Part shown: positions 1 to 64,000 of the stretch, one piece after another
How positions within the stretch are numbered: position 1 is the first letter of the stretch
How the letters are laid out: each line of letters opens with the position of its first letter
Translations under genes and position numbers: made by a program
The notes under the pieces: generated by a model
The model's input: only the letters and a program-made list of their open reading frames with translations
What the model was told of the DNA's origin: nothing
Databases searched by the model: none
Assembly: GCA_039545335.1 (NCBI GenBank)
Contig: BCIN01000001.1
Location: forward strand, 1,224,604-1,288,603
Source of the DNA: Kondoa subrosea
Taxonomy: Eukaryota
DNA length: 64,000 bases
Direction: 5' to 3'

Positions 1-1439
1 TCCATCGTATGACCTCCGACAGTCGAGCAGCTGGTATCAGGCGGGCGCGACTCAATTCCGCTATTGCCAGACAAGCGCCATTCCAAGCATTATCGGTTGC
101 GGTGGAAGCAAAAGAGCCTGATGTAGATCCAGTTCGCGAAAATGTCTCTAGGATCGTATCCACAAGCTGGGCAATGCTTTCTTCTGGCAAACGCTTGGCC
201 ATTCTTGCTGTATATTTGGCTGCAGAATAGCGAATAGTACTGTCCTGCCAAATGATGAGCTTTCAGTGCACAGAAAGAAGACTTCAGCTCACTCTATCTT
301 CCAAGCAATCAAGAACACCTTGAATATGCTCGGCAACTAATTCTTCTTGTCCTTCGCTATTGTCAACACTTGAACTGGTCGATAGTGCCAGCAATGTGAG
401 ACGACCAGTGGCTTTGATCTGATATCGATTACTCCAGTTACTGTTGAGCTTCTTCTGCATGCTTTCGGCTTCCGCGAGTAAAACAGAGATACTGCTTGTC
501 AAGGGAGCTATTTTTTCGAGCGAGCCTAGCTTGAGGAGCTGACAAATGCATTGTACGATACCGCTAATCTAGTACAAAGCCTCAACAAGACAAACGTTTG
601 CCACATGTCCACACCTACAAGAAAGAGGTTTTGATTCGCATGCACCTTCTGTACAAACATGTTGAGATGTTCTTGCAAGACGGTTGCCGAGGTATCAGGT
701 CTAGTAAACGATTATCTTGAGCGAGGAGATCAACACACGTGTCGACTGACCTGGACAGTAATACGCCCAATAGATTTGCAGAAGCGTCTCTTTCCTTACC
801 AGGGCAATCCAAATAGCGCATGGCAATGCTCGAGAGGCTGGTGAATGTAGTGACATTCTCTGATGAGGGCCCAATAGCGGCATTCCATACATTGAGATCA
901 AAGGGTAGCTTGCAGACCAATGACAGCCAAAGCAGAAGGATATAACGAGATTGCCATGTATACTCCTCTTGCTTCTCACCTGAGTTCATGCAAGATAGAA
1001 GAAGAGGAAGATCTGATACTTCGTGCGTCAGGAATCGAGCTAAATTCTATATCAAAGAATGTACACTCGCGGAAAGCTCGAAAGCTGACCAATTGTTTTG
1101 TACCCGCGAACTTTGGTGAAGTGATACAGCACAGCAGAGAGCGTATTGACTCGACCGATAGCATCAAACCCGCCAGCGCAGGATTCGCGAAATTGCAGCA
1201 CAATAGGTTCAAGCCAAGTGTTCAGGTGAGCGTCAAGTAGGTAAGGGTCTTCTTGATACACATCCAGCTAGCCAGAAAATGTTTGGAAGGGTGCTGCTAG
1301 CTGTGCCTTTGAAGCTCACGGCAGAAGTGAACTTATTCAATGCATTCGACTCACTGCCTCGAAGCAGCAGTATGTTCAGCGCCGATGAGATCTTTGCGGT
1401 ATCAACAGTAACAGGGGTATCATCATACTCTTCCTGCAT
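1..1439 (-). CDS. TBCD: Tubulin-specific chaperone D (cofactor D), 5' part; runs off the left edge
   Basis: Spliced peptides LDVYQEDPYLLD, LYHFTKVRGYKTIARFLTHEVSDL, WQSRYILLLWLSLVCKLPFDL and DSTIRYSAAKYTARMAKRLP match cofactor D (Alp1/Cin1) motifs. GT-AG introns join them. Start ATG at 1439 (MQEEYDD) is inferred. Confidence 0.88.
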
Positions 1440-1523
1440 GAGAGCAAGAGTGTTTTGGAGGCTACTGATCAAAAAAGCAGGTAAAAGCTGAAACCAGCAG
1501 CTTGCTCTAGTATTTACAAAATA

Positions 1524-4500
1524 TTAGTACACTTCGTCATCCGGCACGGCTTGCAATTGTTGCATCTCTTCAGCAGCTTGCGACCAATATTTGCTTAGAA
1601 GTCGTTCGCTGGAACAAAAGGTGGAAAGTTCAGCATATAGTGCACCGATGGAGGCTGCGTTGCGTCCAGATGGATGAGACAGGAAGAGTCTATTTGGCAG
1701 AAAGTTGAAGCCTTTGCCATCATCTTGTATCTGGACCAGCGCTGCACCGCTTGAATGGATGAACTGCGTGCTCATGCAAGGTGTCTTCCGATAGCTGTAC
1801 GAGACTTTGAGTTCTGGCGGAAAGCGATGGTCGGCTTCAATACTGTTAATCGAGCTTAGCCAAGCCTCTCCTTTTCCTTTCAGACTTACTCTATGCTAAA
1901 GTCAGAATCTCGACTTTACTGGGAGGGCAAATAGCTCACCTAGTATGTAGCCAAATTTTCTGAGTAAGCAGTGCAGATACTCCTCAGAGTCTTCATTTGG
2001 CCCGCCATCAGGCGGTAGACAAGCTAAGTCGATCACGAGGTATTGATCCAGCGGACATCGTTCGACCAGGTCTGTCGAAAGAGCGCGTCAGTTGCAGAGC
2101 GACTGCTCCCCACATTCGCTTACCTGCTACAGGTAAAGTAGCGGAGAAAACTAAACGCAAACCGTATCTATCGATCATTCTGCCGTATGTCTTGATCAAT
2201 TCGTCCACCAATTGAGATGTCGAAAGCCAATTAAGTTGAAAGTGGAAGCATCCTGCGCTTCACTCAAATGGATGTAAGTCTATCGGTAATCTACTTACCA
2301 GCTGGATTATGGACGCTTTGCAGTCGAGTCAGCAAGCATTCGGCGTGCACCGGATTGACCTACAGACTGGAGATCTATCAGCAATATACTGTACAGCAGA
2401 ACTAGTAGACCAACTCTTTGTGTAGCTGAACTACTTCTGCTCGATCACTTTTTCGCTTGTCATCTAAATCGATCTACAACAACATCAGCTTCAATCGCCT
2501 CTAGCGGTAATAACGTACCAGCAGAGAATCACTCATAGCAATGCGGTATTTTGGTTCAACTTTAACATCGCGCAGCAGCGGCAACTCAAACAGATCTGGC
2601 GAGACATGATCCGGGCTGCTTTTAGAAGTGGTTGTATCGAGATCTTCCCTTCGAAACCATGCCTTGTTGGTCTCATCTGGAACGTATTCTGCATTGAGAC
2701 TGAAGAAATGAGGACCACTATTCTAATCGTCAACAAAAAGATTCGGAATGAAAAAAAATGGAAGAGTTTACTCTACCAGAGTCTTCTGAGCCCCGGCTGC
2801 TGTGAAAAGACCTTTTTCTTGGAGTTTCTTGCCTTGGATCAAAGCTTCGTCCCGGCTGCCGACATCGATGTAGCTGAACATCATTCAGCTCAAAGAGAAT
2901 GGATTTTGCTGCATGCTCACGACTTTGTGAGCCAATCAATGAATTCCGCGCCAACAAAAGAGTTCGGATAGTTGCGTAGATGCCATCTGAGAAGGTCGTC
3001 AGCATGATACATCACGCAGCACCACGAGTCTGACCTTTTGGTCTCCATTGGCACACCGAACTGCTCACTCAAGAGAGCTTGTGCAACCTCTTCAGTCGTA
3101 CAGCTCGCCAATGTCTTGCTTGGCTTTTTCCTAGCTCCATCAAGTAGCTCCTCGTGTTGAATAGTTGCCAATTCTTCCTTGACATGTTTCGAAGGTAATC
3201 TTCGGCTGACATGAGCGCCGGTCCAAAGACCAAACGCGGTGCTTACAAATGGGGTGTGAACTTGTAGGAACTATTTCCAGATGTATTGATCGCATCTACC
3301 CAACGCTGACTCTGAAGATTTGTGAAAAGTTTGACAATCCCAGTGAGCCTAATATCTTCATCTGTAGAACCTTCGTCCAGTCCATCATTGTTGCTTTTCA
3401 CTACCGACTGTCGATCACGAAAGGGGCAAGGTATGATCCTGATCAAAAGTCAGGAAGAAAACGAATGGGAAGGGCAAGCGTACATGAACCGCGCTCGGAT
3501 GTAATGAAGGCCATCTTTCAGCTTAGTGAGTTGTTGAGAGCCAGTGATGGCGCCATCTATGTACGGGAAGTCAAGGCAGTCCTCATCCCTGCGTACGGTT
3601 GTCAGCAATCCAAGGCGGGAGTAATTTGCGACATACCGGTCACTATAGAGTAGTCAGCATCATCTACGGGTAAGACATAGATCACTAACGTATAGTTGAA
3701 CGTAGTGTGCCACTCCCTAAAAGTCGTGGAGAGATCGGGACATATGACAAACTTGTGCGGATAATGATCTTTCGAGAAGTACTGCTCCCGAACGTAGACG
3801 GTGACCTGTTCTATACCTTTACTCTCTACACAAGCGTCAAAGCGGGAAAAGAAACAACGAACATCCATCTGCTGTCTGTTTGCATTGTATGCCAAACGAT
3901 GCACATGTCTAGCGTAGCACATATAGATCTGTGACAATGCATCAGTCATTGTGTTAGTGTCGTGATATTGACATGATTGACCGGCTTGCCAGCGCCAGCT
4001 GTCCAGTATAGTATCGACAGGATATCGGCCGTCGAAGCCATGTTAGGTAATCGCAATGCAGGATCTCGAGGTGCATTGATCAGCTGAAAGCCTTGTTGCA
4101 ACCGGTGGTAAATCTGCAAATGCACGTGAGCGACGAGCTTTGATACCTTAATAGTGCCTTACCATTTCTCGCAAACAAGCTGCTACTTGATGCTCTTGCT
4201 TCTCGTAAGCTCTCACAAAGAGCGTGGCTGTAGCTGCGGTGACCGGCATAGAATATGTTCCTGAGCTATAACAAGACTCTAGCTCGGAGAGCGATGGACA
4301 CCAATCGGTAGTAAGAGGTAGCAAAGCAGGCGAGCACAAAGATCTGCGCATTTAGTGAGCAGGTCGCACTTGAGGAATGTGTTCTGAGACCTACTTCCAC
4401 TTGACCGATCTTTGATCGGACGGTTTCCGCCATCGCTGATGCTGGGCAAGCTTGAAGATCTTCTTACGAGACGGGTTCGAAGGATCCAAGAGGAAGCGGG

Positions 4501-7178
4501 GCTGTTTGTTCTTCTTCACTCGTGAGGTGCCGATCATCTCTTCTGGCGATGATGAGACTTCTGGAAAAGTAGTTTCATTTGAGGCTTCAATTTGGGGAAC
4601 AGGCGGTTGAGATGTATTGAGAATAGATATGGGAATAGCAGCAGGCGGTTTCGGATCTTCTGACGGTAGAGAAGTAGTATCGACTTTTGGAGAAGCGTAA
4701 GGGGATTTTGCTGCTACGAGATTAGGTTCGACTTGTTTTGATAGGTCGAGATCCGGAGCGTTCTTCGATTTGCTGGAATTTGATCCCTTGAAAATGTCGA
4801 ACCAATGACTTTGTGAGACCTTAGCTGGCGCTGGAGCAGCCATAGGAGCAGAGCTGACAGATGAAGGAGCTTTAGCTTGAGCTGAAAATCTTGCGAGAAG
4901 AGCAGGCGTAAACGGAGCCTTATTGGTTGAAGCACTGGCTGGTACTCGACGGACAGAAGACACCACAGAGGGTGTTTGTGCTGCTGAAACTTGCCGAGAA
5001 TGTGTGATCGGTAGATCATCTGACAGAGAGACTGTACTGGATATCAAAGGATCCGTGCTGACTACCGGTGACACCGATGGTACTCTAGAATGAGTTTGAG
5101 ATTGAAAATTGCGTCTGACTCCGTCCAATGTTGGCTTGTCGCGCAATCGCGAGAATGATTGTCTGGGCTGAATTTGCATCTGCTGTCTCCTGACTTTGAT
5201 AATTCCTTGTCTGTTCCCTCCACAAGCCAGGTTGTCTGCTTCCTCTCTCAATTTGCGACGCGTGTTTGCGTCCGATTCTCTGTAGTTACTTGACTGTTTG
5301 AGTAAAGGGAGACTGATCGAAGCGTTTTCGCTCTCTGCTGTGCCAAGCATTTCCACTTGAGGCATTCTGCAGCGAGTCATGAAACGATCGATGCGGAATG
5401 GCTTATCGGGCTGTCGAGAATAGAAGGCTGCGTCCAAGAATTCTGGAACTGCATAAAAGGTCTTTACTGCGCTTTCGCTTGATGTGGAATCATGGTAAAG
5501 GGGATCAAGTTCTTCTACTAGAGCCGAACCGTCTCGACTTTTTCGAGGTGGATTGAGTATGACAGAAAGGGAGTCTGGGTTTTTGTTGTTTCGACTGCCA
5601 ATGAGTAGAGGTGGGTTCTTTTTACGAATTTCCTGCTGCCAATCTTGCACAAAAGGGTTTTCAGAGGTGTAGGAGAAGATAGGTACTTCATGCAAAGGGC
5701 ATTTTGCACAACTGACGCAATCGACAGTCAAACCAAGATCAACAAATCTTTCGCTTGTTAGCCGTAGCAGGTTCTTGTCTACATGAAAGTAGCCGGTTCC
5801 AGCAGTAAGAAGTATGATGGTCATGCCGCTTCTTTGAAGATCTCGATCCTTTTCAACGGTATCAAACTTGTTACCGGTTTGTCAGAACGCCACAGCTTAC
5901 CATATAGCGCTTCTCAAATTGCTTGCTCGCTAAGTTCAACGCTTCCAGTACACAGCCTTCATGAGCTGCACTAATTCTTCCAGCCAAACCACCATCAGCT
6001 CTGGCACTGTATTCGAGCAGTACACTCTTCTGAAACCTAAGCAGCTCTTCCCGCAGCCTTTCCACAACTTTTGGTCCAGAAATACCAACTTCGAGATTGA
6101 TCAAAGCTTTGTAAACATCAAGGCATTTTCGACCCAAAGGATCGATTGTTAGACTGCTCGTGTGGTTGAGCAAAGCGATCTCATAATCTTCATAAAGAAC
6201 TCTAGAGAAGAGGATAATAGAGACTGCATGATTCGTGCCGTGAGCTTGCCAACGTCTGAAAAGTTCAGGTAAGAAGAGTTCGACCATTTTCTCGTGGAAC
6301 AGCTGGAAGAAGAAGAACTTAGGTTTTAAAGTCGCATCGATTAGAAGTGAAGATCTTGCTTACGCTGCCATCCACATCGAAATTCCAACATTCCGAAGAG
6401 ATCTGCACGAAGATATAGACTCGAGCGCTAAGACTTCGATAGACGATTTTGGTGGCAGCGGAAACGTAAGCTGAACGACGTTTCTTTCCTTTAATCCAGA
6501 TTTCTCCAACTCGTACTCTGATCCCGCTACCAGGTAGAACGAGCCTTTGACCGACCCAAATGCATTGATTGACGAGGAAAAGACTTGTTCGCAGCATATC
6601 TGCTCGACCTCTGTTGGAGTCATCGATCAGGATTCGATACAGAGATAGATTCATAGCGCACAAATACGTGTCTTTGAAGAAGATCTCCACATGAGAACCA
6701 CAGTATTTGCGAGGCAACGGACTCGGTAACTTCAGCAATGAAATATAAGCACAAAGCGACTGTGGACGTCGGGGATAGCACCTTAGTAACGAGCACCTGA
6801 TCTCTGTTGGACAAGCCAAAGGCATGCGCAACAGCCTTGTCGATGGAGATCTACCTTCAAAACATTGGTATGCTTGATTGATTAGAATGGACAATTCCCT
6901 GAACTCGCCTGCATTTGCGGCTGCCTCTCAATGAAGGCCTTGTCATAATCTGCGACACGGAAAACCAGGCCATCAGAAGCATTATCGTCTGATTTGACAG
7001 GTCCGGCAATAGGTTGCAGGCGAAGATTGCCATGCAGATCAGACCGAATAACAGAACTAGCGGCTTGCAAGTGAAGAAGGTCTCCTTCCTGACAGCCCAG
7101 AAGCGCAGCAGTCGCGGGATTCAAAATGACATCTTGAGCTGTCTGCAGGTTATCGTGCAGCCAGAGAGTGAGGTCCAT
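1524..7178 (-). CDS. IML1: Vacuolar membrane-associated protein Iml1/Sea1 (DEPDC5; GATOR1/SEACIT subunit), multi-exon
   Basis: Motifs VEIFFKDTYLGRADM, RSLSARVYIFVQISSECWNFD, ELFLPELFRRW, ILLTAGTGYFHVDKNLLRLT, SLCSPALLPLTTDW, the DEP domain RWHLRNYPNSFVGAEFIDWL, DLVHNPAGCFHFQLNW, and C-terminal FGYILDIEA...QFIHSSG. Stop at 1524. Confidence 0.93.
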
Positions 7179-7815
7179 CCATCAAGCAGGCTGTGAATAG
7201 ATCCCAAAGCAGAACTCTCGAGAGCGGGTGAGGCTACTGCCAAGCCAGATTCATGCGGAGTTCGCTGCTCGAGAAAACCGATTGTTGTTTGAATGCAGCG
7301 AGTCAATCTATGTGAAAGTGTGCCCAGACTCAGGCCCCCTCAGTGGCTTCTCAGGATTGTATATCACGTTCTGGCTTGATTCAGATGCCAGGCAGATCTG
7401 GCCCAAATGCCAAACACGACAGAGGAAGATCTGTGTGTGCTCGGGCTCTTCGCTCTGCTATGCTAGCTTGCATCATTACTGCACCACAAAAGCTTCGCGT
7501 GCTTTACGTCACATTGCGTTCTCGACTGGCACAATGAGCTTATTGCCATTTATCAATGTCTGTTGAGGCACACGTCCAATTTCAGTCTCAGCTGGCTCCT
7601 TGCTCAAAAGAGATTTATTAACAGCTTGTCCTCTTCTTTCTTCTCATCCATTCATAGTTTCCTCTCAAAGCAGGTCCTGGTGATCTTGTCTCTCTCCATC
7701 TCCTGCAATCGATCCCGGTGATCTTCTACCAGTACAACAAATACATTCAGAGCCGGTCTCTTCAGTAAATCTACATTCACTTTCTTTCATACAAACAAAC
7801 AAGCACACAACAAAC

Positions 7816-9878
7816 ATGGTTCAAATTACTTCAACCCTCTTGTTATTGGCTTCTACTGTTGCCTACATCAATGCCGCAGCTGTACCAGTGGCTCCTTCTC
7901 CTTCTGGCCCAATGACTGTTCAAGCTACTCCCGCTACTCAATCGTGAGTTTTGACATTTCATTCTTTATTTACAATGCCTGATACACGTATTGCTAGTGG
8001 TGACATGGCTTACCATTACGCACACACCGATTTCGCTGGACCAAGTTCCCGCAAAATGTTTGTTCTGTGATTTTAGCCTTCCAATATTCCTTGCTTACAT
8101 ACTTGTATATTTTAGGCGTCGTGCTCAACTTGCTTCACTCCGCAGACGTGTTGATTCAAAATCGTTGAAACAAGAAGCATCGGAACTGCTCAAAGTCAAA
8201 ATAGATGAGAAACACCTCAACGCTGATGTCCTCAAGGAATCTTCCAAGTCGTTCCATCACAACAAGCGATCAATCAACCATTCCCAACACAAAGTGCACA
8301 AGAAAGGTGGTTCTCGCAAAGGTCACAAGAAGGTTCAGAAAAAGGTCCACAAAAAGAAAGTTGGTGGAAAGTTGAGAATCAGGAGCTTTGATACGGATGA
8401 GCATGAGGTCATTGTCAAGCGCTCTCACGAGTAAGTCTTTCCACCAACTTTGTCTATACTTCAGGATCTGACTTCCCCCTTAAGCGATGGTCACTGGTAC
8501 AATGGGGAATATTATCCGCACAACGGACACAGACGTTCCCAAAACGTAGCTCCTGTAGTCAAGAGGTCTCATAATGATAACCAGTCAGTATCATCCGCTC
8601 TCGCTTCTCCGGGATCTTTACTGACATTTTTTGCTTAGCGATGACGGACACTGGTACAATGGACATTGGTACTCTCACCACAAAAACCACCGTCAGCATC
8701 ACAATCATGCTCGTGATTTGGCTGCCACTGGAGTTCCTGGTTTCATTGAAGTTGCAAGCACTGTGGCTCATACTTCGCTTATCAAATCCTTTGCTGGCTT
8801 GGTCTTTACTGCTCAAGCACAAGACAAAGAAGCTAACTTCAGCATTGGCACATCTGATCAACATTCAACGCAGTTCAATCTCGTTCCATCAGCTGATCAA
8901 AGCAAAGATTCGTACAATCTGAAGATCCCCATACTTGATAGTCAAAGCTTGAAATCCACCGATTACTGCGCGACCTTCTCCACTACTCCCCCTTCTCCTC
9001 TTGCGCTTGAACCTTGCGGACCTAAAGATGGCTACTCGCAAAACTTTGCTTACAACACCACTTCTGGTCAATTGTCGCCTGTTTACCACACGGACAACTC
9101 TACTATTAGCACTCAATCCTTCTTAGCTACCAACACTACCCAGTCCTTCTTGTCGACCAACAATGCGGAAGCAAGCACCAACGACTCTTCAGACGATTCT
9201 TCCTTAGTCAATGGTTTAAGCATTCCGCCTATCGTCGATGAACTTTTGGATGTTGGTCACGTCGCGGACGACGATGAGTCAGATGATGAAGACAATTCCG
9301 ATGATGCCAGTGATCCTCAATCTTTCCTCTCTACTCCCAACCAGCTCAAAACCACATCTCGCGAAGAACCAACTCCTACTGCCGATCTCTACTTTGTTCC
9401 TGCTTCGTCTTACTACCAAGATGCGGACAATTTGGATGATCAAAATGACGATATGGATGCGGATTCGGCCAGTGACTCAACTCCAGCTTCAGCTTCAATG
9501 ATGTCTGTTGCTCCAGTCCCAGTCAAATCCGCTTCTGTTCCACCTGCAGCTGGAAGACCAGTGGCTCCAGTTGCATCTCGTTCAGCAGCAGCACCCAATC
9601 CAGCTATCGCCAAACCTACAGGTGTTATATTGGCCGATATCAAATCTTCCGACTCTACTTCTTCGGCTTCTGATATGGCAGCGGACAATTCAGATATGGA
9701 CGACGGTTCTGACGATTTAGAAGATGTTTCAGATGATGCTTTGCCAGCTATTTCTGCTGCCAACTCATCTTCTACTTCGTCAGCTTCTTCTTCTTCAGCT
9801 ACCGGTAGAATTGCTGCGCCTCAAGTCAATTTGGCTGCGCCTTGTCCAATGAGCATGGGGACTGATGTGGACCAGTAA
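7816..9878 (+). CDS. Secreted protein: signal peptide, basic/His-rich Kex2-flanked repeats, ricin-B-like module, acidic Ser-rich tail
   Basis: ATG 7816 gives MVQITSTLLLLASTVAYINAAAVP (hydrophobic signal peptide). Four GT-AG introns join it to the 8631-9878 ORF. It contains KR/RR dibasic sites, two GHWYNG repeats and YCATF...LALEPC...SQNFAY. Confidence 0.75.
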
Positions 9879-10075
9879 AAGGGCTAATGTTGTAACACAT
9901 AGAGGTCAATTTGCAATAGTACTTTGTACCTAAAATTGATCTTGTTGTCTGTTTCTGCCTCTAAGCCCGATGTGCCAATGATTGGAATGCTTGATGCAGA
10001 AATAGCCGTGATCGTTACAGATGCTATATTACATATATGGAATGGGATGCTGAATTAAATGCCTGATATAGATAC

Positions 10076-13000
10076 TCATCTCTTTCTCTTGGTTGGCATG
10101 AACAAACTATTTGCAGGAGCTACTTTGGGTTTAGGTCGTGGTAGGAATATCGATCCGGAAGCTGAAGGTGCAGGACGGTTCTGATCTGGAGCTAGCAGCG
10201 GAGGTTGATGAGGAGGACGCAAAGCTTGCGCGGACGTAAATTGTTGTTGCTTGATACCGGCGGGTTTGGTATCCATCCCCGTATAATCACCTAGCAGTTC
10301 ATCAATAGAAGCATCTGTAGAAACAAAGAGTCAACACAAAGGCGATCTGAGAGAGGCAGATATCACCTTTGGGTCGGGTGGATGTCGAAGGTTTTGCAGC
10401 GCGAACGTAGATTCCTTTTCCAACGGCGACTTTTGGCGGAGATTGGGGAAGGATGGGAGAACCATCTAGATTCGAATCGATGTCTGGGACGGCAGCAGCA
10501 GCCTTGAGTCGCTTCACTGCCGGAGGAGCTGACGCCGATGCTTCTTCTTCTGCTTTGCGCTTGACGACCGGTACGGTAATGGCTGACTTACGGCTCAATG
10601 ACGAGGATAATTCTTTGGGTGTCATGAGGCCGTCTGGCAAGATCTGAGGTGCAGCATGTACTTTGGAATTTCGAGAAACTGAAGCCTGTTTACTTGTTTT
10701 GACAGGAGAGTTACTGGCATTGAACATTGCAACATCCACCTGTGCACTGAAAGTCAGATAAAGAGGAGAGACGAAAAGGAAGAATACTGATCTTTCAAGC
10801 AATTCCGCTCAGCAGCGTCTGCTAGCAATGCTGCCCATTTGGCATTTTTGTTCAGCGTGATTCTGTTGCCGAGTACAAAGAGCGAGGATCGAGCTCGAGT
10901 GAGAGCCACATTCATACGATTGATGTCCGACAAGAAACCGATGCCTTGATCTTCAACTCCACCTCGTACACAGGAAAGAATGATAATATCTTTCTCTTGC
11001 CCCTACAAGTCGTGTCAGCACTCGATTAGCCGTGGAAGCGAAAACCATACCTGAAAACCATCAACTGTGTGAAAGTCGACCTGGCTCAACACCTTTGGTC
11101 CAAATTTTTCGCGAAAGTGTTTCTGCATTTCCGCGAGCCTGCGAAGTGGTTTGAGTAAACAGTAATTGTATTGTACTGGGCTGGTGTACTCACTGGCCAG
11201 AATATGCGGTCACGACACCAACCGATGGCATCGAATCGACATCGGCTTTGAGCTGCCGCTGTAATCCAGCGTAAAGAGCAGCCGCAACTTTCACTTCCAT
11301 GTGATTCACAAATGACTTGAATCGAGTTGATTCTTCCTTTCCGTTCTTGACGTGCATAAAGGCATACGGCGGGAAAAGGGGATTTGCGTGCCACGGGGCT
11401 TTCGTCTTCGCTGCCATATCTGGGCCATCTTGCAGTTTAGACCCGTAAAACATCTTCGAAGGGAAAGCACTGATACTATATAGACGACTTAGTAATATGA
11501 CCGACAAAGAAGGCAAGGGCTTCCTTACATTGGGTGCATGCGATATTGGATGCTACACACGAACGTCAGACTGATCCTAGACCCTAATAGGATAGTACTC
11601 ACGATAGCAGGTGGACAGCTGCAGCGTTCTGAGCATGCAAACGCATGAACAAACTTTGACTATAGCCTTGATGAGCCGCGATTTTGGAAAGGATCGTGGG
11701 CGGAAGCTGCTTGGGGTCTGCGGAAAGGCTCGATCAGATTGCTGCACATCACTGGTACTTAATTTTTGGATCAACTGACCTCCAACCATAATGCAGCGCT
11801 TGCAACCATACTTGAGCGGAATTAAAGAACTCGGTTCGACACTTTGAGCCGCTTCGTCAATGATTACAGTCTCAAAGTCTATTGGTAGCGCAGCCATATA
11901 GTCTTGACCAGCTCCAGACAGTGTCGAACAAATGACATCTGCCTCAGACAGGATGTCTCGCCTGTTCTTGTCTTTCGCAGCGTCCATCGCCCGGTTCGAC
12001 TGTTGCTGTGAGTCCCGAGCCTCTTGCAGCGCAACATTCTTCTCCGCTATCGCACGTCTCAAACGTGGAATCTCTGCTTCTAATGCTTGAGTTTGGGCTG
12101 AGTTCATTCCAGACATAGTTTCAAGCTCCGCTTGTTTCGCAGCTCGCTGAGTTTTCAACTGATCGATTTCAGCCCTAAGATTTCTGATCTTCTCTGATGC
12201 GTTATTGGACCCCTGTCCACCTGTCGAACGCCTTTCGACGAGTTCGTCTAGAAAGACGTCTTGAGCGACCACATTGATTGATCTCTGTGCTCCAATGCGC
12301 ACGATCTCTGGATAGAATATCGATCCATCAGCGATTCGGATACCCTCTTTGAGACGCTTGACAATCTCGTCGACAGCGGCGTTGCTGGGAGCGCAAAGCA
12401 AGAGACGAGCTGGCGTCCGTGGTGCAAGAGCGGTCGCTTTAGGCAGCTTTGAACACAAAGCACCAATAACACCAACAATAGTGCTGGTTTTGCCTGTTCC
12501 GGGTGGACTGCAGCAACATGTCAGCACACTATGTTGTTACTTGGTAATGTATTGACCCTTGGATTAGGGAGAACCCGTCTTGCTGAGTGACTTGCAGTAT
12601 GGCGCGACCTTGCGGCTCGTTCACCTTGAATGCTTTCATCGTATCTGCCAATTCGACCGGATTGATCTTTGGAAGAGGCGGTAATTTAGATGATATGATG
12701 CTAGGAAGAAGGTCGAGATACGGAAGAGCCATAAGAGCAGCGTATTCCCTTTGAGTTGTACGTAAGCTGTTGATAAAGTCAGTCACCGGGTACTTAGTGA
12801 ACCTGCTTCGCACGACACACACCTCATGAGATTTATTACCTCGCAGATCGTGCGAGGAACCATATGCATACTAGCTCCTTGGGTATCTGAGCCAAAGTGA
12901 CATCGCAAAACGAGCGACGTCTGCCGACCGCGATTGACTGATTGTACCTTTGCCAGTATTGATCGTGCTCCTTGTCGTATGACTACCAAGTCTGATTCCG

Positions 13001-16000
13001 AGTAGAAGACCCCGTCAGGCAGTTGACCTCCTTTGACCGCCAAAAAGATGTCCGTGAAGTCATCAATTGATTGTCTTCCGGATACATCGCAAGTCACAAT
13101 AATAGTTTGATCCTTCAGTAACTGTTGCCGCGCTTGTAGGATTTGCTTCCAACATTCGATCATGATGTGCGGCTCGTAACAAGCCATGTAAGCTCTTGCA
13201 TCTGTAAAAGCTGTTGGTACTTTGGGCGGCGGCGGTAAATTAGCCGGCTTCTCGCCTTCAAAGTCGTATTGCTGCAGTATGCATCAGTCCGATCACCAAA
13301 TAGAGTGAAGTTCACTCACCCATTGAAGGATTATTCGATGCAGGGAAGAGAAATCAGGATTGATACGAACTTGGGCAGCTTGTTCGGCTCTTCGGTTATT
13401 TACTGATATAGACTGCAGCGCCCTTGCAGGAGCAATATTTTTAGTCCCAACCACATCCATAACTTTCGTCTGACGCTTCTGTCCGTCAGGCGGTCTCGCT
13501 TTGATGGTTGGTCCTGCTACAGGTATCTGGGCTTCAGCTAAAGCTTTCAGTCCTGATGGCTTCTTGTCACTATCCGAGTATTCATCGTCAGACGATAGCC
13601 GATCCATGCGTGCGCGGAGAGAAGAATGCGAAAAGTTGTACTTTTGTATTGTGCTCTTATCAGCATTGCGATCTCTTCTGGGAATAGCTGCCCCTTTTGG
13701 CGGAACAGCTGTGCCACGTGGTAAGGGTCGTACGACAAGCGTATCGGGTTTCTTGACTGGAATGGACTTCGTAGAAGACTTCGAGGTAGGTTCAGCATCG
13801 AGATCAATGATTTCAACAGGTTTGCTAGATTTGGTACCGGACTTGATCGATTTGCTCGCTATTGGCGCAGGCGAGCTGGATTTCTCATTCTTGTATCCTT
13901 TGACAACCGTCGTGACTTCTCTTTGCTTTTCCCACCAGTTCTTGGCCTCTTCTGCGCTAACTTTCGGTTTGGCTGCTGGCACGGCAGCGGGACTTTCGGC
14001 CCTGTCCATGCGGATGTCTGACATCTCAATCTCATGCAACGGATGCTTCTTGATGCCAACAACAAGCTTGAAGAGATCAGCTGGCTGAAGCACGCTACTT
14101 CCACCTTTCTGGTCTATTGATTGAGCATACTTGCGAATTTTGACAACAACTTTGTTCGGCAAAGCGGTATTTGCTTTGGCGAACCGTTCAATGAACTTCA
14201 ACATCACGCTGGCCGTTCTTCGCAACAATTCTTGATCATTGATTCGTAGCCAGTTGTTCATGTTGGTGAGTGTCATACTAAGTGCCTGGACCAGCTTGAT
14301 CCCGATATTTGACTGCTTCGCGGGAGACCCGCTGGAGTGAGAAGATCCAGACAGTGCAGCTTCGAAAGTCCGCACTTCTGCGACGAGAGTTTCCGCAAAG
14401 ATGAGAGCGTCGCGCATCCAGACAGTCATATCCGCATTTTCCCAAGCATTTGCCCAATCATGCGTTCTGGCGAAAATAGTAGCGGTCGAATCGCACATCA
14501 ACTGCCAAACTTTTGGTAAGCTGTTCTTGACGGTGCCTTGATTGAGCCAGACTTCATTGCGGAGTAAACCATCAACTGGGTTGCAGAGCGCTTCCATGAC
14601 GTTGGTCAAGCAGCGAGCCATTCGTGTAGCAGTGTCGCAAGCTTCGGGGAAGTCTGCTGCAGTCTTGACAAAGTTTTTGATAGCATTAGATAGGGCAGTC
14701 AAGAATTCGGTTGGATGTTTTGTCAGCAAAACTTTAATGCAATCAGCTCGACCTTCGCAGTCGTATGCTTCGGAGACTACTCCGATTACTGCCAAATGGA
14801 GCTTTTCTATAGGCGACAGCAATGCTTCAGAAAGAGCTTCGAGAACACCAGCTTGGCGAATGAATTGAGGAGTTCCGGAATCAGCGATGTCTTGCAATAA
14901 GTCGGGAAGTGGACCAATGGACAATACGTGAAGCTGGTCAAGCGTCTTCAAAGCTGATCTTAGAGGCATTCCAGGTTCAATATCCCATCCTCGCAAAGGA
15001 CATATCGCTTTCACATGTAGTAGAGGCAAAAGAGAATTGATGACGACTGCCGCAGAAGCGAATTTGGTGTTTGGTGACGCATTGATGACTGAATACAAGC
15101 GCTCCCAGAAAGCAGTGGAGGTAGATCCTTGTACTTCAGGTATAACGCTCTCCTTTGTCTTGATAGTTTCGCGATTTGCGGCAAGGAGATGCGTCCTTTC
15201 TGAAATCCACGCGCTGTCTTGAGCACACAGGCGTTTAATTACCGATCGCGCTCGCTGAGATATCGGTCTCCAGGCTTGATGTTCTTCTACAGCGATCAGA
15301 TATTGCTGATCGGTTTCAGATATGCCCTTTGGCAATCTTGGAGGTAGAACATGCTTCGCAGAAAAGGCTAGTGTGGCTAGGTATTCTCCATGAACAGAAA
15401 GAATCTTCCTACGTGCTTCAGCCAGACTTGGCCAAGTTGCATCAGGGGGATCTGGATTTGAAGCGAGAAGAGCGTCAACGATTTGTAAACCTGCTTTGGC
15501 CGCTCTCGTCTTTACTGCAGTGGAGAAGCGTATACGCTGCAGCTTATCGAATAAAGAGATGGTAATGGAAGAAAAGGCTGGTGTGAAAGTAGTGCTGAAG
15601 TGCGAAATGCTCGTCAGGAAAGATAGGATCCAGCTAGAGAAGTCATTGCCAGCTTCGATGCTTTGTTCCAAGATCCCATTGTCCAAAATCGTATGCATGA
15701 CCACTTCAGCGTACGCTGCTTCCGATTCGCCCCAGATCTTCTTCCCGCCCAAATTGAGAATTTGCGTAAAAGCTTGAAGTACATCGATCCAGTGCGAATT
15801 TTCATCGCCCAAATGACTGCATACAAGCCTAACCAACGCAGGACATCCTTCGCCCTTGCCTTCTCTCCCTTTGCCCTTTGAAGATGAAGCAGCACCTCGG
15901 AGAATGACATCTGGACCTAAACTATGCAAAACGGCGCAGAAGCCTTGCCAGAGCGCACTTCGGTCTGTAGTAGTCTGGAGATCAGAAGAGGAGACTTGCG

Positions 16001-16791
16001 AAAATACTGAAGAAGTCAGATAGCCTGAAAGTAGAGCAGAATAGATTTCGATAGCTTCCTTCCTCGCGACTGTTTTGTCGTTGTATGCTAGTAGATCCAT
16101 CTTGAGACATTTCTCTAATTGTGCTCTTGCGTAGATGCGTAGCTTTAGTTCTGGATGACAGGCCAAAAAAATGAGTCCAGGGGAAGGTGACACAGGAGGA
16201 AGTTCGGGCAAGGTAGCATTGATCAACAGAGTTATGAGATCAGAAGACTGAAAATGAGCAGGCGAAAGCAGCATCAGGTGAAGTAGTGCTGGTGAAGGTG
16301 TTCCTGTTGATAGCGCATCAGAGATCCAACTCTTCTCCTTGATTTGCATGCCCCGATTGAAGACTAGAGGATCCGCATCCGTCAAAGAGTGGTAGCTGAG
16401 CTGTTATCAATACTCGATCGCAAGAAAAATAGCTGCAAACTAACTTGTCCAGATAAAGAGATTTGGCCCTATGATAACCTTCGGCACAATTGATGCAAGT
16501 AGACAAGCAGGATTCAGCTTGAGCTCTCCAATCAGCGATTTTGTCTTTACTCCTGTACTGAAAGACTCTCAAGAGGAAAGTAGCAATTTGGTAGCATTGC
16601 TCGAAGTTTGGATTTCTGGCTGCATGCGGTTCGTCTGCTGGGCAGAAGTAATGCGTGCAGGACTCGTTGAGAAAGCATGGTAGCGCCTCGCTTGTAGCCT
16701 CATTGAATAATTCCTTGCTTCCATCAATTCGCAGCTGTTCCAGCAGTGTAAGAACTTGCTCTTTGGACAAGACAGGCTGATCCAGATCCAT
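10076..16791 (-). CDS. SEN1: Sen1/senataxin RNA-DNA helicase (SF1B, Upf1-like)
   Basis: Sen1 N-terminal domain (HYFCP, CLSTCINCAEGYHRAK). Helicase motifs FSLIQGPPGTGKT, LLCAPSNAAVDEI, VIIDEAAQ, GDPKQLPPT, QYRMHP, TVDGFQGQEKD and RMNVALTRAR. Confidence 0.95.
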
Positions 16792-17022
16792 GGTAGTAGC
16801 TGATAAGGGTATTGTGCGAGAGGTATAGCGAGTCTATCGGACGCCCATCTTTTGAGATGTAAATGCAGGTGCGAAGTCAACCCCTGATGAAATCACGAAA
16901 TCAATGTGTTTCGCAGATTGACGCGACGACAATCTGGCAGTAACGTAAAATGCACATGTATTTCATTTGTATTTCGCACAAGGCTAGACTCTTTCCCTCT
17001 TGATCGCAAAGACAATGTCCGA

Positions 17023-18254
17023 TCAATAATGAAGCTGTAAGCATGGTCAATAAGCGAGGTCAGGCTGAATACTCTGGCGCCTACATCTTGTTCTGGCCAT
17101 TGAATGTCCTGGAAGTTGATCAGCATCTGCTTGACCATAGATAAGTGAAGTCACTCACCCTCTTCTCGTCTGCTTCGTCTTCGTCGGCCTCTTCGTCGAA
17201 CTTCCAAAGCTTTCTCTTGCCCTGTTGTCTTTCCGATGACCTACAAGCCGACGTCAGGCACGTTCTCATACATCAACATTACTTACCAGTCAATGGTATC
17301 GGGAATGACTACAAGCAAAGCGTAGTGATCAAGAGCCTGCTGATGTGTGTCCTTCTTAGGCGCATCATCGTCATTGAAATCTTCAGGGCCAGGTAGCTGT
17401 TTGCTTTCTGAACGAAAGCAAGCATAGATATGAGCGAACGATGTCCTGATTAGAGAGGCTTATAACATACTGTTGCCCATCGGTGTTCCAACTGGTGTAC
17501 CAGGAGCATTAGCTCTGGCATAATCCATCTTCCTTCCTGGTTTCAACGTTGAGAGATACTTGCCGCGCTCGTTCTGAAGCCATGTTAGACAAGACTATAT
17601 CTCATTTGGTAAGGTAGCTCGACTCACTAGCCAAACAGCATCGGATGAATTTGAATCGACCAAGAAGCTGTCGCCTGTTATGCGAAATTGCTCTCGTTCC
17701 TTCTCAAACCAGTAGACAAGTTCGACATTATGGTTTGCTCGGACTTGTTCAGCTTTAGGTGATCTATATGAAGACTATATTAGCTATTAATTCAAACAAG
17801 AGGATGCAGCATACCTGCTGTCTGTACCGATAAGAATAGCATAGCGACGAGCATGCGACATGAAGAGTAGATCCTATCTTCCGAGTTTAGCTTAACATTC
17901 ATTACAACACTCAAAGAGCCCGGAACGTACAGCATGCCCAACCATTCTCACTTTGGGTTTGCCTTCGGATATTGTAGCTAGAGCCATAGGAAACTGTGTC
18001 GACCTTGGATCTATCGGAAGGACATTTCTTTCAAGGCGATGTCCGGACACTGCTCATCGCTATCGCTTACCTGTCGGAATGAGGACAGCAGAGATCAGTA
18101 CGAGATCATATGGTACAAGGTAGGGGCTTGCCTGGAGAGTGGAAATGGCTCAGATCCGTTCGAAGCTTTTCAACCCTTTGAAATCTCGTAAGTCATGCAT
18201 TGCGGGTCTCAGCATTACTCTGCTGTACCATGTTGGCTCTATAGTCGGAGCCAT
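17023..18254 (-). CDS. Pyridoxamine 5'-phosphate oxidase-like FMN-binding protein (Pyridox_oxase_2 / Alr4036-type)
   Basis: Hand-spliced MAPTIEPTWVEKL...MALATISEGKPKVRMV...GTDSRSPKAEQVRANHNVELVYWFEKEREQFRITG...YALLVVIPDTIDW...WPEQDLHY*. No single ORF in the track represents it. Confidence 0.78.
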
Positions 18255-18648
18255 GATGTTGGTGCACAAGTCAAGAGCAAGGGCAAGCTGCTTGACCGTC
18301 GAGAGCAAATCGCAACGAATCCGATGTTCAGGCGGTGTCCTGACTTTGGTAAGGGCGAGGGCAGATGCTACAATCATGTGTTCTGGCAACTCTAGGTACA
18401 AGCGCGTGATATTTACAGCTCTCTCCGACGAGATATATGTAATGCCATAGGTTGGTACTCCGCTCTCTAACCGAACCGTATGCGGCTTGACTGTGGGCTT
18501 GCAAGCGCGTTATGCAGCTGCGTATTTGCTGCAAAAGAAGACCTGAATCGCCAATACGGAGTGAAAAAGATATAATAGACATCAACGAGACTTACGAAGC
18601 GACGCAAGGCGGACTTTCACCAGGAAAGCAATGACAGCTTCATCTTCA

Positions 18649-19254
18649 TTACGAGTTCTTGATGGCGTACTCCAGCAGATCACGCATCTCTTTCAACTGA
18701 ATCTCTTCCAGCTTCCGTTTTTGAGCTGGATCATTCGCAGATCCTGCCTTTTCTACTGAATCGACAAAAGCTTTAGCTTGTTTGGTAGAACCATGAGTTG
18801 ATAGAATGACGGGGTGGGAGATCCGGCTGAGCCACCATTTACTGCGCAACAGTTCTGACTATCGATGATTGTCTCTGATGTTTCTCTCGAAGGAGCTTAC
18901 GAATTCCACTTCATCCGCAAATCAAGATATGAGAAGTAGTGAGATCAAAAGCACGCACGAAATCGCCCTCCCGTCTATGCAAGATAGCATGCCACAAGTT
19001 CGAAGTTTGATCTGAATCGTTTGCTTGAGCCAACTCATGACAGTTATGGATATCGTCATTCAGGAGATGTAAGCCTTGATACGAGGAGTCTGATACGCGA
19101 ACAAGAACGGGGCAAGATTCAGCTGACCAGCTTTGACATTGCTTGATTTCTCTAAGGACTGGATTTGAGCGGTCAAGGAAGGATCATAGATTTTCTTGGG
19201 CACCAGAGAAGGTAAGGGACTGCGCGAGAGCAGCTGTTCCTTGAGCTCTTGCAT
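18649..19254 (-). CDS. Conserved hypothetical protein with HAILHRREGDFWNSKWW motif
   Basis: Four exons give ...AGLHLLNDDIHNCHELAQ...NLWHAILHRREGDF-WNS-KWWLSRISHP..., including an 8-nt exon at 18901-18908. Confidence 0.75.
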
Positions 19255-19490
19255 TCGGACTAATGACGTCGTGAGCGGAAGAAAACTTCGATAGAGAGAG
19301 AGAGAGGCTGATACTTGGTCCAGGTACAGCTAAAAGATATGCAATACGTATGTAAGGTATAGGACGACGTGTATATACAAAATGAATTGTCCGTTTCGCG
19401 AAACATGTAGGACACATAATGCTGACATCAGCTGCAACCCTTGATTTGGGCATGATCGATAGCGGTTCTATTTACTCCGTGAATTGTTGA

Positions 19491-19767
19491 TCAACCCTTG
19501 CAGCACCAGAAGCCTAACATGAAATATTAAAATCAATCGAAAAAGGGAGGCTATCATATTGTACGCACAGGTTAAGAGTTCCGATAGACCTAAGGTAACT
19601 ACACACAGGCTGATACGAGCCAATCCACATCCGCCTCGCAGTCTCAAGGGCTCCTCTTCTCTCGGCATTGGTTCTCGGGCTAGAAAACGAGCCTTTTCTT
19701 TCGCTGACATTTCAACAGGGATTACTTGAGCTGGGATGGTAGTGGTCTGTTGAGTGGTACTTCGCAT
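19491..19767 (-). CDS. Small protein with LRLRGG motif followed by a hydrophobic Cys-rich tail
   Basis: ATG 19767 gives MRSTTQQ...EEEPLRLRGGCGLARISLCVVTLGLSELLTC. One GT-AG intron (gtgcgt...gttag) is followed by FWCCKG*. Confidence 0.65.
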
Positions 19768-20189
19768 AATTGGGTGCTTGCTTGTGAGCTTGGGGTGATT
19801 GTTTGAAAGCAAGCAGCTGCAAATTCCAATGGAGACTGCGCATCGCCTTCGGCCAAAGACGCGAAGGGGGACTCGGCGCGGCGAACAGCAGGGGATAACG
19901 AGCGCTGAGGATAGCAAAGGAAGCAGATAACGAGGCAGAGCAAGGACAAGGCATAGATCCACACGGAACCAAAAAGCAAGAAGTCCGATTACCAAGCCTT
20001 GAGGACCTGCTTGAGACTAACGACGGCGAGCCACTGTGCAGTGTGTATGCGTGAATACTTGAAGAGCAGCGCAGAGGATGGCTGCCTCGGTAAGAAAGAG
20101 AAACCCTGATTTGTTGGCTTGCTTACCTAAGCAATTAAATCTTCGCTCTCTCTCTTGCCTAGCACTGTCACGTCTTGTCTCGACCAGCC

Positions 20190-21208
20190 ATGACCACCAA
20201 GCTCGCCAGCAGATTCATCCCAACGGCCTTTCATGAGCATTTACGATGGCTGCTGATTCAGTCGCTAAAACTTGGTCCGCTGCCTCAACATGTGTCTATC
20301 ATTATGGATGGGAATAGACGCTGGACAGAAAGAAGAGGTGAAAAGGTGACAAAAGGACATGTGAAAGGCTTCGAAGCACTAAAAGGCGTGAGTTTCTATA
20401 TGCTTCGGAAAAGACACAGGTCTCAAACGAGTGATACAGCTGCTGGGTTTCTTCCTCGAACTCGAAGTATCTATGGTCACAGTTTATGCTTTTGCTGTGG
20501 ATAACTTTAAGCGCTCGGAAGAGGAAGTGATATGTCTCATGGATCTTGCGAAAACGAGGCTGAAGGAGTTGGCAAGTCATGGGTGAGTTCTTGGTGAAGT
20601 CGCACATCTTTCTAGCTGACATTATTCGTAGCGATTTACTACAGCAATATGGTGTTCGCGTCTTCATTATTGGTCGGAAAGATCTACTACCTGAAGATGT
20701 ACAATTAGCTTGCGAAGAGATTGAGCATACCACATCTTCGAATACAAGGTAAGCTCGAGTCATTTGTCTCCTAGATCCACTGACATTCAATGCAGAGGAA
20801 CACTGAATGTCTGCATTGCATACTCGGGGCAAGAAGAGATCGCTTCAGCTATCCGTAATCGCGTCGCAGTAGAGGTCGAGAACCCTTCACTGTCGATAGA
20901 CCCGATATCAGGACTGGAAGAGCACCTGTACACAAGTCGAAATCCGGTTTGGCGAAATCCGGATGTACTAATAAGAACCAGCGGTGTCAGCAGGCTGAGC
21001 GACTTTCTACTATGGCAGGTAAGATGCACTCTCTCCATCCGTATTTCGGCTCAGGCGTTCATTCCAGGTCTGCCAAAACACTTCAATCTATGTTTTGCCA
21101 TGTCTTTGGCCAGAGATAGGCGTTGCAGACATCCTTCCTATCATACTTGCATGGCAAACTGAACAGATTATACGATTTCTGCTCGGATTATTCTCCATTG
21201 TAATTTAA
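20190..21208 (+). CDS. RER2: cis-prenyltransferase (dehydrodolichyl diphosphate synthase catalytic subunit)
   Basis: PQHVSIIMDGNRRW, VTVYAFAVDNFKRSEEEV, LNVCIAYSGQEEI and PDVLIRTSGVSRLSDFLLWQ are cis-IPPS conserved regions. Confidence 0.92.
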
Positions 21209-21223
21209 TACGCTGCATTATTA

Positions 21224-23075
21224 TTACCGCTTCACTTTATTGTACAGCTTGACAAAGGTCTTATCTGCTCCGTACTTGACTCTTGCTTTGTTATACCTTT
21301 CCATATTATACCAAGTACTTCAAGGTTCGTCAGACAAAAGTGCCGCAGAGCGAGTGTAAACCTACTTGAACTCTTCTTCGCCTGCATAAGTGAAGCCATA
21401 TAAACCCTTATGTCCATCATACTTGCGCATCCAGACTTCCATCTCCCTTCCGATTTCTCGCATCGTCTTGCCCTCTTGCAGCTTTCTAGTCGGTCTTCCA
21501 TATAAGCCGACATCCATTTCCAGACTCTCCGAATCATCATCATTCGTAGCAAAGTTTCTAGGTAATGCTCCAACAGTCTTATCTCCCGTACGCAGCGGAC
21601 AGAGCCAGACAGGTCGGACATCGTCTAACCAATTCATCAACTCATCTACCGCTTTTCCGCCGTCGTTCATCGGCACGCCTAGATCCTGAAAGAGACCCAT
21701 ACCCTCTCGAGAAGTATCTGATAGTAAACGAGAGATTTGCATTTGCGTAGGCGTATCGAGAACCGAGTGAAAAATAGTTCGGAGAATTGGCTGATTCAGG
21801 ATTTTCCCCATGACGGGCACAATATCGTGAAGAAGATCGGAAGCCTAGTACATTCAATTCATAAAGTATAGTATGGGTAGAAATCTGTGTACTCACCCAA
21901 AATCCACCTCGATCGTATCGGAATAGATAATCTTGAGTTGGGATAAGCTCTGTATGCAGAAGGGTACCAAACTGCTCGTGCTTCACATCATTGGATGTAT
22001 CGCGAGCAAGTCTTTGGCCAATACCGCGGACATGCTCAAAAAAGAGCGGTCGACCTGGATGATCACAGCTAGCAATCTATCAGCGCAGTCCAGTTCGACA
22101 ACGACAAGAGCAAGACTCACTAGAAGTCACCGTTCCACTTTATAGCCTCGGCCTCACTCACACAACCACCAAACATGCCAATCGTGAACCCTTCAAAAGT
22201 AATGGCATCCGCAACGAGATCTTCGCTCATCCACCCCTGACCTGCATTAACAAACTCTTTTCTCTTCTTCAAACATTCTTGCGAGAAGCCATTGTGATCT
22301 TTGTATAGCACGTAGCGCAATTTGATCCATCTACTAGCTGGAACGAGGTTGACTTTGGCCTGGGTGACGATTGAAAGACTGCCGCATGATCCGACTGTAT
22401 TTGCCCAAAGTTCTGAATCTTCTTTGCGGGTGATAATACCAGGTGAGCCATCCTTGTTGGCGACCAAGAGATTGGCGTCGATAATATCTGACGCGTAATA
22501 AGTGCTGAACTACTGCTTGTAGGTTTGTTGATAAACTTACGAGTGTCGACTAGGCCGTAGTGTATCGACGTGGACTCGACACCTAAACCTTGAATGGCTC
22601 CTCCAATTGTGATCTTGCGCAATTCAGGTATAACAGGCATCAGTAGACCATGCTTTAGAGTCTCTGTAGCTAAAGAAGCCACAGAAACGCCCGGTTCAAC
22701 TACAGCGTATCGTTCTATGGGGTTGATCTCCAGCAAAGCGTTTAAAGAAGAGACGTCCATTTGGTAAGTAGTGGCTTTGTATAAATTAGAGCGACCGACA
22801 TGGCCAGCTCCGCGAGTCTTCTTTCCCATCGAGACTAAACGACCTTTCAGATTACTTGGATCCAGTTGAGCTGCCAAATGTGCGACTTCCTCTTCATGTT
22901 GAGCGTAAGTTTTTCGACGAGGTGCGGAATCTATATTGATCACAGCATTCGGAGAGAGATATCTCACTCGTAGAATAGTAAGAAGACTGAAAGGGAGATT
23001 GAGAAGTCCCACTAGCACTGCTCTTGAAATCGAGCAGAAGAGTTCTACTCTAAGCCAGAATTGAGCATCAAGCAT
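21224..23075 (-). CDS. FAD-linked oxidoreductase, delta24-sterol reductase (DHCR24/DWF1)-like
   Basis: Motifs VVEPGVS, MPVIPELRKITIGGAIQGLGVESTSIHYGL, GSCGSLSIVT, PTQDYLFRYDRGGFW, PVWLCPLR, DVGLYG, KGLYGFTYAGEEEF and KYGADKTFVKLYNKV, plus an N-terminal hydrophobic anchor. Confidence 0.85.
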
Positions 23076-23482
23076 GTCGCTTCGATACGTAGCAGCTGAA
23101 TGTGCAGCACGCAAACTAGCAAATCAGATGCGAAAAGGAATGTCCAGTATCGTCGTTCGAAGCAAAATAACTGCGGCCAAAGAAGATCGAAGAAGGGCAG
23201 TGGTGACAAGCACTTTTTGGCCCATGTAAAGCCCGTAATTTGCAGAGCTTATCATAATGCTCCTAGATTGTAAGCTTGAGGCAGTTCTCGCACATGATGA
23301 CCAATATTTGGTTGTCAGTGTCATTTCTGCGAATTAGAAGTAATTAATGTGGAATGAATGCGAGACATGTAGTCGAGAAAGGAGAGTATATCCATCGTTC
23401 GCTGTCGCAACTGACTGTACAGACTGTTGCAAGATAAGCTATATTTTGCTTTTCTTCTCGTAACGACTTTTTCGAGGCAAAG

Positions 23483-26400
23483 ATGCCTGATACCAGTCCT
23501 GAGGGGCAGAACGATACCGGCCCATACAGGGACTCGATGGAATATTCCCATGCAGAATTGGCTGCAGAAAACGAAGATTACTTTCCAGGTGAAGATACAA
23601 CCAATCTTCCACCTTCCCTGGTTGCAAGCGAGGGAAGCGATGAATCTGAGCCCGAGTTGACTATCTATGATGATCCTCAAGGATCCATGTTCAGCGGCGA
23701 GATTGGTGCTTCTATGCCGACTTCAGTGTCAAACTATGCGCATAGGAACAGGTCTACAAAAGAATTGACAAGACTGTCTGGTGAATATGATGCTGCAACT
23801 AGAAGTAGAAGGAGATCAAGTGCAGGTGATCGCAAAAGTATCAGCTCAAAGAAATCTCGTCGACCTAAAATCAAGCGGGGTACTTCCGCTCTGTCAAATC
23901 CTGTGGAATCAGAATCCGAAGATGAGGAAGTCGCTTCTCGGAAAGCCAGAGTCTTTTCTGGCATATCTTCAATGCTTCGCTCTTCGTCATACAAAGGCAA
24001 ACAAAAGCAGGAAGAGGACGAAACCTCTTTGGCACCTTCCAGACGATCATCTATGCACTCTGTCAGATCTTCAGCTGCCAAACTTCGTGGTCGAAGTCAA
24101 TCAGTCGTTTCAATGGCTACTTCCAACCATTCTGGTTCCGGTTCAGAAGACGACGAAGATGATGCTTATGGACCTTACGGATCTTCTGTATCCACTTCTT
24201 CTACAATGACGACCGATTCTCAAGCTTCTTCGAGCGATGAAAGACGGAGACCATCTATTCCTGGCGGTCTCTTCATCACTCATGGCTTTGTTGGAGGGGG
24301 AGATGCATTCTTTGGTGATCATAGAGTCGATATCGAGTCGCCTACGCAGTCAGAAATAGACGAAGGACGTCTCACAGGTGAAGATGGGAAAGTTTTCGAT
24401 TCGCTGGGTGGATCAGTCACTGGTGAAAGACAGCCTATATATATCCCAGATGAAGATCTGCAGCTTGTCTTTGTTGGGTGGGGAGAAAAGACTTGGAAAA
24501 CTGTTGCTTGGTATTTGGGTTGTTTGTTCACCGTCGGGATACTGCCTCTGCTCGGTCGTTGGTTTCCAGATCTGTGGTTGAGAGGTAAAGGGAAGGTCAG
24601 AGAATTCAGCAGAGCAAGTTCTGTGGTGGCACATGTGCGTTAGAAGGTTTTTTCCTATTCATCTATGCCTGATGTTTACCGGTGCCAGACACAACATGGT
24701 GATAAACACGTTTTACGGATATCTACACTGAAATTTGATCAACCAGTCAGTTCAACCACTGTCTTCCCAGCTACATCTCGGCGACCGCCCAGAAACCGTG
24801 AAGATCCTGTTCCAACACCAATGCCTACTGTCCCTTCTACTCGTAATCAATCGGCTGCTTCTTCTCTGCGAAATTCACCTCGTTCAACTATGCTCACTGA
24901 AGTTAGAATGCTTGATTATCGTTACTATCGCTTGCTTTTACACCCTGAGTCTGGCCTGTGGAGAATGGCAAGAGATTGGGCAGACGTGTCTTGGATTTCA
25001 ATAGCTAACTTGAGAAGAGGGATTACTTCAGCGGAACATGGCGAGCGTTTGCATTTGTTTGGCAAAAACGCTATTCAGATTCAAGCCAAAACTATCTGGG
25101 AACTACTGGTCGACGAGGTAAGTAGATCTTAGCAGCTACAGTATGGTAAAGGTCATGCCGCTCTATAGTGCTTGCATCCCTTTTGTTGGTTGGCGTCTCT
25201 TCTGAGGTGTACACTGACCAATTGATGTTGTAGATTGCTTCCAAATCGCTTCGATCGTACTATGGACACTAGATGACTATCAGCTATATGCTGGTACTAT
25301 TGCTATTATCAGTATAATTAGTATAGTCACCACTCTGGTCGAAACAAGAGCAGTAAGTGCAATTTGAGCTCTTCCTGGACGACGTTTCTGATTTATGACA
25401 GAATACCAAACGAATGATAGAAATGTCGAAATTCGTGTGTGAGGTCAGCGTGCAGCGAGACGGTGTTTGTAAGGGCTTCGGTTCTCGTTAGCATGTTGAC
25501 ATATGCTGAAACGATCTATTACAGGGAGCCTCAGACCAAGCGAAGATCTCGTTCCAGGCGATGTGATTGATCTAGCTCATCAAGATCTCACTACCTTTCC
25601 CGCTGATGTTGTTCTTTTGTCTGGTGATGCGATCGTGAACGAATCGATGCTCACCGGAGAATCTGTACCTGTCAGCAAAGCGCCAATTGAACCCGAAGCT
25701 ATTCCATCCCTGCTGAATGCTGGAGGCGAAATCACACCTGTTCTGTCCAAACATGTTCTGTTCAATGGCACGAAGATCGTTCGGATCAGACAGACATCTG
25801 GTCTCGGTGGAGCTCAAGAAGCTGTGGGAATGGTTCTTCGAACTGGATTCAACACCACGAAAGGGTTAGCATGCATATGAAAAGTTTTTGCTTGTCACTG
25901 ACTGCTTCTTTTAGTGCTTTGGTCCGAAGTATGCTGTTTCCAAGACCATTAGGGTGAGCATCCATACTTGTTGATCTATTTCACACCTAATCTTGTGATT
26001 TGCCAGCTTCAAATTCGTCAGTCTTAGCTCCAGATAATCGCAGCTTTAGCTAAAATAAGTGGTAATTCAGTATCGCGATTCGTGAGTCTTCCAAGCCTGC
26101 TCAGAAGCCAGATCTCAAGGGTTCTGGCAGTTTCCGCTTCATTGGCGTCTTAGCTGGTATCGCTGGTGTCGGATTTTTGGGCAGCGTTTACAACTTCATT
26201 CAGATAGGGGTGAGCCAGACTAGCTTTGTTGCTGTCCTGATCTGAACTGCCGTTGCAAGATAAGTGCAGGTACAATTATAAAGGTCAGCAGTCTCGCCAA
26301 TGCTTCATATAATAGCCTCATCTCTACATACAGCGCGCTCTCGATCTCATCACAATCACATGTCCACCTGCTCTTCCTGCAACAATGAGTATCGGAACCT

Positions 26401-29092
26401 CCTTCGCTATTTCTAGACTTCGCAAGGCATCTATTTTTTGTATATCGCCTAATCGAGTCAACGTTGGCGGTAAACTAAATATATGGGTGTTTGACAAGAC
26501 GGGAACACTGACTGAAGAAGGTCTTGATGTTTTGGGCATCAGAAGTGTGGATCGAATCAATAAGGAGTTCTCTGATTTATATACCGATGTGGAAGATGTG
26601 CCGATCATTGGTGCTGCTGATGCGAAAACACCTTTACTGCATGCTCTGGCCACCTGTCATGCATTGAAGCTGGTTGATGGCGAACTCATTGGTGATCCGC
26701 TCGATCTGAAGATGTTCGAATTCACAAAATGGAATCTAGAAGAGGGTAAGGAAGGTACAAGTCGACCCAGTGGCGAGGCCAGAAGATCGACTGATCAACC
26801 TCCACGAAAGTCGACTGACGAACGAATACCCGATCGACCTGCAACGCTGGTTCAGACCGTTGTCAGACCGCCCGATGGCCAGAGTTTCAAGGTCGAAGAT
26901 GCGCTCAAGACTGGTGGAAAGGTGGTCAACATGACGAAGCAGTCAGAATCGTGCTGAAATCTTCTTACAGCATGCACATTTCCTTGAACTGGGCGTCATC
27001 CGTACTTTTGACTTCGTATCATCACTTAGACGCATGTCGGTGATGGTCAAGAAACTCAAATCCAAGAGTGTTGAGGTCTACGTTAAGGGCGCACCAGAAG
27101 TCATGACTGATATTTGCGACAAAGGAACATGTGGGTCTCCTGCAAAGTCCAGGTTTTTCCACTTACTGAGATAGACTCATAGTACCGAGCGACTATGAAG
27201 AACTTTTAGCATCGTACACAAGGCACGGCTTCCGTGTAATAGCTGTTGCAGCCAAAAGTGTACCTGGTTTGAGCTGGATCAAGGCTCAACGCATGAAGAG
27301 GTCGGTTCCATGTGACTTCCTCAGCGAGTGTACTGACGTCTTCTATAGAGAGGAAGCTGAATCAAATCTTCGCTTTCTTGGTCTCATTGTATTCGAAAAC
27401 AAATTGAAGCCAGGAACTGCGTCTGTCATTCACACTCTCAAGCATGCCAGAATTGGCACACGGATGTGTACCGGTGATAATATTCGGACTGCTGTCTCTG
27501 TTGCACGAGAATGCGGCATGGTACCAGAAAGCTCAAGAGTCTATATTCCTTCTTTCATTGTTGGCGATCAAATGACAGCCAAATCGCAACTTGAATGGAC
27601 AGATGTCGAGGATGATAGCTATAAGCTGGATTCATATGGTCTAATGGTTCGTGTTCCTCTATGCCAAGCTCAGTTGTCTAATATGCATCGCAGCCTGTTT
27701 TGCCAGACGCGGATGATAGCGATGACGAGAGTGTCTTCAGCTCTGACGAGCCCGAATGGTCACTGGCTGTTAGCGGCGACGCTTTCAGATGGATTATCGA
27801 TTACGCTCCTTTAGAAACTCTTCAACGCGTTCGTACTTTCGCTTGTCGGCTTACCTCTGTTGTTGAACGGCCACAATAGATGCTTGTCAAGGGCTCCATC
27901 TTCGCTCGAATGTCACCTGATGAAAAGCACGAACTTGTCGATCGATTACAATCTTTAGGCTACACTGTCGGCTTCTGTGGCGACGGAGCTAATGATTGTG
28001 GTGCACTGAAAGCCGCCGATGTTGGCCTCTCACTGTCTGAAGCTGAAGCATCTGTCGCTGCACCTTTCACAAGTCGTTCACCTGATATCTCTTGCACCCT
28101 CGATGTGGTCCGAGAAGGTCGTGCTGCGCTCGTCACCAGTTTCAGTTGTTTCAAATATATGTAGGTGCTGATTGGTGGCTTGTGACAAGGGCTCAATGTT
28201 TTTTCAGGGCTCTTTATTCCCTCATACAATTCACTACTGTTACCCTTTTGTATTCCATTGCATCATCTCTCGGTGATTTCCAGGTGAGATTTACTTAATC
28301 TTATCAAGAGTTATGCCTTACACTATCTTATAGTTTTTGTACATTGATTTGTTCATCATATTACCCATCGCGGTGACCAGTACGTGCCTGTCTAATTCAA
28401 GAAGGATAGTGAATCTCACAGCTCCATGTAGTGGGTCGTACCGCTCCGTTCCCGAAGATCAATCCCAAGCGACCGACAGCCAACCTGGTATCGAAGCAAG
28501 TCCTTTGTTCGCTCGGAGGTCAAGTCATTATTACTTCTGGTCTGCAACTTCTCGTCTACTTCTACGTTCGGTCACAAGATTGGTATAGACCACCTCATAT
28601 CGATCCACTCAAGCTACGAATCAAGAATGACGAGAACTCTGCCCTATTCTTAATCTCCTCCTTTCAATATATCTTGGTCGCAGCTGTTTTCTGTGTTGGT
28701 CCGCCCTACAGAAAACCTCTCTATACCAATTCGCTTCTACTCCTGACTCTTTCAGCACTTGGGCTGTTTTCGTTCTACACTCTCTTTGTCACCTCCGGAC
28801 CGATTTACAAACTTCTTCAATTAGTCAAGCTTCCAAGAGAATTCCATCTTGAATTGACGCTGTTAGTGATATTGAACTGTGTAATGAGTTGGGCATGGGA
28901 GAAACACGGCGCAGCTCCTTGGTAAGTTTGCTTACTCAATCTCCGCCGAACGCGAAAAGCTAATTTGTTTATGACAGCGCGAAATGGTTCGGTAGGCAGA
29001 TACGGCGCTACAGGCGATGGAAAGGAAGCAGGCCGTCTAGCAGAGCGCACGAGGGCAAAAAGTACAAGACGATTAGCGAAGCAATGGAATAA
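23483..29092 (+). CDS. YPK9: P5B-type cation/polyamine-transporting ATPase (Ypk9/ATP13A2)
   Basis: [25 protein letters not shown]5B-type [38 protein letters not shown] and [13 protein letters not shown]. About 18 introns. Confidence 0.95.
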
Positions 29093-29249
29093 GCTTTGTG
29101 TTTGCTCTCGACCAATATCAACGAATACCATTTGAACACAATCTCCATTGCACGTGTATACCTCAATTCAAGACTACTACCTGTATACCCTGTGACTGCC
29201 TGGATTCTGCTTCTGCTCGAAAACGCGCTGAAGCCCCCGCCTTGATTAC

Positions 29250-32200
29250 ATGCCTACGCATAGCAGAGCTGTTTCTATTGATGACACTGAATATACCTCA
29301 TTGCTACGAAGTACTTCGAGACCTCCAAAGCTTCGTGATACTCTGAGAAGGACAAGCCGAAGCTTCGCCAACCTCCTGTCGGCGGCTTCAGATGCTGGAT
29401 TCGACACAGACACTCGCGGATACGATGAAGAGCTCAAGGAGGAGCTTACAGCTGAAGGATCTGGATCACGTACCTGGGCACGGTGAGTCAACGCTTTCAC
29501 TTGGCATGCAGAGATCTCACCTCGAGTTTATAGCAACTTCGAGAGTATCGATTGGTTGAATGATCAAGTCAGAGAAGACATTCGCAAACGGAAGCTACGA
29601 GCGCTCGTTGGTCTCCGTGGACGATTTACCAACACTGTCGATCGACTCAAAGGTTGGCTTGTGGTCTCTATCGTTGGCTTCTTAACCGCTTGTATCGCTT
29701 ACTGCATCATCACAAGTGAGCGATGGCTTTTCGATATCAAGGAAGGTACGTAAAGCCTCGCTTCGCTGATTTATATGGTATTGATGTCTAGCTGTCAGGG
29801 TACTGCTCGACTAATTGGCGAAAATCAAAAGGCAATTGCTGTCCTGGAGCTACAAAGGTCAAGTCATCACTCTTCGCCAGCACTTATCATCTTCATGGTT
29901 GGTCTAAAGAAGTGGAAGCGTGCTCAAATTGGAGAACCTGGTCTGAAGCCCTCAGTGGGAACAAAGCTGGTGTCGATGACGATTATTGGATCGACTATGC
30001 GGCTCTCGTGGTTCTAGCTGTGAGCGTTCACCAATTCATATAACAGCAAAGCTGATGATCTATGCTTCAGCTTATTTTCGCTACAATTAGTTCGCTTTTG
30101 ACTGTTTATCTGACAAGCTCGGAATCTGTACATTCAGCAAAAGATAGTGTTGATGCTTCTAATTCCAAGAAGGAAGAGAAGGCAATGCCCCCGCCGAGAA
30201 AAGTCATGTTCCAGGCTGCTGGATCTGGTATTCCCGAAGTCAAATCGATCCTCGGCGGCTTTGTCATCCGCGGTTACCTCGGAGCATGGACTCTGGGCGT
30301 CAAAGCTGTTGGTCTTACGCTGAGTGTAGCGTCTGGCTTGAGTTTGGGTAAAGAAGGACCGTAAGTCTCCATGAATTGTCAATATGTCTCCGCTAAAAGT
30401 GTGGATACAGCTTTGTTCATATCGCCTGCTGCGTTGGCAATTTGGTCACAAGATTCGTGCCCAAATACGATCACAATGAAGCCAAACGACGCGAAATTTT
30501 ATCAGCCGCTTGCGCTGCTGGTGTCGCTGTATCTTTTGGTGCACCTGTGGGAGGCGAGGAATAAACTCCTGTGCGATGTTTAAGCTGACCAACTGCTCTT
30601 GTAGGCGTCCTATTCAGCTTGGAAGAAACCAGTTATTACTTTCCACCAAAGACTATCATCAGATCTTTCCTCTGCGCCATCATCGCTGCACTTACATTGA
30701 AAGCACTCAATCCTTTCGGTAATGGGCAGATAGTCCTCTTCTCAGTCACCTATGACAGAGATACAGCCTTTATCGAGCTATTAGGTTTCATTTTCCTGGG
30801 TGCATTGGGAGGAGTATATGGCGCTTTGTTCTGTAAAGCCAATCTGGCTTGGGCGTCTCAAGTACGCGCAAAGACTTGGATGAAGAAGCACCCTGTTTTG
30901 GAAGTTTTCCTCATCACTTTGGTCACGGTCATGCTTTCCTTCTTCAATCCTTTCACCAGCATGGGAGGAACAGAACTTGTTGCTAGTGTATGTCAGGAGT
31001 CCTCTCTATGATCAATGGTCTTGTTTGCTCAGACCTACGGTACTTGACTGCTACAGATGTTTGAAGAGTGTCATCGGGAAAGTACAAGTCATCTTTGCAT
31101 CAAGTCATCAGCCTTGCTCTGGCCTTTGATCAGAAGTTTATCGTTGGCAATGGTTCTCAAGGCTGCTCTCACAGTAGTGACTTTCGGTATCAAGCTTGTA
31201 GGCGCTTTCCCTCTATTCTATTGTGCTAGTGCTGAATTGTGTATAGCCTGCCGGGTCAGCCTTTCGTCTTGTATAGCTAGTTCGCGCTGATCGCAATATC
31301 CAGTATCTTCATTCCCACTTTGGCAGTCGGCGCTCTGTTTGGAAGAATCGTTGGTTTATTAGTTGAATTTACCTATGAACGACATACGGACTGGAGAATC
31401 TTCGCGCAATGTGCAGCTCACACTGATCCGGATCTCATATTTGGCCAGCGTTGCATCATCCCGGGCCTCTATGCCATGGTTGGTGCTGTCTCTGCCTTAG
31501 CCGGTGTGACGTGAGTCTGATTTCTATCAGCAATTCTTGCTATCACTGAGTCTTCTCCTTCGCAGGCGGACTACAGTCTCGCTGGCAGTTATTGTATGGA
31601 AGAGCGTTGTTGTGCACATTACTGGCTGATATTATGCCTTCGCTACAGATGTTTGAGCTGACTGGATCCTTGAAGTGAGTGGTCTTGCTCAAATACAGGA
31701 CGCTGATTGACAGGCTCTTCGCGCAGCTATGTGGTAGTGAGTACTTACGGTATGCGACACGAGTAAAGCTGATCAATTGGGGCAGCCGGTAATGCTTTCT
31801 GTCTTGGTAGCCAAGACTGTTGCGGATGCCATCGAAGCTAGCTCTATATATGATCTGGTCCTGAAGTGAGTGCTTGCGCACCATAGCTCAGACTGGCTGA
31901 TTTCTACGCAGCTTCTCGCAACTGCCTTACCTCGATTCGAAGACTGAAGTTGTTCATTGCGCTCGTCCTTCCGATCTCATGGACCCTGGTGCGCCAGCTA
32001 TCTACATAGATGAAGACAACAATCTATCTTCGTTACAAGAGAAGCTTGACGAGACAGAGCGTTCAGCTCGCGCTCATGGCTTCCCTATACTCAAACCTGG
32101 ATCCGAACCGGATTCGCATTATTTAGTTGGCTATCTAGGCTTGAAAGAGCTAGCAGTCGCTCTACAAGAGAAGTCAAATCGAGGACCATACACTCTATGC

Positions 32201-32570
32201 ACTTTTGATCAAGGGCATCCCTCGAATTGTGATTTTGGGCATTTGGTCAACATGAGTCCTGTTGTGGTTACTGTCAAATCTCCAATGGAAGTGTTGCAAG
32301 AAATTTTCGTCAAGGTGGGTTCCGCATTAGTTCAGAGCATAAGTTGTTGACGGCAAGTCAAGCTCGGTGTCAGGCACGTCATTGTTCTAGACGAAAACTG
32401 GGCATATGCTGGTGTTATTAGCAAGGAAGCTTGGATGGGGTATCTGCAATGTGCGTGCTTTTCCAATGCAAATGATTTTGGACTAATATTGCTGTGCAGA
32501 TGCCGAGAAGAATCATCTCAAACATGGTCATTCTACGACTTATCAATCTAGCAACAATTGTTATGCATAA
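29250..32570 (+). CDS. GEF1: CLC chloride channel / Cl-:H+ antiporter with C-terminal CBS region
   Basis: CLC signatures GSGIPE, GKEGP (gating Glu), [23 protein letters not shown] and MFELTG. Which GEF1 paralog this is has not been determined. Confidence 0.92.
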
Positions 32571-32697
32571 ACACCCTCTACTGGTATACCATATCTCTAC
32601 AGATCTCCACTCATCATTCTCGGGACCACTTATCTGCATGTATATGTCATCTTTATAACGCCTTTTACCACAGAATTCATTTTTGATGTGCCCTGTT

Positions 32698-33566
32698 TCA
32701 GAAGAATTTGACTCCGTCCCCATCATCTTCTGTGCCTTTGAACACCTGAGCTCGACCACCAGTTTTGTTGAGATATGTCAAGGCTTGTCTCAATATCGGG
32801 TAAGGTAGATCACGGAACTCTGCGGAGGAAATTGATTTCATTTCTTGAAGGAGGAAGAAAGCGACGGACCCGTTGTATGAGCCAGATCACCACCGGTAGT
32901 CAATTCGTAGAAAGTGAGTATTGAGTTTAACATCCCTTGGTCCGAAATCTGTCAATTAAGCAGAGATTGTGAGTTCGGTCGATCATCGCAGAGCAGACCA
33001 GCGGACCCATGAATATATCACTTCTGCCCATTCTTCTGGTTTGCGGAAATAGACGAAACAACCTGCTGGTAGAGGTGCTTTACTCGATAGAGGTGGGTCA
33101 TACACTGCTGAACCTGTCGGTTCCAAAGACTATCTTCAGCAGGGTAACCTGCACAAGAGGTCTCGGACTGACCGGCTTGTACTAGACTGGATATGATCTC
33201 GCTCTGAAAAGCTACATCTATCCCTCCTAGTTCAATTATCAGCACAGCCCAGCTTAAGGGAAAGAAGCATACGATTGATGGGCTTGTTACTCCAGAGCTC
33301 ATGCGCCAGACTACCTTGACCTAGATCTAAGCGGAAGACTCGATGATAGCGACAATAGGACAAGACGAGTTGAGTCCATTGAGTCAGTTGAGCAGCGAAT
33401 GTAGTAGCTTTTGGCTGTCGACTGGCTCAATCGCAGAGTAAGACAGGCTCCAGCAAGAAGAGACATCAGAGGCATACGTGAAGAAGGGAGGGAACGAGTA
33501 AATAGCAGGATAGCTGAAACCAGATGGTAGGGTGACCACTGGCAAAGCTTTCAATGCTTCGACCAT
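32698..33566 (-). CDS. VPS25: ESCRT-II subunit Vps25
   Basis: YPAIYSFPPFFTRQP, QWTQLVLSYCRYH, YFRKPEEWAEVIYSWI, LNSILTFYEL and terminal GVKFF*. Confidence 0.92.
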
Positions 33567-33720
33567 ATCATCCTTCTACTCAAAATAGAGCGATTCAGAA
33601 GACAACACTGTGGATGAGGGGGAGGCCGTTCGTGTGCAAGCGAGAAATATAATAATGACAATAATTATGCATCTCAACCTGGATCAAGCGTGTCAGGCTG
33701 AGCCAGAGTGACTGCAAAAG

Positions 33721-36700
33721 ATGGCAGCAGTGACTGAGATTGAGGCCGACGTCAGCGAAACGCCTAATCTCACGCTCCGCCAACCTCAGCAAGGTGTCAA
33801 ACTGCGTCTGTCGAGCTCACAGCTGTCCCCGGATGCTCTGCCTGCTAGTGCCAATCTGTTGAGCATCTCAAACACCTTTGGTTGGCTGGCAGCTGCAGTC
33901 ATTCAAGCAGATGGTTCCCATGCTTTTGTGCTGTCTTCTCTGGAAGCTGTTCGCTCGACATTCGCAAACGCTGAACGAAATTCGGATGTCACTTTACAAC
34001 CTACTCGCACAATCTCTACTGCTGCTAAGATTCTCTTCTTGCAATTCGCTTTCGCGGACAAAGTTATTCTGGCATTGTTGGAGAATAATCAACTGGCAGT
34101 GTATAGGCTAAAGGCGCTGGTAGATGGATCTTCAGTCCGTATCTCTGCCGTATCACCTTTTTGTTGTCTGATTCGTGCGAGAAGCTATCGCCAATTCATG
34201 TCTTCCCTCTCAATGCATCGACTGTAGATCTACTTCCAAATCCAGCTGACCGACCTGAATTAGTCGCGCTTTTGACAAGCAATGGTCAGATTACTCTTCT
34301 CAATCTGGATACCAAGTCGGAAACAGGCACTTTTGGTCAATCACTTACTTCAGGTGAGCCAGATCTATCTTTCTGCTAGGGCCAGATCTGATAGAGCAAA
34401 TAGCATGCTGGTCGGTGAAAGGAAAACAAATCGTCTGTGGTACTTCAGCAGGTCAACTTCTTCAGATTTCCCCCGAAGGTCAAGAGAAAGCTTCAATTCC
34501 TATACCTCCAGCCTTGGCTTCCGAAGCGCATTCAGTCATTGATATACGCTGGCTCGAAAACGACGTCTTTCTGGCTACTTACTCTCCAACGACTCCGACT
34601 GGCATTCCAGATACTCCAATCTACACCATTACCCGCACCAAGACTTCGCTTGAATATGCTCGTTTCGTTGATGATCCTGCTGCTGCTATGGGCTCATTAG
34701 AAGAGCGACCACCAAGACGATTCACAGCGGCAGTAAAGAATTGGCAACCTTTCAAGCATCTAGTCTTTTCTGCCAATAGTGCATGTTCGCAAATAGCAGT
34801 TCTAGGAGCTCAAGCTTCCTCTTCTTGGGCTACATTGGATCTAGATGATGCTTCAAGACCTTCACTTCCTTTCTCCAGCGATGATAGCGACACATGTCCC
34901 TTTGGTCTTGCACTGGATTTTACGGCCTCGGCTGGAATTCAAGTCTCTGCTGATCCTGATTCTCCTTTACCTCCTGCTCCGTTACTGTACGCGTATAATA
35001 GCGATGGTATTCTGCTTACGTGGATGGTGCAAAATTCAACAGAAGGTTTTCCAGCTTACCGAACACCTCGTAATGTTTTGACGCAAGAAGAAGCTTCAGC
35101 TGAATCACAAGCTGCTCCGATCCAATCTCAAGCTGCTACTGCTTCTTCTCCTGCAGCGAAACCTTCCCCTTTTGGTGCTACCTCAATTCCAGCTTTTGGC
35201 GCGTCTACCTTTGGTTCCTCTACTTTTGGCTCTTCCAGCACGGCATCAGCCTTCGGCGCTCCTGCTTTCGGATCTAAAGCCGTTCCTGCTTTCGGCACTT
35301 CGACAGCAAGCGCAACCCCAAGCGCTTTCGGTGGATTTGCAACAAACAATACAACGACTGCTTTTGGTTCCAAACCTGCTTTCGGCTCCTCCGCTTTCGG
35401 TTCATCTTCTTTTGGTTCCAAACCAGCTTCTACAACGCAACCTATAGCGGCAAGTGGAAGTGCATTTGGTTCGTTTGCAAGTAAATCAACTGGATTTGGA
35501 TCTTCTGCTTCTGGTTCTTCTTCACCTTTCGGAGCAGCAGCAACCAATAATTCTAAGTCAAGCGGGTTTGGTGCTTTTGGTGCTTCAACTACACCGAATA
35601 CTTCTTTCTCAAGCAACGCGTTTAAAAGTACTGCTGGTCGAGGAGAAAGTGGGTTAGATGAAGATGAGGATGAAAAGAAACCTGCTCGATCTGCACCTGG
35701 ACTGGATGATGCTGATATTGATGAATTGGAACCGGAATCTAAAGGAGATGGATCAGCGAGTTTGGGTTTTACTGGATTTGGGTTAGGCAGTTCAACAACA
35801 CCAACTTCAACTCCTTCGAAACCTCCTACTTCAACTTTTGGAGCTCCTTCCGTTGGGTTTGGCGCATTTGCTAAGCCTGCAAATACTCCTTCCATGGGTT
35901 TTGGATTTGGTTCATCGGCTGCGCCCCAATCAACTAATTCAGCCGCTGTTTCTGCCTTTGGTCAGAAACCGGCTTCAACTGGATCCGCTTTTGGTAGTGC
36001 TACACCCACGTCTTTCGGCAGTACCCAATCTAAAACAGCATCACCCTTTTCTTTCAAACCTCAAGAACCTGCTTCGTCTGTGGACAGTAAAGCAAAGAAT
36101 CCAGAGGTAGTCAGTACACCACTAAGCTTCTCTTTCTCTCAATCTGCAGCAGCTCCTTCAGCATTCTCCTTTACTAAACCTGCAACAAGTTCTACATCTG
36201 CTACGAGTTCTACACCTGCTCCTTCTGCTTTTTCCTTTGCAAAGCCTCAAGACTCTACAACACCTGCTGAAACGTCTTCGGCTAAATCTGTCGAAAAGCC
36301 AGCAGATCCCTCGTCGACTGTACCTGCTGCTTTCTCTTTCGCCAAACCAGCGGAAAGATCGGCTAGCGGAAGTACAGTACCCTCCGCTTTCTCTTTCGCA
36401 AAGCCTGGTAATGCATCCACTACATCATCAGCTTTCTCTTTCGGCAAACCAACAGAAACTCCTAAAGCTCAAACCGCCGACCAACCGTCTGCCTCTTCTG
36501 CATTTTCCTTCACAAAACCTGCAGCAGCTACTTCTACATTCTCTTTTGCTGCTAAACCTGCTGAGACTATCAAATCCGCTCCGCTCGTTGCAGATTCAGA
36601 AGAGAAGAAATCCACTATTCCAGATGCTTCTTTACCTTCTACTTCGAGCTCGCCTTTTGCTGGCTTCGGATCAAAGATGAACTTTGGTGCAGTAGGCGAT

Positions 36701-39363
36701 AAGTCTCCGAAAAATACAGAGGATCAGAGACCTCCACTTCTGAAATCACCTTTTGGCGGAACGTTCAGCTTCGAGCAGAAATCGGGCGAGAAGAAAGAAG
36801 ACTCTGTCACAGAAAAGGCCAAGTCCGCAGAAGGGAAGAAAGACAAGCCTGCCGATAACAAAGCAGAGCAGAAGACGCCAGAGCAAATCTCATCGGAATC
36901 AGGAAAATCTCGAACCAAATCGTTGATGGGTTTCTCTAGCAGTCCTCCCCCTGGTCGTGCTTTGTTTCTATCTGAACAACAAGAAGAGGGCGCAGATCAA
37001 TCGCAATCTGGTAGCAGTGAAGCTTCGGAGCAGCATGCTGAATTGCAAGAAGTCAGCAGCGAAGGTGAAGAGGAGCTCGAACAGGCAAGTCCAGATGAAG
37101 GATCTGGTGAGGAATACGGTGAGGAAGAGGAAGAGCAGCAGGAAGGTGACGAGACAATTGCGCAAGAGAGCGATGCTTCAGAAGAAGTCGAAGAAGAAAA
37201 TGAAGTTTCGCAAGATCCCTCAGCATCTGCAGAGAATGAATCGACCGAACCAGCAGCATCTCATGAGGATGTCAAGCAAAAACCTGAAGCACCAGCATCG
37301 GGACCTGCTGCGATAAACCCAACCTTTTCCTTCTTGCCTTCGAACAATACTCCGGTCTCGGTTTCTCAGGCCACGAAATCGCCTTTTTCTTTCGCTTCGT
37401 CTGCATCTTCTGCCACACCTTCCCAAAGTGCTTCGTCACCATTCGCGGCCTTCAAACCAACGGGACCGTCCAGCTTTGATTCAGGTTCCGGTATAGCAGC
37501 TGCGGACGCCAACAAGCCCAAACCTTCTCCTTTCTCATTCGCAGCTCCGCAACCCAGCAGCGCCACTCAACCCTCTTCTTCCAAGTCATCATTCTCCTTT
37601 GCTGGAGCGACGGCTGCGGCACCTCCCGCATCAGCTTCTTCCGACTCAAGGTCAACCACACCAACCCCCACTTCAGCAGTAAAGACTATGGCTGCCAAGA
37701 TCAATCAGCTCTCCTCGCCTGAAGATTCAATACCAGTGCCTGCTCCGGCTGCCCTGCCAAAAGCGTCTCCCTTCGGCTTCAAGGCGCCTCTATCTTTTTT
37801 TCAGCCTGCTGAACCATTAAGAACCGCTAGCACATCGAACATGAAGCCAGCGGTAGGAAAACAGCAGCCCGAAGCGCCCAAAGAGTCACAGAAACCTGCA
37901 CCATCTTCGCTGAGCAATGTCTCTGTGCCACGACTAGCGTCGCCAGACGTCAAGCCAGAAGCAGGCGAAGAAGGAATGGGCGGCGAATTTCTCAAAGTCT
38001 ATCGAATAATGGAAGCAGAACTGCGCCTAGTAGGTCATGCTACAGAATCTTCCGTAATAAACTTACATTCCCTTTGACAGTTGCACCAAAATACTCAACT
38101 TTGCACCGATTTCATTTCGCGTTTCAGACGACCGCTCCAGCCTGTCGAGGATTTCCCCGTATCTCTGAAAGAAGAGGAGTGGTCATTCGGCGATCTTCCT
38201 CAGCTCGCCAAAGTCTGCAATGCGCTGAAAGAGGATATTACCAAAATCAGCGAATCTAGCAACAAGCAGAATCGCAGAGCGGTAGAATTGCGGGACCTGG
38301 TATTGAAAAGTCAGCTGCTTGTAGCTACTTGAGTGCTCAGACTGACCTATGAGTAACAGGTGATCTGAAGCGAGAAGAGGCAGCTCGCTTCATTCGAGCC
38401 AAATCAGATCCAGAATTCCGCAAGATGCTCAAAGTGCGACAGCTTGGTCCGGAACAAGTGGAGAATCAGAAGACATTGCGACAGAGTAGTCAGGTATTTC
38501 ATTCTCCACAAGAGTGTGATAATTGCTGATACAACATTTCAGCGCGTATACGAGTCCTTGACACAGCTAGAAGAGCAAGTAGCTGTATTGAAAGCCAAGC
38601 TAGACGAAAGGAAGTCTGGCCGTAATGCATTGAAGTGAGTCGCGCGGTTTCTATAGTGTCAGCACTGCTGAGCACGATGCTTAGAACACCTCATTTGGAA
38701 TCGATTACTCGGACAATACATAACATCTCGTCAAGCTTGAGGCAGCGTATCAGCGAATTGGATCGTATGATTCTGGACTTGGAAATGAATCAGCTGAAGA
38801 GTGGCAAACTTTCCAAGTCGCCCTCTAAACCGAAGTCCAGATCCAATACCGACACGGGCGCTGCGGACAATCAGACGACTCCAGAAAAAATTGTCTCTGG
38901 TCCTTCGGCTGAAGTTGCTAGCATTGTCGCTGCAGCTCTCAATACCGAACGAGCAGGAAAGCTACTGAAGTCAACTCTGCTACAAATGCGACCCAAGCCT
39001 CAATTTACCAAGGTTTCGAGCGAATCTCCTTCCAACGAATTTGCCGATCTCCGTTCCGCTTTCGCCAGAGCTCCGATAACAAGTGATAAGCTACCGACGC
39101 CTCGTCGAACCGCTCCCTCTCGTGATGCAACTCCAATGCGACCAACTTTCTTTTCTCTCGATCATGAAGACGACGAAGATCCCGCCTCGCCTTCTCGTCC
39201 TTCATCTAGACCTCAACCGACAGCCAATAGAGGCAGACCGAGCCAGACTTTCAAGGGAGTCTCCCTCTCGTTGGCAGGAGATGAAAGTAGCTCCGAAGAG
39301 GAAGGGAGCGAAGAGGAATATGATACCCTGCAGGATATTGAAGAAGGTTCAGAAGAAGGATAG
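33721..39363 (+). CDS. NUP159: Nucleoporin Nup159/Nup146 (NUP214): beta-propeller, FG repeats, coiled coil
   Basis: N-terminal propeller (ACWSVKGKQIVCG, IRWLENDVF, PPAPLLYAYNSDGIL), SAFG/xFG and AFSF repeats, and C-terminal coiled coil with LKVRQLGPEQVENQKTLR. Confidence 0.88.
35160..37640 (+). repeat. Coding FG / FSF nucleoporin repeats
   Basis: Many (S/P)AFG(S) units at ~35160-36020, then (S/A)FSF(A/T)KP units at ~36040-36560 and ~37320-37610. Confidence 0.85.
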
Positions 39364-40532
39364 TTCAGGATTCGAATGTATAATTCAACTGGACTACTGC
39401 AAACAATTGAGCTACTGCAAACATATGACTTGTGACTCGTAGAACTATCAATGCGTGACTGAAGGTATCACTCCGTGGCCATGAACAGAGTCGACCAAAA
39501 AATCTGCTGGGGTGGACGGTGTGAACGATCCTGACGAAAGTGAAACTTATAGCAAGTTCAAGTTCCCGCTAACAGAGTTCGAATCTTTCGATACTGAAAT
39601 CCTGCCCACAAGGAACCCGGCTCGACAGTATCAAAAGACCCAAATTCAGAATATCGCAGCCATCATTTGTCAAGAAAGATTGCTTTCAAGACGAGGTCAG
39701 AACCTTCAAAGAGGTTACAGCGTTGACAAAGCAAGCCATTGATGATCAGACTACGTTGTGTTCAGGAAAGCGATTTGCTGTGCAGGTTGCATGAGTTGAA
39801 AGAGAAAAGGACTCCTTATTTTACAGGTCATTTCCTTCAGCTGCTCGCCACTGCGGGAAAAGGACACCTTCCCAATCGAGCTTCCTCGCTTTTGTTGATC
39901 TGCCACGGGACCCAGTTCCAAGGGTTTGGCACACAACAGACGCGTAATATGCGATATATTAAAGTCATGCCAATCGCTTCGACCATCTCGATAGCCTGTC
40001 CAACTCTAGAGAGCCTGTTGAGCGCGTCGAGCTGTCAAAGGTGGCAGGCGAGCCTTCACATGCTAGTCAATATCGTAAACTTGGATCTTGAACAACAGAA
40101 CAGGTGGCCGGACTAGTCTTGTTGACAAAGCAGATAGTAGTAGAGCTACTCGAGGGCCAGTAAGGCAAGCAAGACAGGTGTGAATTCCCAGAAGCAATGA
40201 TGTGATTAGTAGAGCCTTAGATCGTGAATTCCGTTGCTTTTTAGTGCATAGGACCTCCAGCAGCGACGCCCTATCATTAGGCGGTATAAAGATATAGTGA
40301 GCTTCGGATATAGCAGACTTGGTATTCATCCGGTCACCGTTTCGTGCAAAGGGAAGAAGTATGAAAAATATAGCTTGAGAAATCTCTACATCAGCCAGAT
40401 GAAGCAGATGCAGCAGTATGAGATTGTATTCGACGAGTGAGCGCTTTTCCGCAGTATCGATCTAATGTTCCTATGAATTGATATATACTTACGACTTGTG
40501 GTATTCTTGTGTTCCTGTTTCATGCTTACTCT

Positions 40533-42426
40533 TCAAGCCAAAGTAACTGATAAACTCATAGAGAAAGGCAGAGCGCTGTCTGTCACAGTAAGCGTTTCGC
40601 CTGAGCTGATCAATTCCGAAAGTGGTTTGTCCAAGTTTGGTCTAGTCGCTTGTTCCAGCTGAGGAGGACCTTGCATGTAGAGCTGCTTTGAACCAGTCGA
40701 AAGCGAAGGTCTTTTGATTTGACTGGCATAAATGTTAGAAGAGACATCACATGAGAGATCTTGACACGAACAAGCCTGGATTTTCTAATAACCAATCCAT
40801 CAATTCCTGAAGAGTAGAAGAAGCCGGTCGAGTAGTTTCGATTGTTTCTCCGCCGCAAGCTGGACATTCTTCTTTCTTCTCGTAGGTGAAAGTGTGCGTG
40901 TAGACAGAGTTTGTACCAACATAGAGCCTTCCAGCAGAAGGATTCAGCATACTCGACATTACAGCATGACGATCACTTACATGTAGTTGTCTAAGTAAGG
41001 TGCTGAAGAAGTAGCGATTTTGAATGCTTCATTGCAGCAGGAAGCTTTAGAAAACGTGAGCAATTGCTTGTCGTTCTAGTATCATACGCACCAGCAATAA
41101 TAGCGTTTGTACTTGCAATAGCTGCATGCGTCTTAAGTCTGCCGATTGAATCATGTATATGCCAAAAGCTGACCTGGAATGATGTTCTTGACAACACCTT
41201 GAGTAGAGCTCCAGGTAACTCCTTCGATACCGAACTCTTTTGCTCTCTTGCTTGCTACATCGAAGAGCCATTGGATATGATCTGGATTATCCGTGTCCAT
41301 TTTCTTGTCTGTACAGAACAAAGCTACTCCAGCGAAACAAGTCCGCAGCTGCAGCAGTGACCGACCTTTGAAAATCCTGGGCCATTCCAATACCGACGCC
41401 CATTCGATGCAATGTTCTGGTAATCTAGGTGTATTGGCAATGGTGCAAATAGGGAAAGTAGTCGGTGGAGTGATCAGATCCAGTGAGCACTCATAGCAAG
41501 AAGAGACGCTTGGCAAGATAACTCTAGATTGTCCCTTGAAACCTGATCATACATCTGTTCAGCTTGTATATCATGTCACGGTACGGTTGCATATACCTTC
41601 TGTTCCACCATCGATCAAAGGCTTGAGTGATTCGGGTACATCAGGGTCAATCATGTTGATCAAGGTTGAGTTAATCCAGCGACGAGCTTCAATGGAATCC
41701 AGACCGCAGATGACCAAATTGAATTGCATGTAATAGGCTTCATCTTTGTCTTGAATTTTACCATAGTAGCTGCATACGAGTTGATTGGAGGTAAAAAAAA
41801 GTCAGAATACACGTACGGAGTCACAGTCACGCCCGGTACTCGTTTCATGATGAAATCAGCCGCAGCAACAGCTTTGCTTTTGCCAACATCCTTCTGCCTA
41901 TTCTCTTTGTCAGATTCAGAGAAACATACTCTACTGATATCGATACTGACCTGAACAAGAACTGCCTGTTCAGATTCGAAACATCGATAGTGTCCATGTC
42001 AATAACGTGAATGTCTTTGAAACCAAGCAAAGCCAAGTTCTGCAAGATCTCGCAGCCTAATCCACCAGCACCAATGACTAAGATTTTGCATTGCTGGCGT
42101 AAGAAGTCCTTGACCTGTTCAAAGCGAGTTCGAGGATTTAAATAACAATGTCATGGCAATTGCAGAGTGGCAGCAACGTACCGTTTGACCAGCTGTGAAA
42201 TCTTCTGTAGTGTAAGGTCCAGGTTTCTCGAGGACTAATGGACCCGAAATCAGGCATTTGTAGCTGATGCTTGAGATGCGAGCTCACTTTGATCAATGGC
42301 AGCATATTGGCCAGGGTCTGGCAAAACAATCTCAGCGCCTGCGTCGCGCATGTAGATCTGAGGCATACATTCCTGGACTGATGCAGACGTCGAAGCTTGA
42401 GCTACAGCACCATTTGAGGTCGACAT
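40533..42426 (-). CDS. UBA3: NEDD8-activating enzyme E1 catalytic subunit
   Basis: [49 protein letters not shown], catalytic-Cys motif [19 protein letters not shown], and [14 protein letters not shown]. Confidence 0.95.
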
Positions 42427-42761
42427 GATCGTTTGAGTTGGACCACTGGAAGTTCAATGCGGGAGATGTGGTGAATGTCGCTGTAGGCGAAGAAGATGTC
42501 ATTGTGGATGCTCTTTCACACGTAAAAGAGCAGCTAGGCATGCCTCAATGAGTAATCTGGAAGCTACAACGCCGCAGCAGAATATGACTCTATAGTCCTA
42601 AAATGAGTGACGCGAACGATATCGTCGCAGGACTCGCAAGACGGGCGAGAGACGTTTAAATGGCACTTGTCGAGAGCAGACAAGTACATAGGCTATCTAC
42701 AATGTTACTTCTTCACTTTTGCTTGTATCGAATTCCCTCAAGAATTCCCTCAAGATTGACT

Positions 42762-45700
42762 TCATTTGCTCCAAGAGAGAGACTATATCGAGTTCATGAG
42801 GTTTCATCACATACGGAAGAAGAAGACTAACAAGAGGAAGCTTTCTTGAAGAGTTTCCAACATGGAAGACATACTCTCCATCACTGACTCTCCACAATTG
42901 CCTGGTCACATCCCAGACTGACAGATCCTTTCTCCTCAATGGGAAGCTGACGGTCTGACTTTGGCCAGCTGGAAGTCGTTTGACCTTTCCGAAACCACGT
43001 AATTGACGGGGTCTATCCAAAGCGATACAAGACATCAGTCGAAGTTCAGGTACAGTAGGTATCAACTTACGGCTCATTCTCTTTAGCAGGGTATTGGACG
43101 TAAAGTTGAGCGACTTCGCAAGCTGTCACATCTCCAGTGTTCTTGACATCGACGGTGACCGTAGCGATGATATCGTAGAGCGAATTGCCTTCTTCGTAAT
43201 CTTCATACGGTTCAGCAGTCTTTTGATAAGCTGCATCATCGGCCTTATACGTCTGATCTAATTTGAGATTTGACATTTCGAACTGTTCAGCAGATCAGTT
43301 AGCAAGAAACCGAAAGGTCATTACATTGACAAACAGTCGAATAACTCAAACCATGACCAAACTCATATCTCGGTGTGATGTTCTTGGAGTCAAACCATCT
43401 GCAAGAGTATCGTGAGATCCACAACAAAGCGAAGATGAAATACTCACCTGTAATCGATGTTCAAAGATTCTGTAAAGTCGGATTGAGGAGCGTAAACGGG
43501 ATCGGTAACGATTGAATTGGGGATATAGTCGTCGACAGATTTGCCAATAGTGAATGGGAGCTTGCCAGAGGGTGAAACGTCGCCATATAGGACTGGGACG
43601 AGAGCATTACCAGACTGTTCGCCTGGAAGAAGGGGTGCCAAGATAGCCGTAACGTTCTTGGAATCAGCGAAAGCTTCAAGATCAGCTGTGCTTGGAATAT
43701 GAAGAATGACGACAACATTGTCCGAAGCTTCTGCTGCAGCCACAATAAGTGATTCGGCGTTTAGCTTGAGATCCAGACGATCTTGTCCTTCCTGAGTGTA
43801 GAAGTTTGCGAAAACCAACACCACATCAGACTGTCGACGAATTCAGAAGTTAAGCAGTCAAGGTGTAATGCATACCAATTTACCTCGGCAGAAAGTTGTC
43901 GAGCATATGCAAGATCGGTATCGTTCAAAGAGTAGCGAACAGTGGTGCCATCTTGCTGAGCACGTCGGGAAATAGCGGCAAGAGGGGTTATGACATTGTG
44001 AGGGAATGAGAAACCAGATCCTGCGCCAAGAGTGACAGTCCCATTATCCGAACCATAAGGGCAGGCATCGCCGAAAGCTCCGCATGCGTCTTGACTGTGT
44101 TGACCTGGGCCCGCATCCGATCCAAGGATAGCAATTCGCTTAGGGGATTTCAGTGGTAAACCGCCTTCGTTCTTCAACAAGATAGCAGAATCTTCACCGA
44201 TACGTTGTAATAATTCCAAGGTCGACGGCTGTTGTACGTTGCGGTAGGTTGTGTTGCCAGCAGCCCCAACAGCGTCAAAGGGAACTGAGGGGAGAGGATT
44301 TTCAGGCTGATTTGAGGCATAATAAGGTGTCAACAATCTTGTGACAGCATCATTGAGTCTTGACTCTTTCACCGTGCCGTTGTTGACCAAGGAGACCAAT
44401 TCCGGGCCCCAGAACGTGCCCAAAGCTCCTGAGTACCCAAAACCTGGCATTTCAATGTCTAGGCCTCCCTCGATAGATTCTTGAGTAGCCCAAGTACCAC
44501 CCCAATGTGAAGACAGCAGAGTAAGCCGAGTAACTTTTGAAAGGAGCTATGAAACTTATCAGAGACAATGCCACCTTGGAAGTTAAGCTCAGTTTTCAAC
44601 AGGCCATTGTTGGTAAACTGATTGTGACAGCTGTGCGTTCTGTTGATCTCGTCTGACGAAGGCTATCAGTGCCACTCTGAAACAATATGCAGTAACTTAC
44701 TGTATGAACACATGACGTATGATGTTCCAGCTCGAACCTGCACATCGTTTAAGTGAGGTCTAGTCCTCGCGGTAAAATCAACGCACAGCATCAGCGAAAG
44801 TCCAAAGGTAGAGCTCATGGGTAGCTTTATCGTCCACATTTGAGGAAATCGGCAGCTGTTCTGATGCAGGGAAAACCGAATAAGAAGCAGTCTGACCGTA
44901 CAGGTTACGGAAAGCTGGGGACTCTATGGTCAGATCACTTTTCCAGATGTCTTTATGTTACGTACTTTCTCTGAAAGCAAAGCAAGCATATTTAGCCTTA
45001 GTGATTCGAGCAGGTGCAATAGCTCACTGTTCATAAGCCATATAATGCCTGCCAGACTGAAATGAGCTCATTTTTCACAGACATGAGGTATAGATGTACT
45101 TGACAGTAGGTAGCACGCCCGCATCTAAGATACCACGGATAGCATGGTATCCGCTGATGCCTGAGCCATACGGATCAGCATGGAAGTTTTCGTACGAGCG
45201 TCCATCCAAAGGAGATCGCCCGTAAGGACCACCGCTGACTGGAGCGAGCGCAACGTTCACACCCTGTGCTCTGAACTCTTTCCCCATGGCCAAAGCTGAT
45301 TGATAGATGAGTTCGACATCCCAAGTAGCAGCGAGAGTGGTCTGTGGTCAGATAAAATGTAACACTCAGAAATTGTCCTTGCCGTCCATACTGAACCTAC
45401 TTCTGCTGCGAATTGGGTCTGTCCATAGGAAGGACGGATTCCTGCTGGTCCATCTGCTCAATCTAATTAGCCAGTAGCCAGAACACCAACTTGGCCACAA
45501 ACCTTGGAGACACAATGCTGTAGGACTTCTCAGCAGCTGATCATCACAGCTCTCGACGTCAACTTACCTGGCACACCCAGACGTTCCACAGCACCAGTAT
45601 TGCCGGCGCATCTGCCTGTTAACACTGTTTAGCAACGACATTCATCTGGACAGCGAGCATACCAATTTGACCAGTAACGACCGAAACCTTTTCTTCGACA

Positions 45701-45984
45701 GTCATTTGTTGGACTAAGCCTGTGACTTTCTCGTGAGCAGACTTCCACAGTATGCCACCATCAGCGACGGCTTAATAGAAGCAAATTTCAGCGTAATGCA
45801 AAAGTGTAAGAAATCTGGGGTAAAACTGACGAGTTGAGATATTTTGCGATGCATTGATGAGCTGAGAACCATTGTTGTATTGTCTTGCAATGATTGAAGC
45901 TCTATCCACTAGATTGATCTCGGTAGGGAATGCTAAAGCCGAAGCTACGAAAAGAGCAAGCTGGATTCTTGCGCTCGTCAACAT
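42762..45984 (-). CDS. Secreted glycoside hydrolase family 3 beta-glucosidase with Fn3-like C-terminus
   Basis: Signal peptide, LCLQDGPAGIR, GRSPLDGRSYENF, KHYMAYEQE, MCSYN, LKTELNFQGGIVSDWG (nucleophile motif, needs an AT-AC intron), SPSGKLPFTI, EFGHGLSY and RQLRGFGKV. Confidence 0.93.
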
Positions 45985-46212
45985 CTTGCAATTGGAAAGA
46001 CTGCTTGGCTAAGATGGCGGTAGCAATGAAGAGCTGTCAGCGAGTAGTACGCTGTGCAAGGCAGAACCGTTCTTGCTTCCATATGCCTTGTCAGAAGGAA
46101 GTGGGATTAGCGCATGCGGAGAGAATTCGACCGGCTTCTGTCGAAAGACACAGCCAGGAGTCAAGTAGTAATACAATGGCAAGTAATCTATGATACACGC
46201 ACTTCTCTCACT

Positions 46213-47947
46213 CTATCCTATTACCGAACCCTTTCGATCACTCGTATTGAAGATCATTTCTAACGACCCCAGAATCTTGTTGAGCTCATTATGAAACTCC
46301 ATCTCCTCTTGTACTTTCTTCTGCAGCAGTTGAAACATCTTGTCTATCGTAGGCGACAAACCTAAAACTCGATCATACAGATCTAAACCCGAAAAACAAG
46401 AATTAGCTTCGTTTACCCGCTTCCCGTCCAGTTGAAGCGACTAACCTATGATTATACCGATATATTGAGCAACTTTCCTGCCCCACCGAGGATCTGAAAC
46501 TTGTTTAGAGCAGAACTTGAGTATCGGCATGAGATCTTGATCATCTCTTCCACCCATAGCAAGAGGTAAAGCGTTCTGTCTTTTCAGCTCATCCAGAAGA
46601 GCAATCACTTTCTTGGGGTCGATAGCTTTCTTGGCAAGCACGCTATCCAAGGCATCACTGTATCTAAAACTTCGCATCAAACGATCCCATTCGTTCAGTT
46701 TAGGAGGTCGTTTTCGATCCCGGGTTGAAGAAGTTCGATAGGTCGTTTCAAGTGGTTTAGGTATCGATTGTGCTTGAGCTTGCTGTTGTGCTTCTAGCCT
46801 CTTTGCACTCCTCGATTTACCTCCCAGCGAGACAGGGGCTGTTGGCTTCGAACGAATAGAAAGAGTTCCGTCGGATGATCCAACGACGAGCGTCGAGTCG
46901 TTTGGCTATAGCAGCATTAGTAGAGCTCCTACACCAAGAAATTCAACTTACTGATAGAGCCATTGACAAGATCTGGCCGCCATAACGCATAGTATGACCA
47001 ACTTTCCATTGCCCTTCATCAATTTGATACACTTTGACCAAACCATCCAAACCACCAGAAAGGAGCTTCTTATACTCAGTATGATCACCCCAACATAAAC
47101 TCGTTATGGTTTTCTGATGATTCGACAACGCTTTCAAAGGTCTACTCGATCCAGATATCAGATCCCATATCCGAATCAAAGGGCCACCAGCTGAGATAGC
47201 CATTGTACCGGATGGATGTAGAAGAACTTTTTCTACTGGATAACCATGATTGAAAGACATTGTTTCAGCTGAATCAGGTTCTGATCTAGAATCCCATAGT
47301 TTGACTGTTCCGTCATAAGAACCGGAAAGGTAAAGATTTGCTGAAGAAGGAACGAAAGCTGCTGTACGGACGTAGTCGGCATGGTTGGAGAAGGTGGAAA
47401 GAGGTGCAGCTGTTGCTAGATCAAAAGTTCGAACTGTGCCATCATCTGAAGAGGTAAGGATTTGAGGTGTATTATTTGCTGCGGAAGTGGATGAAAAGAG
47501 TGTGGTATGTACAGGCCTGTCACTTCGGGTCAGCACCAGCTACACATAACTAGATTTGATCACGACTGACTGCTGATGCTCTTTGATCGTCCTCAGAATA
47601 GCTCTGGATGCCAGATCAAACACTTGAACTGTTCCTCCATCATCTCCTGCTACTACAAGCTTGCCATCGTCCCTTATATGACCAGATCTAGCTGTTTCCT
47701 TAAACCTCGAAATAGTTTTCACAACTCTCGCAGTCTTGGGTGTATAGATCTGTACACGCGTTCCACTTGTCACAGCAAACCTGTGAGGCGTAGTAGGGCT
47801 GAAGTAGAGATCTGTGACTGCGGCATAGTTTTTGATGAATGTTGAAGTTTTGAACTCTTTCCATAAACGACCTTCTGCTTTGGCTGACTTGCTGGATCCT
47901 GCGCCTGTGGAAGGAAAGCTGGCTTGCTTCACTGGGTAATAATCCAT
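46213..47947 (-). CDS. UTP15: U3 snoRNP-associated WD40 protein Utp15
   Basis: FAVTSGTRVQIY, VKTISRFKE, IRDDGKLVVAGD, SRAILRT, HADYVR, SNHQKTIT, LLSGGLDGLVKVY and C-terminal FRYSDALDSVL. Confidence 0.93.
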
Positions 47948-48505
47948 TCACACCAGGCTCGGGTTTTGGGTATAAAGCGTCGTTCGCAAAGGAAGAGCAA
48001 GAGATTTTGTTGCTTCTTGTCTCTTCGCCGTAGCTTCGCTTCAAGGTATCTGTATGGGCTGCCAGGCGTAGCAAAGGGGAATGAGATTCGCCTCAGAACA
48101 TGATGAGTTAGACGACAATGCATAATCTAAATTTGCCTATCGAGGAAATACCGCAAGGCTCTGCCAAGGCCTGATCAATCCTGCTGTTTATATCGATACT
48201 GTACCAAATTGATGTTCTTCCATATTTTCCTGCTCTCCGACTCATATTCAAACCAAAACCTGTATTATGTCTTCTTGAACTCTCCTACATATCATATACC
48301 TATCATGCTAGTCGAGCAACTTTGGCGCTCGCAAACCAAAACCGACGACGGGATAAGCTAGAAAGAGCCGATTTCTTAAGATTCACCATGATATCAGGTG
48401 ATAGATGGCAGAGTTGACACAGAGGAAGTGGAGACAGGAAGGAAGATAGAAAGACATTAAAAGCAGAGCAGGTCTTCGATCACGCCAAACAGCTGTTTTA
48501 ATGCA

Positions 48506-49191
48506 TTACTCTGAGACGTAAAACCCATACTGCGAAGTTGTCCATATAAGCGAGAGTGCTGTTTTTCACATCAGCGATCTCATTTACTATTCAGAAGGAG
48601 ATTGTGACTTACTGCCTACTACTGTCGGGCTGAGGAAAGGCACATCGATTCTAGCAGTCTTGAAAATGAGCAGCTCCGAAGTATAGTGAAGCAGTACGAG
48701 GATGTAAGAGAGCAAAGTGATGGTGTACCATCTGTACGAAACCTACTTGTTCAGCGAAACGATACAGCTAAAGAGGTAGACGAAACGTACGATTTGTCTG
48801 TGATGTTGTACGCTGCGAAGATTCTAATTGCTGCACTTGTCAACGTCCAAAGCCCAAACGTTCTTCCCTGCAATTCAGTAGCTACGAGAGAATTAAGACT
48901 TCAGCGGAGGTTAATGGCACAGAGCACAGCGCTTACCTTCATGAGGTTTGACGCCGTACACGCGTTTCGTCAGCTTTGTAGTGACGAAATTCTGAGCAGT
49001 ATTGAAGAGGGCCAGTAGAGAGCTATAAAGATCGGAATTCAGCCTTAAATGCAGGATGTAGCCTTAATTTGACTTGCGTAAAAAGAAACCAATATGGCAG
49101 ATCTGCGACAAGTCAGCGAGCGAAGCAGGCTCCCAGATATTGACTCACATCCACCGGCACTCTCAGGTAAGTACTGCGTAAATCCACCCAT
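48506..49191 (-). CDS. ERG28: Ergosterol biosynthesis scaffold protein Erg28
   Basis: Six hand-spliced exons give MGGFTQYLPESAGGYLPYWFLFTSLLALFNTAQNF...KRVYG...LQGRTFGLWTLTSAAIRIFAAYNI...LHYTSELLIFKTA...SPTVVG.LSLIW. One intron is GC-AG. Confidence 0.88.
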
Positions 49192-49387
49192 GACTGACCG
49201 AGAGAAGAGTCAGAACGGAAAAAACTTCAATCTTGGCGTGTTTTTTTGTGCTGATTAGTCAGCAAAAGTCAAGCGATTCTAACACATTTGAGCTAGGAAT
49301 AGGAAAGAGCCCAGTAATTAAAAGTGCAAGGATTGCATAAGTGAATGTACAAGATGAAAGCTCGAACACGAATACCCTTTGTCCCAT

Positions 49388-50770
49388 CTATGCTTCTTCT
49401 TCTTCCAAAAACTTCAAGCAACCAACACCACAGCCTCTATAGCGGATCGGCAATCCTCCACTGACTTTTGCTCCAGGTAAATCTGTGACCCATTCCAATC
49501 TCTCCACAGCATGTTGCACAAACGATTTTGGTTCAAAAGGATTGCTTTGACCTGGATGAATGCGAGCAGCGCAGATATGACCTAAAGGATCGTACTCTGC
49601 TTCAGATGGTGACAATTGTGATGAGAGACCAATCTGAGGTAGAAGAGGAGCAGAAAGATGTGAAGGAAGGTACTTGATTTCGTCTGCTTGCCAATTTGCT
49701 AGATGATGAACGTTGCGAACAATAGTAGAAGCAACAGCTGAGGCTTGAGAAGTAGTGCGACGAAGTTTGTTCGGGACACGCTGGTTTGCTTTGCGGTAGC
49801 ATGCTTCAAGTAAAGAAGGAACGCGATTGATGACCTTTAGTGGGCCGAGAAGTCGACTGGAGGCGGCATGTAGAGTTGCACCACCTTCTGTTGCATCCAG
49901 GAAGGGATTGGGATAGTAAAGAAGAGTGGTAAGCTCCAACTTGCGAATCTCAGCCGGCAGGCATGTCTAGACAACAAATCAGCTCGGTGTTTAAGAAGCT
50001 TCAAGTGATTTCCTCACAAGCTTGTTATTGGCAATATTGAGATGTCTGAGACCAGTAAAGCGAGCGATTGAGGTTGGTAAAGCCTCTAAGTTGTTGTTGC
50101 GCAAATCCAGAACAACAAGATTGTCGAGCTCGAAAAAGCGGACTGGAAAAGAAGAGAGGGAAAGGAAGTTGCTATCAAGGATGAGGTGAAGAGAGCTGAT
50201 GGATTTCTCGGCCGCTGGTGTGCTAGAGGGACCAAAGAGAGTAGCGGGAGAGCTTGATGTTCGACCAAATCCTCTTTTAGCTCCGAATGTTCGGCGAGCG
50301 GGTTGAGCAGTGATGTTCTGTTCAACGATAGACAATCCAGCCAGGAAAGTGCTGAGCTTGAGATCACCAATGCGAGGGGAGATAGCGGTCAAGTTTTTCT
50401 CGCTGAACGTTTTTGTTCAGCTATAATCTACTTCTGGATCGAAAGGATTGGCTGACCTGAGATCAACACAGATGTCCTTGCCAGTGGTGTCCATAGCTTC
50501 GTTAACGATAGCATCCCAGTCCAAGTCTACAGTCGACACGGTGCTTTGACTTTCCGGTGCATAATGTTGAATTTTGATGGGCTTGATTTCAACCAAAGCG
50601 GGACGGGACCTGACCTTCTTCTCTTCGTCAGGAGGACAGAACAAGCTCTCCATGGATACGTTGTCAGCAATATTGGCTAAAGGTTTGCGAGCCGCTCTGG
50701 TCGCTCTATTTTCCAAGCTTTCGTCTGGGCATTTCCAGTTGTTGGCGTTCGCAGAGTAGTGTAGTGCCAT
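49388..50770 (-). CDS. Leucine-rich repeat protein of unknown function
   Basis: LRR units LVVLDLRNNNLEALPTSIARFTGLRHLNIANNKLTCLPAEI, LRR cap YPNPFL, VPSLLEAC and a Cys-containing C-terminus. Confidence 0.78.
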
Positions 50771-50937
50771 GTTTATATCAAAGGAGTGTGAGGTTGAAAA
50801 AGGTGATTGTCGAAGAAAGAAAGAGAGAACAAGGTGCAAACCAAAAAGTAGATAATGAAAACTTGTAGTGCCGCCACCTCATTACAAATCGTCAGTGTCA
50901 ACCAGATGGGATCAAATAGGTTGTACCGTACAAAGCT

Positions 50938-52738
50938 CTATGACGCTCTACTCGCTGCTTCAGCTCTGGCAGTGTCCAAAAATTCATGCATCATTTCTGC
51001 TCAATGGACATGTCGGCAAAAGCATCTGTAACACGATGAGAACGCACCTTTGGTAACCACTGTGTCGGCAGGTAAGGTCTTTGTCCATTCAACGAATCGC
51101 TGTCCCATCTCCCTGACTTTCTCCATCTATTTCGGCACATTGACTATTTCTCTTCTGGTTAAGCGATTGTAATGGCTTACTCCTTCAGCAAGTTTGTCCC
51201 TAGGTAGATGACTGAGCTGTTCTTGCATCTGCTTAGTCTGAGATTCCTTTGCTTCCTCTTCTAATTCCTCTTCCAGTTCGATAGCTTCCGGTTTGTTCAG
51301 CAAGTATGCATGGTCAGCATACAGAGGCATGCACTATCAATCTATGAGTGGCAACATAGTGAAGAGCAGGAGAGCATACGTTTGAACACCGGCAAAGCTG
51401 TTCACGCCAATCTGGATCAGGTAAAAGGAACAGATTGGCATTGAAGGCGTTGGCCGCAGACAATCGTTGGAAGATATCCGATGCATCTGCTGAAGGAGCT
51501 GTGCATCTATCTGTACTTGTGTGCGGCGAATTGTTATTCTGTTCAGGTTGAGCGATTTCATGCGAGCTCGTTCCGTCTTCCATACGAGCTCTCTTGCCGA
51601 CAGAATCACCGTCTTGCAAATCTTCAGCCTTCCTTTTCAACCCCGTCTCGGTTTTCTGAGCAGGCAGAACATTTCCATCCGCATCAATCATGTAAAAACC
51701 GGTCTTTTGTTTCGCTGCATAGCGTTGGGATATGGCCAGCAGAGGTCCAGTAGCACAGCTAGAGCATATGAAGTCCGGTTCAGGTTTGTCTTCTTCTTCT
51801 TCCGTTTGTGGATTGAAGGGTGATTTGAGCAGGCCTGGAATACATCGAGAATGATACCAGTTCTCGCAAGCTAGACATTGCATCATGACATCGGCTCTTT
51901 CGCATATATTCAGAAAAGGCCGAAAGAAGGAATGTATGTGATGCTCACTCGGTTTGAGCATCATACTTTTGGCGACAAACGCAAAAAATGTTGTCGAATG
52001 TGTCATCATACTTGTTGGTACCTTCAGTAGGCTGTCCAACACGCTTGCCGACGCTATCAAAAGGTCAGAGAACAATAAAGTCCACTAAACTGACGCACTC
52101 GCAACACGCATCGTCGCCTATGGTAACGTTTCAGAATTTACACCTTTGCAGGAGTGACTAACGCACCTATCTGAGTCGTTCCGCAGTCGCACTGAAAGGC
52201 TCGCTTTGTAAAGAGTTCGACCTGGTCAAGAAGAAAGATCATCAAGCATCTGATCCACCTGCTGAAATTCAGATGTACCTGCTCATGTGAACCATGACAT
52301 CTGACACTGCACGTCGCGCATACACCGTTCCGCTTGCCATTGTTGGCCGCTGCACAGGTCTACTGGACAATCAGTCATAGCATATTATAGCGACGCTACG
52401 CTCACCAAACAGCTCCAGATGGATTGAGTTACAGCTCCTTGCCTGAAGAAACGATCAGCAAGCGTAGAGAGCTAAAGACATCGCAACTTACTCGAAAGTA
52501 CATTCGCGCAACATGAAGGGCATTGCTTCAAAAGCATCTTCCTCGACTACAAGGTGATCAATACATCTCAACATGCGCTACAGTGCGGCACTTACCTGCT
52601 TTGAGCTCTGCCTCGTATTCTTCCAAAGTCAACGCAGCTCCTTCTCCCAAACGCTGTTGGCACAAATTAGCTTGCCATCTGATATGCTGGATCAAGGACA
52701 CCCACTTCCTGAAGAGCTTGTCCGTAAAGCTTTTCCAT
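50938..52738 (-). CDS. UBR7: UBR-box plus PHD-like zinc finger protein (UBR7/Mlo2 family)
   Basis: Spliced CTFEQGAVTQSIWSCLTC...GVCATCSVRCHGSHEQVELFTKRAFQCDCG (UBR box), FCVCRQKYD, MMQCLACENWYHSRC, FICSSC and WREQLCRC. Confidence 0.87.
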
Positions 52739-53298
52739 TGATGCGCCAGATACCGTGCTCGATAAAGCCTTAGCCTTATCAAAAATTATGCAAGCTTTTA
52801 CAACTCAGTGCCGCTGCCCTACCTCGATTTCTATGGCTTCTGTGCGTTGCGTAGCAGAAGAATCATCGATATGCACTTATATCGCCAGCGAGATTTTATC
52901 TAATCTTCCAAGTTCGGCTTGTTTCAGCATGATGAAGCTCGACCAAATATTGGTCTGAACAAAGGCTACAACCAGCTCTCGCCTTTCATATATCGATTTG
53001 TCTGATGAACAGGCGCGACATTGGGCAGGCCAGCACTTGATTTGGATTACATAATCTTCTGCAATCCATACTATCTCTGGCAATCTCTCCTTAGAACATC
53101 GTCCCTGCGCCTTCACTAGCTCCTTTTCTACTTTCCGTGGGTAACTTTTGCTTTTGGCATACTCTCCCACCGCCCTTCGATGCACCGATCGCGAACCGCG
53201 TCTTTGTTTGTGCCTTTGTGACCCACGACGGGGAATTGAACAAACAATACGCAAGGCTTGACCATGAACGTTTTGCAGAACTCCTGTCTATAAATGCA

Positions 53299-55213
53299 AT
53301 GCAGCAGCAGCAGCAGCAGCAGCATGGCGTTTACCCTCCAATGGGATCACCGAGCAGTACAATAGACAGTCCTTCTCTTGAAAAAGCATCGCTCTTTGAT
53401 CTCTCGCCAGCAAGCGAATGCTTGTCTGAAGATCCTAATGCACCTAAAGGATGGAGGAGGAGAGCAATGATAGGCATCAGTATGATAAATTTCTTCCCTA
53501 CGTAAAGTGTCGGCTAAATTCAATACAACAGTTGCTCTGTCCTGCTTCACTGTTGGTCTCAACGATTCTGTTACTGGTGCTCAGCTCCCTTCACTGTGCG
53601 AATACTATGACAAGACACATGCGCAAATCTCGGTCATCTTCGCTGCTCTTTGTGTTGGATACGGGATAGGTTGTTTATCCAATAGCGTCACTGTGCGAGA
53701 ACAAGGGATAGCGATCACTCTGTGTTGTGCTGCAGCAATTCACTGCTTGGGCGCTCTTTTGATGGCTCTAGTATTGCCTTTTCCCGCTGTGATATTCGGG
53801 ATGCTCTTGATGGGATTCGGTGGGGGACGTGAGCAATATTGCTGCTCTGCAAGCTTGCTTCACTAACTTTATGCGTAGATATCGATTGTTCAGCGACCTC
53901 CATGCTGGCTCAACTCGGTGGAAGCACTCTTATGAATGTCATCTATTCTACTTTCTCGGTAAGAATGCACATGGATTCAGTATAGTTTGTGGCTAATCAG
54001 GATTTGAATTTGTCTGCAGATCGGCGCAGTAAGCTTTTGGCAATTGTTCCTTGCTGCCAAGTCTTTAGCACAGATTGATAGATGACAGCACCTTTGCTTG
54101 TTGGTGGAATGACCGATGCTTCAGTGCGATGGAACTACTACTACATCGTACCTTGTGGTCTCTCCGGAATCATTGGGTGTTCATCATTATGGATATTCTG
54201 GCGTTACAAGCTACATGAAGAAGAAGGATCTCACAACGTTTCAAACCTTCAGCGAGCTAAAGCAACTTTAACAACGCCCGGAATCGCAACTGGAATCGTT
54301 CTTGCTTTTCTTACCTTTGGAATAGTTGAGATCACTGCCAATGTGGGTCATTTCTACTCGAGAAGGTCTTCAATAATAATTGCTTTATGTGAATCTAGTG
54401 GACCACGAGCTACCTGATCGAGGTCAGACATGCAGGCGAAGCCTTTTCACGATATCAGGTTGCATGCTAGTAAGGTTTCAGCCCATCGTGTTCCACCTGC
54501 GCTAATATAGTACAGCTGGGCTGGTATTTGCCTGGGCAGACTGTTCATGGCCAGCGCGATGAAATTTGGAGCAAGACGTGTGAATATCGGCATGCTTCTT
54601 GTTTCGGCTGCTTTTATAGCTGGTCTTTGGAGAACACATAGCGAAGCAGGACAAACCGTTATGCTTGCTTTCAGCGGGTTTGCTATCGGGTGAGCACTCT
54701 CTCATGGCGCGTTTTGTCTTGAGCTGAAACGAATCAGGCCTCTCACTCCCAATATCATTTCGCTTGCGAGTTCTCGAGTGCGCCCGTCTCTGACCAATAC
54801 GGCAGTCAGCTTTACTCTCAGTATGTCCCATCGGGGTGAATGGGTTATCCGCTGAGTATGGTTTTAGCTCCTGGTCTTGTTGGCGCAGGCTCAATGCCAG
54901 CCATATTCGGCGCAACTGTGCAACAAACTGGTTTGCACATTCTGCCGCCGACACTTGTCAGTAAACGTTCTTTTAAGCCGCTGACAAGCTAATACGATTT
55001 CTGCAGATTGTCGTGTGCTCAATGATAGCGCTCGGCTTCCTATTACTACCTAAAGCATCCAAAATCGCTCTGCCACCTACACCGAGCGTACAAGAAACAC
55101 CTGATCCTCTTCTGTCGTTACCTACTCTTCATATCAGCAGATCTGACACGGGAACTAGTACTGTGGCAACAACGGAATTGAGAGAACACCGAAACGAAAT
55201 CATACTCAAGTAA
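53299..55213 (+). CDS. Major facilitator superfamily transporter (FucP/Bsc6-like)
   Basis: FTVGLNDSVTGAQLPSL, many TM segments, FSIGAMTAPLL, YWAGICLGRL and GFAIGPLTP. The start codon is uncertain. Includes a 9-nt exon at 54020-54028. Confidence 0.8.
53302..53322 (+). repeat. (CAG)7 microsatellite encoding polyQ at the MFS N-terminus
   Basis: atg(cag)7cat is seen directly in the sequence. Confidence 0.85.
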
Positions 55214-55565
55214 GATTGTAGAAGAAGAACCGGCAACATCAAATTGTAAATCAAGAAGATCGTTATAAGGATCGTTTCAACAAAAAAGTACATATCATGG
55301 CATACTAAAAAGGGATTTGTGTAAGTGTGCATCAAATGTAATCAAAGGAAAAAGGAAGCGAATTTGCTATGCATCAAACGGTTGATTATGGATTCCATCT
55401 CTTCTATACATTCATCTTACATGCCTGTTGTCGCTCGCGCAGAGCGGAAGGTTTGGCTTCGACCTTTTGACTTGAATGAGTTCTATCGCTGCCAAACATA
55501 GTTCAGAAGCATAAGACTATTAGGATATATCGCGCTCACTGTATGGCTACGGCTATGGAGAAGGC

Positions 55566-55808
55566 TCAAGCTTTCTTCTGCTCCCCTCTTCGGCCAGCAT
55601 TGACATCGATGAACTACATAGCGAGAGATTTAGCTCAGCAGCAATATTTTATGGCATGAGATGGACCTGATAGAGAAAGATCAAAGCTACAGCCAGTATA
55701 GAGGAGCCATTGGCAATGTTAGCCAAAGTAGTATCGCTAGAAGCAGAACACTCTTTGCATCAGACTGAGAATTCTGTTGCACCCTATTTGATGCGCATAC
55801 GTGATCAT
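55566..55808 (-). CDS. OST4: Oligosaccharyltransferase subunit Ost4
   Basis: Three exons give MITDTTLANIANGSSILAVALIFLYQFIDVNAGRRGEQKKA* (41 aa, one TM). This matches the Ost4 pattern MI(T/S)D..L...A...LI.LY.F..VNA. Confidence 0.82.
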
Positions 55809-56133
55809 GCTCGTATTGAGACCGGCGGCACTTGTCCAGATGACCGATAGCGCTTGTCCGGGAACAAAAAAAGGTCAAAGTGAGTTGGACCCAAACCGTG
55901 TTGTGTTGTCGACGATCTGCCGCTCTGTGTGTGTTATGTTCCGGTATAGACTGCTCTGTGTTTAGCAATATTACCCCTTCCCCCTTTATCCTGCTTTCGA
56001 CATAGATACCTTTGTTATTTTTCGATTTTCACGACTTAGGGCCTCCTGTTTGGGCTTCCTCCCGTGACGAAGATACACTTTAGAAGCACTGCATCTGTCG
56101 CAAGAACTGGTTTCCTCCTTGCAGCAGACAATC

Positions 56134-59100
56134 ATGTCCTTGGCCTCACCTCTAGACATCGCAGCAAGTTTGTCGCATGAAGCATTGTCAAACAAGAGAA
56201 GATCAGCTCTAGCTACAGATCTCATTGCCATGTTTGGCTCCTCGTCCGAAGGCTTACAGAATACCTTTAGCACCGCGGATACGCGTCAAGCAAGTGTGAC
56301 CACTCTTCCATCAGTTGAGGATGGCAGTCTCCAAAGTCATGAAAGTGTTCAAGAGGTTGATTTCTCAGAGAAAGGAGCTGCACGAGTATCTTACGAAGTA
56401 TTCAATGTGCGTTATGCGAAGTCTGGAATACTGTTTGACGTTTGAGCTGATTAACCCTATGACAGTCGAAGGCTGGCCTTCAATCGCCATTTGCGTTAAC
56501 GACTCACGAACGAAACATTTCAGATCTCTACCATTCACCACCAGCAGGTCTTCATCTAGCTCTTGTTCAAACTACACCAGAACACTCGCAACCCATTTCC
56601 GCCTCTACAGAAACCCCAGACGCTCCTCCCCCAGTACATCTCAATGTCGACTCTTTGCCTCGGTTCCCTACTCCTTCGCATACTATATCTCCTCCGAGAT
56701 CTTCAGTTCAACAAACAGTCTATACTCCTGATGCACCACCACCTTGCAATGCACAACAAGATTCAATGCCAAGATTTCCTACGCCAGATTCGATAGCTTT
56801 AGGTCTCACACCAGGATACAGAAGATCAATGGAAGACAATACGATGGAGGAGCGAGATGCGGACTCGTTGATTCTGTATGGTAACGGTTCAAGTGACGAA
56901 GAACAGCAATTTCAATCAGCTCAAGATCTCTATACTCCACCAGTGGAAGAATCCCTAGCTTCGCCTACGTTTTTAACAATGGGAGATGCTTTGGAAGCAG
57001 CTAGTCCTTCGCCTGCTTTATCGTACTCCGAGCACAACAAACAATCTTGCGATGCTTCAAGTACAGCTTCCTTCTTGTCTCCTCCGCTACATCCTCTTTC
57101 ACCTTCACCAAGTCATGATTCGCAAGACAAGCGAGGTCGAAGGAAATCTATGTTTAGCGGATTCAAGAAATCAACAAGGGACAAGAGTAGACCACCTTTA
57201 CCCGAAGCTGAAGCTCTCAAAGGCCTTGGATTCTCTGATACACCTATAGAAAGTCAATTTCAAGATCTACCTGCACAGGAAGCGAGACCTCGATTGAGAA
57301 GAGCCTCACTTTCGGAAAAGATCGCTAGTCTGTTTCATCGAAAAAAGGAAGAAGCTGCACCTCCTTTACCTCCTTCACCCAATCCGGAGGCTTTTTTGCT
57401 CCAGCAAAATGTACAGACGCCAATACCTGCAAGTCCCAGTATGGAACAATCTACACCTTCACCTCGACTCAGCTCGTTCTTCAGCAAAAGAATGTCAAGA
57501 TCGAGAAGTTCTCCTGACTTGAAACTAATGCACAAAGAAGTGGCTCCTCCTGTACCTTCTCTGAAGTCTTTGATGATGAACAATTCAATGGACAATCTCG
57601 CCGTCGCCGCTCAATCATCACCTATTCTCAAGAGTCGGTCTTCAGCTGCTCATATTCCATCTTGGTCTCCGCTCGCATTTTCTCCCAGTTTCAGCACTAA
57701 ACCACCACCTAATGCGGATCTTCCTCCACTACCTTCACCTACACTGAGTGAAATGTCTCAAGCACGCTCTATCGTTTCGAACAAAGACTCCTTGTTCGCT
57801 CAACAACGATCGATGCTTTCCGCTTCGAGCGATACACCCAAACCGAGGAAACGACCGGATAATTTACAATTGAATCTTATTAGAAGACCGAGCGATAATG
57901 GATCTGCTTCTACATGCTCTTACTCTCCTGGCGCTTCATCAAAAGCTACATCAATCTTTGATTCCTCTGTGAATGGGTACGGCGGAACAGAAGCACCCCC
58001 TTCACCGATGAGCAGCGCAATCATGAGTCCTCGATATGATGTGGGAGGCGGGAAGAGTTCAATCCCGCCCATGGAGGAAGATGAAGAAGTACTCAATGAA
58101 AACGAAGCAACAGTTTCTGAACCTTTTGAATGGCAGCAACAACAAAGAAGAGGATCTCTTTCTTCTGCCAGTTCAACAAGAAGTGGATCACCCGTTCCTT
58201 CATTCAGATCTGAATTAGCTCCTTTTGGTCAACCGTTATCGGCTAGAAGTTCGGTTTCTTCTGCAAAAGAATTGATGGATGGAGAAGGAATCAGAAGACA
58301 AGCTTCACAAATCTCTACTGCTTCTTCTGGTGTCTTAGCTCACAAAACTACTTCTTCTTCTCGTACACCAGTCGCTTCTTCTTCTTCTGCTGCTGCTGCA
58401 AATCAATTCATAAGTCCACCTAGAATGGAACATCGTAAACGAAGATCAAGCAGCTCTTCGTCAACTCATAATCGAGCAGTAACACCTTTGTCTGAATCTG
58501 AGAGCGACTCCACTGGATCAGAAGATGGGGGCGAAAGCGAAAGTGATGATGTCCCACTTGGCCAGAAACATCCGGAAGCAGTTTCAGTTCAGAAAGAAGC
58601 CAAGAAGGAAGCGAGAAGAGGTCGAGAAAAGAAGCGGACAGAGAAAGTTGTCGATCTATCGCCTAGGCAGAGGGAAAAGCAGAGGGAAATCGTACCGAAA
58701 AGAAATCCTTTCAATTTCGAGTCTGTTGAGGTGAGCTTTTTGAGGCGCGGAATGGTGACTGTGAAAAGCTAACGAAGTATTGTAGATGGCTACCAAAGCA
58801 GTCAAGAAACCAGGACAGAAACACGTTGATCCTTCAGCTGCACCAGCCAAGAAAGCTCAGCGACGGGTCTCAAGTCCAATTAAGGATTTCAACGGGCATT
58901 CTTTGCTGCCACAGACCGATGAGAGCGTTCGGAAACGTTCAAGATCGCGAGGAAGAGATGCAAAAGCTGCTGTTCTGCCGCCTTTCGTCAGCAATTCAGT
59001 ACTCGCTATTTCTGACGACGAGACCCCTTTAGTCAGCCTTGCTCGGGCCTCTACTACCATCAAACCTGCAAAGAAGGAAGTTCACGAAGATCTTTTCCGT

Positions 59101-60229
59101 CGCAAAACTACCAATGTTGCACCAAGATCTCACAAGAATCTCCCTCCGCTTGCGACTCAGATTACACCGTTCAGACCGCCGGTAAGCTCAACACAAGATG
59201 TCTTTCGTGCTCCGACTCTACCATCTTGTATCTACTTGCAAGATATGCAACATCGGTCGTCGATCAGGCTTTTGGACAATTCCACTCCAGGCGATATCAT
59301 TCATTATCTCGTGCGCAAGAATCGAGCGCTTCCTTCTTGGGCTATATTCGAAATCTGGCCTCAGCATGGCGTTGAGCGACTAATCAATCCAAACGAAACC
59401 ATCACTTCCTGTATTTTATCTTGGCCGAAAGATGGTCATGTTGTTCTTATGGCCAAATCTTCCTCTGTGGCTACTTCTACATTGCGCTCTGAGTCTACGG
59501 CACCTTCTTTAGTCAATGAACCTGTTCGCTCACTGGACAATGCAAAGCACAAGTGGAACAAGCGCTGGCTTGCATTGGAAGAAGGTCATCTGTATTTAAC
59601 CACCTCCGAGAAGGTCAGTCCGTCTCTTCTTGCTTGCGGTATTTGCTGAATGATCTACGCAGGGCAAGAATAAGGCTGCTCTTTGTGCATTGGAAAACTT
59701 TGATGTCTGCCTTGTTGATCAGGCTTACGCAGCTAGTCATCTCAAGGCACCTAAAGCATTCACAATCGCACTCAAATCGACTGCCAATCTTGATATCTTC
59801 GAAGATCTCAAAGACGCTTTCCATTTCCTTTCGACCGATAGCGAAGAACAACGCGATCGATTCTTCAAAGCAATCTTCCAAGCTAAAGCTGCTATTTTGT
59901 CTGAAAAATTTGTCACATCTCCTTCTTCGTCTGGTCGATCGAGAGGTGGTTCGCCAGATTTACTTCGCGAACCTGCTGCAAGTCTCATTTCGCAAATTGG
60001 TAACTTAGAATCGCTAGAAGAACCAATGACCGCTCAAGAGGATCCATTCACGGCAAATAGTCTATTGTCAAGAGCTTTAACCATGAAATCTACAAAGTCT
60101 TCAGAAGGTAGACCAAGCAGAGAACAGACTGGAAGAACTACTTTGGTAGATTTGGATGAGAGGTCAGAAGCCGGAGGAGGTAGAACAAGTAGAGCTGAAG
60201 GTGCTCAAAGGACACTGTTAGTATTATAG
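56134..60229 (+). CDS. Large Ser/Pro-rich protein with C-terminal Ras-association-like and PH domains
   Basis: A long disordered region is followed by WAIFEIWPQHGVERLINPNE (RA-like) and KWNKRWLALEEGHLYL...NFDV...KAPKAFTIALKS...FFKAIFQAK (PH-like). Three GT-AG introns. Confidence 0.72.
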
Positions 60230-60304
60230 ACTTTCGTTATGTTGTATCAAAGTCTGCTTCATCAAAAGCTTTTTGTCTGTAATATTGTTATTGTCAATTA
60301 TTGC

Positions 60305-61686
60305 TTATGCTACATTGTCAATCTTCTTGAATCGTCCATGCAACCATCTCCTGTACATTTTCAGTTCTCTTTTCCGGTTCAATATCAGCCGTTGATCCCA
60401 AACTAGGTCGATTTCGCTGAATTGTTTCGATCCGCAAAACATCGTCCGTACTTCGTCTGTCATCTCTATTGAGCCCTTATCTGCAGATAGATAGGGATGA
60501 AGAAGACTGACCTATATCAAAGAAATGTACTCTCGTTCCATCTCCTCGGACACTGTGCGGTTCATCAAGCTGATGCACTCGTGCTAAACGAGAGAGCAGC
60601 TGATGCTGACGCACTAGAGGTTATCTTCCATCCATCTTTCCTTCTTGAACCTCAATTGGCATAGATCAAATCTCCCAAAATCCCTGAAACAAACCGTTCC
60701 ACCAGGTTTAAGCATCTATCATTATTTCACTTTTCAGTATAATAAAAGCCAAACGAGAGAAGCAAGACTGACTTTTGCTATATTGTTTACTGCTTGTTGC
60801 CATTGATTTGGATGTAAAGCACTAGCCACATAAACCAATATAACCAAATCCATACTTCCTTCTTGAACAGGCAAACTATCCTCCTCAGAAGTAAGATCCC
60901 ATACTTTTGCATTCATTTGAGAAGGATTGAAAGCTTGGTTTTGTTTGACGAGTTGAACAGCTACTGAAGAATAATCTACTGCTGTGATATGTAGTAATGG
61001 ATTTTTGGAAAGACGAGAAAGTGGGAAAAGTGAAGCTCCTGGTCCACAACCTATTTCAATAATTCGGTTTGGTCCTGCCTTGATCGATTCTCTGATCAGC
61101 AAACACAAAGGAATGGGGGAATTTTGTGCTTACATTTGGTTCGAGCGCTTTAGCTAGCTGGAAAGAAAGTTTATCAATACGAATATCATACTGAGAGATG
61201 GGAGAAAGATGCGTACTTCGGGGAAATCTTTAGTTAACCAGCTCTTGTCTTGATACATAGTATCAGTAACCTGTCCTCTCTCGTCATTCAGCGACAAAAT
61301 CAACAATAGAAACGATGAATGAATGACACACTTTTGTATATAGTTCATTCCAATAACTAGCTGGATTGTTATTGAAAGCTTTCACTTGATCTAGTGGAAC
61401 AGGTGTTTGCTTTTGTCTTGCAATTGCAGCTTCCGCCTGTCTGACCAGCAGATCTCCTCAGCCTTCCTTTGCTGGGTAGCCTGATACAATATGAAACACA
61501 CTCCAATTGCTCTTGATCCCATTCTACATTATCCCAAGCATTATGTGACCAAACATCTTTCTCTGAAGTTAAGAATCTTCCATGTCTTGTTGGAGCACCA
61601 CCTGTTGTTATACTGGATGTAGTAGGCAGAGTAGAAGTAGAAGCTATAGCACTAGAATTCATCCTAGCAAGTGATCGTTTAAGCAT
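60305..61686 (-). CDS. TRM140: tRNA N3-methylcytidine (m3C32) methyltransferase, Trm140/METTL2 family
   Basis: [78 protein letters not shown] and [13 protein letters not shown]. Start is at 61686 or 61662. Confidence 0.9.
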
Positions 61687-61717
61687 GAGAATGGGGTTAT
61701 CAGCAAACAGTCACATC

Positions 61718-62078
61718 ATGGCCAAAGGGAAAGCCAGGTAAGCTCATTGCTATAGTGTGCATGCTTGGAGTTGATGTGACAATGGCTCAGGTCACTAGTT
61801 CGTATGGTCTCGTCGGCTTTCACAGGACATTTCTATATCATGTCCAAAGCAAGGTGAGCCCTCCGTTTCAATGTAAGGTGTGCATGGACTGATGGAATGG
61901 GGGACTCGATAGAGGAGCAGGCGCTTCTGGAGTAGTACAAAAACTGGCAATGGTCAAATTTGATCCCATATGTGAGTTTCTCTGCTCATGTGTCCTTGTA
62001 CATTCAAGGGTTGAAGGGAGATGATGATGAATAACAGTGAAGAAACGAGTACTCTACACTGAAGCGAAACTGCGATGA
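61718..62078 (+). CDS. MRPL39: Mitochondrial ribosomal protein bL33m
   Basis: Four exons give MAKGKARSLVRMVSSAFTGHFYIMSKAR...KLAMVKFDPILKKRVLYTEAKLR*, a typical bL33 pattern. Confidence 0.9.
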
Positions 62079-62419
62079 TCGAAGCTGTTACGGTAGCTAT
62101 ACAAGTCAATTTCCGGTCGAGCAATGTCGCTGGACCATGAGGTCAATCTCTTCACCGTTTTCACCCTGCAAATCGATGGACGATCAGCTGTGCCACCTCA
62201 TACTAGTCAAGCTAGGCTGTACTAGCAAATGGAACACAGCTTCAAGGCGAACTTTGAAAGGTTGATGGAACTGGAATCTGTGTAAATGAATGTACAACTC
62301 ATGTAATACCAATCATCATCATCATCATCATATTAACCCTATTCAGCGCGTCCTCTCTCAACTGGTGCTTGCCATCCAAATTTCCCTTTGAGCTCTCATC
62401 AGCGAACGTCGACTCCATC

Positions 62420-63361
62420 ATGCCTATTACAATCATTGATTCGCTACCTACTTATACTACATTAGAAGAGCATGAAGCTCATCAGCAAACGACTCCTACT
62501 TCTTTCGATATTCCACCAGTGTTGCGTAGAAAAGAAGTAAATGTTCATGTCACTTTAACTCCCTCTGTTGAAGGTTGGCAAGAATTGCAACAAGGTATAC
62601 AAGGAGATCTTTATATTTCAGAAGGGTGTGCATGTCTCTCTGTCTCTCAATGGTGAAGTCAAGGCTAATAACTTGCATTTTGAACAGATCATTAGTCTTT
62701 TATTGCAATGAGAAGAACAAAGGCATTCAAGTCTCTTATCCTACTATAACATTGCATGCTATTTCTCGTACACCAATACAACCTTGGACTGGTCCATCAT
62801 CATCGTCGACAGAGGATACAGCAGTAACGTCTAATGGAAGCTCAACTGAAGGAGGACCTTGTATTTTCTGTCAGTTGGATGAAAGTGAAGGGAAAGCTGA
62901 TGATGAGGAGAATGAAGGACAAGAAGAGTATGAAACGAGGGATTTGATCATTACTCCAAAACAACCAGAAGATGGTCAGTCCGTACAAAAGCTTGAGACC
63001 GGTTTAAAGTCTCAACTTTTCGCGGGATGTGACAGTGGACGCGATCTTTGAAGTCCTCAGTTATTGCGCTAGCTTGTTCCCTTCGGAAATGAGTGAAGAT
63101 GATGAAGAAGAAGGACAAGGGATATTTGATAATCCCCCAGATGATGCGGATGTGAGCACTGTTCCTTGTTATATTGTCTCTGTTTGTAGGATCCGAAAAG
63201 CTGATGCTCTTTCTTTTGCTAGTTGTCGGCAGCTGGAAGGGTAAGATCAGATTTCAAAAATCCAGTCAGTTCTTTTTCCTTATTCTTTCTCTTACTTGGA
63301 AGAAAAAGTGGATTGACTGAGTTACTTGAATGAACAGCATGATCGATTCCAACCTTATTGA
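62420..63361 (+). CDS. LOT5: pICln/Lot5 (Voldacs domain) Sm-chaperone-like protein; an alternative isoform may end at 63521
   Basis: TPTSFDIPPVLR, GDLYISE, GIQVSYPTITLHAISR, PCIFCQLD, acidic tracts and VDAIFEVLSYCASL. Confidence 0.83.
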
Positions 63362-63588
63362 ATAGAGTGCTCGAAATCATTTGGAAAGCTTGTTTGATTG
63401 GAATGATGTGCCTAGTGATTATCGTCCTCAGTGGTTCAGAGATGGAAATGATGATCCGAGTACGGAAGATGCGGTTGAAGGAGATGTACCGAGGGCAAAT
63501 CAAGTCAATGGAGCATCTTGACCTGTTGCAACGATCTTTGATTCCCTTTTGAACCTAATCCTCTTCAGCTTCGATCAGGTCTAAAGAG

Positions 63589-64000
63589 ATGCGATTGGAA
63601 GATCTACCTCCAGAATTAGTAGCTCAGATCTTTACGCGATCGAATTTCGTCAATCAGTCCTTTGAAAGCAGTCGCCCTTATGTCAATAGCTGCTTGAATG
63701 CCTTGCAAATCTCTCGAACATGGAGAAACTTGATTGAACCTATTCTGTACGGCTCAATAGACTTGGAAGCTTGCATTTCGTGCGCCTTTCTTTGAAACTT
63801 GTCATTTACCTCGAACTGTGTACCAATGCGAGTTGAATTAGTAACAAACGTCGTGCTATCTTACCTGCCGTATTGGCTCTTTCGTGTTCTCTTCTTGCTC
63901 AAACTCTTTCTTCTCGATCAGAATTAGGCGAATTCGTCAAATCACTGAATCTACCAACTTTGGGTTTATCAGCAGAGAAAAGACCTCATTATGCTCAAGC
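63589..64000 (+). CDS. F-box protein, 5' part; runs off the right edge
   Basis: MRLEDLPPELVAQIF...LNALQISRTWRNLIEPILY is an F-box consensus. Confidence 0.65.

Follow-up and report, generated by a model that had tools for sequence, protein, structure and literature searches.

Exons of a single nucleotide have been described in plants and fungi. In Arabidopsis thaliana, the one-base exon of APC11, overlooked in the original annotation, was established by cDNA sequencing and mutated GFP-fusion constructs, and its authors argue for intron definition with sequential intron removal (Guo & Liu 2015, PMC4674806). Exons of this kind usually escape gene finders. In Fusarium, a one-nucleotide exon of CYP621A is reported to have the support of 18 SRA reads and to be shared by 20 orthologs (Nelson & Syed 2026, PMC12940212), and a long-read annotation of Coprinopsis cinerea counts 13 one-nucleotide, 57 two-nucleotide, and 27 three-nucleotide exons (Cell Genomics 2025, PMC12230235). 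The initial annotation of the locus studied here had called such exons "exceptionally rare," which, given the Fusarium example and the 13 cases in Coprinopsis, overstates the matter. One-base exons are already RNA-documented in plants and fungi, and the case presented below is no new category. A one-base exon in IML1 was not found in the literature searched, in which subscription journals are thinly covered.

The candidate exon lies near the 3′ end of an IML1/DEPDC5-type gene in a fungus-type genome, within a window of 64 kb (the whole stretch of DNA that was analysed). Like the APC11 exon as described, it is a single-A internal exon bounded by AG and GT and needed for the reading frame, and the mechanism argued for APC11 is the one proposed here for IML1 (PMC4674806). 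The upstream intron of APC11 is much longer, for the A comes 333 nt into an interval of 422 nt, whereas the IML1 introns are minimal (49 and 47 nt). With CYP621A, IML1 shares the fungal setting, the placement of the single base in the middle of a conserved codon, and the form of the argument: an apparent intron of roughly double the normal length, AG and GT around one base, and an intron-free relative as length marker (PMC12940212). The CYP621A exon completes a Gly codon in a P450, whereas the IML1 exon would complete an Asp codon; and where the former has read support and the plant exon was shown by cDNA and constructs, the IML1 exon is proposed from comparison. Stwintrons and the zero-nucleotide recursive splice sites of Drosophila, as described, have in common with IML1 two consecutive reactions and abutting acceptor and donor signals. 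In those systems, however, nothing is left between the reactions and one signal is regenerated or interrupted, whereas in IML1 the signals are complete and one base would stay.

By its sequence matches, the gene is IML1/DEPDC5, which encodes a subunit of SEACIT/GATOR1 that regulates TORC1. Translations of two exons hit the N-terminal IML1 domain of Pfam (PF12257) above the cut-off, with E values of 5.5e-19 and 2.9e-26. The DEP match is partial, covering profile positions 8–29 at 29.5 bits against a cut-off of 32.7, the domain being split by an intron in the tested piece. The last exon, of 105 amino acids, retrieved 121 relatives at E ≤ 1e-3 (best E 3e-24), many of them aligned from residue 1–3; the nearest is only 58% identical, and the YSYR motif is near-invariant. 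Among these relatives, 31 exceed 1300 amino acids, and tblastn of these 31 orthologs tiles the gene from ~7172 to 1533. The sole match in a PDB sequence search with the last exon was yeast Iml1 (E 0.076). A separate homology search for longer proteins homologous to the last exon gave no matches. A search for proteins homologous to a 162-aa IML1-domain exon yielded one weak match, and against the Protein Atlas that exon found only unrelated bacterial clusters below threshold (best score 0.79).

Around the junction, the minus strand reads …TAC ATA CTA G(1940) on the upstream side and T(1842) ATT GAA GCC… on the downstream side. The upstream exon stops at the first base of a codon and the downstream exon resumes at a third base, leaving a one-base gap. 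Both flanking frames are confirmed by homology right up to the junction, and the translation of the penultimate exon, …LLRKFGYIL, runs gap-free along the ortholog consensus …LL.KFGFVL. The intervening 97 nt contain a single AG-N-GT, namely CATAG-A-GTAAGT at 1895–1884 on the minus strand. The coordinates and bases of the two introns flanking A1890 proved to be exactly as first described, and the separate donor, branch-like motif, and acceptor that had been assigned to each intron are present in the sequence (Table 1). The intron 2 donor, GTAAGT, is a perfect intronic consensus preceded by A, not G, at exon position −1. The branch-like CTAAG of intron 2 differs from CTRAY at its last base (G, not a pyrimidine).

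Table 1. Positions of the features discussed, numbered along the window
Feature	Position	Strand	Remarks
IML1/DEPDC5-type gene	1524..7178	-	approximate CDS span, curated in the 3′ part only
IML1 preceding intron	2072..2123	-	52 nt, phase 1; GTAAGC…CTGAC…GACAG; joins …PVA to D-LVERCP… by ortholog alignment
IML1 penultimate coding exon	1940..2071	-	132 nt; last base G1940 is the first base of the Asp codon
IML1 intron 1	1891..1939	-	49 nt; GTGAGC…CTGAC…CATAG; 11 nt from branch A to 3′ end
IML1 proposed one-nucleotide exon	1890..1890	-	A, putative middle base of the Asp codon G-A-T
IML1 intron 2	1843..1889	-	47 nt; GTAAGT…CTAAG…AACAG; 13 nt from branch A to 3′ end
IML1 last coding exon	1524..1842	-	T1842 (third base of the Asp codon), 105 codons, and stop codon
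Other single-intron candidates in IML1	1939-1877, 1939-1871, 1939-1868, 1919-1866, 1914-1855, 1914-1843		further paths start from the 1980 donor
GH3 introns	45099-45049, 45027-44971, 44965-44915	-	51, 57, and 51 nt; gap-free match to relatives
GH3 21-nt exon	45048-45028	-	same gap-free solution
GH3 5-nt exon	44970-44966	-	same gap-free solution

With A1890 included, the mature reading is CTA-GAT-ATT, or Leu-Asp-Ile. Removal of the 97 nt as a single unit shifts the frame, as the initial annotation had stated, and meets a stop after 23 residues. A stop follows after 1 residue if intron 1 alone is removed, and after 12 residues if intron 2 alone is removed or both introns are kept. A1890 therefore restores the frame as had been claimed, but the initial annotation overlooked that 12 single GT–AG introns likewise lead into the last exon with an open frame, so frame alone proves nothing. 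One of these is a 51-nt intron (1939–1889) that would leave 1888–1843 as coding sequence, replacing Asp by Val and adding 15 further residues (16 in all); its length is typical, and its spacing of 13 nt from branch A to 3′ end lies in the modal range. Another, of 105 nt (1939–1835, acceptor AAG), would delete Asp-Ile-Glu. Every in-frame path other than the one-base exon creates an indel, which makes the comparison with orthologs the decisive one.

Accordingly, seven splice models were built by coordinates and scored against relatives of the last exon using HMMER best-domain bits. The comparison set comprised the 72 of the 121 matches in which one HMMER domain covers the junction, aligned with MAFFT; most of these are predicted proteins and may carry annotation errors. 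At the junction column, 71 of the 72 have Asp and the remaining one has Glu. Of the neighbouring residues, 64 orthologs keep the preceding Leu and 62 the Glu found two positions further on, and no ortholog carries an indel across model positions 82–94. Summed over the 72 orthologs, the one-base exon model reached 5727 bits, against 4925 for model F, 4803 for E, 4767 for C (the 105-nt intron), 4655 for D, 4512 for B (the 51-nt intron), and 3219 for G. It was the top model for 70 orthologs, with model F slightly better for the other two. Most of the 49 matches below the spanning threshold still show …LD directly before the start of the last exon, and fragments among them hint that other taxa may have an intron close to this codon. 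The expectation that inclusion of A1890 yields the Iml1 C-terminal motif is thus borne out by the near-invariant Asp and the absence of indels. As judged from these sequences, the proposed one-base exon is the only canonical splicing solution that gives the ungapped, near-invariant L-D-[IV]-E-A-D motif.

A marker of the expected length was also sought in DNA. Scanning metagenome DNA with a four-sequence alignment as the query returned three distant loci at 34–46% identity and no close relative. In all three, the junction reads …LD-V-E… within one uninterrupted genomic ORF, and these loci therefore serve as intron-free length markers that are independent of gene finders. The hallmarks of a one-base exon found at this locus are AG and GT bounds, complete flanking introns, incompatible phases, and an intron-free length marker.

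Structure prediction places the junction in a strand. We modeled an orthologous C-terminal fragment (P0047) with AlphaFold from a 30-sequence alignment, obtaining a mean pLDDT of 79.9 and a pTM of 0.76. The junction-equivalent residue, Asp132, is located inside a strand (129–133) directly after a helix (115–126), and the 10-residue blocks over this stretch average pLDDT values of 96 and 87. A fold search with the model retrieved human DEPDC5 in GATOR1 entries as well as Iml1 from the yeast SEA-complex structure (8adl_W; E 4.4e-9, query TM-score 0.63).

We also asked how ordinary the two introns are for this genome. A motif-anchored sample of introns was collected from both strands of the window and compared with shuffles. 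Candidate introns of 40–59 nt numbered 33, where the shuffles give 3.2, whereas the 90–99 nt bin held one candidate against 1.9 expected. On this basis, lengths of 49 and 47 nt are typical and a length of 97 nt is atypical. The sample has a median of 51 nt (interquartile range 48.5–54.5) and a size class of 43–59 nt. The distance from branch A to the 3′ end peaks at 11–13 nt (18 of 35 introns), with the IML1 pair at 11 and 13. The complete architecture (donor, 32–52 nt, YAG, N, donor, 32–52 nt, YAG) occurs once in the window when both strands are searched, and 200 dinucleotide shuffles give a chance expectation of 0.115 per window, so the bare pattern is only mildly unusual. Its weight comes from its location, which coincides exactly with the one-base frame gap of a conserved motif, and from the identity of the base, an A that gives Asp.

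The mature IML1 mRNA most likely carries A1890 between the flanking exons. The best explanation of the locus would be that A1890 is a constitutive one-nucleotide internal exon, set between two ordinary short U2-type introns that lie back to back and would each be recognised by intron definition. The introns would most likely be removed one after the other, as the intron 1 acceptor and the intron 2 donor occupy overlapping bases, and either order would give a workable intermediate. For the same reason, spliceosomes are unlikely to assemble on the two introns at once. Since the last three bases are TAG in the upstream exon as well as in intron 1, the context of the intron 2 donor (…TAG-A/GTAAGT) would be unchanged by removal of intron 1. 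The resulting Leu-Asp-Ile would restore the L-D-[IV]-E-A-D strand in the C-terminal domain of Iml1. We infer both the use of these sites by the spliceosome and the order of their removal, and by analogy the argument for sequential removal would follow the one made for APC11.

The alternative that survives best is the 51-nt intron, either as the sole product or as a minor product of tandem TAG and GAG acceptors, and we consider it improbable. In addition to its open frame and ordinary dimensions, it was the choice of a homology-guided gene model, which selected it with its 16-residue read-through. That model is crude, includes several doubtful introns, and was used only to show how a naive predictor behaves; automatic annotators would likely make the same choice. 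The homology evidence runs against this intron: no ortholog has an insertion at this point and nearly all keep the Asp that it replaces, none of the three uninterrupted genomic ORFs contains an insertion, and the model ranks second-lowest of the seven and is best for none of the 72 orthologs. The insertion would moreover fall inside a confidently predicted strand, and replacement of the Asp together with 16 inserted residues would be predicted to break this core strand. At the level of splice signals, its acceptor is GAG, two bases beyond a usable TAG. By known splice-site preferences, an acceptor with G at −3 located past a usable TAG is disfavoured. Finally, GTAAGT, CTAAG, and CAG in intron-like spacing would all have to be coincidence.

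We regard artefact or decay as very improbable. Under this explanation, either a base is missing from the assembly where a single phase-1 intron of 97 nt begins or ends, or IML1 is a pseudogene with a truncated C-terminus. Neither edge of the intron has a homopolymer, however, and an intron of 97 nt would be an outlier in this genome. By rough arithmetic, the accidental occurrence of a mid-intron YAG-A-GTAAGT, spaced branch motifs, and a base that gives Asp comes to ~2e-4. A pseudogene, for its part, is at odds with a last exon that is open for 105 codons and conserved across its 121 matches.

The remaining single introns that restore the frame, of which the 105-nt intron is one example, share an open frame into the last exon and are the least probable of the explanations weighed. 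Each produces an indel in a motif where none of the 72 orthologs has one, and the five for which scores were computed (models C to G) fall 800–2500 bits below the one-base exon model in the summed comparison. Several rely on weak donors (GTATCT, GTCGAG, GTAAAG) or pass over better upstream acceptors, and introns of 105 nt and 138 nt lie beyond the size class of this genome. An AAG acceptor used after two skipped YAGs, as the 105-nt intron has it, is likewise disfavoured by known splice-site preferences. Other candidates were rejected outright. A 6-nt exon (CATAGA) formed through the earlier acceptor TTTAG is excluded by an in-frame stop after 1 residue. In a stwintron, the internal intron interrupts a splice signal of the external intron and the entire interval is spliced out with nothing left; here both introns have their own signals intact, and excision of the whole stretch leads to the early stop described above. 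A zero-nucleotide recursive splice site, or ratchet point, is rejected as one base, A1890, stands between the AG and the GT.

For annotation, the one-base exon would have direct consequences. If A1890 is ignored, the annotated IML1 will either have its C-terminal domain truncated or gain a spurious insertion of 16 residues at the expense of a near-invariant Asp. The signs used here are cheap and general for micro-exons: an apparent intron of double length, a one-base phase gap, and a motif that is ungapped in intron-free relatives. With IML1, the few known one-base exons would also include one in a housekeeping gene for signalling (SEACIT/GATOR1).

A second ultra-short exon is called for in the same window. 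The motif scan flagged a gene for a GH3 beta-glucosidase (Pfam PF00933), also on the minus strand. Three proteins 86–93% identical to the GH3 exon, of 722–795 residues, are encoded on contigs of 2397–2537 nt; these contigs leave no room for introns, so the GH3 relatives look like transcripts. Upon enumeration of the solutions that keep an open frame with up to three GT–AG introns, 1 of 31 matches the relatives without gaps, and it contains the putative 5-nt exon (Table 1). Judged by these alignments, the spliceosome of this genome very probably handles exons that are far too short for exonic signals. The 1-nt exon of IML1 and the 5-nt exon of GH3 together suggest that short-intron fungi tolerate exons without exonic splicing information, and such tolerance supports intron definition with sequential removal.

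A bolder proposal, which we consider unlikely though less so than any of the rival splice readings of IML1, is that this genome is unusually rich in ultra-short exons and that the TAG/GAG site of IML1 acts as a splicing-fidelity switch on a TORC1 regulator. If this were true, the TAG and the GAG, as tandem acceptors separated by 2 nt, could provide a choice between functional Iml1 and either a premature stop or an isoform with a disrupted strand, so that the output of the TORC1 regulator would depend on how faithfully the site is spliced. In that event, this organism would offer a natural setting in which to study how a spliceosome deals with exons too short for exon-borne signals. The proposal starts from the presence of a 1-nt and a 5-nt exon in one 64-kb window, both of them flanked by introns of ~50 nt. 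Their co-occurrence fits Coprinopsis, a fungus with short introns in which tiny exons are regular though rare (PMC12230235); the Coprinopsis data are a genome-wide long-read catalogue, whereas IML1 is a single locus read from sequence.

A stretch of the minus-strand GH3 beta-glucosidase gene requires two tiny exons of 21 and 5 nt, bounded by introns of 51, 57 and 51 nt. Among the 31 open-frame solutions for this stretch, a single one aligns ungapped with relatives that are 86-93% identical and apparently intron-free; this solution includes both exons. On the plus strand, a possible 10-nt exon adjoins a 27-nt exon. When the 111-nt stretch that holds this candidate was read by hand, frame closure with obvious splice sites was not obtained.

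Tiny exons and introns on window positions

Feature	Position	Strand	Remark
GH3 beta-glucosidase gene stretch	45099-44915	minus	two tiny exons required
21-nt exon, GH3 gene	45048-45028	minus	ungapped match to relatives
5-nt exon, GH3 gene	44970-44966	minus	ungapped match to relatives
Stretch with possible 10-nt exon	31675-31785	plus	exon between two introns of ~50 nt with CTGAT branch motifs
IML1 intron examples	2920-2874, 2771-2718, 2518-2474, 2123-2072	minus	rough model

Where an apparent intron is roughly double the normal length, micro-exons may lie hidden within it. Among the motif-anchored introns sampled for length on both strands of the window, 6 candidates fell into the 110-119 nt bin versus 2.5 expected. 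Lengths in this range are found in the GH3 gene (a stretch of 113 nt) and at the 10-nt candidate (111 nt).

A rough model of IML1, in which some splice sites within 2410-2253 are uncertain, places dense introns of about 42-54 nt in the 3' third of the gene (2920-2072, minus strand), where several exons are shorter than 70 nt. Five of the protein relatives found with the last exon of IML1 (P0006, P0010, P0039, P0042 and P0079) are short fragments from other taxa that carry non-homologous residues directly before …EAD or …IQSD. These residues hint that other lineages may have an intron at the position of the probably split IML1 Asp codon or within one or two codons thereof. In P0079, the non-homologous residues end in …PPQ, which is what read-through of a pyrimidine tract and CAG would give.

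Follow-up and report, generated by a model that had tools for sequence, protein, structure and literature searches.

Homology-supported ultra-short exons and rare non-GT-AG introns in an intron-dense fungal window

Small exons in four rebuilt genes

Four genes of the window (the whole 64,000-nt stretch of DNA that was analyzed) were rebuilt by spliced alignment to homologous proteins: a P5-type ATPase and a CLC channel on the plus strand, and a GH3 beta-glucosidase and IML1/DEPDC5 on the minus strand. All exon-intron junctions were inferred from protein conservation together with splice signals. An earlier note on this DNA had listed internal exons of 0, 1, 3, 5, 6, 8, 8, 9, 10, 10, and 11 nt, and we matched exons to this list by size. 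The rebuilt genes contain internal exons of 1, 3, 5, 8, 10, 10, and 11 nt, which gives homology support to 7 of the 11 listed sizes, together with others of 15 to 28 nt (Table 1). The 0-, 6-, and 9-nt exons and the second 8-nt exon of the list were not confirmed. Each of the small exons in the rebuilt genes encodes conserved residues and has ordinary introns on either side. Skipping the 1-, 5-, 8-, 10-, 10-, or 11-nt exon shifts the frame (6/6 tested), as the flanking conserved peptides lie in different frames, and the length of the 3-nt exon is in frame.

Table 1. Small exons and non-GT-AG introns of the window, with candidates (slashes mark splice junctions; scores are leave-one-out intron scores)
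Gene	Feature	Position	Strand	Sequence or product	Support
P5-type ATPase	16-nt exon	25169..25184	+		Flanking introns chosen by 9/9 homologs
P5-type ATPase	10-nt exon	26007..26016	+	G-FKF of GFKFYRDS motif	9/9 homologs
P5-type ATPase	11-nt exon	26071..26081	+	YRD-S	9/9 homologs
P5-type ATPase	24-nt exon	26260..26283	+	Upstream intron ends AAG	7/9 homologs; colinear with P0001
CLC channel	GC-AG intron, 51 nt	30554..30604	+	GAG/GCGAGG...TTGTAG; splits GKEG/P motif	10/10 homologs; score 25.5
CLC channel	8-nt exon	31247..31254	+	KL/PA/GIFIP	10/10 homologs
CLC channel	Three small exons in a row (28, 26, 10 nt)	31566-31593, 31649-31674, 31727-31736	+		All four bounding introns 10/10 homologs
GH3 beta-glucosidase	AT-AC intron, 53 nt	44507..44559	-	TCTG/ATAAGT...CTTCAC/ATTGG; within Asp codon of SDW motif	3/3 homologs
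GH3 beta-glucosidase	5-nt exon	44966..44970	-	AGAAA	3/3 bacterial homologs; skipping gives frame shift and stop codon
GH3 beta-glucosidase	21-nt exon	45048-45028	-	Directly precedes 5-nt exon	3/3 bacterial homologs
GH3 beta-glucosidase	15-nt exon	45503..45517	-	LCLQ ahead of DGPAGIR	2/3 bacterial homologs
IML1/DEPDC5	1-nt exon	1890..1890	-	A; context AG/A/GTAAGT
IML1/DEPDC5	Introns flanking 1-nt exon (49 and 47 nt)	1939-1891, 1889-1843	-		Scores 24.9 and 21.6
IML1/DEPDC5	17-nt exon	2299..2315	-	Immediately 3' of 3-nt exon	Included in best 3-nt-exon model
IML1/DEPDC5	3-nt exon	2364..2366	-	TCT; adds one Leu (HKDLVHNP)
IML1/DEPDC5	Introns flanking 3-nt exon (48 nt each)	2414-2367, 2363-2316	-		Scores 22.1 and 21.5
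IML1/DEPDC5	Candidate 6-nt exon	3637..3642	-	TGACCG	Alternative: one 101-nt intron, 3689-3589
IML1/DEPDC5	GC-AG intron, 58 nt	6851..6908	-	CAG/GCGAGT...GGTAG	Chosen in 9/10 spliced alignments
SEN1	Likely AT-AC intron, 50 nt	10742..10791	-	AAG/ATCAGT...GTGCAC/AG	Stop codon on read-through; intron score
MFS transporter	Candidate 9-nt exon	54020..54028	+		Ab initio only

The P5-type ATPase gene has 20 introns, most of them chosen by 9/9 homologs, and the columns of its GFKFYRDS motif are at least 90% conserved across 13 sequences. P0001, a protein of 93% identity from a different assembly, aligns colinearly over seven of these introns, the 10- and 11-nt exons included. In an orthologous, intron-rich contig (L004), the GFKFYRDS region forms a single 158-nt exon, whereas the window divides it into exons of 39, 10, 11, and 79 nt. 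Spliced alignment of the CLC gene placed 15 introns, 11 of them chosen by 10/10 homologs. The GH3 models were based on three distant bacterial homologs plus solved chains. Here the 21- and 5-nt exons jointly encode HYMAYE-Q-E-T of the KH[YF]xxxxQE motif; in the solved chains, counting residues over the 5-nt exon gave no decisive answer.

In IML1/DEPDC5, the 1-nt exon supplies the second position of a GAT (Asp) codon assembled from three exons, and this Asp precedes IEAD. Among five junction models, the 1-nt exon was best in 72 of 73 informative homologs with one tie (93 examined). A single 97-nt intron in its place shifts the frame. A canonical in-frame 105-nt GT-AG intron (1939-1835) offers a possible alternative, at the cost of three conserved residues and with a mean score of 101.7 versus 125.7 for the 1-nt-exon model. 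For the 3-nt exon, the corresponding model was best in 76 of 78 informative homologs (again of 93 examined), and the intron after the neighboring 17-nt exon (2298-2253) was chosen in 6/10 spliced alignments. Reading through the GC-AG intron of this gene introduces stop codons and lowers the mean score to 34.9, from about 209.

Two lines of evidence diverge over the 6-nt candidate. Homologs disfavor it, since the single 101-nt intron is best in 73 of 84 informative cases, with 6 ties and 5 for the 6-nt model, and in this comparison the six bases were needed neither for frame nor for conserved residues. Intron signals favor it, with scores of 24.7 and 23.2 for the two halves versus 16.8 for the single intron, which is also longer than the longest supported intron (69 nt).

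Rejected and zero-length candidates

Ab initio models placed false introns within coding sequence of the prenyltransferase and ThiF genes, including two abutting-intron calls of the kind that would define a 0-nt exon, and a 10-nt exon called ab initio in IML1 is likewise false. In this DNA, therefore, splice signals by themselves do not give reliable calls. For a further abutting-intron candidate at 18595-18491, the two units of 53 and 52 nt score 17.6 and 9.3; at such a site, protein evidence cannot separate a zero-length exon from a single intron. The 9-nt candidate is in frame, and one intron of 123 nt would therefore be just as possible.

In recursive splicing at zero-length exons and in stwintrons, two head-to-tail intron units are removed stepwise and nothing is left between them; in a stwintron, an internal intron interrupts the splice signal of an outer intron. 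The adjoining units in the window would likewise have to go in steps, but 1-11 nt stay in the mRNA between them. The two units at 1939-1843 are unlike a stwintron, since the base that separates them is kept in the middle of the Asp codon.

Intron statistics and recognition signals

The 63 homology-supported introns span 45-69 nt (mean 51.0, sd 4.0), in agreement with the near-uniform length of ~45-65 nt noted earlier. Each carries a separate set of signals: a GTNNGY donor, a branch site resembling CTRAY that lies 10-30 nt from the 3' end, and, in 59/63, a YAG acceptor. The remaining four have A at -3, so the AAG acceptors described before do occur. Donors had been called degenerate. GTGGTC and GTTCGT do occur as donors, yet donors as a whole are not highly degenerate, with G at +5 in 59/63. 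The termini comprise 60 GT-AG, 2 GC-AG, and 1 AT-AC; of four GC-AG introns proposed in the earlier note, two were confirmed, one each in CLC and IML1/DEPDC5.

Exons of ≤11 nt are bordered by 13 introns, 47-57 nt long, whose scores resemble those of the other 50 (leave-one-out medians of 22.5 and 22.1, p = 0.33). Each of these exons has on either side a complete intron with donor, branch site, acceptor, and normal length. The sequence fits intron-by-intron recognition, with no lower exon-size limit apparent, down to 1 nt.

Comparison with known ultra-short exons

As the earlier note had stated, microexons are known in basidiomycetes: a long-read annotation of Coprinopsis cinerea contains 13, 57, and 27 exons with lengths of 1, 2, and 3 nt, respectively, about 9% of its genes carry an exon of ≤15 nt, and omission mostly leads to premature stops (PMC12230235, excerpt). 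Like this basidiomycete, the window combines short introns with internal exons no longer than 15 nt. It differs in that its exons are predicted from homology rather than documented by long reads, in that 4/4 homology-modelled genes carry two or more, in that small exons often lie side by side (10+11; 28+26+10; 21+5; 3+17), and in its Pucciniomycotina-like host lineage, Pucciniomycotina being the closest named relatives for two of the window's proteins.

A close parallel to the 1-nt exon lies in the CYP621A genes of Fusarium, where a 1-nt exon has transcript-read support (PMC12940212, excerpt). In both cases, the exon was deduced from a phase mismatch between neighboring exons and colinearity with homologs, and the single base occupies the middle codon position of a conserved motif in the context AG/N/GT. 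The Fusarium base is a read-confirmed G (AGGGT) in a P450 gene, whereas the window base is an A (AG/A/GTAAGT) in IML1/DEPDC5, predicted from homology. A single-nucleotide exon in Arabidopsis shows that the major spliceosome can retain one base (PMC4674806, excerpt), but this exon belongs to a plant, where introns are longer and the recognition context differs. Ultra-short exons, 1-nt exons included, are thus already documented in Coprinopsis and Fusarium, and the trait is known but rare in basidiomycetes.

In the four selected genes, 7/55 internal exons are ≤15 nt and 13/55 are ≤30 nt, figures biased upward because the genes were chosen partly for small exons in ab initio models. At the gene level, 4 of about 20 window genes compare with the 9% excerpted for Coprinopsis (P = 0.10). 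Density looks high in these four selected genes of one window.

Probable intron definition by an ordinary spliceosome

We consider it probable that the window belongs to an intron-dense fungus with an ordinary major spliceosome acting by intron definition, at the dense end of a known basidiomycete trait and with no new splicing system. The major spliceosome would recognize each ~51-nt intron as a unit; such recognition is independent of the exon, so two introns may sit a few bases apart, and closely spaced introns would leave, within conserved motifs of the proteins, constitutive exons only 1-11 nt long. Around such exons, the acceptor of the first intron and the donor of the second overlap physically, so the two introns would be removed successively. 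The rare GC-AG introns would be handled by the same machinery.

A bolder extension, which we hold only tentatively, is that an unsampled Pucciniomycotina-like lineage has gained introns beside existing ones, such that roughly 1 in 8 internal exons genome-wide would be ≤15 nt, and as short as 1 nt even in genes for core housekeeping functions, and U2-type AT-AC introns would reach about 1%. Such frequencies would be several-fold to hundred-fold above those of other fungi, and the lineage would offer a natural system for the obligatorily ordered removal of neighboring introns and for the lower limit of exon recognition.

The earlier note had instead suggested a spliceosome that defines introns by length and branch site. 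The sequence fits its intron-wise recognition, narrow lengths, and lack of an apparent size floor, but an altered spliceosome is not needed; exons of 1-3 nt are documented in Coprinopsis cinerea (PMC12230235, excerpt) and of 1 nt in Fusarium (PMC12940212, excerpt), in neither case with special machinery reported in the excerpted text. A modified spliceosome (U1/U5/U6 or Prp8) that measures intron length, sets no minimum exon size, and tolerates varied termini, with exceptional densities genome-wide, is unlikely. It would accommodate the small-exon counts set against Coprinopsis, the division of the single L004 exon, and the termini: non-GT-AG introns make up 3/63 (P = 0.049 against a 1.3% fungal background), and one AT-AC intron in 63 has P = 0.006 at a background of 1e-4 (both backgrounds from PMC7072748, excerpt). 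Against it, the counts come from four selected genes, the gene-level comparison gives P = 0.10, and the prevalence of G at +5 and of YAG marks the splice signals as ordinary. The relaxed terminal nucleotides invoked earlier correspond to these three introns. The AT-AC intron follows the known A-first/C-last pairing of U2-type AT-AC introns.

Modelling artefact, in which homology was forced onto DNA whose real transcripts use other sites, or in which small assembly errors or decaying loci mimic the pattern, appears quite improbable. False introns and microexons did arise in the ab initio runs, the 3-, 6-, and 9-nt exons are in frame and hence dispensable for it, and a canonical in-frame alternative is available at the 1-nt exon. 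However, the residues that the microexons contribute are almost invariant (GFKFYRDS, KLPAGIFIP, the QE of KHxxxxxQE, the Asp before IEAD), homolog support reaches 9/9, 10/10, 3/3, and 72/73, two full-strength introns of normal length surround each microexon, and the pattern recurs in four unrelated genes. Exons of 3.1-3.7 kb in the window remain open, which argues against frequent indel errors.

AT-AC introns

U12-type 5' splice sites follow the consensus ATATCCTT or GTATCCTT, with the U12 donor ATATCC, and the minor-type branch consensus is TCCTTAAC. To our knowledge, the minor spliceosome has been lost in Dikarya. Up to two AT-AC introns had been claimed for the window, of which the one in GH3 was confirmed and the one in SEN1 is likely.

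In GH3, the solved chain 7ey1_A places exactly one residue across the intron, as residue 299 (..NFQGGVVS) is the last of the upstream exon and residue 301 (WGG..) the first of the downstream one. Read from the sequence, the same mRNA could otherwise arise only if both intron ends moved by 1-2 nt, to TA-CA or AA-AT. The donor ATAAGT (U2-like) and the branch region GGCTTACTC are of the major type, neither ATATCC nor TCCTTAAC, and with termini swapped the intron scores 27.0-27.1 (27.0 leave-one-out), on a level with the highest-scoring local GT-AG introns. The SEN1 candidate is the top-scoring AT..AC pair in the window (27.3 with termini swapped); its alternative, a 41-nt GT-AG intron (10787-10747) that adds three residues, scores 12.5, below the minimum of 13.7 among 60 validated introns.

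The 5' splice sites ATAAGTTT (GH3) and ATCAGTAT (SEN1) depart from the U12-type consensus. That these introns are U12-type and removed by the minor spliceosome is highly improbable: AT-AC are classic minor-intron termini (PMC7072748, excerpt), but the donors are ATAAGT and ATCAGT instead of ATATCC, the branch regions are close to CTTAC and CTGAC, like those of the window's GT-AG introns, and lengths (53 and 50 nt) and swapped-termini scores (27.1 and 27.3) equal those of local major introns. Under the preferred reading of an ordinary major spliceosome, the one or two AT-AC introns, with C for the last G, would be variants handled by the same machinery.

U2-type (type II) AT-AC introns are mentioned in excerpts of PMC7072748 and PMC1557818. 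The window introns share with them AT...AC ends, combined with a donor (ATAAGT) and a branch region that are in other respects of the major type, and a G-to-A change at the first base paired with G-to-C at the last. AT-AC introns account for <0.01% in model organisms (PMC7072748, excerpt); in contrast to this rarity, the window has one or two among roughly 65-150 introns. The one in GH3 lies in the SDW motif of the enzyme.

Gene content and reconstruction of splice junctions

The window (64 kb, ~46% G+C) is dense with eukaryotic genes that are split into many short open frames. Pfam analysis of these frames revealed ~20 genes, including TBCD, IML1/DEPDC5, SEN1 helicase, cis-prenyltransferase, FAD oxidase, P5-type ATPase, CLC channel, NUP159, a ThiF/UBA-type enzyme, GH3 beta-glucosidase, UTP15, and LRR, PHD and MFS proteins, among others; tRNA and Rfam scans of the 64 kb returned no match. 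Protein searches with the ATPase and CLC sequences found no identical protein on record, and the closest named relatives of both were from Pucciniomycotina (Mixia, Phenoliferia, Rhodotorula and allies; 60-77% identity across one exon).

All junctions were inferred from protein conservation and splice signals. Homologous proteins were aligned with our own spliced protein-to-DNA script (BLOSUM62; introns of 35-400 nt; GT-AG, GC-AG or AT-AC ends; all phases). For rival in-frame junction models, candidate mRNAs were built and their peptides locally aligned to every homolog, and a simple intron model (donor, branch, acceptor, length) was trained on supported introns. TBCD, SEN1 (except for one junction), NUP159, UTP15, ThiF, FAD-oxidase, LRR, PHD, MFS and other genes were left out of homolog modelling. 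Counts include homology-supported junctions only, with ab initio models serving as leads. The first of these, a local dynamic-programming model, joined the whole window into one chain; a trained version called too many introns, and a parsimony version fused true intron pairs.

Ultra-short exons in four unrelated genes

The earlier note had described ultra-short exons in unrelated genes, and at the level of protein homology such exons recur in four of them: P5-type ATPase, CLC, GH3 and IML1/DEPDC5. As far as protein homology reaches, the microexon pattern (internal exons ≤15 nt) is real.

Exons, introns and splice signals by window position (slashes mark exon junctions)
Feature	Position	Strand	Support or remark
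IML1/DEPDC5	7172 to about 1533	-	
1-nt exon A, IML1	1890	-	introns 1939-1891 (49 nt) and 1889-1843 (47 nt)
3-nt exon TCT, IML1	2366-2364	-	between two 48-nt introns
Candidate 6-nt exon, IML1	3642-3637	-	
GC-AG intron, IML1	6908-6851	-	required
Putative AT-AC intron, SEN1, 50 nt, ATCAGT...GTGCAC	10791-10742	-	splice score
Candidate abutting intron pair	18595-18491		ab initio
P5-type ATPase	23360-29089	+	spliced alignment, nine full-length homologs
16-nt exon, ATPase	25169-25184	+	9/9 homologs
10-nt exon, ATPase, G-FKF	26007-26016	+	9/9 homologs
11-nt exon, ATPase, YRD-S	26071-26081	+	9/9 homologs
24-nt exon, ATPase	26260-26283	+	7/9 homologs
AAG acceptor, ATPase	26259	+	
Donor GTGGTC, ATPase	26922	+	
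Donors GTTCGT, ATPase	27647, 27829	+	
CLC channel	about 29244-32549	+	ten homologs
GC-AG intron, CLC, GKEG/P	30554-30604	+	10/10 homologs
8-nt exon, CLC, KL/PA/GIFIP	31247-31254	+	10/10 homologs
28, 26, 10-nt exon run, CLC	31566-31593, 31649-31674, 31727-31736	+	10/10 homologs
GH3 beta-glucosidase	about 45700-42700	-	
15-nt exon, GH3	45517-45503	-	2/3 homologs
21-nt exon, GH3	45048-45028	-	3/3 bacterial homologs
5-nt exon AGAAA, GH3, next after 21-nt exon	44970-44966	-	3/3 bacterial homologs
AT-AC intron, GH3, 53 nt, TCTG/ATAAGT...CTTCAC/ATTGG	44559-44507	-	needed by 3/3 homologs
Candidate 9-nt exon, MFS gene, in frame	54020-54028		

The P5-type ATPase contains 20 introns of 47-56 nt, on which nine full-length homologs are concordant. 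Its 10-nt and 11-nt exons encode G-FKF and YRD-S of a GFKFYRDSF motif, whose columns reach 90% conservation or more in an alignment of 13 sequences, and loss of either exon causes a frameshift. The sole near relative among all searches was a 418-residue protein from another assembly (P0001), which is 93% identical to the product of window positions 25530-27132 and is colinear across seven intron positions. Its source contig, 2,772 nt long, probably represents a transcript from a closely related organism.

The only orthologous comparison made was with an intron-rich P5-ATPase gene on a metagenome contig (L004:2959-5715; 58% identical, introns of 45-80 nt). Several intron positions are common to both genes, and L004 lacks the introns that produce the window's 16, 39/10/11 and 24-nt exons. 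There, a single 158-nt exon holds the GFKFYRDS region, and no intron breaks HPFY; because both motifs stay uncut, the window's extra introns are not universal. This comparison suggests either lineage-specific gain of introns beside older ones or that introns were lost from the other lineage.

In the CLC channel, omission of either the 8-nt or the 10-nt exon produces a frameshift. For GH3, the homolog set comprised three bacterial genes from plasmid records. The 21-nt and 5-nt exons yield KHYMAYE-Q-E-T, for which the counterpart in a Bacillus protein is KHFAANNQEH; without the 5-nt exon, the frame is broken and then meets a stop. When residues were counted across this exon in solved chains, the neighbouring loop was unaligned.

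A predicted single-nucleotide exon in IML1/DEPDC5

We examined 93 representative IML1 homologs of at least 900 residues. The window's IML1 exons are one base out of phase between ..FGYIL and IEADHRFP, and in the 1-nt exon model a GAT (Asp) codon would be assembled from three exons. This was the top of five models in 72 of the 73 informative homologs, with one tie (mean score 125.7). The aligner's own choice, a 93-nt GC-AG intron with an added Gly (1935-1843), was rejected: its mean is 115.1 versus 125.7, and its donor GCTATT scores -0.4. A canonical in-frame 105-nt GT-AG intron loses Asp-Ile-Glu (mean 101.7), an alternative acceptor at 1889 reached a mean of 97.4, and a single 97-nt intron shifts the frame (39.8). 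The two introns flanking the 1-nt exon score 24.9 and 21.6 in leave-one-out evaluation, on par with validated introns.

The 3-nt exon outperformed a single 99-nt intron in 76 of 78 informative homologs. At the candidate 6-nt exon, a poorly conserved region, homology and splice signals diverged: among 84 informative homologs, a single 101-nt intron was best in 73 and the 6-nt model in 5, with 6 ties, while the two half-introns score 24.7 and 23.2 versus 16.8 for the single intron. The longest supported intron is 69 nt. An ab initio 10-nt exon at 6671-6662 was wrong by homolog comparison; donor GTGCTA (6781) is plausible, and a GC donor two bases off fits equally.

The conserved C-terminal domain of IML1 (1533-1940, minus strand) runs beyond an apparent stop, TAG at 1942-1940, via the 1-nt-exon junction. 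The apparent start of TBCD is this conserved IML1 C-terminus, and TBCD coding sequence begins near 1484, adjoining IML1. A gene caller that overlooked the junction would truncate IML1 and might fuse TBCD or misplace its start.

An AT-AC intron in GH3 and a likely one in SEN1

The GH3 AT-AC intron falls inside the Asp codon of GGIVS-D-WGG. In the solved chain 7ey1_A, the upstream exon corresponds to residues 271-299 (..LNFQGGVVS) and the downstream exon starts from 301 (WGGQW..), leaving exactly one residue for the split codon. S-D-W at this junction can be obtained from no GT-AG pair, and the same mRNA arises only via 1-2-nt shifts of the AT-AC intron (TA-CA, AA-AT).

The SEN1 frame requires an intron at the putative AT-AC site because read-through hits a stop. 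Scored with termini swapped in the local intron model, this is the top AT..AC pair on both window strands (27.3), followed by the GH3 intron (27.1). The GT-AG alternative (41 nt, donor GTATTC) scores 12.5, below the minimum of 13.7 among 60 validated introns. A tblastn search of SEN1 against plasmids gave no match. Taken together, splice signals and reading frame make the SEN1 AT-AC intron likely. The score by itself is no proof, because the third-best pair (26.7, termini swapped; 41494-41443, minus strand) falls in the ThiF gene, yet is conserved coding sequence; signal scores alone yield false positives in this genome.

Elsewhere in SEN1 (11850-11480, minus strand), two helicase motifs, DPKQLPPT and IQYRMHP, are encoded in separate frames. 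Ordinary introns at 11779-11707 and 11602-11553 join them, a 24-nt exon (11552-11529) carries IQYRMHP, and the ab initio models of this region were erroneous.

Intron uniformity and candidate zero-length exons

The 63 homology-supported introns range from 45 to 69 nt, with a median of 50 and a mean of 51.0 (sd 4.0), bearing out the near-uniform length noted earlier. Their termini comprise 60 GT-AG, 2 GC-AG and 1 AT-AC; the earlier note had counted four GC-AG and up to two AT-AC introns, and here two GC-AG introns and the GH3 AT-AC intron (3/3 homologs) gained support, with the SEN1 intron likely only. The degenerate donors it listed include GTGGTC and GTTCGT, both located, but donors are less degenerate than stated, with G at +5 in 59 of 63; its second 8-nt exon and donor GTAGAG were not located in the window. 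AAG acceptors do occur: at position -3, 43 introns have C, 16 have T and 4 have A, one of the latter in the ATPase.

Among 55 internal exons between supported introns, 7 are ≤15 nt, 13 are ≤30 nt and 16 are ≤51 nt, figures that are biased because the modelled genes are those with suspected small exons. Subject to the same selection bias, the P values were 0.049 for at least three non-GT-AG introns among 63 (versus the published fungal background), 0.006 for one AT-AC among 63 (versus the 0.01% ceiling quoted for model organisms), and 0.10 for microexon genes (4 of ~20) versus the Coprinopsis share. Introns adjoining exons ≤11 nt score the same as the remaining introns.

At the protein level, a 0-nt exon looks the same as one long intron, because the two yield identical mRNAs. 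Two ab initio examples were rejected: in the prenyltransferase (20965-21018), the abutting introns would remove conserved coding sequence NPDVLIRTSGVSRLSDFLLWQ, and in ThiF (42006-41951), a conserved nucleotide-binding region.

Known systems and proposed mode of splicing

Exons of this kind are already described in basidiomycetes and Fusarium. A long-read annotation of Coprinopsis cinerea places an internal exon ≤15 nt in 1,165 gene models (about 9%), and 13 of its exons are 1 nt long, 57 are 2 nt and 27 are 3 nt (PMC12230235); Fusarium CYP621A genes carry a read-supported 1-nt exon and a Phanerochaete P450 an 8-nt exon (PMC12940212); and a single-nucleotide exon is described in Arabidopsis (PMC4674806). 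Fungal introns are given as 98.7% GT-AG, with AT-AC less frequent than in plants or animals; for model organisms the quoted proportions lie below 0.01% (PMC7072748). Our literature search yielded no usable intron-density figures for Pucciniomycotina. This lineage may have an unusually high density of microexons and an unusually high frequency of AT-AC introns.

On the sequence evidence, the best explanation for the pattern is that very uniform short introns are recognised one by one in the ordinary mode. Neighbouring introns would be taken out in sequence, and GC-AG and U2-type AT-AC introns would represent rare variants.

If transcripts confirm these structures, the conserved nutrient-signalling gene IML1/DEPDC5 would contribute a further 1-nt exon to the known cases, along with exons of 3 and 5 nt from this window and an AT-AC intron of U2 type that interrupts a glycoside hydrolase within its SDW motif. 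With its tandem microexons and narrow intron length (sd 4 nt), the organism would then be useful for work on intron definition and on the order in which introns are removed. Standard gene finders fail on such structures, and the ab initio models here missed true ones and made up false ones; many long genes of this genome would therefore be misannotated by methods that are not both microexon-aware and AT-AC-aware.

Two stretches, 18100-20100 and 48200-49400, are without a Pfam match, and ab initio models there were weak and inconsistent on both strands. A 3.6-kb exon of NUP159 (34404-38029, plus strand) has long FG/SAFG-type repeats and no intron, in contrast to the intron-dense genes next to it.

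Follow-up and report, generated by a model that had tools for sequence, protein, structure and literature searches.

We suggest, with moderate confidence, that the 121-nt sequence which interrupts a PNPOx-like gene on the minus strand of the window (the whole stretch of 64,000 nucleotides that was analysed), at positions 18131-18011, consists of two abutting autonomous U2-type introns that are separated by a zero-length exon and would be removed in two reactions, in either order. The interruption splits exactly into a 61-nt GC-AG unit (unit A) and a 60-nt GT-AG unit (unit B), which meet at 18071/18070 in the sequence CAG|GTAAGC with no base in between. The arrangement is of a rare kind that is already known as zero-nucleotide-exon splicing, and the locus would, if our reading is true, represent an unusually small case. 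That it might even be the smallest recursive-splicing unit yet seen, with two-step removal as the main and not a side route, is a plausible extension of the signals described below which we put forward with some reserve.

The host gene had been recognized as PNPOx-like, and as lying on the minus strand, in an earlier reading that had only the nucleotide sequence at its disposal (referred to as the sequence-only reading). This assignment is borne out by a Pfam scan of five exon translations, in which a score above the Pfam gathering threshold served as the criterion: PF12766 (Pyridox_oxase_2, of the PNPOx-like FMN-binding fold) was matched by one of them, that of the exon at 17598-17774, with 35.2 bits (cut-off 26; E 2e-08), and no above-threshold match resulted from the remaining four. 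The window has a G+C content of about 46% and many short introns and is, in these respects, fungal-looking. A word-index search with one exon identified a single relative, P0001 (226 aa), which is 94% identical over the exon (one match among 10 candidates) and for which the domains PF12766 and PF01243 are precomputed; a search with P0001 itself recovered only P0001 among 90 candidates. P0001 is encoded by one uninterrupted frame at positions 436-1113 of L001, a 1175-nt contig from a metagenome collection. Alignment of L001 with the minus strand of the window resulted in nine collinear blocks, the first of which covers the 3' end of the upstream neighbour gene, and all eight intervening sequences of the PNPOx-like gene are skipped. 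Thus, L001 is derived from spliced RNA of a close relative. It was the only contig, a spliced one, obtained in the metagenome scan for orthologues, and one weak bacterial match from a scan of prokaryote genomes (L002; 33% identity, E 1e-4) was dismissed as irrelevant.

Based on the alignment to L001 and the comparison of the spliced coding sequence with P0001, the gene begins with exon 1 (18229..18254), which carries the ATG start codon at 18254-18252, followed by intron 1 (18176..18228), a 53-nt sequence missing from L001 that has a weak donor (GTACAG) and is devoid of a strict CTRAY branch motif. The 44-nt exon 2 (18132..18175; L001 458-502 aligns to 18176-18132) ends in phase 1 at 18132 with ...CACTCTCCAG, i.e. 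in ...CCAG, and supplies the first base of an Asp codon. On the other side of the 121-nt interruption, the 80-nt exon 3 (17931..18010) begins with ATCCAAGG, and exons 4-9, among them the exon with the PF12766 match, extend over 17082..17930. The six introns separating exons 3 to 9 measure 57, 51, 54, 63, 46 and 50 nt and make up, together with the 53 nt of intron 1, the seven other introns of the gene. The 3' end of the gene is uncertain, since the frame in the window remains open for about 60 codons past the stop codon of the relative. After splicing at the eight inferred introns, the coding sequence of the window is identical to P0001 at 211 of 226 positions.

In L001, which represents the transcript of the relative and not that of the organism of the window, exons 2 and 3 are joined as CCAG|ATCC with zero residual bases, so that the flanking exons are linked with nothing of the interruption retained. 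GC...AG is the only canonical boundary pair that yields this joint; the sole alternative, a shift by one G, would give GG...TA. The outer boundaries, GCAAGC...ATAG, are accordingly fixed by the transcript of the relative and are those of a U2-type GC-AG intron. GC-AG introns constitute a minority, roughly 1%, of the introns in fungi. As in other U2-type GC-AG introns, the outer donor has GC followed by AAGC and is preceded by CAG; unlike ordinary GC-AG introns, the sequence holds a complete acceptor and donor in its interior. L001 also extends over exons 1 and 2, including the start codon, and a transcription start downstream of 18131, an outcome which the sequence-only reading had named as speaking against its interpretation, is not indicated. 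The mature mRNA is identical for one-step and two-step removal and cannot tell the two apart.

Unit A (18071..18131) starts with the donor GCAAGC, has a C+T content of 64% and ends with CCGACAG; a motif search located a branch-site candidate, TACTGAT (with the core CTGAT), at 18094..18100. Unit B (18011..18070) starts with the donor GTAAGC, has an A+G content of 57% and ends with CCGATAG. Two branch candidates with one mismatch each were found in unit B at 18029..18046, namely CGGAC (within 18046-18040), the A of which is 31 nt from the 3' splice site of the unit, and TTGAA (within 18035-18029), the A of which is 20 nt from it. The competing sequence AAAG, the last base of which is 18028, places an AAG 17 nt before the end of unit B. 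At the composite site (18065..18073) the acceptor of unit A is fused with the donor of unit B, and a YAG is thus directly followed by a complete GTRAGY within the intervening sequence. Every element that the sequence-only reading had described, i.e. the 121-nt interruption with its splice sites, TACTGAT, and the complete acceptor fused to a strong donor at the midpoint, is present in the sequence. The same reading had put the interruption at twice the usual intron length, in good agreement with the 46-63 nt of the other introns of the gene and with a median of 52 nt for 45 heuristically identified introns of the window, a set selected for 44-70 nt. With 61 and 60 nt, units A and B are each close to the local intron size.

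These 45 introns also served as the reference for signal strength. They were obtained by a heuristic search of the window for sequences that have a GT donor, a CTRAY motif and an internal in-frame stop and that are flanked by open frames on either side; it returned 156 candidates with a sole excess over a flat background at 44-63 nt. The reference set comprises 45 non-redundant candidates (actual range 45-69 nt) chosen on sequence criteria alone, and position weight matrices were built from these introns, selected as they are by length, GT donor and presence of CTRAY. Against this set, the internal donor (18070) scores 10.97 and ranks in the 98th percentile. The outer GC donor (18131) scores 3.3, below all 45, due to the C at +2; the other donor positions conform to the consensus, and the score rises to 9.6 when +2 is left out. 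The internal acceptor (18071) has a score of 6.0 (33rd percentile), and the terminal acceptor (18011), with 6.5 (51st percentile), is average.

The distribution of branch motifs complements that of the donors. CTGAT is the only strict CTRAY motif within the 121 nt and is the commonest branch motif among the heuristic introns of the window (17 of 45). Its A precedes the internal CAG by 24 nt and no AG intervenes, and the internal acceptor is thereby provided with the upstream branch site and the AG-free stretch that are looked for at a zero-nucleotide exon. Of the 45 heuristic introns, 33 have as their acceptor the first AG that follows the branch A at a distance of 5 nt or more; therefore, the internal CAG is the expected acceptor if the CTGAT branch is used, and the terminal AG is 84 nt away from this branch A, behind six other AGs. 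In unit B a strict CTRAY motif is absent, CGGAC and TTGAA being the only candidates at one mismatch. Since it has no consensus branch motif and an AAG shortly before its end, the autonomy of unit B is less clear than that of unit A. A strict CTRAY motif is also missing from two of the seven other, transcript-supported introns of the gene (introns 1 and 3), and the terminal acceptor relies on the same weak unit B branch in every model. Taken together, the signals are complementary, unit A combining a weak donor with a strong branch and unit B a strong donor with a weak branch, and removal in one step would have to bring the two weakest signals together over the two strongest.

With respect to the reading frame, translation out of exon 2 into the interruption encounters TGA after nine codons, and taking out all 121 nt results in an in-frame ...HSP-D-PRSTQF...; both results reproduce what the sequence-only reading had predicted for read-through and for exon-free removal. 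If unit B alone is retained, a stop follows after three added codons, and if unit A alone is retained, after nine. Half-spliced forms are therefore non-coding in both cases, and both units must go. A hidden microexon starting at 18070 was rejected, as it would run into TAG after three codons. The two abutting introns would most likely be removed by two ordinary splicing reactions under intron definition, the order of which would be free. If unit A were removed first, exon 2 (...CAG) would be joined to GTAAGC and the same strong 5' splice site would be recreated, which would then be paired with the terminal acceptor. If unit B were removed first, unit A would remain next to exon 3 and represent a normal intron of 61 nt. 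Both orders, as well as a single step from the GC donor to the terminal acceptor, would yield the same ...HSP-D-PRS... mRNA. From the strength and spacing of the signals we infer that the spliceosome makes use of the internal sites in vivo, and that it may do so in either order.

We also asked how often such a configuration is expected by chance. The motif YAGGTRAGY occurs 12 times in the window compared to 2.83 expected occurrences, and none of 100 shuffled sequences reached 12; such an excess would follow if true exon-intron borders account for most of the matches. As a null model for the complete composite site we used 10 Mb of first-order Markov sequence trained on the interiors of window introns, in which fused acceptor and donor sites with a branch motif 8-45 nt upstream were counted, 34 positions per 121 nt leaving halves of at least 44 nt. 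At a threshold set to the minimum scores of real introns, the frequency was 1.9e-5 per position, corresponding to 6.6e-4 expected sites per 121-nt intron; it was 6e-6 per position (2.0e-4 per intron) at the lower-quartile scores and 1e-7 per position (3.4e-6 per intron) at the observed scores. Within one genome, it is very unlikely that the composite site is a coincidence. As the case was picked from a very large scan, a rare chance configuration is nevertheless possible despite the low expectation. A window-wide scan for abutting pairs yielded 19 YAG|GT sites above both score minima and five distinct sites with flanking units, the present one included. At three of the other four (49167, 61738 and 52595) the upstream 'unit' is situated within at least 33 open codons and was rejected as an ordinary exon. 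The candidate at 29473 has weak scores.

The same observations have to be weighed against the main competing view, according to which a single reaction from 18131 to 18011 takes out all 121 nt as one GC-AG intron. The internal CAG|GTAAGC and CTGAT would then see little or no use, and would have come together by chance or be left over from an earlier state with two introns. One GC-AG intron would fully account for the mature junction, and its donor is of consensus sequence apart from +2. The missing consensus branch motif in unit B fits this view as well, rare coincidences are to be expected somewhere in a very large scan, and a study on Lipomyces starkeyi (PMC7138796) describes a comparable complex sequence that can be removed in one reaction. 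However, the splicing machinery would then need to combine the weakest donor with the weakest branch and to pass over the consensus branch, the acceptor and the donor of the 98th percentile that are situated in between, an internal site for which the chance expectation amounts to 3.4e-6 to 6.6e-4 per intron. There is also no indication of an RNA structure that loops out, bridges or masks the internal site, as the minimum free energy of -33.1 kcal/mol is well within that of shuffled sequences (-31.7 ± 3.6 kcal/mol; z-score -0.39). In addition, selection should have weakened an unused and harmful internal donor rather than the outer one. In light of this, we consider removal as a single intron rather unlikely.

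Alternatively, the internal sites might mainly serve to produce unproductive isoforms with a premature stop and thereby act as a regulatory or quality-control switch. This would be compatible with the early end of either half-spliced form, after three or nine codons, and the one weak signal in each unit could render removal rate-limiting. But the only transcript contig recovered from the relative, L001, is fully spliced, and no regulatory element was suggested by the sequence, its predicted structure or an Rfam search; the latter gave no match at E ≤ 1 for 16800-18900 and thus no sign of an intron-borne small RNA in this region. We regard such a switch as very improbable. Two abutting introns, each removed in its own reaction, accordingly remain the reading that we prefer.

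The relatives of P0001 allow some conclusions on the origin of the two units. A profile-free exhaustive search with P0001 identified 190 proteins at E ≤ 1e-3, six of them at E ≤ 1e-10. An alignment of 31 sequences was assembled from P0001 and 30 proteins with a match reaching the N-terminal region, drawn from 150 listed of the 190. The search for shorter proteins pointed to P0005 (76 aa) and P0152 (59 aa), each of which is derived from a 72,184-nt contig, presumably the same one. Judged by its size, and by open reading frames that break off where introns are expected, this contig most likely represents genomic DNA. P0005 runs unbroken from the equivalent of exon 2 into that of exon 3 (...SPDPKSTQF...), with no intervening sequence and no extra codons. 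The corresponding relative is more distant than that of P0001 and is 73-80% identical at the protein level. The read-through in P0005 indicates that the double unit is lineage-specific, resulting either from a gain in the lineage of the window or from a precise loss in the relative that encodes P0005.

The sequence-only reading had also considered a microexon eroded to nothing, i.e. that the two units once flanked a short exon which has since shrunk to zero length. The arrangement is formally what the complete loss of an exon would leave behind, and exon loss in connection with complex fungal introns has been described (PMC6616335). This part of the earlier reading does not hold up well: P0005 is continuous across the site, reads through without extra codons and has the same residue number, the alignment has no longer stretch in 28 of the 29 more distant relatives, all of which have as many residues as P0001 or fewer at the junction, and the transcript of the close relative has no extra bases. 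The sole exception among the 29 is P0020 with two residues more than P0001. We therefore give an eroded microexon hardly any credence.

Three further routes to a double unit were examined and rejected. A tandem intron duplication was dismissed as units A and B do not resemble each other more closely than window introns paired at random; among 990 such pairs, a fraction of 0.19 reached an equal or higher score in global alignment, 0.26 in local alignment and 0.24 over the last 20 nt. The 3' part of unit A as a copy of the tail of exon 2 gave a local score of 19, which is not significant (null fractions of 0.08 in 2000 shuffles, 0.11 against the 45 introns and 0.07 in the own-exon control). Similarly, an introner-like repeat was not apparent, since the best matches of the two units to other window introns (32 and 26) fall inside the distribution for the 45 introns, with a median of about 26.

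Zero-nucleotide-exon splicing has been described for long introns of Drosophila and mammals. At such ratchet points, for example in Drosophila Ubx and other long metazoan introns (bioRxiv 10.1101/006163), a polypyrimidine-YAG|GTAAGT motif provides a 5' splice site at the joint after the first step, and in both features the site described here is similar. Unlike the metazoan ratchet points, which subdivide very long introns, the whole sequence comprises just 121 nt, and the internal donor is already preceded by CAG in the precursor. Thus, no regeneration of the donor would be needed, and unit B could equally well go first. The one demonstrated case of zero-nucleotide-exon splicing in a fungus, according to Burke et al. 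(bioRxiv 10.1101/224170), is BOT1 of the basidiomycete yeast Cryptococcus neoformans, where recursive splicing of a 375-nt intron, composed of 210 and 165 nt, has been demonstrated by profiling of junctions, branches and 3' ends. As in that description of BOT1, what would be annotated as a single fungal intron is in our reading two introns meeting at an acceptor/donor 'pivot point', of which the mRNA keeps nothing; different from BOT1, each of the units comprises only about 60 nt, and GC is found at the first donor.

Short fungal sequences consisting of two U2 units of about 50-70 nt have been reported as stwintrons in Pezizomycotina and Lipomyces (PMC6616335, PMC7138796 and PMC5587772). Under intron definition, the two units of a stwintron are excised one after the other, and removal of the whole in a single step can occur alongside, as described in PMC7138796 for a sequence of L. 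starkeyi that goes in one reaction or in two. The order of removal in stwintrons is, in these accounts, obligatorily inside-out. In contrast, the units described here abut and are independent, and no splicing element of one is interrupted by the other, the criterion by which PMC5587772 explicitly distinguishes recursive splicing from stwintrons. A stwintron sensu stricto was rejected for our locus, as donors and acceptors are intact in both units and [D1,2], [A2,3] and one-base-shifted readings gave no split element. Both PMC6616335 and PMC5587772 keep the abutting or recursive class apart from stwintrons, and in the former, 'abutting U2 introns excised by recursive splicing' figure as a class among the complex intervening sequences; the same paper further states that, under intron definition, the nearest sites pair and the smallest possible intron is excised. 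In the literature searched, supplements aside, we found no description of two abutting introns of about 60 nt in a filamentous fungus.

If the internal sites are used, gene annotation would hide two introns under one, and intron counts, length distributions and inferences on intron gain and loss would be off by one at such loci. If they are unused, the sequence amounts to a long GC-AG intron of the ordinary kind that contains a decoy. Should our reading be true, the locus would be a second fungal example of a zero-nucleotide exon, with units far smaller than those in C. neoformans, and would lend weight to the idea that a splice site in fungi is simply paired with the nearest compatible one. 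If, moreover, two-step removal is the main route, zero-length exons would not be a device for very long introns but would come about and be maintained where intron definition operates on its own, perhaps as a side effect when an intron is gained beside an existing one. The locus would also be a compact substrate for studying how physically overlapping 3' and 5' splice sites are read successively, how a weak GC donor is tolerated, and how double introns originate where a relative has none.

The 1175-nt spliced transcript contig of the close relative (L001), compared over positions 1-1175 with window positions 18777-17082 on the minus strand, carries sequence from two genes on a single molecule. 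It includes the final ~45 codons and the stop of the upstream neighbour gene, aligned to 18777-18650, together with the fully spliced PNPOx-like gene. Such two-gene content could come from transcription that reads through or is of bicistronic type, from UTRs that overlap, or from a join made during assembly. At the 3' end of the PNPOx-like gene (17108-16890, minus strand), the frame of the window stays open for ~60 further codons past ...PEQD, unlike P0001, the protein encoded by the relative's contig, which ends three residues past this motif. The open frame could represent a different C-terminus or, alternatively, an additional unrecognised intron beginning GTAGGC.

Intron 1 (18228-18176, minus strand) has a poor donor, GTACAG, and an AAG acceptor, and lacks a strict branch motif; even so, it is removed in the transcript of the close relative. 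The N-terminal residues of P0005, an ORF of the more distant relative, look like the translated equivalent of this intron. Further downstream, four introns in succession (17930-17408, minus strand) are 57, 51, 54 and 63 nt in length, all divisible by three, and each contains in-frame stops. Unit B (18070-18011), the 60-nt second half of the interruption between exons 2 and 3, is likewise divisible by three. The run of four is probably a coincidence, the chance of four in a row being ~1%. In the window-wide scan for YAG|GT sites with a flanking donor and acceptor, the only match without an obvious exon explanation, apart from the site inside the interruption between exons 2 and 3, was located at 29520-29395 (minus strand), and it scores weakly, with 5.3 for the outer donor and 2.0 for the internal acceptor.

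The intron pattern of the PNPOx-like gene in the window differs from that of the more distant relative's ORFs P0005, P0152 and P0153, which were taken as genomic DNA. The site of intron 4 (17814-17764, minus strand) is without an intron in these ORFs, in which ...GTDARSPK... is unbroken. Near intron 3 (17930-17874, minus strand), the distant relative's intron starts after the Asp-Leu-Leu codons, whereas that of the window precedes them, a shift of 9 nt that leaves the phase unchanged; both introns begin with GTACG. The differing pattern at introns 3 and 4 could have arisen by intron sliding or by independent gain and loss.

Follow-up and report, generated by a model that had tools for sequence, protein, structure and literature searches.

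A probable U2-type AT-AC intron within the SDW motif of a GH3 gene of Kondoa subrosea

The DNA analysed here, referred to throughout as the window, is a 64,000-nucleotide stretch of the Kondoa subrosea genome. On its minus strand, a 53-nt segment with AT at its 5' end and AC at its 3' end divides the Asp codon of the SDW motif in a GH3 gene. Taken together, the splice signals, spliced alignments, relatives' cDNAs and pattern of codon substitution make it quite probable that this segment is a genuine U2-type AT-AC (type II) intron, carried by a functional, secreted-type GH3 gene of a Pucciniomycotina basidiomycete.

The GH3 gene and the segment that divides its SDW motif

The features of the gene that bear on the segment are listed below.

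42762..45984, minus strand: GH3 beta-glucosidase/xylosidase gene of 17 exons, 16 introns and 795 codons (spliced alignments, Pfam, relatives)
45503..45517, minus strand: microexon of 15 nt, (A)LCLQ (spliced alignments)
44966..44970, minus strand: microexon of 5 nt, AGAAA, between GT-AG introns 45027..44971 and 44965..44915 (GT-AG-favouring aligner)
44560..44652, minus strand: exon 11, 93 nt, ending in ...NFQGGIVS and the G of the Asp codon (spliced alignments)
44507..44559, minus strand: predicted phase-1 AT-AC intron that interrupts the Asp codon (G|AT) of SDW (sequence, spliced alignments, relatives' cDNAs)
43884..44506, minus strand: exon 12, 623 nt, beginning with the AT of the Asp codon followed by WGGTWATQESIEGGLDIEMPG (spliced alignments, PF01915)

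The coding sequence runs from an ATG at 45984 to a stop codon at 42764-42762, a span of 3.2 kb, and its 16 introns are 47-60 nt long, a range that includes the 53 nt of the AT-AC segment. Both the N-terminal and the C-terminal GH3 domains are present: in a Pfam search of the window exons, PF00933 matches exon 45102-45341 (E 4e-10) and PF01915 matches exons 43884-44504 (E 6e-9) and 43450-43830 (E 8e-27). The SDW motif, the Asp of which we take to be the GH3 nucleophile, is present only once the 53 nt are removed; it then aligns, by way of the relative's protein P0002, with the GGVVSDWGG of PDB entry 7EY1. The entries 7EY1 and 6JBS, named beta-D-xylosidase/beta-D-glucosidase by their depositors, match P0002 over 778 residues (E 1e-243) and have the stretch KTELNFQGGVxSDWGG in common with it. 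The likeness passes through P0002, which is 89% identical to the window gene over exon 12, and the activity of the window enzyme is a predicted one. Neither a stop codon nor a frameshift was found in the 795 spliced codons.

The segment extends from 44559 (A) to 44507 (C) of the minus strand, its length being 3 x 17 + 2 nt, and the layout of the site is ...GGT GGC ATT GTC TCT G | ATAAGTTTCATAGCTCCTTTCAAAAGTTACTCGGCTTACTCTGCTGTCTTCAC | AT TGG GGT GGT ACT TGG. Its 5' end reads ATAAGT and its 3' end TTCAC. Without the 53 nt, the predicted junction becomes GTCTCTG|ATTGGGGT and the motif GGIVSDWGG is restored. If they are retained, the frame shifts and a stop codon is reached at 44461-44459 (ORF 44459..44662). 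Because the first two bases of the intron recur directly 3' of it, the segment can be written in three registers, AT-AC, TA-CA and AA-AT, all of which yield one identical mRNA.

The alternatives available to the splicing machinery near the site were enumerated by listing all GT-AG, GC-AG and AT-AC pairs that leave the product in frame and free of stop codons (n=66). A collinear GGIVSDWGGTW is obtained from only one of the 66 pairs, the AT-AC pair 44559..44507; among those listed, every GT-AG or GC-AG alternative entails the loss or replacement of conserved residues. An earlier, sequence-only reading of this DNA had proposed an AT...AC-bounded segment of 53 nt whose removal restores SDW, a frameshift upon retention, and the lack of any SDW-preserving GT-AG pair. 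The minus strand and the spliced alignments agree on the first of these, and the stop codon and the enumeration bear out the other two.

Spliced alignment was performed with a protein-to-DNA aligner written without any splice-site preference, the reference being P0002 (795 aa), which derives from a relative's transcript. The gene recovered in this way starts at the ATG at 45984 and has 795 codons, and the aligner excised exactly the 53-nt segment from it. Its 15 gaps comprise 11 with GT-AG among their equivalent registers, one AT-AC and three odd ones. In a second run, in which GT-AG was given a 16-point bonus, the gene has 16 introns, namely 15 GT-AG introns and the AT-AC intron, which was retained as non-canonical despite the penalty. 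The three odd gaps are accounted for in this run by the pair of introns that flanks a microexon, by a GT-AG intron with unchanged protein, and by GT-AG 42831..42783. The 5-nt microexon is required for the frame and completes the conserved EQET, the window reading EQETFRN and the relatives EQETYRN; if an aligner has no model for it, a spurious non-canonical intron of 108 nt results at this place. The last intron of the gene is ambiguous: GT-AG 42831..42783 (minus strand) gives a C-terminus, ...KLPLSLSWSK, that resembles those of the relatives, and read-through of 42783-42831 (minus strand) is also open, giving a different tail with about 40 extra residues.

Relatives provide a separate view of the segment. 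The nearest database proteins, P0001-P0003, show 80-89% identity to the window over exon 12 (89% for P0001 and P0002) and are encoded on contigs that measure about 2.4-2.5 kb and consist almost wholly of coding sequence. A metagenome scan returned 80 loci, among which only L001-L004 are close; these four, all cDNA-like, are the contigs of P0001-P0003 and a fourth, more distant one, and the remaining loci (L005-L080, at most 36% identity) were left unused. The four contigs come from other species (70-87% nucleotide identity to the window in exons), are collinear with it exon by exon and contain no introns. Each of the four shows a single 53-column gap precisely between the G and the A[T/C]TGGGG, and all encode SDWG. 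The 53 nt are therefore noncoding, since the cDNAs lack them, the cDNAs themselves being silent on the relatives' genomic DNA at this position. This exact absence, together with a length within 47-60 nt, agrees with the earlier claim that the segment is an intron. One frameshift each, relative to the protein alignment, was observed in L003 (near 146-179) and L004 (near 1109-1112), and these are probably assembly errors. A search with short proteins gave six matches, of which one, P0135 (49% identity), is a homologue from genomic DNA with an ORF that spans SDW and has no intron there; the other five begin downstream.

The termini might in principle reflect sequencing errors or a minor allele, for example in a heterozygote, where the true or major sequence would be GT...AG. 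Two Logan read assemblies (word depth 142 and 53) were compared with window positions 44200-44900, and they show no differences over 701 nt. Both are runs of one sample, possibly the source of the window itself, and their contigs omit minor variants, so that the agreement excludes an assembly slip without amounting to independent biological replication. The single sample and the loss of rare variants leave some room for such an error or allele, against which stand the complete agreement of two separate runs and the great improbability of two independent errors, 51 nt apart, that happen to yield a known compensatory pair; we regard this explanation as very improbable. The AT...AC termini are thus those of the genomic DNA in both read assemblies, and GT...AG occurs in neither.

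Splice signals and the class of the intron

The short introns of the GH3 gene and of a neighbouring gene served as the standard for the donor site. The following two features are used here.

about 23480-29090, plus strand: gene for a P5-type cation ATPase, in which at least 17 introns are short and of GT-AG type
44521..44525, minus strand: branch-like motif CTTAC; the A is 44522, at -16 relative to the 3' end of the AT-AC intron (motif scan)

A donor matrix was built from 32 GT-AG introns shorter than 90 nt (15 from the GH3 gene and 17 from the ATPase gene), and donors were scored over positions -3 to +8 with +1 and +2 omitted. The ATPase introns were taken from the GT-AG-favouring run; the unbiased run, for which the reference was 50-70% identical, gave imprecise boundaries. 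The 32 introns of the two genes range from 47 to 60 nt, with a median of 50.5. The donor context of the AT-AC intron, CTG|ATAAGTTT, scores 7.1 bits and ranks second among the 35 modelled introns. The two strands of the window together contain 8629 AT dinucleotides, and among these the donor at 44559 is the sole AT site that reaches 7.0 bits; that this single site falls exactly on the boundary required by homology goes beyond chance. Position -3 of the donor is C, the base also present there in 21 of the 32 GT-AG introns.

This CTTAC may act as the branch site of the AT-AC intron. Two GT-AG introns of the ATPase gene, 27131..27182 (at -18) and 28284..28333 (at -14), likewise have CTTAC, and no other branch-like motif, close to their 3' ends; it is a relaxed match that deviates from CTRAY. 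The sequence-only reading had described donor and branch alike as U2-like. For the donor this description is confirmed by ATAAGT and its rank; for the branch it is upheld in part, through the motif common to two GT-AG introns, and weakened by the relaxed match.

Introns of the U12 type have a donor consensus of [AG]TATCCTT, with the core ATATCC, and a branch motif, TCCTTAAC, whose distance from the intron's 3' end is about 10-20 nt. The donor of the 53-nt segment departs from this core at three positions, and no U12 branch motif was found near its 3' end. The only approach to one is TCCTT at 44545-44541, which is similar to the first bases of the U12 branch consensus and is followed by TCAAAA (to 44535) in place of AAC, its A's lying 29-32 nt from the 3' end and hence too distant. 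With U12-type AT-AC introns the segment therefore shares only its terminal dinucleotides, the donor core and branch motif being different. Removal by the minor spliceosome, for which these termini and the TCCTT might be adduced, is opposed by both motifs and also by the host, a basidiomycete: a survey that took in more than 3000 genomes, in the portion drawn on here, reports Ascomycota and Basidiomycota to be without convincing minor introns and to have lost most minor snRNAs (PMC10639083). A U12-type intron appears extremely unlikely on these grounds. An Rfam scan of the 64-kb window at gathering thresholds gave no matches, which says little about the snRNA content of the genome.

The placement of the host comes from the ATPase gene. 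The best named matches of an ATPase fragment are Pseudohyphozyma (74%), Phenoliferia and Rhodotorula (both 73%) and Mixia (71%), all Pucciniomycotina genera, and its matches in Agaricomycotina and Ustilaginomycotina are lower. The earlier statement that most Dikarya lack the minor spliceosome is in keeping with a host position in Pucciniomycotina and, as far as the consulted portion of PMC10639083 extends, with the lack of convincing minor introns there.

According to the sections of Sheth et al. (2006, PMC1557818) on which we rely, a type II intron is distinguished by a good U2 donor except at position +1. The segment combines AT/AC ends with a donor that is U2-type except at +1 and with no U12 motifs, as in type II introns.

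Removal of the intron and its consequences for the enzyme

Whether the frame downstream of the segment has been maintained in the lineage of the window was assessed from a codon alignment of its spliced coding sequence with L001, L002 and L003; L004 was omitted, and residues 1-56 of L003 were masked because of its frameshift. Downstream of the intron, pairwise pN is 0.075-0.133 and pS 0.68-0.77, the synonymous sites being saturated. Changes specific to the window were counted where L001, L002 and L003 have identical codons; a loss of splicing that occurred very recently would go unnoticed in this test. In the 493 codons downstream there are 24 synonymous changes, 1 non-synonymous and 1 multiple, and upstream of the intron the corresponding numbers are 8, 0 and 3. 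For the expressed relatives, the downstream counts of synonymous/non-synonymous/multiple changes are 24/2/2 (L001), 37/4/1 (L002) and 30/6/13 (L003). The 24 synonymous changes against 1 non-synonymous indicate purifying selection, within the lineage of the window, on a frame which needs the removal of 3n+2 nt. Accurate removal of the intron in that lineage is thus probable.

These counts bear on a different account, in which the intron is never or rarely removed and the gene is a pseudogene or an inactive allele, with a product that ends soon after the Asp. Such an account can draw on the non-canonical termini, on a case for excision that is built from the DNA of the window and the cDNAs of relatives, and on the "less efficiently" spliced A1/C-1 combination of test systems, as worded in the consulted part of PMC1557818. 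It would have to be reconciled with 493 intact downstream codons whose changes resemble those of expressed relatives, with a lesion-free reading frame, and with two matched terminal bases, A(+1) and C(-1), beside an otherwise near-perfect donor, a combination unlike a product of decay. We therefore consider loss of splicing unlikely, if somewhat less so than the other alternatives.

For a spliced type II intron, the course of removal can be proposed as follows. The donor would be recognised by the major spliceosome through its otherwise perfect consensus, CTG|ATAAGT (compare GTAAGT), and the A of the branch site would precede the 3' end by about 16 nt. The second step would then proceed with A(+1)/C(-1) in place of the usual G/G terminal pair, for which these two bases could substitute. 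Exact excision would bring G and AT together and so complete the Asp codon in SDW, the nucleophile motif. Removal of this A...C-ended intron by the major spliceosome is, on the present comparison of signals, the most likely route; excision in Kondoa subrosea, its efficiency and the spliceosome that acts are matters that we infer.

The sequence-only reading had further suggested that the divided codon "gates" the activity of the enzyme, a suggestion for which the analysis gave no support. Whichever of the 16 introns were retained, the protein would be inactive, so that the location in the nucleophile codon is incidental, and nothing was found that indicates regulation. The related proposal of a regulatory switch, in which weak termini cause conditional retention and thereby control enzyme output, has in its favour nothing but this position and the lower efficiency of A1/C-1 reported in the consulted sections of PMC1557818. 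Against it, the donor context ranks with the best of the window and thereby speaks for efficient recognition; given also the equivalence of all 16 introns, such a switch is highly unlikely. An elaborated form, in which the lineage keeps an old, conserved and inefficiently spliced type II intron whose retention would tune the enzyme according to the carbon source, seems just as improbable. Less likely still would be that the lineage retains minor-spliceosome components unknown in Dikarya.

Comparison with known AT-AC introns and other observations in the window

Type II introns are few in the genomes for which the consulted part of Sheth et al. (2006, PMC1557818) gives counts, the human genome having 15, that of the mouse 6 and that of the fly 3. 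Those of human SCN4A and SCN5A and of human and fly TAF2, described in the same source, are, like the segment in the window, bounded by AT...AC, equipped with a good U2-type donor, free of U12 motifs and very rare. For SCN4A and SCN5A, splicing dependent on the U2 snRNP is reported there to have been shown experimentally, whereas the window intron is a 53-nt basidiomycete intron whose U2 assignment comes from signals in the DNA. Also summarised in those sections are mutants in which a change of the first base from G to A is rescued, less efficiently, by a change of the last base from G to C, in yeast as well as in human. The window intron has the same terminal pair as these mutants; they are engineered and of reduced efficiency, whereas the intron is natural and its gene is under purifying selection. 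Type II introns had earlier been proposed in fungal xylanase genes, as is noted there.

Among fungi, the sources drawn on, as far as they were available, provide several records of AT-AC junctions. In Ganoderma lingzhi, 13 tabulated splice sites (0.014%) are AT-AC, one of which was confirmed by PCR and Sanger sequencing (PMC11590231). In Trichoderma longibrachiatum, AT-AC is found at 69 of 14305 junctions (PMC4324775), and in Fusarium graminearum it is among the non-canonical pairs listed (PMC3577648). Compared with plants and with animals, fungi have far fewer AT-AC introns, according to the portion of Frey and Pucker (2020) on which we draw. Like the window intron, these cases are rare and occur in groups without minor introns, and disregard of AT-AC breaks a protein domain in gene predictions. 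They differ in lineage and in the genes concerned, and their donors are not classed as U2-like in the parts consulted, whereas the intron of the window is known from DNA. Since fungal AT-AC introns are already documented, at roughly 0.01-0.5% of junctions in these partial records, the present intron raises no new question and implies no new mechanism. It is a natural example from a little-studied subphylum, and it fits the compensatory rule for first and last bases known from yeast genetics.

For annotation the case is of more practical value. Gene predictors that accept only GT-AG and GC-AG would leave the GH3 gene broken or truncated at its catalytic motif, and the occurrence of an AT-AC intron and a 5-nt microexon in one gene makes it a useful test case for the annotation of intron-dense basidiomycete genomes.

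A screen of the window for AT[AG]AGT..YAC segments that join open reading frames gave five candidates, compared with 0-4 for control patterns, and is thus non-specific; it misses 44507..44559 because the upstream exon comprises merely 31 codons. In the ATPase gene, one of 19 gaps, 24373..24429, has CA-AG ends; it lies in a poorly conserved region and was rejected as probably an alignment gap. A 100-nt gap in the same gene, 26234..26333, is doubtful, its donor scoring -6.7 bits, and may hide a microexon or represent a lineage-specific deletion. Farther along the plus strand, a long open frame at 34358-38077 is rich in FG/SAFG repeats and resembles an FG nucleoporin; the long antisense open frame at 35128-35961 is probably a by-product of this repeat composition.
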